Assembly (NCBI GenBank): GCA_052389555.1
Contig: JBQTHV010000014.1
Coordinates: 1,427 to 65,426, forward strand
Length of the DNA: 64,000 bases
Reading direction: 5' to 3'
Origin: Gemmatimonadales bacterium
GTDB lineage: Bacteria; Gemmatimonadota; Gemmatimonadetes; Gemmatimonadales; GWC2-71-9
The notes beneath the pieces are model-generated. The model was not told the DNA's origin, did no database searches, and worked only from the letters and a program-made list of their open reading frames with translations. The translations under genes and the position numbers were made by a program. Of the stretch, positions 1-64,000 are shown one piece after another. The number at the start of each line of letters is the position of its first letter. The first letter of the stretch is position 1.

Positions 1-64
1 GGTCACGGATCTGACCGACGATTAACCGCTCGGGCCTCAGCCCCTATCTGGCACTGGGCCTAGG

Positions 65-331
65 TTGTTTGCGCTGACCCGAGTATCTTTCACCATGTCT
101 AGGCGCCGGAAACTGAATATCAGGACCCCCGCGCCGCAGGATCACTCTCTAGCGCCCTCCGAGCCTGGCAACGGCTACGCACCGCACGCACGGAAACCGC
201 TCCTAAGCAAGTCAGCTTCACCTTCTCCTGCTGGAGCGAGTCTCGAGTCCGCCTGGGCCTGGCTCCACCGCGCCGCGCATAGTCACCAAGTATCCCTCCT
301 CCGCGTTAGCGTAACAGCGCCTGCGGCCTAA
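65..331 (+). CDS. Hypothetical cassette ORF
   Basis: Its TAA stop lies inside the attC R'' box (GCCTAAC), as is typical of cassettes; no recognisable domain. Confidence 0.3.
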   Translation: MFALTRVSFTMSRRRKLNIRTPAPQDHSLAPSEPGNGYAPHARKPLLSKSASPSPAGASLESAWAWLHRAAHSHQVSLLRVSVTAPAA

Positions 332-447
332 CCCGCATTTGGAGCTGACGAGGCCCTAAACGCTTCGGCCGCCGCGCGGTATGTTAGTGGGTCAAGGTTG
401 CGCGGCAGCCTCGGCAGGCCCCCGCAGCAGAATTGCAGACGTCATAC
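326..447 (+). other. attC site 1 (long type, 122 bp, variant R' GTCATAC)
   Basis: R'' GCCTAAC 326-332, L'' GCATTTGGAGCTG, imperfect L' CAGCAGAATTGC, R' GTCATAC 441-447; internally similar to 5474-5595. Confidence 0.75.
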
Positions 448-477
448 CGCCCCGATCCACGCAGTTCCGCGCCTCCC

Positions 478-513
478 TTGCCTTATACAGCCCCTAATGC
501 TATTTATACAGCC
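478..513 (+). promoter_or_regulatory. Putative TA promoter with direct-repeat operator
   Basis: TTGCCT (478-483), 17 bp, TATTTA (501-506); TTATACAGCC repeated at 483-492 and 504-513; AT-rich patch upstream of the antitoxin. Confidence 0.45.
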
Positions 514-533
514 ATTCCCGGCCGGATTCCGGC

Positions 534-752
534 ATGACCACGACCCGAAGACGTCGCAAGAACCTCTACATCGATCAGCGTCGGATCGACCGCGTCAAGG
601 CCTTGCTCCACGCGGAAACCGAAACCGAGACCATCGAACGGGCCCTCGCTCTGGCCGAGGACTTCACCGCGTTTCAAGCCCAGGTGGATCGCGGCTTGGC
701 CACGCTCGTTGGGAAGGGCGGATTCCGCGATCCGTTCAGCGCTCGCGAATAG
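534..752 (+). CDS. Putative type II antitoxin (VapB-like)
   Basis: 72 aa with basic N-terminus RRKNLYID...TETETIERAL, 9 bp upstream of a PIN gene. Confidence 0.7.
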   Translation: MTTTRRRRKNLYIDQRRIDRVKALLHAETETETIERALALAEDFTAFQAQVDRGLATLVGKGGFRDPFSARE

Positions 753-761
753 ACCGGGTCC

Positions 762-1208
762 GTGCAGCTCATCGATTCGAGCCTCTACATCCGCGCCTTC
801 CGCGAGCCGGCCTTCGGGGAAGAGTTTCGCACTTTTCATCGGACGGCGTTGCCAGGCCTCGTCCTGAGCGCAGTCGTCGCATCCGAGGTTCTCATTGGGG
901 CGTTGACTCCCGAGCGTGAGCGTGCCTTCCGCCGGGGGATCCTGGATCCGTTTCAAGCCCGACGACGGCTCCATGTCCCGACGTGGAGTACCTGGGATCG
1001 GGCCAGCTCCGTTGATCGCCGCATGCGCCGACGGCCGGCGTTCCACAGCCGACTCGATCGGCGCTCCTTTTTTCAGGATATCCTGATTGCCACTTCCGCC
1101 CGGGAACTCGGGGCGACCGTGATCACCTTGAACACGCGAGATTTCGAGGCCATCGCGGAGTTCATCGACATCACAGTCGCAGAGCCATGGCCCCAGCGGG
1201 CCGTATAA
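762..1208 (+). CDS. vapC: PIN-domain toxin (VapC family)
   Basis: LIDSS...VVASE...DILIATSA...VITLNTRDF PIN motifs; stop overlaps the attC R''. Confidence 0.85.
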   Translation: MQLIDSSLYIRAFREPAFGEEFRTFHRTALPGLVLSAVVASEVLIGALTPERERAFRRGILDPFQARRRLHVPTWSTWDRASSVDRRMRRRPAFHSRLDRRSFFQDILIATSARELGATVITLNTRDFEAIAEFIDITVAEPWPQRAV

Positions 1209-1230
1209 CCCGCGCTTGCAGCAGACCGGG
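1203..1230 (+). other. attC site 2, left half only
   Basis: GTATAAC-CCGCGCTTGCAGCAGACCGGG; no L'/R' follows, it runs straight into the next ORF. Confidence 0.65.
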
Positions 1231-1237
1231 GCGTCGG

Positions 1238-2080
1238 GTGTTCCCCGCGATCGCGACGATCTTCCTGCTCGGGTTCCCAGCCGCCGGTTCCCAACCTGGC
1301 TCCAGCCAGGTCCCGGACTCGCTCGTCTATCGAACGATCGCAGGCCAGTCGCTGCATCTCTACCTGTTCCGGCCAAGTGGACCGCGAACTTCGGATCGCC
1401 GTCATGCCATACTTCTCCTGCACGGAGGAGGGTGAAGTGCTGGGGCGCCCTCACGGACCTACGAGGCGGCTCGTCTGTTTTCTGCCTGGGGTCTCGTCGC
1501 GATAGCCGTTCAATATCGCCTGGCCGCCGGCGACCTTACGCCGCTCGACGCGCTGGATGACGTCTGCGCCGCCCTCGGATGGGTCCGAGCCCATGCCCCA
1601 GAGTTGGGACTCACCGAGCGGCTAGTCGGATATGGGGTCTCGGCCGGGGGCCACCTGATTGCGGCCACGGCTACCATCGGCTGCAAGAGTGGAGATCCTG
1701 GTCCTGGGGCGCTGCTTCTCCTCTCGCCTGCTCTCGACTTGGCCAGAGACCGCTGGTTCGCCAGCCTGCTGAAGGGCCGCGCGAATGTCTCCAGCATGTC
1801 CCCCGTCGAGCATGTCCGCCCCTCTACGCCACCCACCTCGATCGTTCAAGGTGCGGCGGATGTCCTGACTCCGCTGGCCGGGGCTGAACGCTATTGCGCC
1901 CGCCTCAAGCAGCATGGCCAAGTCTGCGACTTGCATGTATATCCTGGGCTCGGCCACCTCCTGACCCGCGACCTGATGGATCAGGAGTCGCATTTCGATC
2001 CGGACCCCCGGGCTCGGGCTGATGGGATGGAGCGGCATCGCTTGCTTCTTGAACGGTTAGGCTTCATTCGGCGTCGGTGA
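1238..2080 (+). pseudogene. Secreted alpha/beta hydrolase (HSL-like esterase) with nonsense mutation
   Basis: HGGG then TGA (1433-1435) where W is expected; the same frame continues through QYRL, GVSAGGHL, QGAAD and YPGLGH. Confidence 0.8.
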
Positions 2081-2086
2081 GCAGCA

Positions 2087-2152
2087 ACATAACCCGCGTC
2101 TGCAGCTGACCGGGCCCTCACCGTCTGGCAGCGGAAGCGCAGCTCGTTAGGC
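2087..2152 (+). other. attC site 3 (66 bp)
   Basis: R'' ACATAAC 2087-2093 to R' GTTAGGC 2146-2152, with partly complementary L boxes. Confidence 0.85.
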
Positions 2153-2335
2153 CTCACCCAGGGAGACGCTCATGGCCAGCTTTGGGCACTTGGCTGTATC
2201 CGTGCTCTGGACCGCAGGTATCATTCCCGGAGCCACGTGTGCTGTGAGCGCACAGCCAGCCGACGCGCGGTTGATAGCACGTCCCGCATTCGCACGGCGG
2301 CGCGGTTGCCAACAAGTCAGAATGGCGAGGTTTCC

Positions 2336-2818
2336 ATGAGCCCCAGGAAGGACACCCAAAAGTCCGCCAAGCGCACCACCGCGACCAACCAGTCCAAGGG
2401 ATTCACGGACGAGGAAAGAGCTGCGATGAAGGAGCGCGCTCAAGAGCTCAAGGCGGAAGCGCGCCGCAGCACGCGCGCGGACCAGACGGACGGGGAGAGC
2501 GACGTGCTCGCGAAGATCGCCGAGATGCCGGAACCGGATCGCGCCATGGCCGAGCGGCTCCATGCGCTCATCAAGACCAGCGCGCCAGCCCTCTCGCCCA
2601 AAACCTGGTACGGGATGCCCGCGTACGCCAAGGACGGCAAGGTCGTCTGCTTCTTCCAGAGCGCGCAGAAATTCAAATCGAGGTACCCGACGTTCGGCTT
2701 CACCGACCAGGCGAACCTCGACGAAGGCGCCTTGTGGCCGACCGCCTTCGCGCTGAAGGAGTTGACTGCCACCGAAGTGGCAAGAATCAGCGCCCTCGTG
2801 AAAAAAGCCGTGAGCTGA
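2336..2818 (+). CDS. DUF1801 / YdhG-like protein
   Basis: [16 protein letters not shown]...[21 protein letters not shown] signature; GAGG before ATG 2336. Confidence 0.8.
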
Positions 2819-2875
2819 GGGCCAATCTCGCCACTGGCGGAAGGGCTGGCCGTGTACCCGACGCAGGGCGGCGCC

Positions 2876-2944
2876 ACCTAACCCGCATTTGGAGCTGCGT
2901 GGTCGTAAGCGCGGCCCCAGCAGCTCAAATGGAGAGCGTTAGGT
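2876..2944 (+). other. attC site 4 (69 bp, canonical)
   Basis: R'' ACCTAAC and R' GTTAGGT are perfect complements; L'' CATTTGGAGCTGC pairs with L' GCAGCTCAAATG leaving one extrahelical G. Confidence 0.92.
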
Positions 2945-2982
2945 CGCTCCTTTCGTCGCAGATCCGCCTGGAGGAATAATCC

Positions 2983-3825
2983 GTGGCACGATTCCCGATG
3001 CTGGTCCTCACCGCCGTTGTCACCATCACGGCTTCGGCTGCCGCCCAAGGCCCACCGGCCGGCCCCCGCCCCGTCTTAGTACAAGGTGCCATGCAGTTAG
3101 AAACCGCCCTGTTGGTCAGCCGGCTTGAGGAGGTCAAGGTCGACAAGGTCGCCGCCTGGACCTTCTGGCGGGGCACTCTGGAAGGTTACCCCGTCATTGT
3201 GTCGAAGACGCTTAAAGGAACGGCTAACGCGGCGGCCGCCACGGCACTTGCGATCGAGCGGTACCATCCCATAGCGATTGTCAATCAGGGAACCGCCGGC
3301 GGTCACGATTCTACGCTCCATGTCTACCATATCGTACTCGGCACCAGTGCGGTGAACCTGGGCGCGTTCAAGACCCCTCACCGAGGGGCCGGAACAGGAA
3401 GTAACGCACTGGATTGGGTCCCACTCGACCTGCTGGTGTCGGAAGGCAGTGCCGGCAACGATCCGAACGAACACCAGGTTGCCCGCTTCCAAGGTGACAG
3501 CGCACTTTTGGCGGCGGCTCGAAGCGCCAAGCACCGGTACACCAAGGGACGGATTGTTGAAGGCGTGATTGGATCAAGCGACATTTGGAATGAGGAGATC
3601 GATCGAATAGCACGGCTCCGCGCTGCATCGGGAACTTCGGTGGAGGAGATGGAGACAGCCTCAGCAGGACAGATCGCGGGTCCTTTCAAGGTGCCGTTTC
3701 TCGGCATTCGCGTGGTGTCCAACAATATCACCTCCGGCGGTGCCTACGACCCCAAGACGGGGGAAGCATGTCAGGACTTCGTCTTCCAGGTCCTCATCGC
3801 CTATGTCGCCACCTTGAGGCGCTAG
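2983..3825 (+). CDS. MTA/SAH nucleosidase-like protein (PNP_UDP_1 fold) with signal peptide
   Basis: VQGAM..E, NQGTAGG and EMETAS motifs; hydrophobic N-terminus ending ASAAAQ; RBS GGAGG. Confidence 0.8.
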   Translation: MARFPMLVLTAVVTITASAAAQGPPAGPRPVLVQGAMQLETALLVSRLEEVKVDKVAAWTFWRGTLEGYPVIVSKTLKGTANAAAATALAIERYHPIAIVNQGTAGGHDSTLHVYHIVLGTSAVNLGAFKTPHRGAGTGSNALDWVPLDLLVSEGSAGNDPNEHQVARFQGDSALLAAARSAKHRYTKGRIVEGVIGSSDIWNEEIDRIARLRAASGTSVEEMETASAGQIAGPFKVPFLGIRVVSNNITSGGAYDPKTGEACQDFVFQVLIAYVATLRR

Positions 3826-3841
3826 CTGGTCCGGCGGAGCG

Positions 3842-3890
3842 ACCTAACCCGCATTGGCAGCTGACCAACGCAAGGGCATGGCGTTGGACC
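3842..3890 (+). other. attC site 5, left half only
   Basis: ACCTAAC-CCGCATTGGCAGCTGAC plus a small CCAACGC/GCGTTGG hairpin; no R' found. Confidence 0.7.
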
Positions 3891-3942
3891 GCACCCACGG
3901 TCCCCACCGACAGTGACGACATTCTGAGTTCCGGAACCGCGC

Positions 3943-4110
3943 TTGTTTGCGTCGCCGCCCGGCGGTAGCTTGAGGCCAGGCGTGCAGGACGCCTCCCGTC
4001 CGCGGACAGGACCGAGTCCACCTGAATAGGTCGCCAGACGTTCGGACGTGATTGCCGAACCTCCTTTGCCCGGCGCCAGCGGACCACGGGCTCATTCAAG
4101 GAGGGTCGTC
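3943..4110 (+). promoter_or_regulatory. Putative promoter plus structured 5' leader (candidate cis-regulatory RNA)
   Basis: TTGTTT-17bp-TAGCTT, then consecutive small hairpins up to the RBS AAGGAGGG (see findings). Confidence 0.45.
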
Positions 4111-5382
4111 ATGCCCGTCCGCCGCTTGCCCGTCCGGCCCGACCTCGATCAGCTTCATCGTCAAGCCAAGGAACTCCTTCGCGCAATTCACGCCGGCGAT
4201 GCGGATGCGATCGCCGAACTGGGTGAGTATCACCCCGAATCGATCGACCCCTCCGCTGCGAAGCTGGCCGACGCGCAGCTCGTGCTCGCACGGAGCTACC
4301 AAACGTCGAGCTGGCCGAGGCTCGTCCGCGCGGTGCAGCTCGCGGACGCGATCTGGCGCGATGACCCCGACGAGGTCCGCGCTCTCATCACGCGAGATCC
4401 AGCGCTCATTCATGAGCACGTCCTGATTCGCACCGATAGCGGCTGGGGACCACCGATGACGTACGCAGCAAACCTTGGTCGCGACCGCATCATCCGTCTC
4501 CTTCACAGCTACGGCGCCAGCGACCTCGAATCTGCGGCTGGACGGGCCGCGCTCCAGGGCAAGGCCGACACGGTGCGCATGATCTACGATTTGGCGGGAC
4601 GACCGTCGCTCGACAAGTGGACGCTCGCCGGGCCCGCGTACACGCTCAGCGTAGAAGGAACCGCCGTCCTCTTCACGCTCGGTGCCCGCATCGTCGGACC
4701 CGAGGGGGTGGACCGGAACACGATGGAACACCTCCTCGGGACGGATAGCCGCAACCCGCCCGCCAAGCACCGCATCCTGGAGCTGTACGTTGAGCACAGC
4801 TTTGAGCCTCCCGACACGCCAGTGATGGCGCTCCATCGCGGCCGCATCGACCTGCTCGAGGCCCACCTCGCGCGCGACCCGGATCTCCTCACGCGCACGT
4901 TCGGCATCGCCGAGGTCTTCCCGCTCGCGCCGGCCTGCGCCCGGGACCCGTACACCGCCCAGGGGACGCCGGTGCACGGGACGACGCTCCTCCACATCGC
5001 CGCCTACTTCGACGAGCTGGAGATCGCGGAGTGGTTGCTCGACCGCGGCACGGATCCTGACGCGCGGGCGGCGATCGACGCGGATGGCTTCGGCGGGTAC
5101 ACCGCGCTCTTCTCGACGGTCGTCTCCCAGCGTAACTTCTGGGTCAACTACGGCAAGGGACAGCCGGACGAAGCGCGCTTCACGCGCCTCCTGCTAGACC
5201 GCGGTGCCGACCCGAATGTCCGGGCGTCCCTCCGGGCTCGCCTCGAGGAGGGACACGGGGGCGGCCCGCTTCGCGAGTACCGCGACGTCACGCCGATTGC
5301 TTGGGGCGAGCAGTACCACCCGAAGATCTTCGTGAGCCGGGAGTCGCTGTGGCTGATCGAGGTGCGGGGTGGCGGTCGGTAA
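4111..5382 (+). CDS. Ankyrin-repeat protein with N-terminal LPxRPxLxQLxxQAKxLL helical domain
   Basis: GTTLLHIAA, GYTALF and LLLDRGADPN ankyrin motifs; strong RBS. Confidence 0.8.
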   Translation: MPVRRLPVRPDLDQLHRQAKELLRAIHAGDADAIAELGEYHPESIDPSAAKLADAQLVLARSYQTSSWPRLVRAVQLADAIWRDDPDEVRALITRDPALIHEHVLIRTDSGWGPPMTYAANLGRDRIIRLLHSYGASDLESAAGRAALQGKADTVRMIYDLAGRPSLDKWTLAGPAYTLSVEGTAVLFTLGARIVGPEGVDRNTMEHLLGTDSRNPPAKHRILELYVEHSFEPPDTPVMALHRGRIDLLEAHLARDPDLLTRTFGIAEVFPLAPACARDPYTAQGTPVHGTTLLHIAAYFDELEIAEWLLDRGTDPDARAAIDADGFGGYTALFSTVVSQRNFWVNYGKGQPDEARFTRLLLDRGADPNVRASLRARLEEGHGGGPLREYRDVTPIAWGEQYHPKIFVSRESLWLIEVRGGGR

Positions 5383-5473
5383 CCTATTGCCGATTGGTTC
5401 AGGTCAAATCGCACCGTGCTTGGGGTACCAACCGAGGGGCATCCTTAAACCCCGGCATGCTTCCCAAGCAGCG

Positions 5474-5595
5474 GCCTAACCCGCGCCTGGAGCTGACCGG
5501 GCCCAAGCGGCTCGGCCGCCGCGCGATATATTTGGGTTGTTAAGTTGTGCGGCGGTCTCGCCAGGGCCTGGTAGCTCAAGCGCAGAGCGTCAGGC
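5474..5595 (+). other. attC site 6 (long type, 122 bp, variant R' GTCAGGC)
   Basis: R'' GCCTAAC, L'' GCGCCTGGAGCTG, L' TAGCTCAAGCGC, R' GTCAGGC 5589-5595. Confidence 0.8.
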
Positions 5596-5620
5596 CGCAG
5601 CCATACCTCGAGGAAGGCTC

Positions 5621-5825
5621 ATGACTTCTCCGGCGCCGCCTCAAGTCGAGGTCGAGCAGCACCATGCTTCTCTTCGCGTGGGGGATCTCCCTGCTGCAAT
5701 AGAGTTCTACCCGCCACGCCTGGGATTCCATGCGTTCACTTGGGGTAAACCGCCCACGATGACTGGCGTCAACCTTGGCGAGACGCAGATATTCCTCGAG
5801 GCTGGGAGGCCAGCACCGGCTCGGG
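5621..5825 (+). pseudogene. Truncated VOC/glyoxalase-family gene
   Basis: HASLRVGDLPAAIEFY..RLGF..TWG.PP is the first VOC half; the sequence becomes non-homologous after ~65 aa. Confidence 0.6.
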
Positions 5826-6012
5826 ACTGCACCCATTCGAGGCGCTTGGCGACGGCGTTGCCGGCGGTCCCTATCTTGGGTTCAGCCGATATCGGGCAGC
5901 GCGTCGCTAGGCGGACGTGGGCTGACTCGTTGCGGACTCGAATGCGAGTTGATCACACCGCTCCCGCGCGCCGCGCATCCGACCATGGTGCGATGATTTG
6001 AGAGGAAGCCGT

Positions 6013-6624
6013 ATGATGCGTCGTCTCTATCTCACTACGCTCATAGCGATGGTCCCCGGGACTCCCGCATTCGCACAGAACCAAGGGGCCGTGCCGCGGG
6101 CGATCCCGCTGCCGGATACGGTGGGCGCGAACTTCGCCGTCTCGGACACGCTTACCGGCAGAAGTGAACCCGCAGACTATGACTTCCTCATTGGCGCGTG
6201 GCGTTTCACGTTCCAAGCGCGGCGTCGCGATGGTTCATTCACGCCTCCGTTCACCGGGCATTGGGTTTTCACCAGGAAGCAGACGGGCGGCCAGGGTGTG
6301 CTGATCGAAGACCACTGGCGGCCCGACGACGCATCGTCGACCTGGGACGCCGGCACGTGGACGTACCGCGCCTACAACCCGGAACGCAAGATCTGGGAGA
6401 TGCAGGGGATCAACACCACTATCGGCGCATGGCAGCCGGGGCTGATGTGGAGCGCCGGCGACGACCGATTGCTGACCGAGTGGTATGGACCAATGCTGGT
6501 CCGTTTCAGGTATTTCGCCATCGAGCCGGATAAGTTTCTGTGGCGCGCCGATGCCACCTTCGATCGGGGCAAGACCTGGGTCAGGGACTATTGGACGATG
6601 GAAGTGCACCGCATCTCGCGCTGA
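6013..6624 (+). CDS. Secreted hypothetical protein (DUF1579-like)
   Basis: Signal peptide ending AFA; DYDFLIGAW and TFDRGKTW..YWTM motifs. Confidence 0.65.
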   Translation: MMRRLYLTTLIAMVPGTPAFAQNQGAVPRAIPLPDTVGANFAVSDTLTGRSEPADYDFLIGAWRFTFQARRRDGSFTPPFTGHWVFTRKQTGGQGVLIEDHWRPDDASSTWDAGTWTYRAYNPERKIWEMQGINTTIGAWQPGLMWSAGDDRLLTEWYGPMLVRFRYFAIEPDKFLWRADATFDRGKTWVRDYWTMEVHRISR

Positions 6625-6661
6625 ATACCCATCCACCCGGAAGATTCCTTGAACACCTCTT

Positions 6662-7054
6662 ATGTGCTCGCGCTCTCCCTGGCTTTACCGGGGCCACTGG
6701 CGGTGCCGACCCTCCGAGCCTCCCCAGGCTGCCAACGGGTCCAACGCCCAGGTCGTGAGGGGCATGTATGACGCCTTTGGCCGAGGCGACGTACCTGGTG
6801 TGATCGCAGCCCTCGACTCCGCCGTTCGATGGATGGAAGCCGAGAGCTTCATCTACGCCGATGGCAAGCCCCAGATCTTCATCGCTGGTGGCCAAACCAT
6901 CGTCGTGGAGGGTCGCTACCGGGGCAAGGTGAAGGCGACTGGAAAGCCCATCGATTCCCAGTTTGCCCATGTCTTCGAGTTCCGGGATGGGAAGGTCATT
7001 CGCTTTCAGCAGTACACCGATACCAAGCAGTGGGCGCAGGCCGTGCAACCGTGA
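6662..7054 (+). pseudogene. NTF2/SnoaL-like protein, probably with internal deletion and damaged N-terminus
   Basis: VVRGMYDAFGRGDV and FAHVFEFRDGKVIRFQQYTDT; the segment after YADG that these proteins normally have appears absent. Confidence 0.55.
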
Positions 7055-7608
7055 CCGCAGCAGGCCCGACGCGCGTTGACCTGGTGTCCCAACGCCCACC
7101 GCTTCGCACCACGCTGTGGCTCGCCTTGCGGAGCCTCGCCTGGGCCGTTGTGCTGCCAGGGATCTTCGCTGGCTTTCTCCCCTGGCGCTACTTCGGTCTT
7201 CGCTCGGCCGATATCAGCCTAGCGAACCCATTTCACTGGATCGCTCTCCTTGCCATACTGCTCGGAGCAATCCTGTTGGCAGTTGCGATCGTTGAATTCG
7301 CCCGGACCGGCCGCGGCACTCTCTCACCGCTGGATCCTCCTCGCATGCTGGTCGTGCGGGGTCTCTACCGGTACGTTCGCAACCCCATGTATCTCAGCGT
7401 GACGGTCCTGGTTCTCGGGGAGGCCCTGCTGGCAGGCTCGACGCCGCTGCTCTTCTATTGGGTGATCTGGTTCGGGGCCGCGAACCTCTTCGTCATGGGC
7501 TACGAAGAGCCGAACCTGCGCAGCCGGTTCGGGGCCAGGTACGACCGCTACGCGGCTGCGGTAGGCCGCTGGATCCCACGCCTCAAGCCCTACCGGCCCA
7601 CGGAATGA
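7051..7608 (+). CDS. Isoprenylcysteine carboxyl methyltransferase family membrane protein
   Basis: GRGT..P.DPP..LVVRGLYRYVRNPMY...EEP.L...FG..Y..Y...V.RW. Confidence 0.85.
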   Translation: MTAAGPTRVDLVSQRPPLRTTLWLALRSLAWAVVLPGIFAGFLPWRYFGLRSADISLANPFHWIALLAILLGAILLAVAIVEFARTGRGTLSPLDPPRMLVVRGLYRYVRNPMYLSVTVLVLGEALLAGSTPLLFYWVIWFGAANLFVMGYEEPNLRSRFGARYDRYAAAVGRWIPRLKPYRPTE

Positions 7609-7937
7609 GGCGTTCCTGGCCCACTCTGCGTAAGAACCTCCAGTCCTAACTGACGTGGCGCACCTCCAGCGACCCTTCCGGCAGGGTACCGTACCAGACT
7701 CGTTCCACCGTCACCGACTCGACGGGATAGATGAGGCCTCCCTGACCGCAGGCCAACGCCTGGCCTTCCCGCGCTCAATCCCCAAGGCCTTCTCGTCTTC
7801 GGCGACCAGCTCTGGATACTCGGCCACGCGGCCGTGCCATATATTTCGGTCCCGACGGCCTCATCTCCCAATCCCGGATTCTCACTTGGCGGCGTGCACC
7901 GTAACGAGGGACATGACCATAACGCGGGGAGGTGCCT

Positions 7938-8468
7938 ATGGCACTAGTCGTTCTCCTCAAGGGCGTTAACGTCGGCGGGTATAGAACGTTTCGCCCGAGT
8001 CTCCTGGCCAAAGAGCTCGAACCCTTCGATGTCGTGAACGTGGGCGCGGCCGGGACCTTCGTGGTTCGCAGGACAGTGAGCCGGGTGAAGCTCCGCGCCG
8101 CAATGATGCGTCGACTCCCGTTTGAAACGGAGGTGATGATCTGCGACGGCTCTGATATCCTCCGGCTGGCTTCCCGCGATCCGTTCGCGGGTCAGCCCTC
8201 CGGGCCGAGTATCGTGCGATTCGTGAGCGTATTAGCCAAGGACCGGCCGCCTCGGACCGCAGTCCCCCTGAGCTTCCCCTCCAATGGACAGTGGGGTTTG
8301 AAAATTCTCGGCCGCCAGGATCGGTTCATCTTCGGCCTGTACCGCCGCGAGATGAAGGCCATTAGCTACCTTGGCCGGCTCGAGCAGGTGTTCGGCACGC
8401 CCGTCACGACCCGTAATTGGAACACGATCCAGGTGATCGTTCGAATCCTGAAGAACTCGAACGCCTAG
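7938..8468 (+). CDS. DUF1697 family protein
   Basis: VLLKGVNVGG N-terminus and TTRNWNTI C-terminus; RBS GGAGG. Confidence 0.85.
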   Translation: MALVVLLKGVNVGGYRTFRPSLLAKELEPFDVVNVGAAGTFVVRRTVSRVKLRAAMMRRLPFETEVMICDGSDILRLASRDPFAGQPSGPSIVRFVSVLAKDRPPRTAVPLSFPSNGQWGLKILGRQDRFIFGLYRREMKAISYLGRLEQVFGTPVTTRNWNTIQVIVRILKNSNA

Positions 8469-8538
8469 CGAACGGATTCATCCCGAATCTGCGGATGTCC
8501 AACGTCTGGAACGGCATCTTCTTCGAGCGTACCCGCCA

Positions 8539-9102
8539 GTGACCGCGCGGTGCGCCTGGCCCCGGACCGAGCTCGACATCGCGTATCACGATGTCGAGTG
8601 GGGCACCCCAGTCCATGACGACCGGCTGCTCTTCGAGTTCCTGACTCTGGAGGGAGCGCAGGCCGGGCTCAGCTGGTCCACCATCCTCAAGAAGCGGCCC
8701 CACTACCGGCGTGCCTTTGGGGAGTTCGATCCCTCCACCGTAGCGAGATTCACTACGCGAAGCCTAACCCGGCTCATGAACGATCCCGGCCTGGTCCGGA
8801 ACCGGCTCAAACTCGAGAGCACGGTCTCGAATGCGAGAGCATTCCTGGCTGTCCAGGGCGAGTTCGGCTCGTTCGATGCCTATCTTTGGCGGTTCGTGGA
8901 CGGGAGGCCCAGGCAGAACGCCTGGCGGTCTCTGCGCCAGATCCCGGTCCGCACCCGGGAATCTGATCAGCTCAGCAAAGACCTGCGACAGCGGGGCTTC
9001 CGATTCGTCGGTTCCACCATCTGCTATGCCTTCATGCAGGCAGTGGGCATGGTGAACGATCACGTCGTCACTTGTTTTCGGTATCGCCAGCTCTGTCCAT
9101 AG
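8539..9102 (+). CDS. tag: DNA-3-methyladenine glycosylase I
   Basis: RCAW...YHDVEWG, LEGAQAGLSWSTIL, GFRFVGSTICYAFMQAVGMVNDH..C. Confidence 0.95.
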   Translation: MTARCAWPRTELDIAYHDVEWGTPVHDDRLLFEFLTLEGAQAGLSWSTILKKRPHYRRAFGEFDPSTVARFTTRSLTRLMNDPGLVRNRLKLESTVSNARAFLAVQGEFGSFDAYLWRFVDGRPRQNAWRSLRQIPVRTRESDQLSKDLRQRGFRFVGSTICYAFMQAVGMVNDHVVTCFRYRQLCP

Positions 9103-9111
9103 CCAATAACC

Positions 9112-9498
9112 ATGTCCATTCGGGTAGTTCAGCTCGGTAGTCCTCGCGCCCCGGGCGAGGGGCTCCGGCTCGGTACCGTGCGGCGCCCGCCCCGCGGTGT
9201 TCCGAAGACGGAATACTCCCGCCGGAACTTCTATGACCTCTGGTTGCCTGAGCTCGCACCTTCCGAGGCGCTGGTCAAACTCGCCATGCGCGCCCGGGAC
9301 GAACGGGGATGGAGTCGCTTCGTATGGGGTTACCGCGCCGAGATGAAGCGACCGCCGGCGGCGCGGCTCCTGGACCTTCTGGCCGGGTTCTCCCCGCACG
9401 CCGACTTCTCGGTCGGCTGCTATTGCGAGGATCCGACGCGCTGCCATCGGTCGATTCTCCAGGAACTGCTCCGCGAGCATGGAGCTCGCCTGGCATGA
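9112..9498 (+). CDS. DUF488 family protein
   Basis: GEGLRLGTVRRPPRGV...WLPELAPS...CYCED..CHRS. Confidence 0.85.
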   Translation: MSIRVVQLGSPRAPGEGLRLGTVRRPPRGVPKTEYSRRNFYDLWLPELAPSEALVKLAMRARDERGWSRFVWGYRAEMKRPPAARLLDLLAGFSPHADFSVGCYCEDPTRCHRSILQELLREHGARLA

Positions 9499-9923
9499 CG
9501 CCGTCGGCTCCTCCCGCCATTCGGTTCGAGGCTGCCATCCCGCAGTTCACGGTGGCCGACGTGGTCCGCACCGCCGAGTACTATCGCGACGTCCTGGGTT
9601 TCCAGATTGCGGGGTACTGGGATGGAGCGCAGGTGAGCCTGAACACCGAGCCGCCGCCGGTATTCGGGATCGTCTGGAGGGACCAGATCTCGATCCACTT
9701 GAACCGTGCCGATCAACCCGACGTTCGCACCGGTCGCGCCGAAGGCGCGTATGACGTCTATCTTCGGGTGAAGGGTCTGGACGCGCTGGCTGCCGAGCTG
9801 CGCGGCCGCGGTGCCGACATTCTCGACGGCCCCGAGGACCGTATCTATGGCCAGCGAGAGCTGGTCGTACAAGACTGCAACGGATTGATCCTGGCGTTCG
9901 GTGAGGAGATCCCCCGTCCGTGA
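9495..9923 (+). CDS. VOC/glyoxalase/bleomycin-resistance family protein
   Basis: VADVVRTAEYYRDVLGF...YGQRELVVQDCNG.ILAFG; ATGA overlap. Confidence 0.85.
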   Translation: MTPSAPPAIRFEAAIPQFTVADVVRTAEYYRDVLGFQIAGYWDGAQVSLNTEPPPVFGIVWRDQISIHLNRADQPDVRTGRAEGAYDVYLRVKGLDALAAELRGRGADILDGPEDRIYGQRELVVQDCNGLILAFGEEIPRP

Positions 9924-10159
9924 CGAGCCCATCCGGAGGGTTCGAGTCCGGTCCGAGTCGCCCGCCTACGCTCCGCCAGATTGCCGGCGTCCTCGTGGTG
10001 CTGGCGATCGGGATCGGCGTTCCACTGCTTCTCGAACCCCGAATTCCGCGCCAGTTTGAGCGCGCGATACCGTATCTCACCGGGCTGGTCGCGTGGACCT
10101 GGGTCGGCTATCGCGTCATCCGCTGGCTTCTTGGCATGACCAGGACCCCGGAGACGTGA
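9920..10159 (+). CDS. Small two-TM membrane protein
   Basis: Two hydrophobic helices; GTGA overlap with the upstream gene. Confidence 0.55.
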   Translation: MTSPSGGFESGPSRPPTLRQIAGVLVVLAIGIGVPLLLEPRIPRQFERAIPYLTGLVAWTWVGYRVIRWLLGMTRTPET

Positions 10160-10169
10160 GGAGGATCCG

Positions 10170-10643
10170 ATGAATCGCATGCCTCGTACCGCCGCGGGTG
10201 CCCGTGCATCGTCCGGTCTGGCCGCGTTGCTCCTTCTGGTCAATGCCTGCGGAACGAGCACACCATCCCAGGAATTGCTGGTGACGGGACAGGATTACGC
10301 GTTCCAGCTGCCCGACAGCATGCCGCCCGGCCTGGTGGCCTTTCGGTTCTACAACTCCGGCAAGGTTCCGCACGAGATGGGAGTCAGCCCCCGCAAGCCT
10401 GGGGTAACTCTGGCCCAGGTTCTCGAGCTGGACCGCCGGGGTGGAAACGTCGATTCGCTCTTTGAAGGCATCGTCGGTATTCTGATCGTGAATCCGGGCG
10501 ATACGGCGGTCGGCCGGCTGCTGGTGGACCTGGAGCCGGGCCGTACCTACGTCTTCTGGTGCAACTTCCAGGACGCTCCCGACCAGCCCAGGCATATCAA
10601 CCTTGGCATGATCCGCAGCCTGGATTTCGGCCTAACCCGCTAG
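10170..10643 (+). CDS. Cupredoxin-like lipoprotein
   Basis: Lipobox-like VNAC; N.G..PHEM and YVFWC..H...GM copper-type ligands. Confidence 0.7.
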   Translation: MNRMPRTAAGARASSGLAALLLLVNACGTSTPSQELLVTGQDYAFQLPDSMPPGLVAFRFYNSGKVPHEMGVSPRKPGVTLAQVLELDRRGGNVDSLFEGIVGILIVNPGDTAVGRLLVDLEPGRTYVFWCNFQDAPDQPRHINLGMIRSLDFGLTR

Positions 10644-10645
10644 CG

Positions 10646-11113
10646 ATGGGTCGCCCGGAAGCGGTGATCTTCTGCGGTATTCAGGGCGCCGGGAAGACCA
10701 GCTTCTATCGCGATCGGTTCTTCGATACCCACGTCCGGCTGAGTCTCGACCTGCTGGGGACCCGCCGGCGCGAACAGGTGCTGGTGGCCGCATGCCTGGA
10801 CGCCAAGCAGTCGTTCGTGATCGACAACACCAACGTAACCCGCGCCGATCGGGCCCACTATGTCGAGCCGGCCCACGCGGCCGGGTTTCGGGTCGTCTGC
10901 TATTTCTTTCCTGCCGACCCGAAGGCCGCCCTCGCAAGGAACCTCAGGCGGCCTGGCAAGGCGGCGGTTCCCCCGCCGGCCGTCCTTGGCACCGCGAAGC
11001 GGCTCGAGCCTCCCTCGCTGGATGAAGGATTCGATGCGCTGTATCAGGTCGAGCTGGTCGAACCCGAAGGCTTTTCGCTCGTCGAGCTCAGCGAACCCCA
11101 ACGCTCCCTTTGA
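10646..11113 (+). CDS. P-loop kinase / AAA_33 family protein
   Basis: GIQGAGKTS Walker A, VIDNTN, P..DEGFD. Confidence 0.85.
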   Translation: MGRPEAVIFCGIQGAGKTSFYRDRFFDTHVRLSLDLLGTRRREQVLVAACLDAKQSFVIDNTNVTRADRAHYVEPAHAAGFRVVCYFFPADPKAALARNLRRPGKAAVPPPAVLGTAKRLEPPSLDEGFDALYQVELVEPEGFSLVELSEPQRSL

Positions 11114-12515
11114 CGGCCTCGAGCAGCTTGGGCGAGTCGTAGCCTACGCCGTCCTTGAACACCAGCGTCGTGTTACGGATGTCGGCCGGCCGTGCGTTCG
11201 GATCGCCCCGCACGACCGCGAGGTCCGCGATCTTGCCGGTCTCGATCGAGCCCAGGTCCTGGTCCACGCCGAGGATCCGGGCGCCGTTCAGGGTCATGAT
11301 CCGGATCGACTCCACCGGAGAGAAACCCGCCTCGACGAGCAGCTCGTGATTACGCTGATCGCCGAAACCGGGAAGCGCGCCGCCATTCCCGGTCGGGTCC
11401 ACCCCGGCGCCGAGGAGACCTCCGGCGGCCACGAAGGCGCGCTCGAACTCCATCGCCTTGCGGAAGACTTCGGGAGCAATCCCGGCGCGCGGGTTGTCGG
11501 CGATTCGCTGGCGCGAGGCGAGGTATTCTTCGCGCGTCTCGGGGGACATGGCTTCAAGCATTCGCGAATCGAGCTCCGGCGGCCGATTGGGCACGAAGAG
11601 CTCGTAGACCGCGAGCGTCGAGGTCATGGCCACTTTGTGCTTGACCATGTCTTCGATGGTCGCGCGGACGGCCGGTCCGCCGATCTCCACGCTGGCGAGG
11701 CTCTGGCCCGCAGAACCCGGACACTGATCGGGCTGCTTGCTGGAATCGTATTCGGCGTTGGCGAACAGCCCGTGCTCGAGCGCGTCGATCCCTAGTGCCA
11801 CCGCCTCACGGTATCCGACCGAGCAGAGGTGGCCGGTGAGCTTGAGACCGCGCTGGTGGGCCTCCTCGATCGCCGCCTTCATCTCATCGCGGGTGATCAG
11901 GGTGTAGAACTTGAACCAGGTGGCTCCCTCGCCGGCCCAATAGGCCACGACCCGCCGGGCGTCGTCGGGGGTACCGACCTGATACATGCCGGAGCCCGCG
12001 CCCTCCCCGCTGATGTAAGGACCGGTAACGTGCAGGCGGGGCCCGGCGACCTCGCCGGCCTCGATCGCCTTCTTGAGGTTGAGCTCCGCATAGGGCGACA
12101 TGCTGCCGGTGGTGCGGATCGTGGTGACCCCGCTGGCGAGATACAGGAGGCGTGCGGAGAAGTTCGCCTGGATGCTGCGGCGCGGAGTCGTGTAGAACGT
12201 GTGGTCGTGCAGCCCGATGATCCCGGGGACCACGGTATGGCCGGACAAATCCATAACCCGCGCGCCGGCGGGCGCCGGAGTCGAGGCGGCCGGGCCCACC
12301 CGGGCAATGCGGCCGTTCGCAATGACGATCGTTTGATCCTCACGGGCCGGCGCACCGGTGCCATCGATCACCCGCACGTGGGTCAGGGCCACGACCGGCT
12401 CGGGGACCGCCACCATGGTTCGGGGTCCGGTGCCAAGCCGGTCGAACGACTGGGCCCGCAGGCTCGGGGCGATGCCGAGGAGCAGGAGCGGAACGGCTCG
12501 CAGGGCGTACGGCAT
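11088..12515 (-). CDS. Secreted amidohydrolase family protein
   Basis: PGIIGLHDH, GVTTIR, GSIETGKIADL; signal peptide. Confidence 0.9.
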   Translation of the reverse strand: MPYALRAVPLLLLGIAPSLRAQSFDRLGTGPRTMVAVPEPVVALTHVRVIDGTGAPAREDQTIVIANGRIARVGPAASTPAPAGARVMDLSGHTVVPGIIGLHDHTFYTTPRRSIQANFSARLLYLASGVTTIRTTGSMSPYAELNLKKAIEAGEVAGPRLHVTGPYISGEGAGSGMYQVGTPDDARRVVAYWAGEGATWFKFYTLITRDEMKAAIEEAHQRGLKLTGHLCSVGYREAVALGIDALEHGLFANAEYDSSKQPDQCPGSAGQSLASVEIGGPAVRATIEDMVKHKVAMTSTLAVYELFVPNRPPELDSRMLEAMSPETREEYLASRQRIADNPRAGIAPEVFRKAMEFERAFVAAGGLLGAGVDPTGNGGALPGFGDQRNHELLVEAGFSPVESIRIMTLNGARILGVDQDLGSIETGKIADLAVVRGDPNARPADIRNTTLVFKDGVGYDSPKLLEAVKGSVGVR

Positions 12516-12536
12516 GGGGATTCTCCAAACAGCGGG

Positions 12537-14663
12537 TTAGGGTGATACCGTCACGACGGTCTTCATGCCGGCTTCCAGGTGCTCCGCAATGTGGCAATGC
12601 AGCATCCAGCGGCCCGGGTTGGTGAGCTCGACCAGGAGCTCGATCACGCTGCCCACCGGGACCAGCACCGTGTCCTTCCACATGAGATTCTCGGTCCGCC
12701 GGCCGTTCACGGCAAGGACCAGGAATCGTTGCCCGTGCAGATGAATCGGGTGCGCCATCGGGTGGAGGGTATGGCGGTCGTTCACCAGCCGCAAGCGGAC
12801 CAGATCGCCCACCCGGAATCGCCACCCGATCTCCTCGTTCTCCCGCCCGGTGGCAGTGTCGCGGAGCACCCACCCTACCTGGTCGGTGGTGGCGAGCCAG
12901 TCCATCATCGGCATGGTCCCACTCCACTCCACCGGGTTCACGAACAGGGTATCGAATCGGAGGAGCTGGACCAGCGGAAAGGGGAGTCCCCGGTCCCGAA
13001 GCGACAGCACGACCGTGGCGTCCGGAGCCCGGTCGTAGTGCGGCCGGTAACGCTCGATGTCCCGGCGGACGTCGTCGTGGGATCGCAGCCGGCGGAAATC
13101 TCCGGGCGGGCCGGCGGCCGGGTTTGGCTCGACCTCGACCGTCCCGAGGCTATCGACCTCCGGGAAGAAGCGGCCGAGCGTGTGGTCGATCGCCTGCACG
13201 TGATTGACCAGCGCAGTCCGACCGGGCCGCCCGAACTCGACGTCTACGATATACCGCTCGGCGGGCGCGAGGACCACGCTCTCCACCCACTCCTCCCGTT
13301 GCGTCCGCCCCAAGTCGGCGCCCACCAGCTTCATCCGGGTGCCGGGAACCGAAACATTGAAGGTGCGGGTATTGGCCGCGTTGGTCAGGTAGAAGCGCAC
13401 CACCTCGCCCTGGCGGACCCGGAGCCGGTATGACGAGGCCGGCTCACCGTTGATGAGGAAGAGGTTGCCGAAGCGGCCCATCAGGGCGTGGGTGGCGCGC
13501 TCGCTCCCGTGCGGGAACGCATCTCCCTGGGCATCGAGCAGCAGGTCGTCCAGCACGAGGACTTCTTCCCGGTCTGCCGGTCCATAACCCGCGCCCGCGG
13601 TTTCCCGCACCAGCAGGTTGCCGTACAGGCCGAGGTCCTGCTGGACATCCTCCCGATGGTGCGGGTGATACCAGTAGATGCCGGGATCGGGGAAATGCAC
13701 CTCGTACCGGAAGGAGTCGCCCGGCGCGACCGGCGGCTGGGTCACGTGGGGCACCCCGTCCGACCGGTTGTCGAGCCGGATGCCGTGCCAGTGGATGCCG
13801 GTGGGCCAGGGGGTCCGATTCACGAAGCGCACCCGGATGGTCGCGCCCTGCGTGAGCTCGAGCAGGGGACCCGGCTGCTGCCCGTTGAAGCCGTACTGGA
13901 ACAGGACCCTGGTTCCTAACACGCGCTTCACCGGGCCGGCTTCGAGCCGCAGGGAGTCGCCATCCTGGAGCCGGAGCAGGGAACGCCCCCGGACCGGCGG
14001 AGCCAGGGCGGCCGCACCGGAATCCGGAACCAGCGGCGCAGCGTTGGGGCCCAACCCCGCCAGGGCCGGCATGTACATCGTGGAGGCCTGGGGATGCAGG
14101 GGCGGAATGGGCCAGCCGTTCGCATGGTGGATCGGGTGCTCCGGGGCCGGTACGGCGGCCTGGACCAGATGGGGCGCGCCGAGCCGCATGCTCGGGGAGA
14201 ACCCGCGCAGGACGTACCGTCCCGAGGGGCGCGTCACCTGCGGGTTAGGTTCAACCGAGACAAATACCACGAAGCGGTTGAGGGCGATCTCTCCCACCGG
14301 CACGGCGCCCCGGCTGCCGGGAGGCAGCTCGCCCAGCCGGATCATGGGTGCGAGCGCCGGCGGCGCGGCCCACACCACGAACGTCGTGTAGGGCCCCAGG
14401 GAGCCCGGGTTAGGCAGGGAATCGGCGGAGACCAGCAGGGTGTACCGGTGGACCCCCTCCCGGGTCACCGCCGCGGTGAACGGCGAGGGCGCCGGCCGGA
14501 GCTCGGCGGTGCCGCTGAACCGCCGGAGCTCGGGGGTGCCGATGAGCTCGATGGTGTAGAGGTCGGGGGCGGGCGACTGGGCACACAAAAGGTAAGAGGT
14601 AAGAGGTAAGAGGTGAGAGAGAAACGATCTCCGACTCTTCCTCGTCGACCTCTCACCTCTCAC
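12537..14663 (-). CDS. Multicopper oxidase (start uncertain)
   Basis: All four Cu motifs present: HWHG, YWYHPH, HPIHLHG, HCHIAEHLEAGM. Confidence 0.9.
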   Translation of the reverse strand: MRGERSTRKSRRSFLSHLLPLTSYLLCAQSPAPDLYTIELIGTPELRRFSGTAELRPAPSPFTAAVTREGVHRYTLLVSADSLPNPGSLGPYTTFVVWAAPPALAPMIRLGELPPGSRGAVPVGEIALNRFVVFVSVEPNPQVTRPSGRYVLRGFSPSMRLGAPHLVQAAVPAPEHPIHHANGWPIPPLHPQASTMYMPALAGLGPNAAPLVPDSGAAALAPPVRGRSLLRLQDGDSLRLEAGPVKRVLGTRVLFQYGFNGQQPGPLLELTQGATIRVRFVNRTPWPTGIHWHGIRLDNRSDGVPHVTQPPVAPGDSFRYEVHFPDPGIYWYHPHHREDVQQDLGLYGNLLVRETAGAGYGPADREEVLVLDDLLLDAQGDAFPHGSERATHALMGRFGNLFLINGEPASSYRLRVRQGEVVRFYLTNAANTRTFNVSVPGTRMKLVGADLGRTQREEWVESVVLAPAERYIVDVEFGRPGRTALVNHVQAIDHTLGRFFPEVDSLGTVEVEPNPAAGPPGDFRRLRSHDDVRRDIERYRPHYDRAPDATVVLSLRDRGLPFPLVQLLRFDTLFVNPVEWSGTMPMMDWLATTDQVGWVLRDTATGRENEEIGWRFRVGDLVRLRLVNDRHTLHPMAHPIHLHGQRFLVLAVNGRRTENLMWKDTVLVPVGSVIELLVELTNPGRWMLHCHIAEHLEAGMKTVVTVSP

Positions 14664-14705
14664 TTCTCACCTCTCACCTCTTACCTCTCACCGCTCACCT
14701 CTTAC
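14589..14705. repeat. Inverted pair of heptamer arrays (AGGTAAG)n / (CTCTCAC)n
   Basis: About 4 units at 14589-14620 complementary to about 8 units at 14649-14705. Confidence 0.85.
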
Positions 14706-17700
14706 GGCTTCACCCCCGCCTGGGTTCGCTCGGGCCCCAGCTTGCTCCAGGCCTGGGTACTCAGCGCACGCTCTCGCGGATAGATCTCCTTGAGCGTCCC
14801 GCCTTCGTAGAGCCGGCCGTTCTTCATCACGTATCGGAGCTGCCCGACGTTCCGCAGATCGGCCAGCGGGTCGGCGTCCACCACCAGCAGGTCGGCCAGC
14901 TTGCCGGCCTCGATGCTGCCGATATCGGTGCTCAAACCGATTGCCTCGGCGCCCAGAATTGTTGCAGCGCGCAGCACGTCATGCGGTTTCGCCCCGCCCG
15001 ATCCCATGGCCCAGAGCTCCCAGAGGTATCCCACCCCTTGGATCTGCCCATGGCTTCCCACCGCTACCCGGGCGGTGTCCTCCAGCATGCGCTTCACGAA
15101 CTGGGCGTGCTTGGGGAACACCTGCTCCTCGTCCAGCGCCCAGAACCCGCGCCGGCGGGTTCGCAGGTCGATGCTCTCCTCCGGAACGAACCGGCGCAGC
15201 TTGGGATCGTCGTGCACCTCCTCGTGCTGGTAGTAGTAGTTCTCCGCGAAGGGGCCCCCGTAGGAGACGATCAGGGTCGGGCTGTTGGTCGTCTGGCTCG
15301 CCTTGAAGACCTTCACCACGTCCTCGTAGATCGGTGCAACCGGCAGCGCATGCTCGACGCCCGAGTAGCCATCGATCACGTGGGTCAGGTTGAGCCGGAA
15401 GTCGAGGCCGCCCTCGGTGGTCGGCATGAGGCCCAGGTGCCGGGCCGCCTGGATGATCCACTGCCGTTGCTGCCGGTTGCCGCTCATGTACATCTTGAGC
15501 GTCTTGGTGTCGTAGTAGTGGCTGTAGCGTTTGAGCACGCTCACTGCATGGGCCGAGTCGCGGATGTTCTCACTCAGGAACACGCCGGGCCCGGTCGAGT
15601 AGATGCGAGGGCCGACCATCTCGCCGATGGCGACGCGGTCCTGATAGCTCAGCACGTCGGTGGAGCCGGTTTGCGGGTCGCGGGTCGTGGTAACGCCAAA
15701 GGCCAGCGTGGCGAGATACTGCCACGCCTGCCGGGGATGGATTTCCGGCACCAGCCACTGGGGGTGATAGTGCGTATCGATGAAGCCCGGGAGAATGGTC
15801 TTGCCGGAGACATCGATGATGCGCGCGCCGGCCGGCACGGTGACCGAATCGCGCGGCCCCACCCCGACGATGCGCTCGTCGGTGATGACGACATCGGCAT
15901 TCTCGATGACCTGGTGGCCTTTCATCGAAACCACCCGCGCCCCGCGCAGCACTACGCTGCCCCCCGGGACGTCCCGCGGCATCCGCACCACGACCCGTTG
16001 CTCGGCGGGTTTGTAGGTGGTCGTGTCGGCCCTCAGGCTATCGAGGCCGGCCCGCACCGAGTCCGCATTATTGCGCATGGCCAGGGCCCGCGCCCGGATC
16101 CGGTCCGCAGCTTGAATCAGGGAATCGGCCCGGGCCTGGACCGAATCGGCGAGCAGGCGGGCCAGCCGGGCGCGGAGCGAGTCGGGAACCGCCGCAGCGG
16201 CGCGGGTCAGGCTGTCGACCGTCCGCCGGGTCGTGCGCAGCGTGTCCAAGAGGTGCCTAACCCGCAACGCCCGGCCCACCGTGGCGCGCTGCTCGCGCTG
16301 GGTGCTGTCTTCGATCGCCCTCACCCGGGACAGATCGTAGGTCAGGAACGCATTCCCGATGGCCCAGTGAACCCGGTTGCCGTCGGCGCTCCACGAGGGG
16401 AACTCTCCCCCGATGTCGGTCAGCTGGCGCACCGTGACCGGCGCAGCCTGCGGAGCCGCGACCGAGATGACCGGGACCGGCCCCCCGACCTCCGGAATGT
16501 CGACCACATAGAGGTGATTGCCGACCTGCGCCACCGCGCGGCCGCCCCGGGGCGAAATCATGACGAGATCCGCCGGCGGCGGAGCGCCCGCCTCGGCGGG
16601 TTGGGCGCCGGATTGCTCGTCGGCAAAGACCGGGAACACCCGCCGGGGCATCACTTGCCAGGGCTCCGGATGGGGGTTCGCTCCGATCGGCGGCGGCGCG
16701 CCGCGCACCTGGAGGTGCTGCTTGACGTCGGTACCATCCCACCGGAACGAGACCAGTCCTTCCGAGAAACTGTAGGCGTAAATGCGTTCCGGCTGGTCCC
16801 CCCGGAAATGGGCCATGTCCCGGCTGCCGGTGGGAGCGATCAGGGTGACCGCGCCGCCGGCGGCGGGGACCCACACGAACTCGCCACCCAGAGGGCCAAA
16901 GAAGACATCGGGCGCGCGCTTGAGATCGCGGGCCGCACCGCGAGTAGCCACGAGGCGCCGACCGTCGGGCGACCACGCGAGGTTGTAATACAGCGCCGCG
17001 TCGCGGGTTAACTGCTGCGGTGGTCCGTTGCCGCCGGCCCGCGCGCGCATGATGTGCCCGCCGGCGGAATCGTCCCAGGTCACCCACGCCACCCAGAGAC
17101 CGTCCGGCGACCAAACCGGATGGTACTCACCGGCGTCCGCGCTGGACACGCGCTTGGTGGTGCCGGTTGCCAGATCGCGGACCCAGAGCCGGTCGAACGC
17201 GGTGAAGACGACTCGCTTCCCGTCGGGCGATACGACCGGGTGCCGGATTTGCCTGGCAGTGACCAGCGCGGCGGTATCCACCCGGTAGCGGAACTTCACT
17301 TCCGGGCCGATGTCCACCGACACGGGGGCCTCGAACGGGATCTTCGTCGCGGCGCCGCTGTCGGTCGGAACTCTCCAGATCTCGCCTCCATAGGAGATCA
17401 CGAGCGCCCTGGAGTCGGGCGTGAAGCTGTAGCCCGGCAGCACGTCGAGAGTCGCGCGCGACTCCATGTCGTCCCGCTGGATCGGGTACGCCAGCCAGCG
17501 CTCTTCCCCGGTGGCCAGCTCGCGGATCCGAAGCCCGGTCTCGGCGTTGTAGCGGGTTCCGTAGACCAGCCACTTTCCGTCGGGAGAGATGGCGGGCCGG
17601 AAGCCGGATCCGTAGCGCGTCGTCATGAGCGCCGAGGTGCCCCGCTGCCGGTCATACACGTACAGCTGGTACTGCGGGAACCCGGCGTTGTACTGCCATT

Positions 17701-18367
17701 CGCCGAAGCGCCCCGAGAACCAGATGTAGCGCCCGTCCGGCGTGGGCGCCGGACCGGCGTTCCGGAAGGTCGCGGGGTCCCGGATGACCGGGAGCGGGCT
17801 CCGGCGCTTCACGTTATAGAGGAGGAGCTTGGCCGCGCCTCCTAACCCGCCGGAACGGGCCACGACGATATGCTCGCCGTCGGGCATCCATTCGGGCGAC
17901 TGGTACGCGCTGGTGTTGCCCTGGGTGACCTGCAGGGTATCGGTGTAGTCGAGCCGCAGGACCCAGACGTTGTCTCCGCCGCTTCGGTCGGAGACGAACA
18001 CGACGGACTGGCCGTCCGGACTGAAGCGCGGCTGCGCATCGTACCCCATGCCTTCGGTGATCCGGGTCGCCTTCCCCCCGGCGATCGGCATCGTGTAGAG
18101 ATCGCCCAGGAGATCGAACACGATCGTCTTGCCGTCCGGGCTCACGTCCACCGACATCCAGGTTCCCTTGGTCGCCGTGAAGGTCGCCTTGCGCGCCGCC
18201 GCGAGCGGAAGCGGCCGAGCCGGCGGCTGGGCCCCGGGCGCTCCCGCCGGCGGCTGAGCAGCGAGCGTGCCCGCTCCGACGGTCATCGCCAGGAGCAGGA
18301 CCAGACTGACGACTGAAGACTGACGACTGATAGCTGATAGCTGATCGCTGATAGCTCTCCGTCTCAC
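14702..18367 (-). CDS. TolB-like (PD40) beta-propeller + amidohydrolase fusion, paralog 2
   Basis: GTG 18367 overlaps the upstream TGA; SPDG repeats, PGFIDTHYH, GSHGQ, GSIEAGKLADL. Confidence 0.9.
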   Translation of the reverse strand: MRRRAISDQLSAISRQSSVVSLVLLLAMTVGAGTLAAQPPAGAPGAQPPARPLPLAAARKATFTATKGTWMSVDVSPDGKTIVFDLLGDLYTMPIAGGKATRITEGMGYDAQPRFSPDGQSVVFVSDRSGGDNVWVLRLDYTDTLQVTQGNTSAYQSPEWMPDGEHIVVARSGGLGGAAKLLLYNVKRRSPLPVIRDPATFRNAGPAPTPDGRYIWFSGRFGEWQYNAGFPQYQLYVYDRQRGTSALMTTRYGSGFRPAISPDGKWLVYGTRYNAETGLRIRELATGEERWLAYPIQRDDMESRATLDVLPGYSFTPDSRALVISYGGEIWRVPTDSGAATKIPFEAPVSVDIGPEVKFRYRVDTAALVTARQIRHPVVSPDGKRVVFTAFDRLWVRDLATGTTKRVSSADAGEYHPVWSPDGLWVAWVTWDDSAGGHIMRARAGGNGPPQQLTRDAALYYNLAWSPDGRRLVATRGAARDLKRAPDVFFGPLGGEFVWVPAAGGAVTLIAPTGSRDMAHFRGDQPERIYAYSFSEGLVSFRWDGTDVKQHLQVRGAPPPIGANPHPEPWQVMPRRVFPVFADEQSGAQPAEAGAPPPADLVMISPRGGRAVAQVGNHLYVVDIPEVGGPVPVISVAAPQAAPVTVRQLTDIGGEFPSWSADGNRVHWAIGNAFLTYDLSRVRAIEDSTQREQRATVGRALRVRHLLDTLRTTRRTVDSLTRAAAAVPDSLRARLARLLADSVQARADSLIQAADRIRARALAMRNNADSVRAGLDSLRADTTTYKPAEQRVVVRMPRDVPGGSVVLRGARVVSMKGHQVIENADVVITDERIVGVGPRDSVTVPAGARIIDVSGKTILPGFIDTHYHPQWLVPEIHPRQAWQYLATLAFGVTTTRDPQTGSTDVLSYQDRVAIGEMVGPRIYSTGPGVFLSENIRDSAHAVSVLKRYSHYYDTKTLKMYMSGNRQQRQWIIQAARHLGLMPTTEGGLDFRLNLTHVIDGYSGVEHALPVAPIYEDVVKVFKASQTTNSPTLIVSYGGPFAENYYYQHEEVHDDPKLRRFVPEESIDLRTRRRGFWALDEEQVFPKHAQFVKRMLEDTARVAVGSHGQIQGVGYLWELWAMGSGGAKPHDVLRAATILGAEAIGLSTDIGSIEAGKLADLLVVDADPLADLRNVGQLRYVMKNGRLYEGGTLKEIYPRERALSTQAWSKLGPERTQAGVKP
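18303..18356. repeat. Heptamer array (GACTGAC / GCTGATA units) within signal-peptide coding region
   Basis: gactgacgactgaagactgacgactgatagctgatagctgatcgctgatagct. Confidence 0.8.
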
Positions 18368-21300
18368 TGCGCACCTCCTCCCACCCGAATCCCTGCCGAG
18401 ACCGCCGGCGCGAAGTGGCGCCACAGCTCGTCGGTGGCAGGCCGTTGTCGAGGCCAGATCTCGTTCAGGGTTTCGCCTTCGTACAATCGGCCGTTCATCA
18501 TCACGTACCTGATAGAGTTGGTGTTGCGGATGTTCTCGAGCGGGTTCGCATCGAGCACCTGGAGGTCGGCCAGTTTCCCGGGCTCGAGGGAGCCGAGATC
18601 CTTTCCCAGCCCGATGGCTCGAGCCCCGAGGATCGTGGCCACTCGCAGCGCGTCGTGGGTACTCATCCCGCCGCTCTGCACCGACCAGAGTTCCCAGTGG
18701 TAGCCCAGGCCCTGGAGCTGGCCATGGCTGCCGATCCCCACATTGCCGCCCCCTTCCACCAGCTCCTTGAGCCAGCCGGCGTGCTTCGGGAAGGCGTACT
18801 CGTCGCGACGGAACCAGGAGCCCGGCCCCGGCCGGGAGTCCACCCGGCGCGCCTTCCAGTCGAGCTCTTCCTTGGGCGTGAAGTGGGTGAGCTTTCGGTC
18901 TCCCACCACATTCTCGTTGGTGTAGTAGAAGTGCTCGGCCCAGGGTCCCCCATAGGAAACCAGCAACGTGGGCGTGTTGGTGGTGCCCGACGTCTTGAAG
19001 AGCTCGACCACGTCGTGATACGCCGGAATGATCGGGAGGGTGTGCTCGATGCCCGAATAGCCGTCCATCGCGTGGGTCATGTTGAGCCGGTACTCCAACC
19101 CTCCCTCGGTGGTCGGCATCAGCTTGAGCTCGCGCGCCGCCATGATCAGGAGCTGGCGCTGCCGGCGATTCCCGGTCATGTACATCTTGAACGTCTTGGT
19201 ATCCCAGTACTCGCTGTAGCGCCGCAGAATGTTCCGCGCGTGGGCCAGGTCCTTGATTCCCTCGGTCCAGAACACCCCGGGTCCGGTCGAATAGACCCGT
19301 GGTCCCGGCATGTGCCCCCCTTCCACCCGATCGGCGTAGACCAGCACGTCGGTCGTGGCGGTCTGGGGATCCCGCGTCGTCGTCACCCCGTAGGCCAGGT
19401 TGGCGAGGTAGATCCACGGTCTGGTCCAGTGGAGGCCCCAGAGATTCCACATGTGGGAGTGGGTATCGACGAAGCCGGGAATGATGGTCTTCCCGCTCAC
19501 GTCAATGACCCGGGCGTCGGCGGGAACCGGGACACTGCCCCGGGCCCCCACGGCCACGATCCGGTTGTTGCGGATCACCAGGTCGGCGTGCTCGATCACC
19601 TCGTTCCCCCGCATCGTGATTACCCGGGCGCCCCGCAGCACCGCGGTGCCCTGCGGGGTATCCCGCGGGCTCATAACCCGCAGCCGGACCTCTTCCGGCC
19701 GGTAGCTCGTGTCCGCCTCGGCGCGATCGAGCCGGTAGGTGACGAACGCGTTCCCGATGGACCAATGGACCGTCCGCCCGTCGGCGCCCCACACCGGGAA
19801 TTCCCCGCCGATATCAGTGAGCCGGCGGACCGGCATCTGGGCGCTGTCGGGAACGGTGACCAGGACGGTGGGAACCGCTCCGCCGGTCATCGGGACGGTG
19901 ACCACATAGAGGTCCCGGAGGACCACGGCGAGCGCCTGGTCGCCCCGGGGGGCCATCATGACCAGCCCGGCCGGGGTCGAAGGGATCTGCGGCTCGCGCT
20001 CGAAATCCCGCGGCATCGGGATGTCGGACGTATCGGAGGGCGCGGCGAACCGGTAGGTCATGGCACTGAAGGGGAGCCGCCAAACAACCCGCAGGTGGCG
20101 CTTGATATCGGTGCCGTCCCATCGCATTGAGCTGACTCCCACCGCCGGCAGTCCCTGGAAGGGTGGCGGAGGCGGTTCGCCGGGAAGTGAGCCATACACG
20201 TAAATCCGCTCGGGATCGGTGGTGAAGTGCGGGCGGGTGCGGCCCGCCGTCGGCGCGACGACCGTCACCTCCCCGCCCGCGGCGGGAACCCAGACGAACT
20301 CCGAGCCGACCCCAGCAACGAACGGATCGTAGGCTTCCCGGAGCTCCCGCGCGGCCGAGCGAATCGCCACGATCCGTTTGCCATCGGGTGACCAGGCAAG
20401 CTGCCGGTAGTAGCCAGGGATCCGGGTGAGCCGGACCGGCGTGCCGCCAGCCGCATTAACCCGCATGATATGGGTCTCCCGGTCGTCCCAGGCCACGTAC
20501 GCGATCGCGGTGCCGTCGGGCGACCAGGTCGGGAAATACTCGCCCATCTCCTGGGTGGTGAGCCGGCGCGGGGCGCCGTTCGGCAGGTCGGCAACGTAGA
20601 GACGGTCGAGCGCGGTGAAGGCGACTCGGCGGCCGTCGGGGGAGGGAACCCCATCACGGATTTGCCTGGCCACGAAGGTCGGAGTGGTATCCACCGGATA
20701 CTCGAATCTGACTTCCGGCCCGACTGCCACTTCCGCGTTCACGGTGAAGGGGATCTTGCTTGGCGCAGCTCCGTCGATCGGGACCCGCCAGATCTCCCCT
20801 CCATAGGAAATCACGACGGCCCGCGAGTCGGGCGTGAAGGCATAACCCGGTAGGACGTCCATGCTGGCCACCGATTCCTGGTCGTCGCGCTGAATCGGGA
20901 AGGCGAGCCAGCGTTCCTCGCCGGTCGCGAGCTCGCGGAGCACCAGGCCGGTCTCCGCATCGTGGCGCGATCCGTAGGTAAGCCACTTGCCGTCGGGCGA
21001 GAGCGCCGGCCGGAACGCGGAGCCGTAGCGCGACGTCATGGTGGTGCGAGTCCCCGCTTCCCGGTCATAGACCGCGAGCTGGAACTGGGGGAGCAACGCG
21101 TTGTACTGCCAGGTTCCGTTCCGCTGCGCGAACCAGACGTAGCGGCCGTTGGGACCGAAGGCGGCGCCCAGCATCCGCAAGCCGCCCGGTCCCGCCGTCA
21201 GCTCGAGACCGCGGCCGCCCTTCACGTGGTAGAGCCAGAGGTGCTCGAGCGAAGTAGGGGTGCCTTTCGAGACGACGACGTAGTTGCCGTCCGGGCTCCA

Positions 21301-21738
21301 CTCCGGCGAGAGATAGACCATGTCGTTGCCGGTGGTGAGCGGCCGCGGCTCGCCCCCGGTTGCGCTCACCAGCCAGACGTTCTCGTCGCCGCTCCGGTCG
21401 GACACGAAGACGATCTGTTTGCCGTCCGGGCTCCACCGCGGCTGCATGTCATGCGCGATGCCGCTGGTGAGCCGGGTCGCGATTCCCCCACTGATCGGCA
21501 TCGTATAGAGATCGCCGAGTAGGTCGAACGCGATCGCCTGGCCGTCTGGACTCAGGTCCAGGGAGATCCAGGTTCCCTTGCTGGTCGTGAACCTGGCCCA
21601 CCGGGCCGGCACGAGCGGCAGCCCCGCGTTGACGGTATCGGCCGGCGGTGGCCGGCGGGGCGACGATCCCGGCCCCGACGGAACCAGCAGGAGAGGAACG
21701 AGCAGTGGAACGACAGGGGAGAAGCGAAGCCAGCGCAT
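18364..21738 (-). CDS. TolB-like (PD40) beta-propeller + amidohydrolase fusion, paralog 1
   Basis: Collinear with the downstream paralog (GTW.S.D.SPDG, LAxPIQRDD.ES, KMYMxGNR); PGFVDTHSH. Confidence 0.9.
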   Translation of the reverse strand: MRWLRFSPVVPLLVPLLLVPSGPGSSPRRPPPADTVNAGLPLVPARWARFTTSKGTWISLDLSPDGQAIAFDLLGDLYTMPISGGIATRLTSGIAHDMQPRWSPDGKQIVFVSDRSGDENVWLVSATGGEPRPLTTGNDMVYLSPEWSPDGNYVVVSKGTPTSLEHLWLYHVKGGRGLELTAGPGGLRMLGAAFGPNGRYVWFAQRNGTWQYNALLPQFQLAVYDREAGTRTTMTSRYGSAFRPALSPDGKWLTYGSRHDAETGLVLRELATGEERWLAFPIQRDDQESVASMDVLPGYAFTPDSRAVVISYGGEIWRVPIDGAAPSKIPFTVNAEVAVGPEVRFEYPVDTTPTFVARQIRDGVPSPDGRRVAFTALDRLYVADLPNGAPRRLTTQEMGEYFPTWSPDGTAIAYVAWDDRETHIMRVNAAGGTPVRLTRIPGYYRQLAWSPDGKRIVAIRSAARELREAYDPFVAGVGSEFVWVPAAGGEVTVVAPTAGRTRPHFTTDPERIYVYGSLPGEPPPPPFQGLPAVGVSSMRWDGTDIKRHLRVVWRLPFSAMTYRFAAPSDTSDIPMPRDFEREPQIPSTPAGLVMMAPRGDQALAVVLRDLYVVTVPMTGGAVPTVLVTVPDSAQMPVRRLTDIGGEFPVWGADGRTVHWSIGNAFVTYRLDRAEADTSYRPEEVRLRVMSPRDTPQGTAVLRGARVITMRGNEVIEHADLVIRNNRIVAVGARGSVPVPADARVIDVSGKTIIPGFVDTHSHMWNLWGLHWTRPWIYLANLAYGVTTTRDPQTATTDVLVYADRVEGGHMPGPRVYSTGPGVFWTEGIKDLAHARNILRRYSEYWDTKTFKMYMTGNRRQRQLLIMAARELKLMPTTEGGLEYRLNMTHAMDGYSGIEHTLPIIPAYHDVVELFKTSGTTNTPTLLVSYGGPWAEHFYYTNENVVGDRKLTHFTPKEELDWKARRVDSRPGPGSWFRRDEYAFPKHAGWLKELVEGGGNVGIGSHGQLQGLGYHWELWSVQSGGMSTHDALRVATILGARAIGLGKDLGSLEPGKLADLQVLDANPLENIRNTNSIRYVMMNGRLYEGETLNEIWPRQRPATDELWRHFAPAVSAGIRVGGGAQ

Positions 21739-21808
21739 ACGAAGCTCCGAGAGAACCAAATGGCAGACGCTTGAATCCGGCAGAGCGTTGCGGCCGCAGG
21801 CTACAAAA

Positions 21809-22951
21809 CTAGCGGGATCCCGGCAGAATCCGCAGGACCCGTCCGTCGGCTTCGTCCGTTACTACGTACAGGGCCCCATCCGGGCCTTCCTGAACGTCCC
21901 GGATGCGCCAGCCCAGCTCGCCGAGATACCGCTCCTCGCGGACCACCGCGCCGTTCTCGAGGACCAGGCGTACTAGGACCTGAGAGGCGAGCCCTCCGAC
22001 CAGGATGTTCCCTTTCCAGTCCGGGAATGCGTCACCCGAGTAGAACACCATGCCCGATGGCGCGATGATGGGGTCCCAGTAATAGACCGGCTGCTCCATG
22101 CCTTCCTTCGCGGTGCCCTCCCCGATGGCCAGGCCGCTGTAATCACGTCCGTAGGTGATCACCGGCCAGCCGTAGTTCTTGCCCGCCTCGGGATGGTTGA
22201 GCTCGTCCCCTCCCCGAGCCCCATGCTCCACCGTCCAGAGCTGCCCGGTCGCGGGATCGAGCGCAGCCGCCTGAATGTTTCGATGACCGTAGGACCAGAT
22301 CTCCCGCCTGGTACCGCTTTGGCCGGCGAAGGGATTGTCCCGGGGAATCGATCCGTCGGGCATGATCCGAACCATCTTCCCGAGCCCGCTCGAGAGGTTC
22401 TGGGCCTGGTCGCGGTAGTCGAATCGATCGCCCTGGGTAACGAAAAGGGCGCCGCTCCGGTCGAACACCAGCCGGGATCCGAAGTGGCCTCCGCCGGCGA
22501 CCTTGGGTTCCTGGCGATAGATGACGCGAAGGTCCTCGAGCCCGGCCGCGCCGAGCCGCGCCTGTGCGACGGCCGTGCCGGCCAATCCACCCGCACCCGG
22601 CTCGGCGTAAGAGAGGTAGATCGTCTGGTTGCTGGAGAAGTCGGGGTCGAGGGCGACATCCAGGAGGCCCCCCTGTCCTCGGGCATGGACCGCGGGTACT
22701 CCCGCCAGCGGTGAACTGAGCCGGCCATCCGGCTCGACGATGCGCAGGCGGCCGGGGCGTTCCGTCACCAGAATGCGGCCGTCGGGCAGGAACGCGAGTG
22801 CCCACGGGTGCTCGAGCCCCCTGGCGACCGTTTCGACTTTGAGCGCGTTCCGCTGCGCCGATGGATTGGGGGATCGGAGTGCCGGTCCGTTGGGCCCGGG
22901 GGGCCGGCAAGCCACCATGCCAGCCAGTAGGATGGCCAGGGTGCGTGACAT
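21809..22951 (-). CDS. PQQ-dependent glucose/sorbosone (aldose sugar) dehydrogenase, YliI-like
   Basis: [43 protein letters not shown]. Confidence 0.92.
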
Positions 22952-23070
22952 GCCTGCATTATACGGGAAGCAGGCTCCGGGGGTTGCAGATCGTGAGGCG
23001 GGCGGTACCTTCGTTGCCAATTCCATCAGCGGGTCCGGTCGGTTTGCCCCATACCATCTCAGGAGGGAAC

Positions 23071-23580
23071 ATGAAATCCGCGCTGTCACCTGTTGTGATG
23101 CTCCTCGCTGTTGCTGCCTGCCAGCCGAGCGCCGAGACACCCGATCAGGCCCAGGCTCGCATGGATACCGAGTCGGCCGCCGCCAAGATGGCGATCGATT
23201 CAATGGCCGGGGAGTTTGCCACCCACTTCAACGCGGGCCATGCGGACATCGTCGCCGGCTTCTACATGGAGAATGCCACGGCTATGCCGCCTAACGCGCC
23301 GATGGCCAGCGGCCGGGCGGCGATTCAGGCGGTGCTGCAGGGCTTTGTCGACATGAAAGCCCAGCTCACCCTCACCCCGCAGGCAGTGGTGGCCAACGGA
23401 CCCCTGGCCATCGAGCGCGGGGTATACTCGGTCACCTTCACGCCGCCGGGCGCGACTGCTCCGATGACCGACACCGGGAAATACCTGGTGCACTGGCACA
23501 TGGTGGACGGGAAGTGGATGATCGCGGACGATATCTGGAACAGCGATCTGGCTCCTCCGCCTCCGCCGCCGGCGCGATGA
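23071..23580 (+). CDS. DUF4440/SnoaL-like lipoprotein
   Basis: Lipobox VAAC; DTGKYLVHW...GKWMI..DIWNSD; RBS AGGAGG. Confidence 0.85.
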
Positions 23581-23584
23581 GTGT

Positions 23585-23666
23585 GGCTATTGGCTAATAG
23601 CTATTGGCTATTGGACACGAGCCCCGCCGGGTTAGGGCAGTTTCCAATAGCCAATAGCCAATAGCC
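23585..23666. terminator. Heptamer hairpin (GCTATTG)n/(CAATAGC)n between convergent genes
   Basis: Arms 23585-23615 and 23643-23666; the loop contains CGGGTTAGG. Terminator role is inferred. Confidence 0.6.
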
Positions 23667-23674
23667 GCTGCCAG

Positions 23675-25546
23675 CTAGTCTCGCCGCCCCGGGACAATCG
23701 GCGCACCCGCCGATTCAGGCGGCGGCGCGGACACCACGGGCTCCGGTTCCGGGGTGAAGTCTTCTCCCGGGTTAATGAACCGGTCCCGCTCCAGCTTGAA
23801 CTGTTTGTCGTAGAGCTGCTTGTACCGGCCGCCGTTGGCCAGGAGCTCTCGGTGGGTGCCGCGCTCCACGATCTCGCCGGCTTCCAGCACCAGGATCTGG
23901 TCCGCGCTCAGAATAGTCGAAAGCCGGTGGGCGATGACGAACGTGGTCCGGCCTTTTCGGAGCGCCCGCAATCCGTCCTGAATCAGGCCTTCACTCTCGC
24001 TGTCGAGACTCGAGGTGGCTTCATCGAGCAGCAGGATGGCCGGGTCGGCCAGAATCGCTCGAGCAATCGCTACCCGCTGGCGCTGGCCGCCTGAAAGCTT
24101 CACCCCGCGTTCCCCCACGATCGTGTCGTATCCCTGCGGAAAGCCCTGCACGAATTCATCGCAGTGGGCAATCCGGCTCACCAGCTCGACCTCATCCCGG
24201 GTCGCCTCGGGCCGGCTGAACTTGATGTTCTCCGCCACGGTGCCGTCGAACAAGAAGTTGTCTTGGAGCACGATGCCGAGTCGGCTCCGGTAATCGCGCA
24301 GCCGGAGCGTAACGAGGTCGCGGCCATCGACCCTCGCGGTGCCCTGCTGAGGCCGGTTGAACGCCATTACCAGACTCATCAGCGTGCTCTTGCCTGAGCC
24401 GCTCGAGCCGACCAGCGCCGTGGTCGAGCCGGCAGGGGCGCGGAACGAGACATTTCGGAGCACCGGCACTCCTGGGGTGTACTCGAACCACACGTTCTCG
24501 AACGCGACTTCGCCCCGAACCCCGTCGACAGGAATCCGGCCCGCATCCTCATCGTCCTCGGTAGCCATCTGGCGGATTTCGCGGATCCGGTCCAGACCCG
24601 CGAATGCCTCGGTGATCTGGGTGCCGATCGAGGCGATCTGGATGAGGGGGGCCGCCATGAGCCCGGTAAAGAACACATACATAACGAAATCGCCGAGCGT
24701 CATCTGCCCCGCAATGATGTCGCGGCCGCCAACCCAGATCATGATCGCGCCGATGCCGCCGACCACGACGCTGGAGAGCGCGGTGACCGCGCCGACGCCC
24801 GTCATGGTGGTGGCGATGTTGCGGAACAGCTGGTGGACTCCCTTGGTGAAGACGTAGTCCTCCCGCCGCTCGGCGACGTAGGACTTGACGATGCGGATGC
24901 CGCCCAGCGATTCGGTGAGCCGGCCGCTCACCGCCGCGGTGAGCTTCTGGCGTTCCCGGAAGATCGGGCGGAGTTTCTTGAAGGCATAGGTCATCCCGCC
25001 GCCGAACCCGATCAAGACCGCGAGCGTCACGGCGGTGAGCTTCCAGTTCAGCCAGAACAGCACGCTCATCGCGATCACGCCGGTGAGCAGGCCACCGGCG
25101 AGCTGCACCAGGCCGGTGCCCACCAGGTTCCGGATGCCTTCGGCGTCGTTCATAACCCGTGACAGCAGGATGCCGGTCTGGGTCTGATCGAAGAACCGGA
25201 TGGGAAGCCGGAGCACGTGCTCCTGGACCTCGCGCCGCAGGTTGGTGATCGCCCGCTGCGCCGCGATCCCGAGCACGCGCACCAGGGCGAACGAGGTGGC
25301 GGCCTGCACCAAGGCGGCCCCTAAAACGGCGAAGGCAATCGGTGGCAGCAGATGGACCTGACCCGCCACGATCACTTCATCGATCAGGTATTTGGAGCTC
25401 GCCGGCAGGACCAGTCCGGCCAGGCGACTCACCAGCATGATGGCAAAGCCCAGCGCGAGCCGGCCCCGGTACCGCCAGATGAGCTCGCGCGCTTCCCGCC
25501 ATGCGACGGAGAACGTGACCTTCTTCTTCTTGGGAAGCTCGGTCAT
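23675..25546 (-). CDS. ABC exporter, fused permease/ATPase (MsbA-like)
   Basis: TM domain, GSSGSGKST, LSGGQRQR, LLLDEATS, IAHRLST. Confidence 0.95.
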   Translation of the reverse strand: MTELPKKKKVTFSVAWREARELIWRYRGRLALGFAIMLVSRLAGLVLPASSKYLIDEVIVAGQVHLLPPIAFAVLGAALVQAATSFALVRVLGIAAQRAITNLRREVQEHVLRLPIRFFDQTQTGILLSRVMNDAEGIRNLVGTGLVQLAGGLLTGVIAMSVLFWLNWKLTAVTLAVLIGFGGGMTYAFKKLRPIFRERQKLTAAVSGRLTESLGGIRIVKSYVAERREDYVFTKGVHQLFRNIATTMTGVGAVTALSSVVVGGIGAIMIWVGGRDIIAGQMTLGDFVMYVFFTGLMAAPLIQIASIGTQITEAFAGLDRIREIRQMATEDDEDAGRIPVDGVRGEVAFENVWFEYTPGVPVLRNVSFRAPAGSTTALVGSSGSGKSTLMSLVMAFNRPQQGTARVDGRDLVTLRLRDYRSRLGIVLQDNFLFDGTVAENIKFSRPEATRDEVELVSRIAHCDEFVQGFPQGYDTIVGERGVKLSGGQRQRVAIARAILADPAILLLDEATSSLDSESEGLIQDGLRALRKGRTTFVIAHRLSTILSADQILVLEAGEIVERGTHRELLANGGRYKQLYDKQFKLERDRFINPGEDFTPEPEPVVSAPPPESAGAPIVPGRRD

Positions 25547-25549
25547 GCG

Positions 25550-26053
25550 CTACTTCTTCAGCCCTGGCCCCTGGCCCCCGGCCCCTGACCCCTTCAACCG
25601 GGTCTGAACCCGCTCGCGATACCTGGCAAACACCGCGCGCCCTTCCTCAGAGCTCGTGGCGATCCACTCGGCGTGGCGGAAGGCGTGCGGCGATACTGCC
25701 GCCCGGAACTCGGCCAGCCAGGGCTGGAACTTTGCAAAGACCAGCAGGCCCTCACTGGTCGTTTCGACGAGATAGTCCGGGTTCACGATTCCATGGCGCG
25801 CCATGCCATAGGCCATCTCCCAGTAGGTGGTCACCTGCCGGTAGGCGGTGTTGCCGGGATGCTCGCCTTTGGTAATGGCTACCGCGGCCGCGAGAGTCTC
25901 CGGCCAGAACTCGGCGACCATGTACCGCCGGGATTCGCGCATGATGGGTTCACGCCGCAGCTCGTAGAGCCGCAGCACCAGCTCCGCATCATGATGGTCG
26001 GGACGGTCCTTGATCAGACCGTCGCGCACTCGAGGGATCGGCAGTCCGGTCAT
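25550..26053 (-). CDS. Conserved hypothetical protein
   Basis: DAELVLRLYELRRE..MR.SR...RQV..YWEM; 3 bp from the ABC gene; C-terminus built from (GCCCCTG)n. Confidence 0.7.
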   Translation of the reverse strand: MTGLPIPRVRDGLIKDRPDHHDAELVLRLYELRREPIMRESRRYMVAEFWPETLAAAVAITKGEHPGNTAYRQVTTYWEMAYGMARHGIVNPDYLVETTSEGLLVFAKFQPWLAEFRAAVSPHAFRHAEWIATSSEEGRAVFARYRERVQTRLKGSGAGGQGPGLKK

Positions 26054-26164
26054 GGGGTAGGCTCGAGAATGATGGCGCGGCGGGCGAAGCAGTGCAGTGG
26101 CCAACCTAGCCGGATAGGAACGGCGATGCAAGGCGTTCCTCGGTCCGGTTAGGTTTCGCTCTTC

Positions 26165-27325
26165 ATGCGATCCGCGATGCTCGCCCGGCATTTCCTGCTT
26201 CTGGTCATCGCTGCCGGGGCTGCGTGCCGCAGCCGTCCCTCGAGAGAAACCGGAGGCCGCGCGGACCCTGCTGCGGCGGACACCGCCGCCGTGCTGGTTG
26301 TGGTGGAGCCCGCGGTGGTCGGCTTCTGGCTTCCCGCGGCTGACACGATCCCCGCCTCCGCGCAGCGGGACGCCGAACGTGAGTTCTCCCGGACCGGCCG
26401 GGCAATCGCACGCTATCTCGACGACACCGATATCGACTTTGTGACCACGACGAGCGATACCGTCATCGTGCAGCTCGCCGGCGGGCGGCAGCGGATGATC
26501 ATGCTGAGCGGGCTCGACTTCCCGTATGGCTACGTGCTGATCGAGCCGGGTTATGCAGAGGAGTTTCACACCGGGATCGAGGACTTGGATCACCTGGAGG
26601 AAGCCATCGCGGCGTACTTCGGGCTGGAGGATCCGGGTGCCGGGTCCCGCCCGCGTCACCGCATTGCCCACTCCCCAATCCCCACTCCCCACTCCCCATT
26701 CCCCTGCTATTCGCTATTCGCTGCGCTTCCAACTCGGTCCTCGAAGAGCCCGTCCCGGCTTCGCACCGGTTGGGACGCCGTCGCGCAGTACCAGGGTGCC
26801 ATTGACCAGGACATGCCGGATGCCGACCGAGAGCTGGTGCGGCTGCTCGAAGGTGGCCCGGTCGCCGACCGTAGCCGCGTCGAAGAGAACGACGTCAGCA
26901 TAGAATCCCTCGCGCAACAATCCCCGATCCCGAATCGACAACCTGGTCGCGACCGCCGAGGTGCTCTTGCGGATCGCTTCCTCCAGCGGGAGGACCCGTT
27001 CCTCGCGAACATACCTCCCGAGGATCCGCGGGTAATTGCCGTACGAGCGTGGATGCACCAACCCGCGAGGATTGGCCGGGTCCTGACCGCTCGCATCGGT
27101 GCCGAACTTCATCCAGGGGAGCCGGAGCTTGGTGCGGACATTCTCTTCGCTCATGAGGAAGAAGACCGTTTCGACCCGCGAGCTGTCGGCGAGGAGCAGA
27201 TCCATCGCGGCGTCCTCCCACGCCTTCCTCATCTCGGCGGCGACCTCGGAGAGTCGCTTGCCCTGATACCGGGCGTTGGCGGAGTTCCGGAATTCGACGA
27301 ACAGCACGTTCTCCGGACCGCCTAA
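26165..27325 (+). CDS. Hypothetical lipoprotein; plausible part ends ~26660 and the frame runs on antisense into the next gene
   Basis: Signal with GAAC lipobox; protein-like to ~aa 165, then a (CCCACTC)n repeat and antisense sequence. Confidence 0.5.
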   Translation: MRSAMLARHFLLLVIAAGAACRSRPSRETGGRADPAAADTAAVLVVVEPAVVGFWLPAADTIPASAQRDAEREFSRTGRAIARYLDDTDIDFVTTTSDTVIVQLAGGRQRMIMLSGLDFPYGYVLIEPGYAEEFHTGIEDLDHLEEAIAAYFGLEDPGAGSRPRHRIAHSPIPTPHSPFPCYSLFAALPTRSSKSPSRLRTGWDAVAQYQGAIDQDMPDADRELVRLLEGGPVADRSRVEENDVSIESLAQQSPIPNRQPGRDRRGALADRFLQREDPFLANIPPEDPRVIAVRAWMHQPARIGRVLTARIGAELHPGEPELGADILFAHEEEDRFDPRAVGEEQIHRGVLPRLPHLGGDLGESLALIPGVGGVPEFDEQHVLRTA

Positions 27326-28420
27326 CTCGCAGAGGTTCTCCCACCCACTCTGGACCTGTCCCATTTCGGCGCGGATTCGCGGCCGGACCGCCGAGTCGGC
27401 GAGGTTCTGGAATAGCTTGCCGTCGGCACTGGCCCAGGGGGGCACACAGGCGCTCAACCCGGTGGCGCCGGCGGGATACGCATACATGTCAGCCTGAACG
27501 TCTAGGCCGGCCGCTCGTGCCGAGTCAATCTTGGCGATGGCCTGCGCGGTCTTGGGCCAATTGCGGATGCCGCCGGCTTTGAGGTGATAAATCTCGACCG
27601 GCACCCCGCCTTCCGTGCCGATCCGGATCGCTTCGTCGATGGCCTCGAGCCACGCGTTCCCTTCCGAGCGGAGATGCGTGATGTAAACCCCGCCGAGCGG
27701 TGCCATCGCGCGGGCAAGCTCGATCAGCTCTTCGGTCGAAGCGTAGTTGCCGGGCGGATAGATCAGTGCGGATCCGAGGCCGAAGGCGCCATCCTCCATG
27801 GCGCGACGGACTACCGCGCGCATGGTATCGAGCTCGGCGGGGGTGGCAGGTCCCTGGGCCTGACCCTTGGCATAGACCCGCACCGTTCCGGCGCCCAGGA
27901 AGGATCCCACGTTGACCGAGTTGCCGTGCCTCTCCATGGCACGGAGCCAGGCATCGAAGCCGTGTGGCCCGCTGAAGTCGAGATCGGCCCGTCCGCTCCA
28001 TGGACCGCGCGGGTTGGTGTTGGAATTCGCCGGAGCCGGCGTGCCGCCTTCGCCGAGGATCTCGGTGGTGATACCTTGCGTGATCTTGCTGATGACCCGG
28101 CCGTCGCCGACCGTGAACTCCGCCGTGGATTGGCCCTGGATGTCGATGAACCCCGGAGCCACCACGAGTCCGGCGGCCGAGATCCGCTCTTTGGCGGGCT
28201 CGCGTGCTAACCCGCCGCGCGGCGCAATCCGGGCGATGCGGTCTCCCCGGATCGCCAGATCGCCCCAGAACCAGGCTGCGCCGGTGCCGTCAACGATCCG
28301 CCCCCCCTCGATCACGAGATCGTACGGCCCGGGCGCTGGGGCCGGCGTGGGGACCGGACCGCTCCTCGCGCACGCCCCACCGAGCACGAGGAACAACAGC
28401 AAGCAGAGTCGGCGCGTCAT
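26714..28420 (-). CDS. N-acyl-D-amino-acid deacylase (D-aminoacylase) family lipoprotein
   Basis: IVDGTG, APGFID, QGITTE..GEG, HLRSEG, HPRSYG..PR.LG, RGLLREG.YADVV. Confidence 0.9.
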   Translation of the reverse strand: MTRRLCLLLFLVLGGACARSGPVPTPAPAPGPYDLVIEGGRIVDGTGAAWFWGDLAIRGDRIARIAPRGGLAREPAKERISAAGLVVAPGFIDIQGQSTAEFTVGDGRVISKITQGITTEILGEGGTPAPANSNTNPRGPWSGRADLDFSGPHGFDAWLRAMERHGNSVNVGSFLGAGTVRVYAKGQAQGPATPAELDTMRAVVRRAMEDGAFGLGSALIYPPGNYASTEELIELARAMAPLGGVYITHLRSEGNAWLEAIDEAIRIGTEGGVPVEIYHLKAGGIRNWPKTAQAIAKIDSARAAGLDVQADMYAYPAGATGLSACVPPWASADGKLFQNLADSAVRPRIRAEMGQVQSGWENLCELGGPENVLFVEFRNSANARYQGKRLSEVAAEMRKAWEDAAMDLLLADSSRVETVFFLMSEENVRTKLRLPWMKFGTDASGQDPANPRGLVHPRSYGNYPRILGRYVREERVLPLEEAIRKSTSAVATRLSIRDRGLLREGFYADVVLFDAATVGDRATFEQPHQLSVGIRHVLVNGTLVLRDGVPTGAKPGRALRGPSWKRSE

Positions 28421-28442
28421 TCCGGTTCTCCTCAACGAATGG

Positions 28443-28526
28443 CCCACAGATTACACCGATTACGCAGATTGAAAAGCTATCCGCGGACCATTCTGAGAAA
28501 TCTGTGTCATCGGTGTAATCTGTGGG
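28443..28526. repeat. REP-like palindrome with 28-bp arms built of 9-mer units
   Basis: cccacagattacaccgattacgcagatt ... aatctgtgtcatcggtgtaatctgtggg (2 mismatches), between divergent genes. Confidence 0.85.
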
Positions 28527-28575
28527 TCCTCTCTCCATGACTGCTTGACAAGCTGGGGCTCCGGGACGAAGGTCA

Positions 28576-31128
28576 GTGATGCGCGCTCCCAAGCTACAGC
28601 TTTTCGTCTCCGCGGTAATCCTCGGGGCGCTGCTGGTGCTGGGATTTCGGGGAGCGGGACCGTTGCCGCCTTTGGGGCCACTGCTTGATCCCGCCAACGG
28701 CGCGTGGGCGCTGGCGCGCGGGGCGGAGTTTCCCCGGCAGGCGGAAGCGCCCATCCCGGGTCTTACCGGCCCGGTGCAAGTGCTTTACGATGATCGGGGC
28801 GTCCCCCACATCTTCGCGGCCAACGAGCTCGATGCCTGGCGAGCGCAGGGATATGTCCTGGCGCGCGATCGCCTCTTCCAGCTCGAGCTCCAGACTCGCG
28901 CGGCCGCCGGAACGCTCGCCGAATTAGTTGGACCTCGCGCCCTCCCGGCTGACCTGGCCGATCGACGCCGGGGGTTCCCCTGGGCCGCGGAGCGGGCCTA
29001 CGGTAGCCTCGATTCGACTTCGCAGTTTCGCCTGGCCGCTCTGGCCTACGCCGACGGGGTGAACGCATTCATCGGAGGCCTGAACCGGGCGGCGCTGCCG
29101 CTGGAGTACCGGCTCCTCAACGCCCGGCCCGCCCGCTGGGAGCCGATCAACAGCTACTATCTGTTTCTCCAGATGGCGTATACCCTGGCGTGGGTGGATC
29201 CGGCCCTAACCCGCCTCGAGGCGCAGGTACTGGTGGGTCGCGAGGCGGCCGATGCGCTCTTTCCCATCACTAGCCCGATCCAGGAGCCGATCCAACCCAA
29301 CGGCCAATCCGCTCCACGATATGACCTCACCCCGGTGCCGCCACCCGGCCCGCCGGACTCGACGGCGCTCGTTGCCCTGCGCCAGCAGCGTTCGGTGGAA
29401 ACGTTCCTCGGCCGGGAATCCGAATGGTCGAGCGCCGAGCTGCCGAGCCGTCCAGCCGCCCAGCCGTCCAGCCGCCGAGGCTCCGAGCCGCTCGGCAGCA
29501 ACAACTGGGCGGTGGCACCGCAGCGGACTGCCGCGGGTTATGCGCTTCTCGCCGGTGACCCGCATCTCGACCTTTCCCTTCCGTCCATCTGGTACGAAAT
29601 CCACCTGAACGTCGCAGGCGGGCCGGACGTCGCGGGCGTGACGTTCGCCGGATCGCCCGGTGTGATCATCGGTTGGAATCGGGACGTCGCCTGGTCCTTC
29701 ACCAACACCGGCGCCGATGTCCGCGATCTCTACCGGGAAGGGGTCGATGACTCGATCCGTCCTACCCGCTACCGGCTCGACGGCGAATGGAAACCGCTGG
29801 AGGTGCGGGAAGAGAGCGTGCGCGATCGCGAGGGTAGGGTGCTCGCGATCGACACGGTCCGCTTTACCCATCGCGGCCCGCTGGTGGAGGTCCTGGGGCA
29901 CTGGCGTTCCATCCGATGGACCCCGTTCGAAGCCAAGTCCACGGGTGAGGAATTCCTCCGCCTGGCCCGGGCGCGCGACCATGTCGAATGGCTGCACGGA
30001 TGGAAGGATTTCGTCGGACCGGCGCAGAACGGGATCGTGGCCGACCGGACGGGAACCATCGCCATCCGCTCGACCGGCCGGTTTCCGGTTCGGCCCGATT
30101 CCGGTCGTGGCGATCTGATTCGCGACGGAAGCACCCGGGCCAGCGACTGGATCGGATATCTACCGATCGAGCGTTACCCCTTCGCGGAGAACCCGCCGCA
30201 GGGCTATCTCGCCTCGGCCAACCAGCAGCCGGTCGATCCGCGGGTTAACGGCGCGTACCTCGGCGCGAACTGGTACTCGGGGTGGCGGGCCCTGCGCCTC
30301 AACCAGCTCCTCCGCGCCGACTCCGCCCTCACCCCGGACGCCATCCGCCGGATGCAGACCGATCATCACAGCGCGCGGGTCGACCGGTTCGTGCCGTTTC
30401 TCGTCGCGGCGGGCGCCTCGCCAAGCGCGCCGCCCGAGGCTCGGTCGGCCGCGCAACTCCTGGAGAGTTGGCATCGGCGCTACGCGCGCGCCGACACCGC
30501 CGCCCTGCTGTTCGAGGCAGTCATGGATGAGCTGGAGCCGCTGGTGTGGGACGAGCTGGTGCCACCCCGTGATCCGCGAGCGGATACCGCGCGCGGGTTA
30601 GGACGACCGGCGGTGGTCCCGGAAGAAGGGGTGCTGCTCCGGCTGTTGGCCGATTCCACCAGCGCCTGGTGGGACCGGCGGGAGACCGGTCCGAGGGAGC
30701 GGCGAGACGCAGTCCTGGCCGAAGCGCTCCGCCGGGGCTGGAACCGCACGGTTGAGCGGTACGGCCGGCCGGGGGAGGGGTGGCGATGGGACCGCGTCCA
30801 TCACACCAATATCTGGCACTTGCTGCGCATGCCCGCGCTGTCGGCACTGGCTCTGAAGGCCGACGCCGGGCCCGGCACCCTGAATCCCTCGCCGGGGAGC
30901 GGAATCCATGGCGCCAGCTGGCGCATGGTCGTCGAGCTCGGCCCCGCGGTGCGTGCCTGGACTATCTACCCGGGAGGGCAATCGGGGAATCCGGCGAGCG
31001 CGCGGTATGACGACCGGATCCCTCGGTGGCTCGCCGGAGACCTGGACTCGGCCCTCTTTCCCGCCCGAGCCGAGGAGCTGCCGGCCCATCGGGTTCGCGC
31101 CCGCCTCACCCTTCTCCCGGCGCGCTGA
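28576..31128 (+). CDS. Penicillin acylase family (S45) Ntn hydrolase
   Basis: DDRGVPHIFA, DRLFQ, GSNNWAV nucleophile, DPHL, YPGGQSGNP.S..Y.D. Confidence 0.93.
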   Translation: MMRAPKLQLFVSAVILGALLVLGFRGAGPLPPLGPLLDPANGAWALARGAEFPRQAEAPIPGLTGPVQVLYDDRGVPHIFAANELDAWRAQGYVLARDRLFQLELQTRAAAGTLAELVGPRALPADLADRRRGFPWAAERAYGSLDSTSQFRLAALAYADGVNAFIGGLNRAALPLEYRLLNARPARWEPINSYYLFLQMAYTLAWVDPALTRLEAQVLVGREAADALFPITSPIQEPIQPNGQSAPRYDLTPVPPPGPPDSTALVALRQQRSVETFLGRESEWSSAELPSRPAAQPSSRRGSEPLGSNNWAVAPQRTAAGYALLAGDPHLDLSLPSIWYEIHLNVAGGPDVAGVTFAGSPGVIIGWNRDVAWSFTNTGADVRDLYREGVDDSIRPTRYRLDGEWKPLEVREESVRDREGRVLAIDTVRFTHRGPLVEVLGHWRSIRWTPFEAKSTGEEFLRLARARDHVEWLHGWKDFVGPAQNGIVADRTGTIAIRSTGRFPVRPDSGRGDLIRDGSTRASDWIGYLPIERYPFAENPPQGYLASANQQPVDPRVNGAYLGANWYSGWRALRLNQLLRADSALTPDAIRRMQTDHHSARVDRFVPFLVAAGASPSAPPEARSAAQLLESWHRRYARADTAALLFEAVMDELEPLVWDELVPPRDPRADTARGLGRPAVVPEEGVLLRLLADSTSAWWDRRETGPRERRDAVLAEALRRGWNRTVERYGRPGEGWRWDRVHHTNIWHLLRMPALSALALKADAGPGTLNPSPGSGIHGASWRMVVELGPAVRAWTIYPGGQSGNPASARYDDRIPRWLAGDLDSALFPARAEELPAHRVRARLTLLPAR
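29434..29489 (+). repeat. GCCGAGCC/GTCCAGCC octamer tract in the acylase spacer
   Basis: Seven 8-bp units immediately before the GSNNW codons. Confidence 0.8.
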
Positions 31129-31562
31129 TGGCCGCGCTGGGATTGATCGCGCTCGCTGCGGCTTTCACGCTCGCCTCCTGGCTCGGCTGGTGGACCATCC
31201 CGCTCCTGGGTCTTATCTGGGGCTGGCTGCATCCCTGGATACCGATTCCCGAGCGCCGAGCCGCCGAGCCGCCGAGCCGTCCAGCCGCCGAGCCGTCCAG
31301 CCGCCGAGCCACCCTGACTGCTGCCCTAGCCGGCCTGCTCGGCTGGGCCATCTGGCTCGCCATCGATACGCTGGCAGGTGGGAGCGGGTTAGGAAGGCTC
31401 GGTCCCCGTCTCGCCGGCACCATGCGGCAGCCGCTGCCCCTGGTCCTGGCCGTAACGCTCCTCTTCCCCGCGTTGCTCGCGGCAACCGCGGCGGCCGTGG
31501 GCTCGGTGCTGGCCGGATTGCTCCGACCCGGCGGGCCACCGGCCGGGGCAGGGTCGCGATGA
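31128..31562 (+). CDS. Hypothetical membrane protein
   Basis: Multiple TM helices; overlaps both neighbours; octamer tract 31255-31310 in a loop. Confidence 0.65.
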   Translation: MAALGLIALAAAFTLASWLGWWTIPLLGLIWGWLHPWIPIPERRAAEPPSRPAAEPSSRRATLTAALAGLLGWAIWLAIDTLAGGSGLGRLGPRLAGTMRQPLPLVLAVTLLFPALLAATAAAVGSVLAGLLRPGGPPAGAGSR

Positions 31563-33526
31563 GAGCGGCGCACCGGCTGCTTCTCGCATTTCCGATCGCC
31601 GGGTTAGGCTGTCCGAGCGAACCGTCCCGGCCGGCGGTTGCGTCGGTCACGGTAACCCTGGGAGTGAACCAGCTCACCGTCGGCCAGACCACCCAGGCCA
31701 CGGCGACCGCCCGATCAGCCACGAACGAGCCGATTGCCGGGGTGACGGTCTCGTGGCGCTCGTCGGCGGCCGGGATCGCGACCGTCAGCGAGACCGGGCT
31801 GGTCACGGCGGCCGCCGCGGGCTCCACCAGCATCGTCGCTACGATCGAGGGTCTCGACGGTTCGGCTGGCCTCGAAGTTTTCGCGGGTCCGCCGAACCTC
31901 GCGCTCACCAATCTCCATCTTACCCAGTCGGTGCAGCGCCTCGACGGCGGGCTTCCTCTGGTGGCGGGCGGACTGCCGGCGCTGCTCAACCTCTTCGGTA
32001 CGCTGGATCGCGCCTTCCCAACCAGCTCGCCAGCTCCGCAGGTGCGGATCGAGGTGTGGAACGGGGCCACCCTGGTCCTGACCGACGAAGCCCCGATGAA
32101 CGGAACGGCCTTGCCGGTGGTGAACTCTGGAGTCCCGATCCATCGCGTAGTGGTCCCGGCGAACCTCATTCAACCGGGGTTCCGGGTCCGCGCCACGATT
32201 AACCCGGGGAACCAGCCTGCCGAAGCGACCTCGGCGGACAACACCTGGCCCCCCTCGGGTCTGCCCCAGCCGATGCTGGTGCAGCAGGTTCCGCCGCTCC
32301 CCCTGCACCTGGTACCGATCTTCCTGACCGCAGCGGGAACTACCGGGAATGTCTCGCCGGAGACCCAGCCGGAGTATTTCACCGCGACCCGGCAGATGCA
32401 TCCGGTCTCGACCATCGAGGCCGATATCGGACCGGTCTTCTCGAGCGACGTGGACTTCGGCAATGGCAACGAACCCGCCTGGCTGGCCCTGCTGCAGCAG
32501 CTCGATCTGCTCCGGGTCGCCGAAGGAGCGTCGAGCTACTACATCGGTGCGGTGAGACCGCCACCCGGCATTACGTTCGTCCAGTTTGGCGGCTACGGGT
32601 ACATCCCCGGGGATCCCCAGAGCACGGGGCCTAACACGCGCACTTCGGTGCTCGTCGGGGTCGGCTGGTTCAATCGGGCGCGTCAAACCACCGAACTGGT
32701 CGCGCATGAGCTGGGCCACAACATGGGGCGGCGCCACGCGCCCTGCGGCGGCGCGGCGTTCCCCGATCCCGGATACCCGTATCCGGGCGGGGTGACCGGC
32801 TTGCTCGGCTTTGATCTCTACACGTGGTCGCAGAACCCGAGCGGGTTTCCGGTGAGCTATCCCGCGACGTCCGGGGACCTCATGTCCTATTGTACTCCGC
32901 CCTGGATCAGCGATTATACCTACCTTGGACTCCTCGCCGCGCGCGGAGGCCCGGTCGCCACTCCCCGGCCCCTGGCTCCCGGCCCCTGGACTCCGGCCTG
33001 CGACTGCCTGGTGATCTGGGGCTCGGTGGAGGGCGATTCCATCCGCCTGGAACCGGCGTTCCTAGCCCCAGCGCCGGCCGGTCCCGCGGTTCCTTCCTCA
33101 GGGGCGTATGCCGTGGAGGGCCTCGATCTCTCCGGCAACCGCCTCTTCCTGGCGAGGTTTGACCCCGTCGAGATCGACCATGCCCCGGGCGTGCGCCATT
33201 TCACCCTGGCCATTCCCCTCGGGCCTGGCGGGGGAACCGCCCTCTCATTGTTGCGGGTTAGGGGGCCCGGGGTCCTGGCCGAGCGCCGGGCCTCCGAGCG
33301 CCGAGCCGCGGAGCCGCCGAGCCTCGACGTCCAGCAAACCCCTTCTGACCGCTTGACACTCCGCTGGAACCCGGCCGAGTTTCCTCTGCTCGTCGCCCGG
33401 CAGGCCGGAACCGGCCGGATCATCGGGATCGGCCGAAGCGGCACGCTGTCGATTGGCGCGGCGGCCGTGGAAGTCACGCTCTCGAACGGAATCCGGAGCA
33501 GTCAACTCCGAGTCCACCCACGCTGA
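31559..33526 (+). CDS. Ig-like (Big_2) domain + M66-like zinc metallopeptidase lipoprotein
   Basis: GLGC lipobox, WRSS...IATVS.TGLVTA, HELGHNMGRRH, DLMSYC..WISDYTY. Confidence 0.8.
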   Translation: MRAAHRLLLAFPIAGLGCPSEPSRPAVASVTVTLGVNQLTVGQTTQATATARSATNEPIAGVTVSWRSSAAGIATVSETGLVTAAAAGSTSIVATIEGLDGSAGLEVFAGPPNLALTNLHLTQSVQRLDGGLPLVAGGLPALLNLFGTLDRAFPTSSPAPQVRIEVWNGATLVLTDEAPMNGTALPVVNSGVPIHRVVVPANLIQPGFRVRATINPGNQPAEATSADNTWPPSGLPQPMLVQQVPPLPLHLVPIFLTAAGTTGNVSPETQPEYFTATRQMHPVSTIEADIGPVFSSDVDFGNGNEPAWLALLQQLDLLRVAEGASSYYIGAVRPPPGITFVQFGGYGYIPGDPQSTGPNTRTSVLVGVGWFNRARQTTELVAHELGHNMGRRHAPCGGAAFPDPGYPYPGGVTGLLGFDLYTWSQNPSGFPVSYPATSGDLMSYCTPPWISDYTYLGLLAARGGPVATPRPLAPGPWTPACDCLVIWGSVEGDSIRLEPAFLAPAPAGPAVPSSGAYAVEGLDLSGNRLFLARFDPVEIDHAPGVRHFTLAIPLGPGGGTALSLLRVRGPGVLAERRASERRAAEPPSLDVQQTPSDRLTLRWNPAEFPLLVARQAGTGRIIGIGRSGTLSIGAAAVEVTLSNGIRSSQLRVHPR

Positions 33527-33529
33527 GGG

Positions 33530-34450
33530 ATGCCCATGAGAAAGTCGCGCGCAGGGTTCTTCCTGGTTCGGTTCGCCGCAATCCTCCCGGCCGCTGCCGC
33601 TCCAAAGCTCGAGGCCCAAGTCAACTACGACACGGTACAGGTCCGGACCGTGCCCGCCGGCAAAGGGGTCTACCTGCTCCAAGGAGTGGGCGGGAACCTC
33701 GGGCTCTCGATCGGCCCGGATGCCGCCTTTCTGGTGGACGATCAGTTCGCCCCGCTCTCCCAGAAGATCCTCGACGCGGTCAAACGGCTGACCGATCAGC
33801 CGGTTCGCTTCGTGGTGAATACCCACTGGCACGGCGACCACACCGGGGGGAACGAGAATCTGGCCCAGGCCGGCGTGATCGTCGTGGCCCACAACAATGT
33901 GCGACTCCGGATGAGCACCGAGCAGTTCATTGCGGCGCTCAACAGCCGGAGCCAACCGGCTCCGCCCAAGGCGCTGCCGGTGGTCACCTTCAACGAGGGG
34001 GTGGCCTTTCACCTCAACGGCGACGACATCCATGTGGTCCACGTGCCCAAGGCCCATACCGACGGCGACGCCATCATTCACTTCACCGCCGCCAACGTGA
34101 TTCACATGGGTGACGTGTTCTTCAACGGCCGCTATCCGCTCGTGGACCTCTCGAGTGGCGGATCGTTCGAAGGAGTGATCGCCGCGGTAACCGCCGCGCT
34201 GCGGTACGCCAACGACAGCACCCGGATCATACCCGGGCACGGCCCGCTCGCTACCCGTGCGGATCTCGTGAAGTACCGGGACATGCTGAGCACGATCCGC
34301 GACCGGGTCGCTGCGCTCATCCGGGAAGGGAAGAGCAAGGAAGAAGTGATCGCCGCCCAACCCTCGCGCGAGTGGGACGCCACCCACGGGAGCGGCACCA
34401 TCAAGCCTCCCATGCTGGTCGGTTTTGCCTACGACAGCATGAAACGCTAG
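33530..34450 (+). CDS. MBL-fold metallo-hydrolase (secreted)
   Basis: THWHGDHTGGN, AHTDGD, HMGD, IPGHG. Confidence 0.92.
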   Translation: MPMRKSRAGFFLVRFAAILPAAAAPKLEAQVNYDTVQVRTVPAGKGVYLLQGVGGNLGLSIGPDAAFLVDDQFAPLSQKILDAVKRLTDQPVRFVVNTHWHGDHTGGNENLAQAGVIVVAHNNVRLRMSTEQFIAALNSRSQPAPPKALPVVTFNEGVAFHLNGDDIHVVHVPKAHTDGDAIIHFTAANVIHMGDVFFNGRYPLVDLSSGGSFEGVIAAVTAALRYANDSTRIIPGHGPLATRADLVKYRDMLSTIRDRVAALIREGKSKEEVIAAQPSREWDATHGSGTIKPPMLVGFAYDSMKR

Positions 34451-34872
34451 CCCACCACGTCGGGGGTGCCGGTGTCTCGACGTCCTCGGCGCAGCTCCAG
34501 GCGGGCCTTTTCGGCCAGCCGCTCATAACCCGCGCGGATTGCGTCCAGCTCGCGCTCCTCCAGCTCCTCCAGGTCGATCAGCGCGACATGCGCGCCGTCG
34601 GTGGTTCGGAGCAGCTCGTCCAGCTTCACCTGGATCGCCTCGGTGTCCCGGTTCTGGGTACTCTGGATCAGGAATACCATCAGAAAAGTTGCGATGGTGG
34701 TGCCGGTATTGATCACGAGCTGCCAGGTATCGCTGAATCCAAACAGGGGCCCGGTAACGAGCCAGGCCACCACTATCAGCAAGGCGAGCAGGAATGTCAG
34801 CGGACGCCCGGTAGCCCGGGCGGTACCCCGCGCGAGTCTCGAATGCCACGACCTGGGCTTGGTTGGACGCAT
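34447..34872 (-). CDS. Low-affinity iron permease (Fet4-like) family protein
   Basis: FSDTWQLVINTGTTI.TFLMVFLIQ.TQNRD..AIQ.KLDEL. Confidence 0.9.
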   Translation of the reverse strand: MRPTKPRSWHSRLARGTARATGRPLTFLLALLIVVAWLVTGPLFGFSDTWQLVINTGTTIATFLMVFLIQSTQNRDTEAIQVKLDELLRTTDGAHVALIDLEELEERELDAIRAGYERLAEKARLELRRGRRDTGTPDVVG

Positions 34873-34902
34873 CGATCGTCTCTCCTCTCGCTGAATTCGG
34901 GA

Positions 34903-35109
34903 TCAGGTGCTGCGGCCGGCTCCTCCCCCTCCGGCGGCGCCGGCACTTCGGTTGCCGCTGTCCTTGAGCCGCCCGGCTGCCCGGGCCGCCTGCCGCAGGA
35001 GATACTCGATCTGCGCGTTGAGCGAACGCAACTCCGCCCCGGCCCACCGCTGCAGGGCATCGTGCAGGGCTGGATCGAGACGGAGCAGGATCGCCTTGCG
35101 CTCCGGCAT
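34903..35109 (-). CDS. Small Arc/ribbon-helix-helix DNA-binding protein
   Basis: [12 protein letters not shown]...[15 protein letters not shown], the usual partner downstream of this SPFH type. Confidence 0.8.
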
Positions 35110-35116
35110 GCGCGAA

Positions 35117-35825
35117 TCAGCCGCCGTAGAGCGTTCCGGTATTGACGACGGGTTGGACCCCTCGCTCGCCGCAGAGTACGACCAGCAGGTTCGACACCAT
35201 CGCGGCGCGCCGCTCGGCGTCCAGATCGAGAATCTGCTTCTGGGCGAGCAGCTCCAGCGCGTTCTCCACCATTGCAACCGCGCCCTCGAGGATCTTGTAC
35301 CGTGCGGCAATGATCGCGCTGGCCTGCTGGCGAGTCATAGGGCTAGCTCGACGCCATGGCCCGCACCGCCGACTCGCCCTGCACTTTCACGTAATTCTCG
35401 TAGTCGTCCACTTCGAACATCGCTTCCGCGGTATCTACCACCCGCCAGACCACGATGGCCGCCACCTCGATCGGGTTGCTGTGGGCGTCGTTGACCTTGA
35501 GTTTGGCGGTCACGAAATTCCTAACCCGGAGCGAGATCCGCTTCTTGACGGTGAACGGATTGACCCACCAGAACCCGGGCTCCTTGACCGAGCCGTGGTA
35601 TCGCCCGAACAGCACCAGCACCTTGGCTTCGTTGGGGTGCACGATGAAGAACCCGGACGGCAGGAACATGAGTCCCCCCCCCAGGACGATGGCGAGAATC
35701 AGGCGGCCCCCGAGCTCCTGCGACACGGCCGTCGCAAACAGCCAGAAGTCCAGCCCGAAACCGGCCAGGAACAGGAAGAGGATGAGAAAGCCGGACTGGG
35801 CCCGCCGAATGCGCTCGCGAATCAT
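35117..35825 (-). pseudogene. SPFH/band-7 protein, disrupted
   Basis: N-part ends AMASS-TAG-PYD, then jumps frame to [11 protein letters not shown]...NLLVVLC; the central segment is missing. Confidence 0.8.
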
Positions 35826-35912
35826 TGGACGCCCCAGAAATGGTGCTATCTATATGATATCATCAAGATAGCAGGCCGTCAAGGTGGCGCGGGTCCATAC
35901 CCCAGTCCTACC

Positions 35913-36002
35913 GCCGAGTGCCGAGTGCCGAGTGCCGAGTGCCGAGTGCCGAGTGCCGACCCGCCGAGCCGCCGAGCCGTCCAGCCGCCCCGCCGCCCGA
36001 GC
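35913..36002 (+). repeat. (GCCGAGT)6 followed by octamer tract, in a divergent promoter region
   Basis: Six perfect heptamers at 35913-35954, then GCCGAGCC/GTCCAGCC units. Confidence 0.9.
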
Positions 36003-36091
36003 TACCTTCCAACCTTCCGCCGCCCTCATGTCTCTAACCCGTCGAGACCCGGCGCCGCTCCCGGAGGACGCCCCTGCCAGCCCAAGCCGCC

Positions 36092-36619
36092 GTGAATAGC
36101 GCCGATCTCGACCGAGCCGACGTGGCCCTCGCGGTGGCGGGAGACCACGCTGCGTTCGAACGGTTGTACCGGCGCCATGTGCCGCGGGTGGCGAGTCTGG
36201 CAGGCTGGCTGCTCGGTGCCGGTGATACCGATGACGCGGTACAGGAGGTCTTTATTAGAGTTTGGCAGAAGCTCCATACGTACGGTGGTCACTCGAGCTT
36301 CCCGACCTGGCTGCACCGCGTGGCGGTGAACCTCATCCTCCGGCGCCGCAAGCGTCAGGGCCAGTTCCGAATCCGTCATGCCGACTCCGACGAATCGCTC
36401 GAGACCGTGTCGGCGCCAGGCGAGCGGCCCGATCTCCGGGTGGCCATCGAGCGGGCCGTGGCGCGACTGCCGGCCGGTGCGCGTGAGGTATTCGTGTTGC
36501 ACGACATGGAGGGATACAAGCATGAGGAGATCGCGGAGTTGCTCCAGGTGGATCCCGGCACGTCCCGATCTCAGCTTCACCGCGCCCGGATGCTGTTGCG
36601 CCGGATCCTGGCGGCGTGA
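36092..36619 (+). CDS. ECF RNA polymerase sigma factor
   Basis: GD.AAFERLY, DAVQEVF, F.TWLHRVAVN, FVLHDMEG..HEEIA, T.RSQLHRAR. Confidence 0.92.
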   Translation: MNSADLDRADVALAVAGDHAAFERLYRRHVPRVASLAGWLLGAGDTDDAVQEVFIRVWQKLHTYGGHSSFPTWLHRVAVNLILRRRKRQGQFRIRHADSDESLETVSAPGERPDLRVAIERAVARLPAGAREVFVLHDMEGYKHEEIAELLQVDPGTSRSQLHRARMLLRRILAA

Positions 36620-36634
36620 GGGAGGACGCTAACC

Positions 36635-37351
36635 ATGGCTGATACGTTCACCGACTCGCTGTCCGCGTACCTCGACGGCGAGCTCGACGGCCGGCGTCGG
36701 CGCCGGATGGAGGCCCATCTCGCCCGGTGCGCCGAGTGCTCGGCCGCCTTGGCCGAGCTGCGCGCAATCGTCACCGCGGCACCCCAATACCAGGGCCAGG
36801 CTCCGGCCCGTGACCTCTGGCCGCACGTCGAAGCCGGGCTCGACGAGGCCGAGGTTATTGATTTGCCGAGCGCCGAGCCCCGAGCCATCCAGCCGTCCAG
36901 CCGCCGAGCCATCCAGCCGTCCAGCCGCCGAGCCGTCCGGTTCTCCTGGCCTCAACTCCTGGCCGCCTCGATTCTCATGGCCGCACTCGGCGGCGGGGCG
37001 GTCTGGATCGCGCTACGATCCAGCTCTTCGGATGTTTCGGTGCCGGCGATGGTGGCCCGCCCCGCCCCCGACTCCGCCGCCCCGAAGACGGTTGCCTACG
37101 CCGAGGCACGCTATGAAGCCGCGGTAGATGACCTAACCCGGGTGCTCGAGGAAGGCCGCGGTCGCCTCGATACCGCGACGGTCCGGGTGATCGAGGAGAG
37201 CTTGCGCAAGATCGATGCGGCGATCGCCGAAGCCCGCGTTGCACTCCAACGTGATCCGGCCAGCGGGTATCTGAATCAGCAGATCGCCGCGCACCTGCGC
37301 CGCAAGCTCGCGCTCCTGCGTCTCGCGGCCGATGCGATCGCCCGAACCTGA
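36635..37351 (+). CDS. Anti-sigma factor (zf-HC2)
   Basis: LSAYLDGEL...HLARCAEC, single TM; octamer tract 36865-36940 in the linker. Confidence 0.88.
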   Translation: MADTFTDSLSAYLDGELDGRRRRRMEAHLARCAECSAALAELRAIVTAAPQYQGQAPARDLWPHVEAGLDEAEVIDLPSAEPRAIQPSSRRAIQPSSRRAVRFSWPQLLAASILMAALGGGAVWIALRSSSSDVSVPAMVARPAPDSAAPKTVAYAEARYEAAVDDLTRVLEEGRGRLDTATVRVIEESLRKIDAAIAEARVALQRDPASGYLNQQIAAHLRRKLALLRLAADAIART

Positions 37352-37361
37352 GGAACTCTCG

Positions 37362-38279
37362 ATGATTGCCGTCTCGCTGATCACCCTGGCCGCGCTCGGA
37401 GCCACCGAGCCGCCGAGCCGCCGAGCCGCCGAGCCGTCGATTGCCGACACCGACACCATACTCACCGTCTCTCCCGGTACCCGCCTGCGCCTGGAGAACA
37501 TGACGGGTGAAATCACGATTACCGCCTGGGACCGGAATCAGGTTCGGATCCAGGCGAGTCACGGGCGGAGCACCCGGGTCGAGATCCGTCGCGCCGGCGC
37601 GGAGTTGTCGGTCGAGGCCAGCGGACGATTCGGGCCGGGAGGGGAAGTCGATTACGACATCACGGTGCCGGCCTGGATGCCGCTCCGGCTCACCGCCATG
37701 GCGGGTGACATCACGGTCACCGGGACTCGCGCCGCGATCGAAGCCGAGGCCATGGCCGGCGACCTCACGGTGACCGGTGGTAGCGAGACCCTGAAGCTCG
37801 GCGCGATGGCGGGCGACCTCCAGGTATCCGGCGCCCGGGGGAAGCTCGAGCTGAGCAACATGGGTGGCGACATCCTGGTCGAAGATTTTCAGGGAGATCT
37901 GAACGTCGATGCGGTCAGCGGGGACGTGATCCTGCGCGAGATCCGCACTGCCCTGGCCGAAGTCAGCACGGTGAGCGGAGATGTCATGTTCGACGGGGCG
38001 ATTCAGAATGGCGGCCGCTACGCGCTGTCCTCTCATAGTGGGGACGTGGTCATCGGACTGGCGGAAGGCGTGAATGCCACGGTGACCGCCCAGTGGTTCA
38101 ACGGGGATCTTCGGGCGAGGTTCCCGCTGCCTCAGACCGAATCCACGGGCCGCCGTTCCCAGCGATTCCGGTTTGGAAACGGGAGTGCCATCGTCGAGCT
38201 CGAGACCTTCAGCGGTGACGTCGTGCTGATGCGTCCCGCCGAGCTGGCCGCCCTCCTGCGCGAACGCCGCGGGCGCTAG
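37362..38279 (+). CDS. DUF4097 beta-strand repeat protein
   Basis: Repeated xxGD[IVL] strands; follows the sigma/anti-sigma pair. Confidence 0.85.
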   Translation: MIAVSLITLAALGATEPPSRRAAEPSIADTDTILTVSPGTRLRLENMTGEITITAWDRNQVRIQASHGRSTRVEIRRAGAELSVEASGRFGPGGEVDYDITVPAWMPLRLTAMAGDITVTGTRAAIEAEAMAGDLTVTGGSETLKLGAMAGDLQVSGARGKLELSNMGGDILVEDFQGDLNVDAVSGDVILREIRTALAEVSTVSGDVMFDGAIQNGGRYALSSHSGDVVIGLAEGVNATVTAQWFNGDLRARFPLPQTESTGRRSQRFRFGNGSAIVELETFSGDVVLMRPAELAALLRERRGR

Positions 38280-38404
38280 CTCGCGTTTCTTCCTGCCAGG
38301 CGATAGCTTCCCCGGCGCTCGACGTTAGGCGCCTTCCACCTTTCACATTTCCCTTTCCCGTGTCGCTCCCGGCTGCTTCCTCCGCTCCGCGCATCGTCCA
38401 TCCC

Positions 38405-38725
38405 ATGACGACGACCACCTTCGGCATCGAGGGGTACCGGGTGGTGCAATCCCTCGGGGTCGTCATGGGGGTAACCGTGCGTTCGCGTTCCGTCATCGGG
38501 TTCCTCACGGGGAGTCTGGAAACCGTCTTCGGAGGCCGGATCAAGGCGTTCGCGCAGTTGTGCGAGAAGGCCCGCCAGGAGGCCTTCGAGCTCATGCTCC
38601 AGCATGCCGAACAGACCGGCGGCAATGCCGTGATCGGGGTCCGGTACGACGCCAACGAAATCATGCGGGGGGTGACGGAAATCATCTGCTACGGAACGGC
38701 GGTCGTGGTCGAGGAGGAACGCTAG
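38405..38725 (+). CDS. YbjQ (UPF0145) family protein
   Basis: TTT..IEG, LGVV.G..VRSR, GGNAVIGVRYD, YGTAV. Confidence 0.9.
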   Translation: MTTTTFGIEGYRVVQSLGVVMGVTVRSRSVIGFLTGSLETVFGGRIKAFAQLCEKARQEAFELMLQHAEQTGGNAVIGVRYDANEIMRGVTEIICYGTAVVVEEER

Positions 38726-38729
38726 CCCT

Positions 38730-39506
38730 TCACTTGAGTTCGCGAATCTTGATGTTTCGGTAGGCGACCCAGTCGCCGTGGTCCTGCAGCCCGATGTGAC
38801 CCTCGGCGGCTTTCCCATATTCGGGCCACTGGGCGAACTTGCTCTCCCTAACCCGCCGCGTCCAATCGGCGCTGCCCAGCTCGTAGGAGGCGATGTGCTG
38901 GCCGTTGAGCCAGTGCTCCACCTGGCTGCCCCGCACCACGATCCGCGCCGTGTTCCATTGGCCCGCGGGCCGGACGAGCCCGCGAGGTGCCGGATACAGG
39001 CCGTAGACCGCGCCCGCCGAGGTGAGCGGGCTGACCCCGTCGCGATGGGCGGCGTCATCGAGCACCTGCATCTCGGGACCGCTGTAGTACATGAACTCGG
39101 AACCGAGGGCGACCCGGTAGAAGATCCCGCTGTTTCCTCCCGGCTTGACCATCCACTCCAGGCTGAGCTCGAAGTCCCGGAAGGGCTCGCGGGTTATGAT
39201 GTCGCCGCCGGGACCCACCCGGGTGAGCCCGCCGTCCACCGCCTGCCATCCGGCCGGCAGCGAGTCGCGGGAGTAACTCCGCCAGCCGGTGGAGGTCCGC
39301 CCGTCGAAGAGCAGCCGCCACCCGGCTCGCTGCTCATCGGGAGTCAGCGCATTGGCTCCGGCTGGTGCGCTTGCCATGGGCACTGCTCCCCCTTCCGGCT
39401 GACTGGGTCGACACCCCACTACCGCCGCCGCAAACCCCACCAGGCCCATAACCCGCCCGATCGCCACCAACCTTCCCCCTTTCCGGTTCCCCCGTTCACC
39501 TTTCAC
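38730..39506 (-). CDS. DUF1080 (3-keto-disaccharide hydrolase) lipoprotein; alternative start 39449
   Basis: GWRLLFDG, GNSGIFY, GPEMQVLD, GHIGLQDHG..V.YRNIKI. Confidence 0.9.
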   Translation of the reverse strand: MKGERGNRKGGRLVAIGRVMGLVGFAAAVVGCRPSQPEGGAVPMASAPAGANALTPDEQRAGWRLLFDGRTSTGWRSYSRDSLPAGWQAVDGGLTRVGPGGDIITREPFRDFELSLEWMVKPGGNSGIFYRVALGSEFMYYSGPEMQVLDDAAHRDGVSPLTSAGAVYGLYPAPRGLVRPAGQWNTARIVVRGSQVEHWLNGQHIASYELGSADWTRRVRESKFAQWPEYGKAAEGHIGLQDHGDWVAYRNIKIRELK

Positions 39507-39543
39507 CTTTCACTTTTCACCTCTCACCTCTCACCTCTCACCT
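39495..39543. repeat. Heptamer array (TTCACCT/CTCACCT)n
   Basis: About 7 units filling the gene junction. Confidence 0.8.
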
Positions 39544-41077
39544 ATACTTCCCACCCTTTCCGGTACTCCCGGGTTAGGTACTGGTTGGCCTCCGGGAGAT
39601 TGGTGACCCGGCCGCTCCGGCCGTCGTAGAGGAGCTGCCGCCCCGGACCGGTGCGGAGCGCCACCAGCCCGAGCAGCATCGTTTCGGTGAGCAGCGCGGC
39701 GTACTCGATGGGCGAGCTGCTGGGGACCTCGCCCTTGGCCGCCTTCACCCAGTTCATCTCGTGGCTCCAGGTGATGCGCGGGAAGGTCTTGGGCGCCTTG
39801 GCCGCCTTCTCCATGAGCGATTCCGGATAGAGCCGCGGGTTGTCCCCGTAGGTGTCGTGCAGCATCACGCCTTTGTCGCCGTAATAAATCACCCCCCCGT
39901 CGCTCTTCAGAATGACATCGGTGGGGAGGACGTCGGGTCGGGGCGGGTAGAGGCCCCCGTCGAACCAGGACATCTTCACCGGCGGCTGCCTGCCTCGCGC
40001 CGGGAACTGATAGTGCACCGTGGTGGCGACGGGATACGAGACCGGCTTGGACCGCCGCCCGCCCGTCTCGGTGGGCGGCACCGGCGTGGTACCCCAAGGC
40101 GTCGAGGTCGCCTCGATGCTGACCGGGTACTCCAGGTCGAGCGCCCAGAAGGGCTGGTCGATGAGGTGCGCCCCCATATCGCCCAGCGCTCCGGTCCCGA
40201 AGTCGAGCCAGCCGCGCCAGTTGAATGGGTGATAGACCGGGTGATACGGAATGTCCTCTGCCACCGGGCCGAGGTAGAGGTCCCACCGCAACCCCGACGG
40301 TTTCTCGAACGGTGCCCCGCCCATCGTCATGGCGATCGCCTCGTTGATACGCCGCTGTCCCCACGAGGCGCTGGGCGGCGCGACGGGAGCGCCCGACCCA
40401 GCGGGCGGCAGCGGACGGGGAACGCCCTGGGGCCAGTAGCCGACCGGCCGGTTGGTCCAGACGTGCACCTCGCGTACCGGACCGATCACGCCGGCCCGGA
40501 TCCACTCGTTGATGAGGAGCGCTCCTTCGCGGGAATGGCCCTGATTGCCCATTTGGGTCGCGAGCTTCAGGTTGCCAATCGCCATTTCGCGGAGCACCCG
40601 GGCCTCGTGCGCCGACCAGGTGAGCGGCTTCTGCACGTACACGTGCTTGCCGAGCTGCATCGCTGCCTTGGCAACCACCGCGTGGGTGTGATCCGGAGTG
40701 GCAATCACCACCCCCTCGATGTCACGCTGCTGCTCGAGCATCTCGCGCCAGTCTTCCCAGCGACGAGCCTTGGCGAACTGCTCCTGGAGCCGGATGCCGT
40801 CGGGGCGCGGCTGGCCATCCCGAGTCTTCTCCCTTCCGGTGAGTGAGCGTTCGACGTACCCGAAGTCCACGTCGCAGACCGCCACGATGGCTTCGCTGCC
40901 GAGCGCCTCCGCGTTACTCATGCCCATGCCGCCCGCCCCGACGATCGCGACATGCAGCGTGTCGCTCGGTGCCTGGAACCCGCGACCGAAGACCCGGCGA
41001 GGGACCACCATGGCGCCCAGCGCCACTTTGCTCGCGCCGGCGACGAAGGAACGCCGGCTGATTCTACGACGCGCCAT
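39542..41077 (-). CDS. Gfo/Idh/MocA oxidoreductase with Tat signal
   Basis: [43 protein letters not shown]. Confidence 0.92.
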
Positions 41078-41288
41078 GAGCTAGCCTACTGGCTTGGTGA
41101 GGCAGGAAATCTACCGCACCGGCGCAGGGCCGCTACTTCCAGGAATGACCCTGTGAGCAGGTGTGAAACCCATCGGCGTGGATGGTCGCGACACAAGGCG
41201 ACCCGCACGACGGGCAGGCCTTGGGACAACCCATTCAGTGCCCGGTCCAGCTACGGATATCCGGGAGACGTCGGCGAGCCGGCGGGCT

Positions 41289-42299
41289 TCACTCCTTCCG
41301 GGAGCCGCGTGCCGCGTGCCGAGCCACAGTCCGATAGTCGGGCATATACGCCTGGAGCCTGCCAGAAGGTAGCGTGCGCGAGAAGCCGACTGCCAATTGG
41401 TCGCGATAGCGGTCCAGGAAGAAGTCGAACCGGTCCGCCGGGTGGAGATCCATGATCAGCAGATCGGCAGGCACCATGGTGAGCCGGCCGAATCTGAGCG
41501 TGTTTCCACGATAGTACATGTAGTTCACGGCGGCGGAATCGGGAATCGCGAGCGGCGGCGGGACTGGCTGGCCCGGACGCGCGGGCCGAAACACCTGCGC
41601 CAGGGTCGAATCGCCGAGCCGGAAGCCGACGAGCCTCCCCCTAACCCGCGGAGCCGGCAGCAGCTCGGTCGGCTCCAGGATCAGGTCGTTCCCTCGGGCC
41701 CGGATCCCTGGTGGCTTGCTCCAGTCAACCAGCTTCTCGAGGGAAAGTCCCACCAGGTCGAGAAGACCGCCGACCGGGATGCCCAAGGCCCGGATCGAGG
41801 TCGGCCGGAGCAGGAGCTGGCCCCCGCTGGTGAGTTCCACGGTGTTCGCGGTCCGGAACGGAATCCCGTACAGCCGTCCTTTCATGACAATCACCCGCGC
41901 CCCGTTCGCCCCGTTCGCCCCGTTCGCCCTGTCGTCATCCTCATCCCACTCGATGGAGACCTTGAGTCCCCGGAGCGGCGCGCCGCGATAGCCGAATACG
42001 TGTCGATTCAGCAAATCGCTCAGGGTCCGAGTCGAAACGGTGACCTCGGCGGAATCCAGCTCGATCACGAACGATCGCTTGTCGTCGAACCAAGGAGCCG
42101 CTCGTGGCTCGGCCGGAAGCAGCCTGCCCCGAAGGAAGCCGATCTGAAGCACGACCGTGGGATCGAGCCGAAAATCCACTCGCCGCATCTGGGCTTCGAC
42201 CGGACCGGGCTCTTGGGACCGGAGTGGTAGCGGCATGCTGGCCAGAACCACCGTGGTGGTGATCAGGCCTCGCACGATTTCCGGTGCTCGCACTCTCAT
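41289..42299 (-). CDS. Secreted hypothetical protein
   Basis: Long ORF with signal-like N-terminus; in-frame (GCCCCGTTC)3 encodes ANGANGANG. Confidence 0.7.
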   Translation of the reverse strand: MRVRAPEIVRGLITTTVVLASMPLPLRSQEPGPVEAQMRRVDFRLDPTVVLQIGFLRGRLLPAEPRAAPWFDDKRSFVIELDSAEVTVSTRTLSDLLNRHVFGYRGAPLRGLKVSIEWDEDDDRANGANGANGARVIVMKGRLYGIPFRTANTVELTSGGQLLLRPTSIRALGIPVGGLLDLVGLSLEKLVDWSKPPGIRARGNDLILEPTELLPAPRVRGRLVGFRLGDSTLAQVFRPARPGQPVPPPLAIPDSAAVNYMYYRGNTLRFGRLTMVPADLLIMDLHPADRFDFFLDRYRDQLAVGFSRTLPSGRLQAYMPDYRTVARHAARGSRKE

Positions 42300-42428
42300 C
42301 CCTGGCACTCTCCCCGACGCGATTCCACCCTACTGTGGAGACGAAATCGCGCCAATCGCGTTGACCGGCATGCGGTTACGCGGTGTGAGTTCGCGCGCGG
42401 CGGAGCGTCACCCCTGTGGAGGTGCACC

Positions 42429-42950
42429 ATGGCGAAAGCGCGTGATGACAAGCTGCTGGTCGAAGAAGCCCGACGAACCGCCCAGCATCGCGAAGTGAAG
42501 AGCACCATTCAAGAGGAGGTGAACGCGGCCATCGAAGCGAAATCGCGCCCATCCGCCGCTGAGGCGGAGGTCACGAATGTGGCCGCCGAGCTCCGCGAGA
42601 AGGCGTTGCGCGGAGTGGAAACGCAGGAGCGCGAGGTAACCCGCTCACGAGCGCTGGCCCGGGTGAGCCAGGTGATCGACTACTCGTTTACGCTCGTCTA
42701 CGCCGCGCTCGGGATTCGATTGCTGCTGGCCCTGGTCGCCGCGCGGCCCGGGTCCGGATTCGTCCAGTTCATCGAGAGCATCACCGATCCGCTGTACGCC
42801 CCATTCCGGGGCATCCTTCCGAATCTGACCGCGGAAGACGGCTACACGCTGGTGCTGCCGGTACTGTTTGCCATCGCGATGTATGCCGTGCTGCACCTGC
42901 TGATCAAGGGATTCCTCCGGCTCGTGGGATATCGCCGGACCTCATTCTGA
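42429..42950 (+). CDS. YggT family membrane protein
   Basis: IRLLLAL..A...SGFV.FI..ITDPLYAPFRGI; RBS GGAGG. Confidence 0.75.
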   Translation: MAKARDDKLLVEEARRTAQHREVKSTIQEEVNAAIEAKSRPSAAEAEVTNVAAELREKALRGVETQEREVTRSRALARVSQVIDYSFTLVYAALGIRLLLALVAARPGSGFVQFIESITDPLYAPFRGILPNLTAEDGYTLVLPVLFAIAMYAVLHLLIKGFLRLVGYRRTSF

Positions 42951-42960
42951 CCTCCGGGTT

Positions 42961-43272
42961 ATGCGCGGTCTTCGAAGGATCCTATCGCTGGCCGGCTTTG
43001 GCATTCTCGGGAGTTGCGTTCCCGAAGCGCAGCCAGCCGTGGGGGTGGTATACGTCGAACGCAGTCCGCCGCCGCGGCTGGCCGAAGTGGTCGGCATGCC
43101 GCCGCAGCAGGGTGTGACCTGGATGAGCGGGCACTGGCGCTGGAATGGTGCGGAGTTCTACTGGGTGCCGGGGCAATGGGTTGCGGTGAGGCCAGGGTAT
43201 CGCACCTGGGTCCCGGAGCGTTGGATGAAAACCCGCCGCGGTTGGTACTTCATCGAGGGACACTGGCGATGA
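42961..43272 (+). CDS. YXWGXW-repeat lipoprotein
   Basis: LGSC lipobox; W.SGHW.W.G..Y.WVPG.W repeats. Confidence 0.8.
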   Translation: MRGLRRILSLAGFGILGSCVPEAQPAVGVVYVERSPPPRLAEVVGMPPQQGVTWMSGHWRWNGAEFYWVPGQWVAVRPGYRTWVPERWMKTRRGWYFIEGHWR

Positions 43273-43290
43273 CTTATCGGAGGAGGATCT

Positions 43291-43797
43291 ATGCCTGAGA
43301 GACAAACGATGCATCGAGCCCAGACCCAGGCTCGCCGGGGGCGAAGACCCTGGACCCAGGCCGGGGAATTCGTGCGAGAGGAGATGCGCCACATCCGGGC
43401 GGGCAAACACGGGGCTCGCTCGACCAAACAAGCCATCGCGATCGGGCTCTCCAAGGCTCGGCGCGCCGGCGTTCGCCTGCCACCGCCTCGGCGAGGCACC
43501 CAGAGTGAGGAGGTTCGCCGCAAGGCTGTCCGGGAGTTGGCGCGAGGTCCGCGCCGGGGCCGTCCCTCACCGACGCCGCGTCGGGCAATCACCGGCGCGC
43601 TCCGCCGCGAGGGTCGCACCGCAGCCACTCGCCGCGCGTTAGGCCGGCAAGCGCGAACCGCGGCTCGGCGGCGCGGACCTGCCATGCGGTCGCTGGCCGC
43701 TCGCAAGGCCGTACGCACCAAAGGTCGCGCGGGACGCCGCGCGGCGGCCCGGAAAGCAGCGCGGACTCGCGCCCGGCGGCAGCAACGTGAGAGGTGA
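43291..43797 (+). CDS. Highly basic putative DNA-binding protein (DUF6496-like)
   Basis: TQAGEFVREEM..IR.GKHGARS.KQAIAIGLSKARRAGV; Arg/Ala-rich tail; RBS GGAGGAGG. Confidence 0.8.
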   Translation: MPERQTMHRAQTQARRGRRPWTQAGEFVREEMRHIRAGKHGARSTKQAIAIGLSKARRAGVRLPPPRRGTQSEEVRRKAVRELARGPRRGRPSPTPRRAITGALRREGRTAATRRALGRQARTAARRRGPAMRSLAARKAVRTKGRAGRRAAARKAARTRARRQQRER

Positions 43798-43872
43798 GAG
43801 GTGAGCGGTGAGCGGTGATGCGTCATACCTCTTACTTCTCACTTCTAACTTCTTACTTCTTACTTCTCACCT
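43787..43872. repeat. Inverted heptamer arrays (GTGAGAG)n/(CTTCTTA)n at convergent junction
   Basis: Seen directly; imperfectly complementary arms. Confidence 0.75.
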
Positions 43873-45426
43873 TCTACTGGGTTTCCTACCCTCGGCAAGC
43901 GTGCCGAGGAGGTCGACGAGCACATCAGGATCCACGGGCTTTACCAGGTGTGAGTCGAAGCCCGCTTCCCAGGATCGCCGTTTCGCGTCTTCCTGCCCCC
44001 ATCCGGTCACCGCGATGAGCAAGAGATCGCGGCCCCAGGGCTGCTGGCGGACCTGCTGCGCCGTCTCGTAGCCATTGAGCCCCGGCAAACCGATGTCGAG
44101 CAGAATCGCCTGCGGCTCGAACACGGGGCCGGCTTCGATAGCCGCCCGGCTGTCGTAGGCCACCTGGATCGAATGGCCTTGAACTCTGAGCAGCGCGCCA
44201 AGACTATCGGCAGCGTCCCGGTTGTCATCGACGATCAGGATGCGGAGCGGAAACCGCGCGCCGGCCCGTAGGGGTATTGCGACTTGGTCTGGTTGTCCTT
44301 CGGTGCTCTCCGCGGGAACCTGCACTGGCAGGCGAATGGTGAACTCGCTCCCGTGGCCGGGGCCGGCACTCGCGGCCGTGAGGGTGCCGCCGTGCATGTC
44401 GATCAGTCGTTGCGCCAGGGTGAGTCCGATGCCGAGTCCGCCCTTCACGCGATTGATCGGGTGCTCCACTTGCATGAACATCTCGAAGATCCGGGAAACC
44501 ATGTCGCCCGGGATCCCGATCCCGGTATCGCGCACCCGGATGGCCACCTGGTCTCCGTCGCGTTCGGCGGAAAGCCTGATGCGGCCGCTCTCGGGAGTGA
44601 ACTTCGCCGCGTTGTTGAGCAGGTTGCCGACCGCCTGAGCAAGGCGGATGGCATCGGCATGGAGTTGGATGGGTTCGTCGGCTAGCACTTCGAGCTCATG
44701 GTCACTGGCAGCCAGAATCGGCCGAGTGGCTTCCACGGCGCTGCGCAGGATGTCCGCCAGATCCACCGGCTCCTTCCGAAGGTCGAGCTTGTTCGCCGTG
44801 ATCCGGGACATGTCGAGCAGGTCGTCGAGCAGCCGCGTCATCTGGACCAGCTGCCGGTCCATCACCTGGAGCGCAGAGGCGAGATCCGACGAACTGGTCT
44901 CCTGGGCAAGCTGCAGGGTCTCTACCGCTGCCCGAATCGGCGCCAGCGGGTTACGGAGCTCATGCGCCAGAATGGCCAGAAAGCGATCTCTCGCCCGGGC
45001 GGTCATCGCCTCTCCCTGCTTACGGCTGGTAATGTCGCGTTCCACGGCGGCGAACCCCCGCAGCCGGCCTGCGGCGTCGGTGATCGGGGCGATCGAGCGG
45101 GAGATGTCGAGCCGCCGGCCGTCTTTCGTGATGCGGACGGTGTCGTGCGTTTCGATTCGCTCCCCTCGCCCCAGTCGGACTAACTGCTCGGCTTCCTCCT
45201 CCCGCCGTTCTGGTGAAACGATCAGGGCGATCGGAGCCCCGATCGCTTCCTCGGCGGAATACCCGTAGAGCCGCGCCGCGCCGCCGTTCCAGGTCTGGAT
45301 GATCCCACCAGTCGTGACGGAAAGAAAGGCGTCATCGAGGGCATCCAGGATGGCGGCGATGCTCGAGCGAGAGGCATCCGGATCGAGGACCCGAAAGGAT
45401 GCGGCAGGTTGCATCGGTGATGTCAT
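43867..45426 (-). CDS. Hybrid PAS histidine kinase / receiver
   Basis: WN.GA..LYGYS.EE, LAHELRNPL, NLLNNAAKFT, GLGIGL, LLDIGLPG.NGY. Confidence 0.95.
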   Translation of the reverse strand: MTSPMQPAASFRVLDPDASRSSIAAILDALDDAFLSVTTGGIIQTWNGGAARLYGYSAEEAIGAPIALIVSPERREEEAEQLVRLGRGERIETHDTVRITKDGRRLDISRSIAPITDAAGRLRGFAAVERDITSRKQGEAMTARARDRFLAILAHELRNPLAPIRAAVETLQLAQETSSSDLASALQVMDRQLVQMTRLLDDLLDMSRITANKLDLRKEPVDLADILRSAVEATRPILAASDHELEVLADEPIQLHADAIRLAQAVGNLLNNAAKFTPESGRIRLSAERDGDQVAIRVRDTGIGIPGDMVSRIFEMFMQVEHPINRVKGGLGIGLTLAQRLIDMHGGTLTAASAGPGHGSEFTIRLPVQVPAESTEGQPDQVAIPLRAGARFPLRILIVDDNRDAADSLGALLRVQGHSIQVAYDSRAAIEAGPVFEPQAILLDIGLPGLNGYETAQQVRQQPWGRDLLLIAVTGWGQEDAKRRSWEAGFDSHLVKPVDPDVLVDLLGTLAEGRKPSRR

Positions 45427-45613
45427 GTGGTCTCACCGCCCTCCATACCCCAGTATCCGGCCTGCGGCCCCATTCGGCAAGGAGACGTCGCGCCCCGCTC
45501 CGAAGTGACAATCTTGGCCCGCCGTCCTGCCGTCCTGCCGTCCTGCGGTTTCTATGCCTCCGCTCGCATTCTTGAGGTTATCCCATTCCAAGCCGGTCCA
45601 GCATCTAGTTGTC

Positions 45614-47146
45614 ATGCTGGCCCGTCTCCGGTCCGCAGCCACGAAGGGCATCGAGGCCTACCTGGTTGAGGTCGAGGTCGATCTCTCCAACGGGCTTCCT
45701 TCCTTTGCCACCGTGGGACTCCCGCAGGGGGCGGTGAAGGAGAGTCGGGAACGAGTGGGCGCTGCGCTGGTGAACTCGGGGTATGAGTTTCCGCTCCGCC
45801 GCATCACGGTGAATCTGGCCCCCGCCGACGTGCGCAAAGATGGCTCGGCCTTCGACCTGCCCATTGCGCTGGGCGTGCTCGCGGCCAGTGGGCAGGTTCC
45901 CGATCGGTCGCTCGGGGGTGGAGTCTTCCTCGGCGAGTTAGGGCTCCAGGGGGATCTGCGTCCGATTCGCGGGGCGCTCTCGATGGCCCTCGCCGCCCGC
46001 GCCGCCGGAGCCGAACGGATCTTCGTTCCCAACGCCAATGTGGCCGAGGCGGCGGTCGCGGACCGGCTGGAGGTACTCGGCGCGGCATCGCTCCGCGAGG
46101 TGGTGCAACATCTTCGCGGCGCCGCGCCGATCGTCCTAACCCGCCCCGATCCCCGGACCCATCTCGACGGGAACGGCGTGGGTGACGGCGCGGACTTCGC
46201 CGACGTGCGCGGGCAAGCGGCCGCCAAGCGAGCGCTCGAAATCGCCGCCGCCGGCGCGCACAACGTGTTGATGATCGGCCCGCCCGGGGCGGGGAAGACC
46301 ATGCTCGCCCGGCGGCTGCCCTCGATCCTGCCGGCCCTTACGCTCGATGAAGCGATCGAGATCACCCGGATCCACTCCGTGGCCGGCTTGCTTCCTTCCG
46401 GCTCGGCGCTGGTAAGCGCCCGGCCGTTTCGCGGACCGCACCATACAATCAGTGACGCCGGCCTGGTGGGCGGAGGATCGGTTCCCCGCCCGGGGGAAGT
46501 GAGCCTCGCTCATGGTGGCGTTCTGTTTCTGGATGAGTTGCCCGAATTCCACCGCCATGTGCTGGAAGTGCTCCGCCAGCCGCTCGAGGACGGCGTCGTC
46601 ACCTTGAGCCGGGCGGCCGCCCGGCTCACGTTCCCGGCACGATTCACGCTCGTCGCGGCCATGAATCCCTGCCCGTGCGGGAACCTCGGGCATCCGACCC
46701 GGCCCTGCATCTGCCCGCCGGTCCAGGTCGAGCGTTACCGGTCCAGGATTTCGGGGCCCTTGCTGGACCGGATCGACGTCCACTTGCGGGTACCGGCGCT
46801 TCCCTTCGCAGACCTGGTGACCAGCGGAGTCGCGGAGTCGAGCGCCGTCATCCGAGCCCGGGTCGGAGCGGCGCGGGTTAGGCAACGCCGGCGCTTTGCC
46901 AGCCGGGACGAGATCCAGGCCAACGCCCACCTGTCCGCCCGCGACGTGCGCCGCCTCTGTCCCCTGACGCCGGAGCTCGCCGAGCTGCTGCGCACGGCGG
47001 TGGACCGCCTGGGGCTGTCGGCGCGAGCCTGCTACCGGGTGCTCAAGGTCGCGCGAACCATCGCCGACCTCGCCGGGGAGGAGGCCATCACTCCCGCCCA
47101 CGTCAGCGAAGCGCTCCAGTACCGCGCCGAGCGCCGGGACGTATAA
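45614..47146 (+). CDS. comM: YifB/ComM Mg-chelatase-like AAA+ ATPase
   Basis: VGLP...VKESRERV, ITVNLAPAD, GPPGAGKT, PGEVSLAHGGVLFLDE, MNPCPCG, ISGPLLDRID. Confidence 0.93.
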   Translation: MLARLRSAATKGIEAYLVEVEVDLSNGLPSFATVGLPQGAVKESRERVGAALVNSGYEFPLRRITVNLAPADVRKDGSAFDLPIALGVLAASGQVPDRSLGGGVFLGELGLQGDLRPIRGALSMALAARAAGAERIFVPNANVAEAAVADRLEVLGAASLREVVQHLRGAAPIVLTRPDPRTHLDGNGVGDGADFADVRGQAAAKRALEIAAAGAHNVLMIGPPGAGKTMLARRLPSILPALTLDEAIEITRIHSVAGLLPSGSALVSARPFRGPHHTISDAGLVGGGSVPRPGEVSLAHGGVLFLDELPEFHRHVLEVLRQPLEDGVVTLSRAAARLTFPARFTLVAAMNPCPCGNLGHPTRPCICPPVQVERYRSRISGPLLDRIDVHLRVPALPFADLVTSGVAESSAVIRARVGAARVRQRRRFASRDEIQANAHLSARDVRRLCPLTPELAELLRTAVDRLGLSARACYRVLKVARTIADLAGEEAITPAHVSEALQYRAERRDV

Positions 47147-47179
47147 TTGGGGACTTCCCGATCGCTTCGAGGGTTCTTC

Positions 47180-48301
47180 ATGCGCTCCGTTATCGTGCTT
47201 GCTGCGCTGGCTTCCCTGAGCTCGACCTCTACCCCGCTCGACGCCCAGCAAGGGCCGGTCGTCGAGCGGGCCGCTCGCCCCACGGTGCGGTTGGATAGCG
47301 CCCGGGCGGCCCAGCTCTACGTCAGCAATCGTCCCGAGGACCATCCCGCTGCCAACTACGAGGCGGCCACGGCCGGCAAGCGTGCCACCGACAGCATCTA
47401 CGCCGCCCGAAGCGCCGGCGTGATGGAGTTCCGCAAGGTCACCTACCAGAGCTCGACGGATGGTCTCGAGATCCCGGCCTATCTCTTCGCGCCGCTGGCC
47501 AAGCGCGGCGACCGGGGCCATGCCGCAATGGTATGGGTCCACGGAGGGGTGCACGGGAACTGGGGAACCACCATGTATCCCTTCGTGCGCGAAGCGGTCC
47601 AGCGCGGCTACGTGATCATTACGCCGGACTATCGCGGCAGCACGGGGTACGGCCGGGAGTTTCACAACTTGATCGACTACGGCGGCAAAGAGCTGGATGA
47701 CGTGGCGTCGGCGTACGAGTTCCTGAAGACGCTGCCTTACGTGGATCCCGACCGCGTCGGCATCATGGGCTGGAGTCACGGCGGGTACATCACGTCGCTG
47801 ATCCTGTTCCGCGCTCAGCATCCCTTCAAGGGTGGCGCCGCGATCGTCCCGGTGACCAACCTGGTGTTCCGGCTCTCCTACAAGGGCCCGAGCTACCAGC
47901 GTTCCTTCGCCACCCAGGCCGGGATCCAGGGGCTGCCCTTCGAGAAGCGGGCGGAGTACCTCAAGCGGTCACCCCTCTATCACGTCGAGCACCTCAAGGT
48001 CCCGATCCTGGTGCACGTCGCCACCAATGACACCGACGTGGACTACGTGGAGGACCAGCAACTGGTCTGGAAGCTCCAGGCGCTCAAGCCCGACCTCGCC
48101 GAAACCAAGATCTACGTGGACCCGCCGACCTGGGGATCGTCGGGCGGGCATGCGTTCAGCCGGCGAGTCGATCCTAACACGCTGGAGCGCGTGGATTCGC
48201 CCGAGCAGATCGATTCGTGGAACCGGACCTGGGTGTTTTTCGAGTGGATCCTGCGGCCGTACCAGGACCCGTCGAAAGCAGCGGCTTCAGGGGGGCGGTA
48301 A
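47180..48301 (+). CDS. Secreted S9-family peptidase / alpha-beta hydrolase
   Basis: VHGG, PDYRGSTGYG, GWSHGG nucleophile, His in GGHAF. Confidence 0.88.
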   Translation: MRSVIVLAALASLSSTSTPLDAQQGPVVERAARPTVRLDSARAAQLYVSNRPEDHPAANYEAATAGKRATDSIYAARSAGVMEFRKVTYQSSTDGLEIPAYLFAPLAKRGDRGHAAMVWVHGGVHGNWGTTMYPFVREAVQRGYVIITPDYRGSTGYGREFHNLIDYGGKELDDVASAYEFLKTLPYVDPDRVGIMGWSHGGYITSLILFRAQHPFKGGAAIVPVTNLVFRLSYKGPSYQRSFATQAGIQGLPFEKRAEYLKRSPLYHVEHLKVPILVHVATNDTDVDYVEDQQLVWKLQALKPDLAETKIYVDPPTWGSSGGHAFSRRVDPNTLERVDSPEQIDSWNRTWVFFEWILRPYQDPSKAAASGGR

Positions 48302-48306
48302 GACGG

Positions 48307-49281
48307 CTACTGCTCCAACACGAGTGCCGAAATGAGCGGCATCACGATCGAGGCATCGGATTCGATGATGTAACTCGGGGTGTCCACCCCCAGCTTGCCC
48401 CAGGTGATCTTCTCGTTGGGCACCGCGCCGGAGTAGCTCCCGAAGCTGGTGGTCGAATCGCTGATCTGACAGAAATATGCCCACCGCGGAACCTGGGTCC
48501 GGCCCAGGTCCTGGTGGAGCATCGGGACCACGCAAATCGGAAAGTCTCCCGCAATACCGCCCCCGATCTGGAAGAACCCGATCGAATGCTGGGCGCTGGT
48601 CCGCTGGTACCACTCGGCCAGCGCCACCATGTACTCGATTCCGGAGCGCACCGTGTGCACGTTCCTGATGCGGCCTTCGATGCAGTGGCCCGAGTACATG
48701 TTCCCGAGTGTCGAGTCCTCCCAGCCCGGCACGAACATCGGCAGGTCTGCCTCCGCCGCCGCGACCAACCAACTGTCACGCGGGTCGATCTGGTAGCTCT
48801 CCTTGAGCTTCCCGCAGCGCAGCAGCCGGTACACGAATTCGTGAGGAAAGAGCCGCTCCCCTTTCCGCTCGGCCGCCTGCCATTCCTTGAGGACGGCGGC
48901 CTCGATCCGCCGCATGGCTTCCTCTTCGGGAATGCAGGTATCAGTCACCCGATTGAGATGCCGATCGAGCAGCTTCGCTTCGTCCTCCGGGGTGAGATCG
49001 CGATAGCGGGGGACCCGGACGTAATGATCGTGGGCGACCAGATTGAAGACGTCCTCCTCTAGGTTCGCCCCCGTGCAGCTGATGCCGTGCACCTTCTTCC
49101 GCCGGATCAGCTCCGCCAGCGAGAGGCCGAGCTCGGCCGTGCTCATCGCCCCCGCGATGGTGAGGAACATCCGGCCGTCGCGCTCGAGCAGCGCGCGCCA
49201 CCCGTCGGATGCTTCGATGAGGGTGGCGGCGTTGAAATGGCGGAAATGATGGCGCAGGTACTGCGAGACCGGGCTCGCCAT
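48307..49281 (-). CDS. Deoxyhypusine synthase-like protein
   Basis: AGAMSTAE.G, TGANLEED, PGWEDST, GGGIAGD, GSYSGA.PNEKITWGK. Confidence 0.92.
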   Translation of the reverse strand: MASPVSQYLRHHFRHFNAATLIEASDGWRALLERDGRMFLTIAGAMSTAELGLSLAELIRRKKVHGISCTGANLEEDVFNLVAHDHYVRVPRYRDLTPEDEAKLLDRHLNRVTDTCIPEEEAMRRIEAAVLKEWQAAERKGERLFPHEFVYRLLRCGKLKESYQIDPRDSWLVAAAEADLPMFVPGWEDSTLGNMYSGHCIEGRIRNVHTVRSGIEYMVALAEWYQRTSAQHSIGFFQIGGGIAGDFPICVVPMLHQDLGRTQVPRWAYFCQISDSTTSFGSYSGAVPNEKITWGKLGVDTPSYIIESDASIVMPLISALVLEQ

Positions 49282-49296
49282 GGCTGGAGGATAACC

Positions 49297-50280
49297 TCAG
49301 CCGCCACTCGCTTCCAGCGATTGGGACCCAGCCTGAGGCGCGGCCTGGGCCAGTCGGAGGATCTCATCGTCTCGTGCCCCGGACCACGCGTCCTCCATCG
49401 AAATCCCCCAGAACCGTACCAGCTGACCAGGCTGGCACTGGGCCAGCCGAGCGAGGTCCCGCCGGTTCACCACCCCAATCTTGGGATATCCGCCGATGGT
49501 GGGTCCATCGGGCATCAGCACGATCGGCTGGCCGTTATCGGGAATCTGAACCGCGCCCGGACAGGCCGCCTCGGAGGGCAGAGTGGCGCGCTCGCGCGGC
49601 GCCAAGGGAGGGCCGCTGAGACGGTAGCCACTCCGATCCGAGGCGCGATCCACGGTATAGATCGATTCGAAGAATCGGAATTGCGCATCGGAATCGAATC
49701 GCTCCCATTGGGGTCCCAAGGTGGTGCGGAGCACCAGCTCCGGCAATTCCGCGACCCGATCCACGAGGAGCTCGCTGGCAGTCGAACGGAGAGTGCCTGT
49801 CATCGCCTCCACTCGGGGCAGGGTTCCGATCGGGAGGTGGTCGCCGCTCTGGAGCCGGCGCCCCTGGAATCCTCCCAAACCCGCCGTCAGGTAGGTGGAC
49901 CGGCTGCCCAGCACTGTCGGCACGTCAAACCCTCCCCGAACCGCGAGATACCCGAACCGATAACGGGGCTTCGGGACCAGGGTGATGGGAACCTGAGCGG
50001 GTGCGGTCACCAGCCCAGGTTGCTTAACCCGCTCGTCACCCACCCGGATTTCCGCCATGGGAATCGCCGCGAGCAGGGTTTCCCGCTCGCATTTGAGCAC
50101 CAGGGGGCCGAGTGCCCATTCGATCGCCGCGGCCCCACCTGGGTTTTCGACAAAGGCATTGGCGACAGCTAGGGCGTACGGGTCCATCGCCCCGGCCGGA
50201 GGCAGCCCCCAGGCGCGGCCGCGGGGGAATCCGAAATCCTGCACGGTGGCATAGGGCGGCGCCTTGACGATCTCGATCAT
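49297..50280 (-). CDS. pxpC: 5-oxoprolinase subunit C
   Basis: TVQD.G, GAMD, YLAVRGG, LGSRST, PGAVQIP..GQPIVL.PD.PT.GGYPKI. Confidence 0.88.
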   Translation of the reverse strand: MIEIVKAPPYATVQDFGFPRGRAWGLPPAGAMDPYALAVANAFVENPGGAAAIEWALGPLVLKCERETLLAAIPMAEIRVGDERVKQPGLVTAPAQVPITLVPKPRYRFGYLAVRGGFDVPTVLGSRSTYLTAGLGGFQGRRLQSGDHLPIGTLPRVEAMTGTLRSTASELLVDRVAELPELVLRTTLGPQWERFDSDAQFRFFESIYTVDRASDRSGYRLSGPPLAPRERATLPSEAACPGAVQIPDNGQPIVLMPDGPTIGGYPKIGVVNRRDLARLAQCQPGQLVRFWGISMEDAWSGARDDEILRLAQAAPQAGSQSLEASGG

Positions 50281-50942
50281 GATACCGGGTCGAACTGCAC
50301 CCGATAGTCCGGGCCAAGCAGCGCAGGGGGATCGCGCTGGGGATCGAACATCACCGTCTCGGTCCGGCCCAGCAGATGCCAGCCACCCGGGGTGGCGAAG
50401 GGATACACCCCGGTTTGCGACCCGGCGATGGCGACCGCGCCGGCCGGCACCCGGGTGCGGGGTGCGTCCCGCCGGGGAAGATGGAGCGCCGGATCGAGAT
50501 CGCCCAGATAGGCCCACCCCGGGACGAACCCGAGACAGTACACCCGATAGATCGGAGCGGCGTGGCGCCGGGTTACCTCGTCGCGGGTTAGGCCGGTCCG
50601 TTCCGCCACCTCGTCCAGGTCGGGTCCGTCGTAGCGGACCGGAATGATGACCGGTGGGCGGTCAGGTTGCCTGTCGTGGATCACGGGAGTCTGGGCGTCC
50701 TCGAGTCGAACCAGAGCCTCCCGAATGGCTATGGGATCTGCCACATGGGGGTCGAAGAAGACGGTCAGGGCTGCATAGGCCGGTACGATCTCGATCACGC
50801 CGGGGAGATGAGCCGAGGCAACCCAGCGCGCCAGTTGCCGGACCGCGTGATTGATCTCCGGGTCCACCCGTACGCCCAGGATCACGGTCCAGGCGGATTC
50901 ACCCAGGGGGGAGATCGGGAGAACGGGTGGGGGATCGCTCAC
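50277..50942 (-). CDS. pxpB: 5-oxoprolinase subunit B
   Basis: EIVPAY, IPVRYDGPDL, GFVPG.AYL, VPAGAVAIAG.QTGVYP..TPGGW.LLG. Confidence 0.92.
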   Translation of the reverse strand: MSDPPPVLPISPLGESAWTVILGVRVDPEINHAVRQLARWVASAHLPGVIEIVPAYAALTVFFDPHVADPIAIREALVRLEDAQTPVIHDRQPDRPPVIIPVRYDGPDLDEVAERTGLTRDEVTRRHAAPIYRVYCLGFVPGWAYLGDLDPALHLPRRDAPRTRVPAGAVAIAGSQTGVYPFATPGGWHLLGRTETVMFDPQRDPPALLGPDYRVQFDPVS

Positions 50943-51700
50943 TTGACGAACGGAGCGAGCGTGATTCCCTCGGCCTCGAAGCGGTGCCGCACGGCTTTGA
51001 CGATCGCCCCGGCGTGGGGGCCGTCGCCGTGCACGCAGAGCGAATCGGCCCGCACGATGCAGCGGGTCCCATCGATCGCCACGACGTAATGGTCCTGCAC
51101 CATCCGGAGCGCGCGCTCGGCGATCGTGTCCAGATCCTCGAGCACCGCGCCGGGCTCGCCGCGCGGCACCAGCTGCCCATCCGGGAGATAGGCCCGATCG
51201 ATGAAGGCCTCCCGGGCCACATCGAGGCCGGTCTCGGTGGCTGCCTGGAGCAGCGCGCTGCCCTCGAGCCCCAGCACGACCAGCTCACTGTCGAGCTGGC
51301 GCAGGGCGTAGGCCAGGGCCTTGCTGACCTCCCGGTCCCGGGCGGCGCGGTGATACAGTGCCCCGTGCAGCTTGACGTACCTAACCCGCACGCCGGCTGC
51401 CCGGCAGAAGGCATCCAGCGCGCCCACCTGGTAGGTGACGTCGGCCGCGAGCTCGGCGGCGCTGGCGCCGAGCTCGCGGCGGCCGAACCCGGCGAGATCC
51501 CGGTAGCCCGGATGGGCCCCGATGGTCACCCCCCGGCCGGCCGCCGCCGCCACGGTGCGCTGCATGACCGACGGATCACCGGCGTGAAACCCGCACGCGA
51601 CATTCGCCGAGGTCACCAGGGAGAGCAGCTCGTCCTCGCCGGGGATCTGGTACCGGCCGAAGCTCTCGCCCAGGTCGGCGTTGAGATCGATGCGGGTCAC
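50939..51700 (-). CDS. pxpA: 5-oxoprolinase subunit A (LamB/YcsF)
   Basis: IDLNADLGES, SANVACGFHAGDP, YVK.HGALY, DS.CVHGD. Confidence 0.93.
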   Translation of the reverse strand: MTRIDLNADLGESFGRYQIPGEDELLSLVTSANVACGFHAGDPSVMQRTVAAAAGRGVTIGAHPGYRDLAGFGRRELGASAAELAADVTYQVGALDAFCRAAGVRVRYVKLHGALYHRAARDREVSKALAYALRQLDSELVVLGLEGSALLQAATETGLDVAREAFIDRAYLPDGQLVPRGEPGAVLEDLDTIAERALRMVQDHYVVAIDGTRCIVRADSLCVHGDGPHAGAIVKAVRHRFEAEGITLAPFVK

Positions 51701-52401
51701 GCCGGACCGGTTGCTCCCGAGGAGCCCGCCGGGTCGCGGCGCGTGATCCGGAAGTGAAAGGTCTGCTCCACCCACTGCCTAACCCGCCGGCCCTTCTGGA
51801 TCGCCGGCCGGAACAGCATGCCCGGGAGCGCCTCGCGGACCGCCTGGGCAAACCCCCGGTGGGTGGTCGAGAGCACCCGATAGGTCGCGGTGTCGACCAG
51901 GCCGATGGTATCGACCACATAGCGCACCGTGACCGAACCGGCGATCGCCTGACGCAATAGCTCGGGCGGATAGCCGGGAGCCAGGCTCAGGGGATCGCGC
52001 ACGACCGCGCTATCGACTTCCAGCTCGGTGAAAGCAGTCTCCCGGATGGCCCGGGTGACCAGGGCGGGCTTGAGCGCAGCGATGGCGTGCTCCAGATCCG
52101 GCGTGCCTGCGGCTGCCCGATCGCTCAGGGCCTCCGCGGGTGGGTCGGTGGCGGCCAGGCCGCCCACCCTGGCCGCCGAGCTGAACGAGGCATCGGCGAG
52201 CTCGTGGTGCGACGGGCCCGGTTCATCGGGGGGGACCAGATAGATCACTTCCCGATCGAGCAGCGCCCGCCGCACCTCTTCCTGGAGCGGGGCCGCCAGG
52301 GCAGCGATGATCGCCAGGTGGAACAGGAGGTTCCCCAGCGTGAGCCCGTTCTTGGGGAGGGGAGTGTTCGGGGTGGGTGGCGCAAACAGGCGGATCATCA
52401 C
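51697..52401 (-). CDS. TonB-family energy transducer (TonB C-terminal domain)
   Basis: N-terminal TM with His; P.YP..L....I.G.V...YVVDT.G, F.PA...G..V.Q.V.Q.F.F. Confidence 0.8.
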   Translation of the reverse strand: MMIRLFAPPTPNTPLPKNGLTLGNLLFHLAIIAALAAPLQEEVRRALLDREVIYLVPPDEPGPSHHELADASFSSAARVGGLAATDPPAEALSDRAAAGTPDLEHAIAALKPALVTRAIRETAFTELEVDSAVVRDPLSLAPGYPPELLRQAIAGSVTVRYVVDTIGLVDTATYRVLSTTHRGFAQAVREALPGMLFRPAIQKGRRVRQWVEQTFHFRITRRDPAGSSGATGPA

Positions 52402-52533
52402 GGGCCTCGCGCTCCATAAAGATAGCGAGGAGCGAAGCAGGCAGGAGCGACCCGCGAGTAGCGAATCGGGGAGCCTGGCCTGGCCCGCGGCCTTGGCCCC
52501 CTGCTCGCGGGGCGCGATCCGGGGCCCGCGATA

Positions 52534-52563
52534 ATATTTTGATTTGACAAATCAAACTATATT
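52534..52563. promoter_or_regulatory. Palindromic operator/promoter upstream of MarR gene
   Basis: TTTGATTTG-A-CAAATCAAA perfect inverted repeat at 52538-52556; TATATT 52558-52563 sits 6 bp before the GTG. Confidence 0.7.
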
Positions 52564-52569
52564 CTACTG

Positions 52570-53139
52570 GTGACCCGGCTCGCCGCTGCGACCCAGGCCG
52601 TCCTGGCGGCCTACCCCGCTGTCCTGGCCGGCTGCCGCCGGCGGGAGATCCCGGAACCGGTCTCCGGGGTCCCGCTGAGTCCCCACCTGGCCAGTTTGCT
52701 CGAGCACCTGGATCCCCGGACCCCGCTCGCCGTGGGCGAGCTGGCCCGCCGGCTCCGGGTGACCCCAGCCACCATCTCTCTCCAGCTCACTCGCCTGGTC
52801 GGTCTCGGTCTGATCGCCCGCAGCCGTGACCGGAGTGATGGCCGCCGGGTCCTGCTTCGGCTGACCGAAGCCGGAGTCGCGCTGCGCCAGAACCGATCCC
52901 TGCTCGATCCGAACCGGGTGCGGGCCGCCCTGGCGCGACTGTCCGCCCGGGAGCGGAGCCAATCGGTGGCCGGGCTTCGGGTCCTGGCCCGCGCCGCGGT
53001 CGCGCTCGCCTCCGAGCCCCCCAAGCACCTGCCGTCCGGCGGTCCGGCCGTCCGGCCGCCCGCGTTGCCGCCGAGCCGCCGAGGGCCGAGTGCCGAGTCA
53101 CGAATCCAGCCCACCTCTCCACGGAGACCTCGGTCATGA
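52570..53139 (+). CDS. MarR family transcriptional regulator
   Basis: VGELARRL.VTPAT.S..L.RLV..GLI.R.RD..DGRRV.L.LT..G. Confidence 0.88.
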   Translation: MTRLAAATQAVLAAYPAVLAGCRRREIPEPVSGVPLSPHLASLLEHLDPRTPLAVGELARRLRVTPATISLQLTRLVGLGLIARSRDRSDGRRVLLRLTEAGVALRQNRSLLDPNRVRAALARLSARERSQSVAGLRVLARAAVALASEPPKHLPSGGPAVRPPALPPSRRGPSAESRIQPTSPRRPRS

Positions 53140-53702
53140 ACTGGATCGAACGCCGCAAGCGTCGCGCCCGCCGGCGCCGCCTCATCCGCGGGTTAGGAGC
53201 CGGCGGTCTGCTCCTGGTCTCCGCATTGCTGGCCGGTACCGCGCTGCCGGCCGTCCGGATCCGGCGAGGCACCCTGACCCTCGCTCGATCACCGGAGGTC
53301 GTCTGGTGGGTGCTGACCGATCTGGATGGGATGCCCGCCTGGCGCTCTGATCTCCGCGCGGTGGAGCGGCTGCCCGACCGGGAGGGCCGGCTCGCCTGGA
53401 AAGAGGTCGGGCGAAGCGGGAGTCGAGTTGTCGAGCTTATCGAGGCGGAGCCGCTTCGGCGCCTGGTGATGGGGCGAACCGAAGGGGCCCGCACGATCCT
53501 CCGCACGATCGAGCTGGCCGAGCCGGAAGGGCTGAGCGGAACCGTGGTGACCGTGATCGAAGAAGAAAGGGTCGGGAACCCGATCGCTCGCGTGTTAACC
53601 CGGCTGCCCATTCCGCGCGATCGGACCCCGCGCTTGCTGCGCGACCTCGCCGACCGGTTCGGGGACCGCCCGCCCGTCGCGGTGGGGCGCGGTGCGGGTT
53701 AA
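53136..53702 (+). CDS. SRPBCC/polyketide cyclase family protein
   Basis: PEVVW..LTD....PAWRSDL..VE; ATGA overlap. Confidence 0.75.
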   Translation: MNWIERRKRRARRRRLIRGLGAGGLLLVSALLAGTALPAVRIRRGTLTLARSPEVVWWVLTDLDGMPAWRSDLRAVERLPDREGRLAWKEVGRSGSRVVELIEAEPLRRLVMGRTEGARTILRTIELAEPEGLSGTVVTVIEEERVGNPIARVLTRLPIPRDRTPRLLRDLADRFGDRPPVAVGRGAG

Positions 53703-54133
53703 TCCTGCTCGTTGATCCGGCTGCGCATCCGCTTGACCTCGCTCCGCCGGCGCTTGGCCTCGAGCCGCCGGCGCCGCTCGGCGGGGGGAACCCTGGTGCG
53801 GCGGCGCGGCTTGGGTGGAACGACTGCTCGCGCCAGAAGCTTGACCAATCGCGCGGTCACGGCTTCCCGGTTCCGGAGCTGGCTTCGGCTCCCTGCTTCG
53901 GTAAGACGCAGCCACCCTTCGCGGTCGAGCCGGGAACCGAGTCGCTCCCGGAGCAGGGCTCGCGCTGCGGCGTTCGGGGCGCTACTGGTTTCGAGATTCC
54001 ACCAGAGCTCGACCCGGGTCGAAGAAGTGTTGACGTGCTGGCCGCCGGGACCGCCCGCCCGCGTCGCGCGATACACGAGCTCCGCGCGAGGAATCCGGAG
54101 CGGGCCGGCCGGGAGCACCTCGCGTTGGGGCAT
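53699..54133 (-). CDS. arfB: Alternative ribosome rescue peptidyl-tRNA hydrolase
   Basis: RAGGPGGQHVN, RSQLRNRE, basic C-terminal tail. Confidence 0.93.
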   Translation of the reverse strand: MPQREVLPAGPLRIPRAELVYRATRAGGPGGQHVNTSSTRVELWWNLETSSAPNAAARALLRERLGSRLDREGWLRLTEAGSRSQLRNREAVTARLVKLLARAVVPPKPRRRTRVPPAERRRRLEAKRRRSEVKRMRSRINEQD

Positions 54134-54218
54134 GAACCCAATGTAAGAGGTGACTCGGCACTCGGCACTCGGTGCTTGGCGGTTGCGGTTCTTCGAGCAG
54201 CGGTTAGCCTTCAGCGCG

Positions 54219-54770
54219 ATGCGGCTCTTTGTTGCGGTTCCCTTGCCGGCGCTGGCGCTGGACCAGGCGAGCTCCGCGCTGCGAAGCCTTCGGAAGCACG
54301 AATGGCCGGTGCGTTGGGTTCGCGATGACGGGCTTCACATCACGCTCAAGTTCTACGGCGAAGTCACTGCGGACCGCGCGGCCGCGATCGAAGAAGTTTT
54401 GCGTCACGCCGCGGCCGGGATCCGGCGGCTGACCCTGGGCTTGGGCTGCGGCGGTGTTTTTCCCAACGCCCAGCGTCCTCGGGTGCTCCATCTGCAAGTG
54501 CAGTCCAGCCCGGACCTCGAGCTGCTTCAGGATCGACTGGAGCGCGCGTCCGCCGAGCTTGGCTTCGCGCCGGAGGGGCGGCCCTTCGTCCCCCACATTA
54601 CCCTGGGCCGGGTTCGCGAAGGCCACCGCCTGCCCGCCGATGCGATGCGGCGGCTCGAAGGGGTGCCGGCCGTTGCATCGTTCGAAGCCGATCGGGTGGT
54701 GTTGTTCGAGAGTCGGCTGGCTCCCGACGGCCCGGTCTATCACGCGCGGGCTGCCGAGCTCCTGGCGTGA
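54219..54770 (+). CDS. thpR: RNA 2',3'-cyclic phosphodiesterase
   Basis: MRLFVA; two HxT motifs (HITLKF, PHITLGR). Confidence 0.92.
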   Translation: MRLFVAVPLPALALDQASSALRSLRKHEWPVRWVRDDGLHITLKFYGEVTADRAAAIEEVLRHAAAGIRRLTLGLGCGGVFPNAQRPRVLHLQVQSSPDLELLQDRLERASAELGFAPEGRPFVPHITLGRVREGHRLPADAMRRLEGVPAVASFEADRVVLFESRLAPDGPVYHARAAELLA

Positions 54771-55405
54771 TGCGGGGATGTCTCACGCTCCCGTTCCGGA
54801 TCCTGTTCCTGGTCCTCCTCGCGGCCGGATTGGTGTTGGCGTGGACTTATCGCCACGAGCTGCGCCGGCGTATCCACGCCTGGACGGCGGACCCCGAAAC
54901 GGAAGCCGAAGGCCGGGCGGATCCCGGATTGGTGCCGGGAGCGCGCGCGCGGCTTGCCGAGGTCGGCCGGGCTCGGACCGACAGCATCGTGCTCACGGCG
55001 GCCCAAGTGGCGAGCCTGCTGGCCGCCCAAGCAGAGCAGCGCGTGCCGGGGGCGGTGGATTCGATCACGGTGCGACTGCAATCCGATGAGGTCGAAATCC
55101 GCGGCCGGATCGCGACGCGCCTGGTGCGGACCCCGCTGGGACCGGCGGGTCAGGTGCTGCGCGAGCGCGAATGGCTCGAGGCCGGCGGCCCGGTGGCCTT
55201 CCGGCGCGCCGGCCTGGCCGAGTGGCGGGTGGAGCGGGTTAGGGTGCGCGGCCTCCCGATCCCCCGCACCGTGCTGGCGGGCTGGTGGCGGCAGTTCGCG
55301 GGAGCGACCGACGGGATCGTTGCGGTGCCGCTGCCCGCGTCGGTCGGCGGATTGCGGGTGACCCCGGAGGGCCTGGTGCTCTACGGCACCCGCGCCTCCC
55401 GCTAG
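54767..55405 (+). CDS. Hypothetical membrane-anchored protein
   Basis: N-terminal TM; overlaps thpR within an operon. Confidence 0.7.
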   Translation: MMRGCLTLPFRILFLVLLAAGLVLAWTYRHELRRRIHAWTADPETEAEGRADPGLVPGARARLAEVGRARTDSIVLTAAQVASLLAAQAEQRVPGAVDSITVRLQSDEVEIRGRIATRLVRTPLGPAGQVLREREWLEAGGPVAFRRAGLAEWRVERVRVRGLPIPRTVLAGWWRQFAGATDGIVAVPLPASVGGLRVTPEGLVLYGTRASR

Positions 55406-55417
55406 CGGAGATCGGCG

Positions 55418-56782
55418 ATGGCGAATCGGGTCCTGGTCATCGACGACGAAGAGGGCATTCGGCAGGCCCTGCGCCAGGTGCTCGAATACGAGGGCTGGGA
55501 AGTCCGCACCGCGGGCTCGGGGGGCGAGGGGATCACCGGCTACCCCGAGTTCCGACCCCAGGTGGTGCTGCTCGACGTGAAGATGGCGGGCCTCGACGGC
55601 CTGGATACCCTAACCCGCCTGCGCGAGCTGGACCCGCCGGCTACCGTGGTCATGATCTCCGGCCACGGCACCATCGCCACGGCGGTCCAGGCGACCCGGC
55701 GGGGGGCGTTCGATTTTCTGGAGAAGCCGCTCGATGCGGACAAGCTGCTGGTCACGCTGCGCAATGCGCTCCAGCATTCCGCCCTGGCGAATCAAAATCG
55801 CGAGCTCCGGCGGGTGCTCGACCGCCGGTACCTCATGGTGGGGCAGAGTGTCGCGCTGGAGGAGGTGCGGTCGCTGATCGCGCGGGTGGGACCCACCAAC
55901 GCGCGAGTGTTCATCCTGGGCGACAACGGAACCGGCAAGGAGCTGGTGGCCCGGGCGCTGCACGAGAACTCGCCGCGGCGGGAGCATCCCTTTGTCGAGG
56001 TGAATTGCGCGGCGATCCCCTCGGAGCTCATCGAGAGCGAGCTCTTCGGCCACATGAAAGGCAGCTTCACGGGCGCCTTTGCGGACCGGGCCGGCAAGTT
56101 CGAGCTCGCCGACGGCGGGACGCTGTTTCTGGACGAAGTCGGCGACATGTCCCTCTCGGCGCAGGCCAAGGTCCTCCGGGTACTCCAGGAGGGAGTGGTG
56201 ACCCGGATCGGGGCGGCACGATCGGTCGAGGTCGATGTGCGCGTGTTAGCCGCCACCAACAAGAATCTCGAGAAGGAAATCGCGGCGGGACGGTTCCGGG
56301 AGGATCTCTGGCATCGGCTCAACGTGATCCCGATCCGGGTTCCGCCGCTACGCGAGCGGCTCGAAGATCTGCCCCTGCTGGTGGAACACTTTATCGCCGT
56401 GCTGAGCGGTGAGGCCGGGGTCATCCCCAAGACCTTTCATCCCGACGCGCTCAGGGCGCTCGCCCGGCGGGACTGGCCGGGCAACGTGCGCGAGCTTCGC
56501 AACGGGGTGGAACGCCTGCTGATCCTGGCCCCGGGCCGCAGCGTGACCGCGACCGACGTCGCTCGGGTCCTCCCGTTGCCCGAGGGAGCGGAGCCGGTGC
56601 CCGAGCCGCAGCGCCCGGTCACTCTGGAAAGCTTTCGGCAGGAGACCGAACGGGCCTTCATCCTGGCTAAACTGCAGGAGCTCAACTGGAACATCGCCGA
56701 GACCGCGCGGGAGCTCTCGATTCCGCGCTCCAACCTGTACAAGAAGATCCAGCAGTATGGCCTGAGCCGGGAGATGCGGTGA
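55418..56782 (+). CDS. Sigma-54-type response regulator (NtrX/NtrC-like)
   Basis: Receiver domain, GDNGTGKE, ESELFGH.KGSFTGA, LFLDE, WPGNVREL, Fis-type HTH. Confidence 0.95.
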   Translation: MANRVLVIDDEEGIRQALRQVLEYEGWEVRTAGSGGEGITGYPEFRPQVVLLDVKMAGLDGLDTLTRLRELDPPATVVMISGHGTIATAVQATRRGAFDFLEKPLDADKLLVTLRNALQHSALANQNRELRRVLDRRYLMVGQSVALEEVRSLIARVGPTNARVFILGDNGTGKELVARALHENSPRREHPFVEVNCAAIPSELIESELFGHMKGSFTGAFADRAGKFELADGGTLFLDEVGDMSLSAQAKVLRVLQEGVVTRIGAARSVEVDVRVLAATNKNLEKEIAAGRFREDLWHRLNVIPIRVPPLRERLEDLPLLVEHFIAVLSGEAGVIPKTFHPDALRALARRDWPGNVRELRNGVERLLILAPGRSVTATDVARVLPLPEGAEPVPEPQRPVTLESFRQETERAFILAKLQELNWNIAETARELSIPRSNLYKKIQQYGLSREMR

Positions 56783-57225
56783 CTCCGCCGGCCTCCGGCT
56801 CGCCGCCACCGCGCGACTGGGACAAGGAGCTGGCTGAGATCGACCGGCTGATGGCCAAGCAGCCGGCCGCTCCGGCGCCGGTCCCAACCAGCCGCCCGAC
56901 CGCCCAACCGCCCAGCCGCCCCACCACCGGCCGCGCCGCGCTCGGTGCCTGGCTGCGCGTGCTCCTGGGGGCAGCCCTCGGCGTCGCGATGACCCAGTGG
57001 CCCTATGCGAGCGATTGCGGGTTAGGCCTCGTGCTCTATCTCGGCGCTGCGAGCGGAGTGGTGCTCGCCGGACTCTGGGCCATGGTGGCGAGCTGGAAGC
57101 GCCGGATGCCGCTCGCCCATGTGGTTGCCCTGGCCGTTCTGCTCTGGGGCGCTATCCTGGTCGGTCAGGTGATCCTGGATCGGACCCTGTACGTGAAGGT
57201 GCCCAAGACCTGGACCTGTTCATGA
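56779..57225 (+). CDS. Hypothetical membrane protein
   Basis: RDWDKELAEID N-terminus, three TM segments; overlaps both neighbours. Confidence 0.7.
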   Translation: MTPPASGSPPPRDWDKELAEIDRLMAKQPAAPAPVPTSRPTAQPPSRPTTGRAALGAWLRVLLGAALGVAMTQWPYASDCGLGLVLYLGAASGVVLAGLWAMVASWKRRMPLAHVVALAVLLWGAILVGQVILDRTLYVKVPKTWTCS

Positions 57226-58709
57226 CGAAGACCTTCCGCAACTTCATCGCCGGCCGTTGGACCGCGCCCAGTACGCGCCGCTACCTCGAGAACCGGGATC
57301 CCGCGGACACCCGCCGGAGCATCGGCCGATTCCCCGATTCGGACTTCGACGACGTACACGCGGCGGTGCGCGCCGCCGAAGCGGGCTTCCGGCTCTGGTC
57401 GCGAGTGCCCGCCCCGGCGCGCGGCGAGGTACTCCGCCGAGTGGGTGATCTCCTCAGCGAGCGGAAGGAGGAGCTCGCTCGCGCGATGACCCGGGAGATG
57501 GGCAAGATCCTCGCGGAAACTCGAGGTGATGTGCAGGAGGGGATCGACACCGCCTACTACGCCGCTTCGGAGGGTCGCCGGCTGTTCGGCCGCACGGTGC
57601 CGAGCGAGCTGCGCCGGAAGTGGGCAATGAGCTACCGGCGTCCGATCGGGGTGGCTGGGCTCATTACGCCGTTCAACTTTCCCATGGCGATTCCGACCTG
57701 GAAGATGTTTCCCGCGCTGCTCTGCGGGAACGCGGTGGTATTCAAGCCTTCCGAGGACGTCCCCCACACCGCGCACCTCCTGGTCGAGATCTTGCTGGAA
57801 GCCGGTCTGCCGCCCGAGGTCATCCAGCTCGTACATGGTCGCGGCGAGACCGCCGGCAAAGCGCTGGTCGAGCATCCCGGCGTCCCGGTCATTTCGTTCA
57901 CCGGCTCCACCGCCACCGGCGCCGCGATCGGCGAGATCTCCGGCCGGATGCACAAGCGGCTCTCGCTCGAGATGGGCGGCAAGAATGCGATGATCGTGAT
58001 GGACGATGCCGATCTCGATCTCGCGCTTGAGGGAATCCTCTGGGGCGCCTTCGGGACGACCGGCCAGCGCTGCACGGCCACGAGCCGGCTCCTGCTGCAT
58101 CGGCGGATCCACGACCGGTTCCTCCAGCGCGTGGTCGATGCCGCGGATCGCATGGTGCTGGGGCACGGACTGCGTCCCGAGACCCAGGTAGGGCCGCTGA
58201 TTCACGAAGCCGCGCGGCAGAAAGTCGAGGAGTACGTGGAGATCGGTCGCGAGGAGGGACTCGAGCTGGTGCTGGGCGGGCGGCGGCCCCGAAGCCCGCG
58301 GCTCGCCCGCGGGTGGTTCTATCGTCCCACGGTCTTCGCCGGAGCACGGGCCGGGAGCCGGCTCGCGCAGGAGGAAATCTTCGGACCGGTGCTCACGGTG
58401 ATCCGGTTCGGCACCTTCGACGAGGCGTTACGGGTCAACAACAGCGTGAAATACGGTTTGTCGAGCTCGCTCTACACCCGGAATGCCGACCTGGCGTTTC
58501 GCGCGATGCAGGAGCTCGATACCGGGATCACCTACCTCAACGCCCCAACCATCGGCGCCGAGGCGCACCTGCCCTTCGGCGGTGTCAAACAGACCGGTAA
58601 CGGCCATCGCGAGGGTGGTTGGGAGGTCTACGATTTCTATAGCGAGACGAAAGTGTGCTATGTCGACTACTCGGGAACGCTGCAGCGGGCCCAGATCGAC
58701 ACCTACTGA
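57222..58709 (+). CDS. Aldehyde dehydrogenase family protein
   Basis: ITPFNFP, FTGS, LEMGGKN, GQRCTA, QEEIFGPV, PFGG.K. Confidence 0.95.
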   Translation: MTKTFRNFIAGRWTAPSTRRYLENRDPADTRRSIGRFPDSDFDDVHAAVRAAEAGFRLWSRVPAPARGEVLRRVGDLLSERKEELARAMTREMGKILAETRGDVQEGIDTAYYAASEGRRLFGRTVPSELRRKWAMSYRRPIGVAGLITPFNFPMAIPTWKMFPALLCGNAVVFKPSEDVPHTAHLLVEILLEAGLPPEVIQLVHGRGETAGKALVEHPGVPVISFTGSTATGAAIGEISGRMHKRLSLEMGGKNAMIVMDDADLDLALEGILWGAFGTTGQRCTATSRLLLHRRIHDRFLQRVVDAADRMVLGHGLRPETQVGPLIHEAARQKVEEYVEIGREEGLELVLGGRRPRSPRLARGWFYRPTVFAGARAGSRLAQEEIFGPVLTVIRFGTFDEALRVNNSVKYGLSSSLYTRNADLAFRAMQELDTGITYLNAPTIGAEAHLPFGGVKQTGNGHREGGWEVYDFYSETKVCYVDYSGTLQRAQIDTY

Positions 58710-58743
58710 ATTGACGTGGGTGGAGGAACGGGGTTATTCGTTT

Positions 58744-58859
58744 AGGTGAGAGGACACCGAGGTGAGAGGTGACAGGTGAGAGGTGACAGGTGAGAGGTAG
58801 CCTCTTCGGGGTCCACCGCTGAGCTCTCACGTCTCACCTCTCACCTCTCACCTCTCACC
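58744..58859. repeat. Inverted heptamer arrays (AGGTGAG)n/(CTCACCT)n
   Basis: About 6 units at 58760-58798 complementary to about 5 units at 58824-58859. Confidence 0.85.
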
Positions 58860-58884
58860 CATCGAGGGAGCCTGGTCTAAGCAC

Positions 58885-59769
58885 GTGGCACTGAAACCCC
58901 TTCAGGTCGGCGCTGGCGGCAAAGGTGGCGCCTCGGATCCAGCCGAGGAGGGGTCGCTCGACCTGTACCTTCGGGAAATCTCCAAATATCCGCTCATTCC
59001 GCAGGAAGAAGAGATCAATCTGGCCAAACGAATCCGGGCCGGGGATCAGGAGGCGCTCGACAAGCTGGTGCGGAGCAACCTCCGCTTCGTGGTCTCGGTG
59101 GCGAAGAAGTATCAGAACCAGGGTGTTTCGCTTGCCGATCTGATCAATGAAGGCAACCTTGGCTTGATCCGCGCCGCCCACAAGTTCGACGAGACCAAGG
59201 GAACCAAGTTCATCTCGTATGCGGTCTGGTGGATCCGACAGGCGATTCTTCAGGCCCTGGCGGAACAGAGCCGGATCGTTCGGGTCCCGCTCAATCGCGC
59301 CGGCACCTTGCACCGGATCACCCGCCGGTCATCCGTGCTGCTTCAGGAGCTGGGCCGGGAGCCCACTCCTGCCGAGATTGCGGAGGGGATGGATCTGGAC
59401 ATGGAGGAGGTCGAGAAGACGCTCTCGATCTCCCAGAACCATGTGTCCCTCGATGCACCGCTCGCCCCCGGCGAAGACAACCGGCTGCTGGACTATCTCC
59501 CCGACAATCAGAACCCCGGTCCCGACGCGGAGACGTTTGAAAACGCGCTCAACCAGTGCATCGAGACGGTTCTCAAGGATCTCAAGGAGCGCGAGGCGAC
59601 CATCCTCCGGCTGTACTTCGGGCTCGACAGTCCGGAGCCCATGACCCTGGAGGAAATCGGCGCGAAGCTGGGGATCACCCGTGAGCGGGTGCGTCAGATC
59701 AAAGAGAAAGCGCTGTCGCGGCTTCGCCACGTAAGCAGCTCGAAGGCCCTCGAATCGTTTCTCTCCTGA
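58885..59769 (+). CDS. Sigma-70 family factor (RpoD/RpoS-like, lacks region 1.1)
   Basis: LYLREI, NLRFVVSVAKKY, DLINEGN.GL, FISYAVWWIRQAI, TLEEIG...TRERVRQI. Confidence 0.95.
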   Translation: MALKPLQVGAGGKGGASDPAEEGSLDLYLREISKYPLIPQEEEINLAKRIRAGDQEALDKLVRSNLRFVVSVAKKYQNQGVSLADLINEGNLGLIRAAHKFDETKGTKFISYAVWWIRQAILQALAEQSRIVRVPLNRAGTLHRITRRSSVLLQELGREPTPAEIAEGMDLDMEEVEKTLSISQNHVSLDAPLAPGEDNRLLDYLPDNQNPGPDAETFENALNQCIETVLKDLKEREATILRLYFGLDSPEPMTLEEIGAKLGITRERVRQIKEKALSRLRHVSSSKALESFLS

Positions 59770-59780
59770 ACATCAGACTG

Positions 59781-60995
59781 TTGGTAGTCCTGGCCGGATT
59801 CGTGGCGGCCTGCGCCCGCCCCGAGCTTCGGCCGGCAAGCCCAGGTGGGCTTGCGCCCGAGGTCCGCGTGGGCATCGTAACGGGTGAGGGCTCACTTACA
59901 CTTGGTGGTGGCGGAGCGCTCACCCTCGCCGCGCCGGAGCGTGGGTGGGCTGGCGCCGTTCCGTCCGGCGTAACGGCGCGTGTCGACGTGCGAGAGGGAC
60001 TGCTGCATCTCGGCACCGAGCCCGGTGAATCGAGGGCTGGTCCTGACCTGATCGTCGCGGGAGAGCGCAGCGAGGTCCCGGTTCGGGTGAACGGCCACGA
60101 TTATCGCGGTGCCGTGTTCCTGCGGGCTGCCGGGAACCGGATGACCGTGATCAACCGGTTGGATTTGGAGGACTATCTGGTCGGCGTCGTCGGGGCCGAG
60201 CTGGGCATCCGCCCCGAGGCCGAATTCTCCGCGCTGCTCGCTCAAGCAGTCACATCGCGCACCCTCGCGCTTCAGCGAATCGCGCGATCTCGCCGTGGCC
60301 AGGTCTACGATCTCCTCGCCAGCGTTTCCGACCAGCTCTATGGTGGTATTGGGCAGGAGACCGAGCTTGCGGCGCGGGCGGTGCGGGAGACCCGCGGACA
60401 GGTATTGGTCCATCAGGGCCAGGTCATCGACGCCTTTTTCCACTCGACCTGCGCTGGGCGTACGGCGGCGGGGACTGAAGTCTTCGCGGCGGCGGATCGC
60501 CCCTATTTGCGCTCGATACGCGATCTCGACGAAGGGGGCCGGCCCTGGTGCGTCATCTCTCCTCGCTATCGCTGGCGGGAAGTCTGGACTGAGGAAAGAT
60601 TGATCAGATCCCTGCGCGAGACGCTTCCCGCCGCAGGGGGGTCCGCTGCGCTCGCCAACGCGGTGCGCGATCTTCGAGTGACCCAACGGACCGAAACCGG
60701 TCGGGTCGCGCGCCTTCTGGTCCGCGGGATCCGGGACTCTCTGATCGTGAGCGGACCGGTCGCGAGGCAGATCCTGCGCCCGCCCCAGGGAGGTTTGCTC
60801 CGGAGCGCGGACTTCACGCTGCAGATTACTCGAAATGGGGAGCGGATCGTCGAGGTCAACGCCGATGGTGCCGGGGCCGGTCATGGGGTCGGCATGTGCC
60901 AGTGGGGCGCGATCGGCCGGGCGCGGGCCGGATTGTCCTATCAGGCCATCCTCGCGGCTTATTTTCCAGGCACCGAATTGTCCCGCTGGTACTGA
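59781..60995 (+). CDS. SpoIID/LytB domain lipoprotein
   Basis: YRG, LEDYL.GVV.AE, AQAV.SRT, FHSTC.G.T, GHGVGMCQWGA. Confidence 0.9.
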   Translation: MVVLAGFVAACARPELRPASPGGLAPEVRVGIVTGEGSLTLGGGGALTLAAPERGWAGAVPSGVTARVDVREGLLHLGTEPGESRAGPDLIVAGERSEVPVRVNGHDYRGAVFLRAAGNRMTVINRLDLEDYLVGVVGAELGIRPEAEFSALLAQAVTSRTLALQRIARSRRGQVYDLLASVSDQLYGGIGQETELAARAVRETRGQVLVHQGQVIDAFFHSTCAGRTAAGTEVFAAADRPYLRSIRDLDEGGRPWCVISPRYRWREVWTEERLIRSLRETLPAAGGSAALANAVRDLRVTQRTETGRVARLLVRGIRDSLIVSGPVARQILRPPQGGLLRSADFTLQITRNGERIVEVNADGAGAGHGVGMCQWGAIGRARAGLSYQAILAAYFPGTELSRWY

Positions 60996-61033
60996 CTCCT
61001 GACCCCTGACCCCCCTTCACGCCGGGGTTCTCC

Positions 61034-62044
61034 ATGGGTGATCCTGTTCGCATCGGACTGATCGGCGCCGGCACCATCGTGCAGGTCGCTCACCTCCCCC
61101 TGCTCAAGAAGCTCAAAGGGGTGGAAGTCGCCGCGATCTGCGATGTGGATCTGCCCAAGGCGCGGGCCCTCGCGGAGCGGTTTCAAATCAAGGATGTCTT
61201 CGACGACATCGAAGATCTCCTTGCGCATGAGCCGGTCGAGGCCATTCTGGTTGCCACGCCGAATCATCTGCACGAGCCTCACGTGATGGCCGGCCTGAGC
61301 GCCGGCTGCCATGTCCTGGTGGAGAAGCCCGGATCGCTGACGGCGGCCGGCGAACAGCGCATTGGCCGCCTCGCCGAGCGCAAAGGCCTGGTCGTCATGG
61401 TCGGGATGACCCACCGGTATCGTCCCGATGCGCAGGCGGTCCGGAGCTTCATTCAGAACGGCGAATTGGGGGAGATCGACTCGGTCCGGGCGAGCTGGCA
61501 CGTTTCGCGTCCGGCTCGCAGTCCGCTCGGCTGGCGGACCCGAAAAGACGAGGCCGGGGGAGGGGCGATGCTCGACCTGGGGCTCACGATGGTCGATCTG
61601 TGCCTCTGGCTCACCGGGAATCCTACTCCGGTCCGGGTGAGCGCCAACCTAACCCGCCCGAAGGGGGAGCGTGGGGTGGAGCACTCGGGAAGCGCGTTCA
61701 TCGTGTGTGAAGAGGGCATTGCGATCCTGGTGGACGTCACCTGGCGCCACATCGGGGAACGGGAGCGGTTTGGCCTGGGAGTACGGGGGAGCAAGGGGAC
61801 GGCCGGCATCAACCCGCTGCACGTGTGGAAGGAGCTCACCGGGGTTCCCCATGACGTGTCTCCAACCGGTACGTTGTCCCGGGAAAGCGCCTTCACGGCT
61901 TCGTTCCGTGCCGAATGGGCCCACTTTCTCACCGCGATCGCGGGCAAGGCGCAAGTGCCCGCGCTGGCCGAGCACATCACCCTGCTCAAAGTGATCGACG
62001 CGATCTACCGCTCCGCGGCGGACGGGCGGGAGGTGGCAGTGTGA
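61034..62044 (+). CDS. Gfo/Idh/MocA oxidoreductase
   Basis: GLIGAG, ATPNHLH, HVLVEKP, AGGGAMLDLG. Confidence 0.92.
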   Translation: MGDPVRIGLIGAGTIVQVAHLPLLKKLKGVEVAAICDVDLPKARALAERFQIKDVFDDIEDLLAHEPVEAILVATPNHLHEPHVMAGLSAGCHVLVEKPGSLTAAGEQRIGRLAERKGLVVMVGMTHRYRPDAQAVRSFIQNGELGEIDSVRASWHVSRPARSPLGWRTRKDEAGGGAMLDLGLTMVDLCLWLTGNPTPVRVSANLTRPKGERGVEHSGSAFIVCEEGIAILVDVTWRHIGERERFGLGVRGSKGTAGINPLHVWKELTGVPHDVSPTGTLSRESAFTASFRAEWAHFLTAIAGKAQVPALAEHITLLKVIDAIYRSAADGREVAV

Positions 62045-63339
62045 AGGTTCCAGCCGTCAGTCGTCAGTCGTCAGCCGTCAGTTTCCTTCTGGTGTTGGGC
62101 CTGGTTAGCGGCGTCACGGCCCAGCCGTCCAGCCGTTCAGCCGCCCAGCCGCCCAGCCGCCGAGCCGCCGAGCCGCCGAGCGCCGAGCGTCCAGCGCCGA
62201 GCCTCGAGCCTGGTAGCGAGCTCACCGTCACCCTCATCACTTACGAGACCGGCGCGAGGATCTACGAGCGATACGGGCACAACGCCATCTGGATTCACGA
62301 CGCCAGCACCGGCACCGACGACCATTACGATTACGGCCGCTTCAGCTTCGAGCAGCCTCACTTCGTGCTGCGATTCGTCGAGGGGCGGATGTGGTACGCG
62401 ATGGGTTACGAATCCAATGTCGCCGGGATGGTGGACCTCTACCTCCGCCAGGGGCGCCGGATCTGGATGCAGGAGCTCAACATCCCGCCCGCGGAGCGGC
62501 TCAAGCTCCGCGAGTTCCTGAACTGGAACTATCGGCCCGAGAATCGCAACTACGCCTACGACTATTACCGCGACAACTGCTCGACCAGGATCCGGGACGC
62601 CCTCGATCGGGCGCTGGGCGGTGCGATTCGCCGGTACGGCGAGGCGCCGTCGGGCTGGACCTGGCGGGACGAGACCCGCCGGCTCAACCAGCATAACCCG
62701 GCGCTCTACACGGCACTCCTGGTGATGCTGGGCGAGCCGGTCGATGCCGAGATGTCGCGCTGGGAGCAGATGTTCCTGCCGGCCCGGCTCCGCGAGGCGC
62801 TCAGTCAGGCGCGGGTAAGACTGCCCGACGGCACCGAGCAGCCCGCGGTACTGGCCGAGCGGCTGGTGGCGGAAGGCGGGCAGTGGCCGGTCCCGGAGCG
62901 GCCGGCTACCTGGCTGCCGTGGTATCTCGTGGCCGGGTTAGGGCTCGGTGGGCTGATGGCGCTGGTGGCCCGGACCCGCGCGTTCGTGCCGGTGGCGGTT
63001 CTCTGGAGCTGGCTGGTCGGCTTGCTGGGGGCGTTCATGCTGTGGGTGTGGGTGTTCAGCTATCACGTGGCGGGCTATCGCAACGAGAATCTCCTGCTGT
63101 TCAACCTGTTCGTGCTGGCGCTCGCGATCGTGCTGCCCGCCGCGGCGCGGGGGCGGCCCTGGGCGGTGGGGCCGGCCCGCTGGCTCGCCGCCGCGGTGGC
63201 GGGGCTCGGCGTGTTAGGACTCTTCGTCACGGCGCTGCCGGCGTTCCCGCAGCACAACCTCGAGGTGTTCGCGCTGGTGCTTCCCGTACACCTGGCCGTG
63301 GGGCTGGGCGTGCGACAGCGAGTAGGAGTTAGCGAGTAG
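62041..63339 (+). CDS. DUF4105 (Lnb-like) membrane protein
   Basis: YGHNAIW, Y.YDYYRDNCSTRIRD, FLP..L; C-terminal TM helices; GTGA overlap. Confidence 0.85.
   Translation: MKVPAVSRQSSAVSFLLVLGLVSGVTAQPSSRSAAQPPSRRAAEPPSAERPAPSLEPGSELTVTLITYETGARIYERYGHNAIWIHDASTGTDDHYDYGRFSFEQPHFVLRFVEGRMWYAMGYESNVAGMVDLYLRQGRRIWMQELNIPPAERLKLREFLNWNYRPENRNYAYDYYRDNCSTRIRDALDRALGGAIRRYGEAPSGWTWRDETRRLNQHNPALYTALLVMLGEPVDAEMSRWEQMFLPARLREALSQARVRLPDGTEQPAVLAERLVAEGGQWPVPERPATWLPWYLVAGLGLGGLMALVARTRAFVPVAVLWSWLVGLLGAFMLWVWVFSYHVAGYRNENLLLFNLFVLALAIVLPAAARGRPWAVGPARWLAAAVAGLGVLGLFVTALPAFPQHNLEVFALVLPVHLAVGLGVRQRVGVSE
62050..62210 (+). repeat. Heptamer (GTCAGYC) and octamer (GCCGAGCC/GYCCAGCC) tracts in signal and linker region
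   Basis: 62050-62082 and 62119-62210. Confidence 0.8.
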
Positions 63340-63383
63340 CGAGTAGTGAGTAGCGAGTAGGAGGTAGTTACCTCCTATTCGCT
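63317..63383. terminator. (GCGAGTA)n array ending in a 15-bp hairpin between convergent genes
   Basis: AGCGAGTAGGAGGTA-gt-TACCTCCTATTCGCT at 63352-63383. Confidence 0.65.
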
Positions 63384-64000
63384 GCCTCCCACGCGCCGCA
63401 AACCTTCCCTGGCCTCGTCGAACGCCGGCAGGATGCGGAGGGCGTCGCGATAGTGCTGCGCTGCCTTGGATCGGTCTCCCCGGTCTTCGAAGAGGAGCCC
63501 GCGGCTGAAGGCGAACAGCGCGTCGGTGGGAACTTCCCGGGTGGGCGGCTCGACAGCCTGGCGGCTCGGCATGAGCGGGGCTCCTTCGGCCAGGCGAACC
63601 GCCACCGACCGTACCATCCGGTAGAGTTCGGACCGGTCGCGCAGCGGGGGATCACTGTGCACCGCCTTGAGGACCTTGCCGGTTTCCACCTCGAGCAACC
63701 GGGCATCGAGGCGAACGTCCCCATAGAGATCGATGAACGAGCCGGTCACCAGGTAACCGGCACCCACCAGCCTGCCGAGGCGTATCGCGGTTTCCTTGTC
63801 GACCCGTTCGGCCGCCGCAAGGCCCTGCTGATCGAGGGTACGCTGGATCTCGGTGCGATCGACCAGCCGCAATTCGGGATTCACCGCGAGCTCGCTGATC
63901 AACATCGCCGCCAGTCCCTTGCGCAGGGCGTCAAAACTCTCCCGCTCCTGGCCGTAGCTCCCACTGTTTTCGAAGGGGAACACCGCCACGGCTGGCCGGT
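63375..64000 (-). CDS. CsgG/FlgO-like domain + TPR protein (5' partial)
   Basis: VAVFPFEN, LVDR.EI...L, A..LGRLVGA.YLV.GS, ARL..VETG; TPR-like C-terminus. Confidence 0.75.
   Translation of the reverse strand, partial: RPAVAVFPFENSGSYGQERESFDALRKGLAAMLISELAVNPELRLVDRTEIQRTLDQQGLAAAERVDKETAIRLGRLVGAGYLVTGSFIDLYGDVRLDARLLEVETGKVLKAVHSDPPLRDRSELYRMVRSVAVRLAEGAPLMPSRQAVEPPTREVPTDALFAFSRGLLFEDRGDRSKAAQHYRDALRILPAFDEAREGLRRVGGSE

Follow-up and report, generated by a model that had tools for sequence, protein, structure and literature searches.

Uptake sequences are, to our knowledge, so far known from two bacterial families only. According to the parts of the published descriptions available, the DUS and USS of the Neisseriaceae and Pasteurellaceae are placed in terminator hairpins, and the DUS is biased towards genome-maintenance genes. 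We liken to them a 10-mer, C(C/A)TAACCCG(C/G), occurring about once per kb across the whole genome of an uncultured soil-type Gemmatimonadales bacterium. It is non-palindromic (consensus C[C>A]TAAC[C>a]CG[C>G]) and, since its flanks carry neither information nor conservation beyond the 10 bp, it does not lie within a longer repeat. In the window, i.e., the whole 64,000-nt stretch analyzed, whose GC of 0.64-0.71 agrees with the ~68% assumed in the earlier note, the core TAACCCG was found 61 times on both strands (36 plus, 25 minus), and six copies lie within attC sites (starts 329, 1206, 2090, 2879, 3845, and 5477). All 54 positions previously listed by hand are exact matches, and one further copy outside attC was added (29534, minus). 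Dinucleotide-preserving shuffles gave 3.50 +/- 2.12 copies with a maximum of 8, and none of the 100 reached 61. The 9-mer CCTAACCCG is present 33 times (0.47 +/- 0.66 in shuffles), 29 of them outside attC, as had been estimated. All coordinates are given in Table 1.

Table 1. Motif copies and comM in the window.
Feature	Sequence	Position	Strand	Remark
attC 5' (R'' box) end	CCTAACCCGC	327..336	+	
attC 5' end	TATAACCCGC	1204..1213	+	
attC 5' end	CATAACCCGC	2088..2097	+	
attC 5' end	CCTAACCCGC	2877..2886	+	
attC 5' end	CCTAACCCGC	3843..3852	+	
attC 5' end	CCTAACCCGC	5475..5484	+	
motif	CCTAACCCGG	8763..8772	+	first outside attC
motif	CCTAACCCGC	10631..10640	+	
motif	CGTAACCCGC	10834..10843	+	
motif	CATAACCCGC	12252..12261	+	
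motif	CCTAACCCGC	12532..12541	-	
motif	CATAACCCGC	13583..13592	+	in multicopper oxidase gene
motif	CCTAACCCGC	14240..14249	-	
motif	CCTAACCCGG	14405..14414	-	
motif	CCTAACCCGC	16256..16265	+	
motif	GTTAACCCGC	17003..17012	-	L-T-R = TTA ACC CGC; amidohydrolase paralogue CTC ACC CGG
motif	CCTAACCCGC	17841..17850	+	
motif	CATAACCCGC	19672..19681	+	
motif	ATTAACCCGC	20455..20464	+	gene M-R-V-N-A; amidohydrolase paralogue M-R-A-R-A
motif	CATAACCCGG	20841..20850	+	P-G-Y = CCG GGT TAT; amidohydrolase paralogue CCG GGC TAC
motif	CCTAACCCGG	23627..23636	-	
motif	ATTAACCCGG	23767..23776	-	
motif	CATAACCCGT	25151..25160	+	
motif	CATAACCCGG	26546..26555	-	
motif	GCTAACCCGC	28206..28215	+	
motif	CCTAACCCGC	29205..29214	+	in penicillin amidase gene
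motif	CATAACCCGC	29533..29542	-	missing from earlier hand count
motif	GTTAACCCGC	30240..30249	-	
motif	CCTAACCCGC	30593..30602	-	
motif	CCTAACCCGC	31384..31393	-	
motif	CCTAACCCGG	31599..31608	-	
motif	ATTAACCCGG	32198..32207	+	
motif	CCTAACCCGC	33253..33262	-	
motif	CATAACCCGC	34524..34533	+	
motif	CCTAACCCGG	35520..35529	+	
motif	TCTAACCCGT	36033..36042	+	
motif	CCTAACCCGG	37132..37141	+	
motif	CCTAACCCGC	38847..38856	+	
motif	CATAACCCGC	39189..39198	-	
motif	CATAACCCGC	39447..39456	+	
motif	CCTAACCCGG	39569..39578	-	
motif	CCTAACCCGC	41640..41649	+	
motif	GGTAACCCGC	42635..42644	+	
motif	CATAACCCGG	42954..42963	-	
motif	CGTAACCCGC	44946..44955	-	
comM (ChlI + Mg_chelatase + Mg_chelatase_C)		45554..47146	+	competence-associated helicase gene; two motif copies
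motif in comM	CCTAACCCGC	46135..46144	+	
motif in comM	CCTAACCCGC	46873..46882	-	G000 GCGCGGGTTAGGC; G013, G001 GCGCGGGCGCGGC
motif	CTTAACCCGC	50023..50032	+	
motif	GGTAACCCGG	50568..50577	-	
motif	CCTAACCCGC	50583..50592	-	
motif	CCTAACCCGC	51380..51389	+	
motif	CCTAACCCGC	51778..51787	+	
motif	CCTAACCCGC	53188..53197	-	
motif	GTTAACCCGG	53594..53603	+	
motif	ATTAACCCGC	53694..53703	-	
motif	CCTAACCCGC	55234..55243	-	
motif	CCTAACCCGC	55609..55618	+	in sigma-54 response regulator gene
motif	CCTAACCCGC	57017..57026	-	in aldehyde dehydrogenase gene
motif	CCTAACCCGC	61648..61657	+	
motif	CATAACCCGG	62692..62701	+	
motif	CCTAACCCGG	62933..62942	-	

The genome analyzed (G000) is a Gemmatimonadales MAG of 3,215,157 bases (~3.2 Mb), 93.5% complete. 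The 7-mer occurs 2,843 times in it, 1,402/1,441 by strand, which extends the earlier figure of about one per kb beyond the single contig and bears out the description of the motif as unskewed. CCTAACCCG (n = 1,607) is the commonest of all 9-mers in the assembly and CCTAACCCGC (n = 1,092) the commonest of all 10-mers, while the degenerate motif reaches 2,478 copies (0.77 per kb). Density of the 7-mer is 0.54-1.36 per kb (5th-95th percentile of the 93 contigs of >=10 kb). The observed/expected ratio is 147 for the consensus and 0.3-4.4, mostly near background, after single changes at positions 3, 4, 5, 6, 8, and 9; tolerated variants carry A instead of C at position 2 (391 copies) or position 7 (155), or G instead of C at position 10 (443).

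The motif is almost equally dense in coding (0.878 per kb) and intergenic DNA (0.829 per kb), and within coding DNA every non-stop frame is used on both strands. We compared it with 40 synonymous-codon shuffles inside each of 2,422 ORF calls from a crude custom caller, a null that preserves amino acids and codons. The ORFs hold 2,350 7-mers vs. 222 +/- 13 in the shuffles (10.6-fold), 1,277 9-mers vs. 20.5 +/- 4.3 (62-fold), and 871 10-mers vs. 8.2 +/- 2.6 (106-fold), confirming the DNA-level signal that had been proposed from two amidohydrolase paralogues, whose P-G-Y and L-T-R codons are as claimed. Codon choice is indeed bent, since 38.6% of TTA and 25.3% of CTA codons lie inside the motif, which spans just 0.63% of codons. 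The 7-mer occupies 17.7% of amino-acid-compatible sites, and this occupancy climbs with gene GC from 7.3 to 27.4%, a trend that would be expected of an uptake sequence if both track recombination. The genome carries the motif even where this means odd codons or altered amino acids; the amino acid differs from that of the congener G017 in 35.1% of motif codons vs. 26.9% of other codons. In comM, the motif is missing at both positions in 14/14 congeners compared, and the site at 46873..46882 differs from G013 and G001 by Ala to Val and by CGG to AGG. Spacing is more even than chance: gaps <200 bp number 266 vs. 472 +/- 18 after positions were redrawn within 10-kb bins, and gaps >3 kb 118 vs. 152 +/- 8.

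Enrichment is confined to one genus, of which the 10-mer is a DNA-level signature. Elsewhere in the family, 147 genomes from 77 other genera were compared and all are at or below the reversed-pattern control, and other families within the order have 0-26 copies. Motif strength and dialect vary among species of the genus, with G000 as the extreme; the proposed search for dialects in related genomes gave CC:CA counts of 1092:391 in G000, 198:256 in G017, 219:270 in G018, 28:92 in G014, and 49:118 in G019. Density in G000 is about five times that of G041, apparently its closest relative, and the most enriched genomes group together on the ComM tree. Just 3/200 G000 sites fall at alignment gaps in G017, so the motif arose by substitution and not by insertion. 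Sites are conserved above background, 39/76 (51%) of those in G017 being identical in G000 vs. 17-18% for same-composition 7-mers.

Integron attC sites share the motif core. TAACCCGC is the invariant 5' end of attC in G000 (6/6 in the window) and starts 18/18 plus-strand attC examined in G003, a genome without genome-wide enrichment. Like the genome at large, attC has both the CC and the CA variant. Within the integron cassette DNA (about 8 kb at the left end of the window), the motif is found in attC only and never in cassette ORFs. That the core is identical with the attC 5' end is not predicted by an uptake model. The earlier note makes no mention of it, of the genus restriction or of the dialects themselves.

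Among the three candidate readings of the earlier note, an uptake sequence fits best, and we give about an even chance to the 10-mer being a DUS/USS-like signal that recombination drive has spread. Word-bearing fragments would be preferred by a surface component of the type IV pilus/ComEA/ComEC machine, and when released by kin they would more often enter the cell and recombine. Any point mutation that creates the word would then be copied through the population, and one that destroys it replaced (molecular drive). The word would build up to ~1 per kb, on both strands and in every frame without a stop codon; a second copy near a first would add little, giving even spacing. Biased uptake, receptor, and drive are what we infer from the sequences. 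In favor of this reading we count the abundance and sharp specificity of the word, its action at DNA level, its lack of polarity and its regular spacing, its substitution origin and conservation, the genus restriction with dialects, the rise of occupancy with gene GC, the cassette ORFs free of the motif, and the uptake genes. The competence machinery suggested for checking is present in G000 as a complete gene set: ComEC, DprA, PilQ secretin, ComM, and ComEA with two HHH_3, followed directly by PilB, PilT, and PilC. There are nine prepilin signals, two being GspH-family minor pilins, and the sole ComP_DUS match is sub-threshold (18.9 bits vs. a cut-off of 27.3). ComEC is also found in G001 and G014, both little enriched, and an orphan GspH-like pilin in 26/26 genus genomes. 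Congeners without enrichment have the same competence genes; because these are nearly universal, the genes found leave the high density of G000 unexplained.

Alternatively, the word could be the binding site of a chromosomal protein (nucleoid-organizing, repair or self-recognition) with copies kept by selection. The sharp, protein-like specificity profile, the even spacing, the conservation, and the equal density in genes and spacers would all suit such a site. However, the motif is scarce in the origin region, where dnaA and dnaN lie, and in congeners whose gene content is similar its copies are 5- to 50-fold fewer or do not exceed the control, with which an essential architectural role is hard to reconcile. 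We know of no nucleoid or segregation site whose word is 10 bp long and non-palindromic, numbers about 2,500 copies, and is indifferent to orientation, and we consider this reading unlikely, albeit the strongest of the rivals. A polar signal like Chi or KOPS, acting in recombination or in the segregation of chromosomes, is very improbable. The reverse complement is G-rich and falls on the G-rich strand in 57% of copies, but with replication strands inferred from GC skew only, the C-rich strand carries 0.567 of copies vs. 0.539 +/- 0.065 in 419 same-composition permutations. The motif has no replication polarity beyond composition, the replichore check called for earlier revealing no strong skew, and the 9-mer is oriented almost evenly with respect to genes (604 vs. 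674).

The word could also be the product of a sequence-specific repair or modification bias, very-short-patch-like and tied to a methyltransferase, of the kind proposed for CCWGG in E. coli or HIP1 in cyanobacteria. The sole DNA methylase found, an N6_N4 methylase fused to an Mrr-like nuclease domain, occurs only in G000 (1/26 genus genomes), also the extreme genome, and occupancy tracks GC, as conversion bias might. Nevertheless, neither Vsr nor a C5 methylase was found in G000, G017, G018, G001 or G014, nor type I/IIG and Dam-type methylases (PF02384, PF02086) in G000, absences that are no proof at 93.5% completeness. The methyltransferase-linked reading of the earlier note is weakened by these absences and by the restriction of the methylase to G000, whereas many congeners show motif enrichment; in G017, G018, G005, G008, and G021, which lack the methylase, enrichment still reaches about 10-fold. 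Pure mutation or repair bias does not predict the shortage of copies close to one another, and we regard such a bias as quite improbable. We assign a similarly low probability to an IntI R-box half-site whose spread is tied to integron biology, e.g., as docking or secondary recombination sites. The attC starts of G000 and G003, the shared CC/CA variants, and the three intI of G000 above the TIGR02249 cut-off speak for it. Yet the attC signature continues past the 8-mer in just 18/2,843 copies, while the others sit within conserved genes and originated through substitution; recombination sites at about 2,300 coding positions would do harm, and we know of no integrase that makes its own site by point substitution.

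Two observations on the placement of the motif speak against the uptake-sequence reading. The terminator-hairpin habit, as the available parts of the DUS/USS descriptions present it, is nearly absent in G000, because adjacent pairs within 60 bp are 24 inverted vs. 53 direct. Similarly, whereas the DUS is described in the part available as favoring genome-maintenance genes, the two longest motif-free stretches of G000, which are not foreign DNA, hold dnaN, dnaA, and sufB together with an RNase D-like gene.

The window holds 61 copies of the 7-mer TAACCCG/CGGGTTA, including the six in attC sites (the recombination sites of integron cassettes), against 3.5 ± 2.1 in dinucleotide-preserving shuffles (largest 8), at a GC content of 0.64-0.71. 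All 54 positions listed outside the attC sites in the earlier note are exact matches, although the list had overlooked one minus-strand copy at 29534, and its estimate of about 29 copies of the 9-mer CCTAACCCG outside attC agrees with our count (33 in the window where 0.47 are expected, and 29 with the attC sites set aside). In the assembly of the source genome (G000, 3,215,157 bases in 202 contigs, 66.9% GC, with the window at C14:1427-65426) the 7-mer occurs 2,843 times, the 9-mer 1,607 times and the 10-mer CCTAACCCGC 1,092 times. Both CCTAACCCG and CCTAACCCGC rank first among words of their length, the next unrelated 9-mer having 736 copies. The 7-mer density in the 93 contigs of 10 kb and above is 0.54-1.36 per kb (5th-95th percentile), which rules out an assembly or binning artefact; the enrichment, whose possible confinement to this contig had been raised as an objection, is seen across all 93.

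Concerning the shape of the word, the flanks of the 7-mer in a logo of 2,838 instances are informative at positions -2, -1 and +8 and nowhere else. All single-base variants of the consensus CCTAACCCGC (1,092 observed, 7.4 expected) were scored against a third-order Markov model and gave a sharp profile, in which A is tolerated at position 2 (391 copies, 91-fold) and position 7 (155 copies, 71-fold) and G at position 10 (443 copies, 52-fold), while variants at positions 3, 4, 5, 6, 8 and 9 are mostly near background (observed/expected 0.3-4.4). The degenerate word C[CAG]TAAC[CA]CG[CG] occurs 2,478 times in G000 (0.77 per kb) and makes up about 0.8% of the genome. The origin of the copies was studied in 188 orthologous gene pairs (at least 55% amino-acid identity, 72.5% nucleotide identity) between G000 and a 400-kb sample of the congener G017, whose assembly has 5 contigs. 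Alignment gaps coincide with only 3 of 200 G000 sites, and the copies therefore arose through substitution; a longer repeat or mobile element is ruled out, as the sites align gap-free with their orthologues and flank information is about zero past 10 bp. Identical sequence is found in G017 at 39 of the 200 G000 sites (19.5%), and in G000 at 39 of 76 G017 sites (51%) against 17-18% for 7-mers of the same composition, revealing strong retention in G000 together with many gains there.

Gene calls in G000 were made with our own crude ORF and codon-score heuristic (2,422 ORFs over 83% of the genome, some window calls being in the wrong frame). About 83% of the word copies lie inside these calls, the 7-mer reaching 0.878 per kb in coding DNA and 0.829 per kb outside it. 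The word occupies every frame that does not make a stop codon. Within ORFs, 1,010 7-mers are in sense and 1,336 in antisense orientation, the figures for the 9-mer being 604 and 674. When synonymous codons were shuffled 40 times inside each gene, this codon-preserving null left 222 ± 13 of the 2,350 7-mers observed in ORFs, 20.5 ± 4.3 of the 1,277 9-mers and 8.2 ± 2.6 of the 871 10-mers. The enrichment thus outlasts the shuffle and uses many frames and both strands, which rules out a protein-level motif and bears out the claim of the earlier note that the signal is at DNA level. The paralogue control which it had offered also stands, since in the PD40-amidohydrolase pair of the window P-G-Y is written CCG GGT TAT versus CCG GGC TAC and L-T-R is written TTA ACC CGC versus CTC ACC CGG. 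The word fully covers just 0.63% of codons but takes up 38.6% of TTA codons, 25.3% of CTA codons and 9.9% of AGG codons, and 17.7% of the amino-acid-compatible positions actually encode the 7-mer. Additionally, the amino acid differs from that of G017 in 35.1% of codons under G000-specific sites versus 26.9% elsewhere.

Strand use is unskewed, as had been proposed: the copies divide 1,402/1,441 between the two strands, and the C-rich-strand fraction, with replication strand taken from a GC-skew proxy on a fragmented assembly, is 0.567 versus 0.539 ± 0.065 in 419 same-composition permutations. Spacing is more even than chance, with 266 gaps below 200 bp versus 472 ± 18 and 118 gaps above 3 kb versus 152 ± 8 when positions are redrawn within 10-kb bins. 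Adjacent 7-mers within 60 bp form 53 direct and 24 inverted pairs, so that hairpin pairs of the terminator type are rare. Over 541 windows of 5 kb, word density rises threefold with local GC (from 0.47 to 1.39 per kb, Spearman 0.60); since occupancy of compatible sites climbs from 7.3% to 27.4% with gene GC and their supply only 1.4-fold, the trend is not due to available sites. The longest word-free stretches have low GC, but the two longest, both on contig C98, are not imported islands, as they harbour sufB, dnaN, dnaA and an RNase D-like gene. In the integron cassettes at the left end of the window the word is found in attC sites only and is absent from the cassette ORFs. That word-poor DNA has been recently acquired is partly backed by these ORFs and by low GC, but is not claimed here given the sufB, dnaN and dnaA genes of the longest stretches. 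The GC skew of C98 switches sign near 5-10 kb.

Locations of the features discussed, in window coordinates or by contig (C) and locus (L) of G000 or its congeners
Feature	Location	Strand	Remarks
Chromosomal integron cassette array	window 1-5600 and C14:1-1426 upstream	plus (attC sites)	runs off contig start; at least 7 attC sites, 0.7-1.6 kb apart; no intI on C14
Further amidohydrolase genes	window 11088-12515, 26714-28447		
Two tandem paralogues, large PD40 beta-propeller + amidohydrolase	window 14702-21759	minus	52-59% identical over their lengths
Tandem heptamer arrays	window 14590-14705, 18303-18356, 23584-23666, 39495-39543, 43787-43876, 58759-58859, 63317-63368 and others		3-8 copies each
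Word-poor part of C98	C98:1-35000 (L175, L176)		13 word copies in 35 kb, 27 in the following 24 kb; GC lower, about 0.64-0.65
dnaA-dnaN	C98:24064-26790		
ComEA-like gene, pilB, pilT, pilC	C182:3850-8799		ComEA-like gene directly upstream
Methylase-Mrr fusion	C172:59755-61392 (L112 913-2553)	minus	close to contig end; few word copies there
Split comM	L129-L132, L137-L141		G022, G004, G002 (also G041, G020)

Apart from the word, the window contains many short tandem heptamer arrays, often as two inverted arrays flanking an intergenic spacer, and no known RNA family at gathering threshold. The heptamers are dispersed genome-wide (ATAGCCAATAGC with 361 copies on 54 contigs, CTCACCTCTCAC with 232 on 52 and CCGAGCGCCGAG with 295 on 71) and we take them to be reminiscent of the cyanobacterial STRR repeats.

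The phylogenetic range was studied in 151 genomes drawn from 78 genera of the family with the pattern CMTAACCCGS, its reversal serving as control and rough null. G000 gave 2,013 matches versus 47 for the control, while all 147 genomes of the other 77 genera are at or below their reversed-pattern controls and 10-mer counts in other families of the order are 0-26. Across the 26 genomes of the genus, enrichment comes in a gradient and the favoured second base changes, with CC:CA ratios from 2.8:1 to 1:3.3, so that the search for motif dialects in relatives, suggested in the earlier note, was rewarded. The enriched clade is made up of G000, G017, G018, G005, G008, G021 and G041, and stands against G003, G001, G006, G007 and G020 as background species. 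A 340-kb sample of the congener G015 has 0.08 7-mers per kb, and other hyper-abundant words were found neither in that sample nor in 400 kb of G017.

Copies of the two 10-mer forms in genomes of the genus
Genome	CCTAACCCGC (CC form)	CATAACCCGC (CA form)
G000	1,092	391
G018	219	270
G017	198	256
G021	179	86
G008	159	129
G005	123	76
G041	99	98
G019	49	118
G014	28	92
G001, G003, G006, G007, G020	near control	near control

A tree of the single gene ComM, built from the 15 genus genomes with a full-length comM (11 of the 26 had no such match and were excluded), joins G000 to G017 and G018 with support 99/97, G005 and G016 being next (94/97). ComM identity to G000 is only 72-79% throughout (85% over the G041 fragment), and G000 is an isolated and extreme lineage. 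Among named relatives, those nearest in ComM are Gemmatimonadales MAGs, with 67% identity. All 14 congeners compared lack both word sites of the G000 comM; at one site G000 has GCGCGGGTTAGGC and G013 and G001 have GCGCGGGCGCGGC, a change from Ala to Val with a rare AGG codon. The comM gene is a known insertion hotspot, and in several congeners it is divided between contigs near residue 372 (347 and 415 in two others), which could reflect an inserted element or an assembly break.

C(C/A)TAACCCGC, or in one case TATAACCCGC, opens each of the six attC sites in the window, and each closes with an R' box of the GTTAGG type. In G003, a congener with no genome-wide enrichment, three contigs with cassette arrays were examined, and NNTAACCCGC opens all 18 of their plus-strand sites. 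The 8-mer TAACCCGC consists, in every attC examined in the genus, of the R'' box (..TAAC) and the four bases that follow it. It follows from the attC starts of both genomes that the core of the word is the R'' box and four bases of the attC type of the genus, a type which exists independently of genome-wide enrichment. The attC signature beyond the 8-mer accompanies 18 copies in G000, the remaining ~2,825 being devoid of it. The identity of the core with the attC start may point to a recognising protein that took its specificity from the integron system or evolved jointly with it. In G000, three intI genes exceed the TIGR02249 cut-off, all at contig ends (C112, C92, C73), and an intI fragment lies at the end of C41. 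In G060, a genome of another genus of the family, CMTAACCCGS matches number 36 forward versus 5 reverse, a strand bias suggesting that the TAACCCGC type of attC also forms an array in that other genus.

Genome analysis also led to a complete natural-transformation gene set in G000, consisting of ComEC, ComEA-PilB-PilT-PilC, DprA, a PilQ-type secretin and ComM, the last within the window. ComEC was found in all four congeners searched as well (G017, G018, G001, G014); the search for the other genes covered G000 and recorded presence only. The ComEA-like protein has two HHH_3 domains, and its position ties a predicted DNA-binding protein to the pilus motor genes. Prepilin signals are present in nine G000 proteins, including two GspH-family minor pilins, and the best ComP_DUS match among the pilins scores 18.9 bits, below the cut-off of 27.3. 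Minor pilins lie at C108:2405-3019, C143:15554-16024 and C3:254-676, and the ComEA at C182:3850-4497. Two candidate receptor pilins gave no lead by presence or absence: an orphan GspH-like pilin, which is present in 26 of 26 genus genomes and so does not track enrichment, and a pilin on contig C3, which belongs to a multi-copy family and has no close orthologue in the enriched G017, G018 and G005. Concerning methylation, gene absences are provisional as the G000 assembly is 93.5% complete; with this proviso, neither Vsr nor a C5 methylase (PF00145) was found in five genus genomes, and neither PF02384 nor PF02086 methylases in G000. The sole DNA methylase found in G000 is an N6_N4 domain (PF01555) fused to an Mrr_cat / NA-iREase1 nuclease-like domain, a fusion confined, in the 26 genomes of the genus, to G000. 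It was rejected as the cause of the enrichment, given the enriched congeners that lack it, and is kept as a lead for the extreme density of G000 only.

We put at about even the chances that the word is maintained by a drive like that of uptake sequences, which would act at the level of fragments and be coupled to recombination. Even spacing and GC-linked occupancy fit such a drive better, without being proof of it, than a pure mutation or repair bias, and an origin in repair or methylation bias seems very unlikely to us. Similarly improbable is a role related to the integrase: the word shares its core with attC, but attC sites are imperfect palindromes of 60-120 bp (R''/L''...L'/R') at cassette ends, whereas ~2,800 word copies lie in ordinary genes with random flanks. 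A Chi- or KOPS-like role can be given hardly any credence, the C-rich-strand fraction (0.567 vs 0.539 ± 0.065) being without replication polarity beyond composition. A chromosomal protein-binding site is unlikely, though the least so among these alternatives; even then, a 10-mer that holds 39% of TTA codons and changes amino acids would constrain protein evolution at DNA level with unusual strength.

The uptake-like drive could be extended into a broader and rather improbable proposal, namely that the word marks a third, independently evolved DNA-uptake-sequence system, the first outside Proteobacteria, with a specificity recruited from the attC R'' box, so that all cassettes of the genus would be natively tagged for import and the tag would later have been driven chromosome-wide in one clade. 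If this were true, natural transformation and integron cassette capture would be mechanistically coupled via one word of 8-10 bp. To our knowledge, sequence-specific DNA uptake has been shown experimentally in two proteobacterial families only. Should the word serve in uptake, the phenomenon would evolve repeatedly, the genus would offer a natural series of species from background to ~0.8 per kb for the study of the onset and intensification of drive, soil and sediment metagenomes would gain a sequence tag for tracing gene flow, and the link between transformation and integron cassette traffic would become testable. At the level of titles and abstracts, nothing relevant was found on Gemmatimonadetes or Gemmatimonadota with uptake sequences or natural transformation, and none of the matches listed linked attC with a DNA uptake sequence. 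A search for integrons, Gemmatimonadetes and attC gave only irrelevant matches, and none of the full-text matches listed for the 7-mer concerns a bacterial genomic motif.

Among the known systems, Chi and KOPS are strongly co-oriented with replication. The word is, like them, a short over-represented oligomer that is G-rich on one strand, but its skew equals the compositional expectation. HIP1 (GCGATCGC) of cyanobacteria is described as a hyper-abundant, conserved and quasi-evenly spaced DNA-level word in genes (bioRxiv 10.64898/2026.06.24.733823), traits that our word shares; HIP1, however, is palindromic and the target of dedicated methylases, whereas the word is non-palindromic and no matching methylase was found in the enriched congeners. 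The NTS/dRS3 repeats of Neisseria, known together with the Ssn single-strand nucleases, are likewise a repeated word that has expanded in some species of a genus, and they modulate natural transformation; each is a hairpin of ~30 nt, with 2% inside genes and clustering around particular genes (PMC11893778); in contrast, the word has 10 nt, is hairpin-free, lies to ~83% inside ORF calls and is evenly spread. More generally, it lacks the traits of REP, MITE or NTS-type repeats, having no flank conservation, a mostly genic location and 3/200 sites at gaps. The closest likeness is with the uptake words of Neisseriaceae (DUS, a 10-12-mer with the receptor ComP) and Pasteurellaceae (USS, a 9-mer core with ComN as predicted receptor), jointly named DUES. 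The word differs from both in its unrelated sequence and its phylum, Gemmatimonadota, in the near absence of inverted pairs or terminator hairpins (24 inverted), in very steep density differences between species of one genus, and in a core that is the 5' end of attC, while its uptake role and receptor are putative; its dnaA-dnaN region is word-poor, an anecdotal observation, whereas a bias to genome-maintenance genes is reported for DUS. Among the matches listed, the papers on the two treat Neisseriaceae and Pasteurellaceae only and describe their density, coding cost, less conserved residues and dialects (bioRxiv 10.1101/2025.10.24.684340; PMC3630211, PMC2817400, PMC3458573). Compared with what these papers describe, the word shares with DUS and USS a short (9-12 bp), non-palindromic form, a frequency of ~0.5-1 per kb on both strands and in genes as well as spacers, the use of several frames with amino-acid and codon costs at less conserved protein positions, lineage dialects, and co-occurrence with genes for the type IV pilus, ComEA and ComEC.
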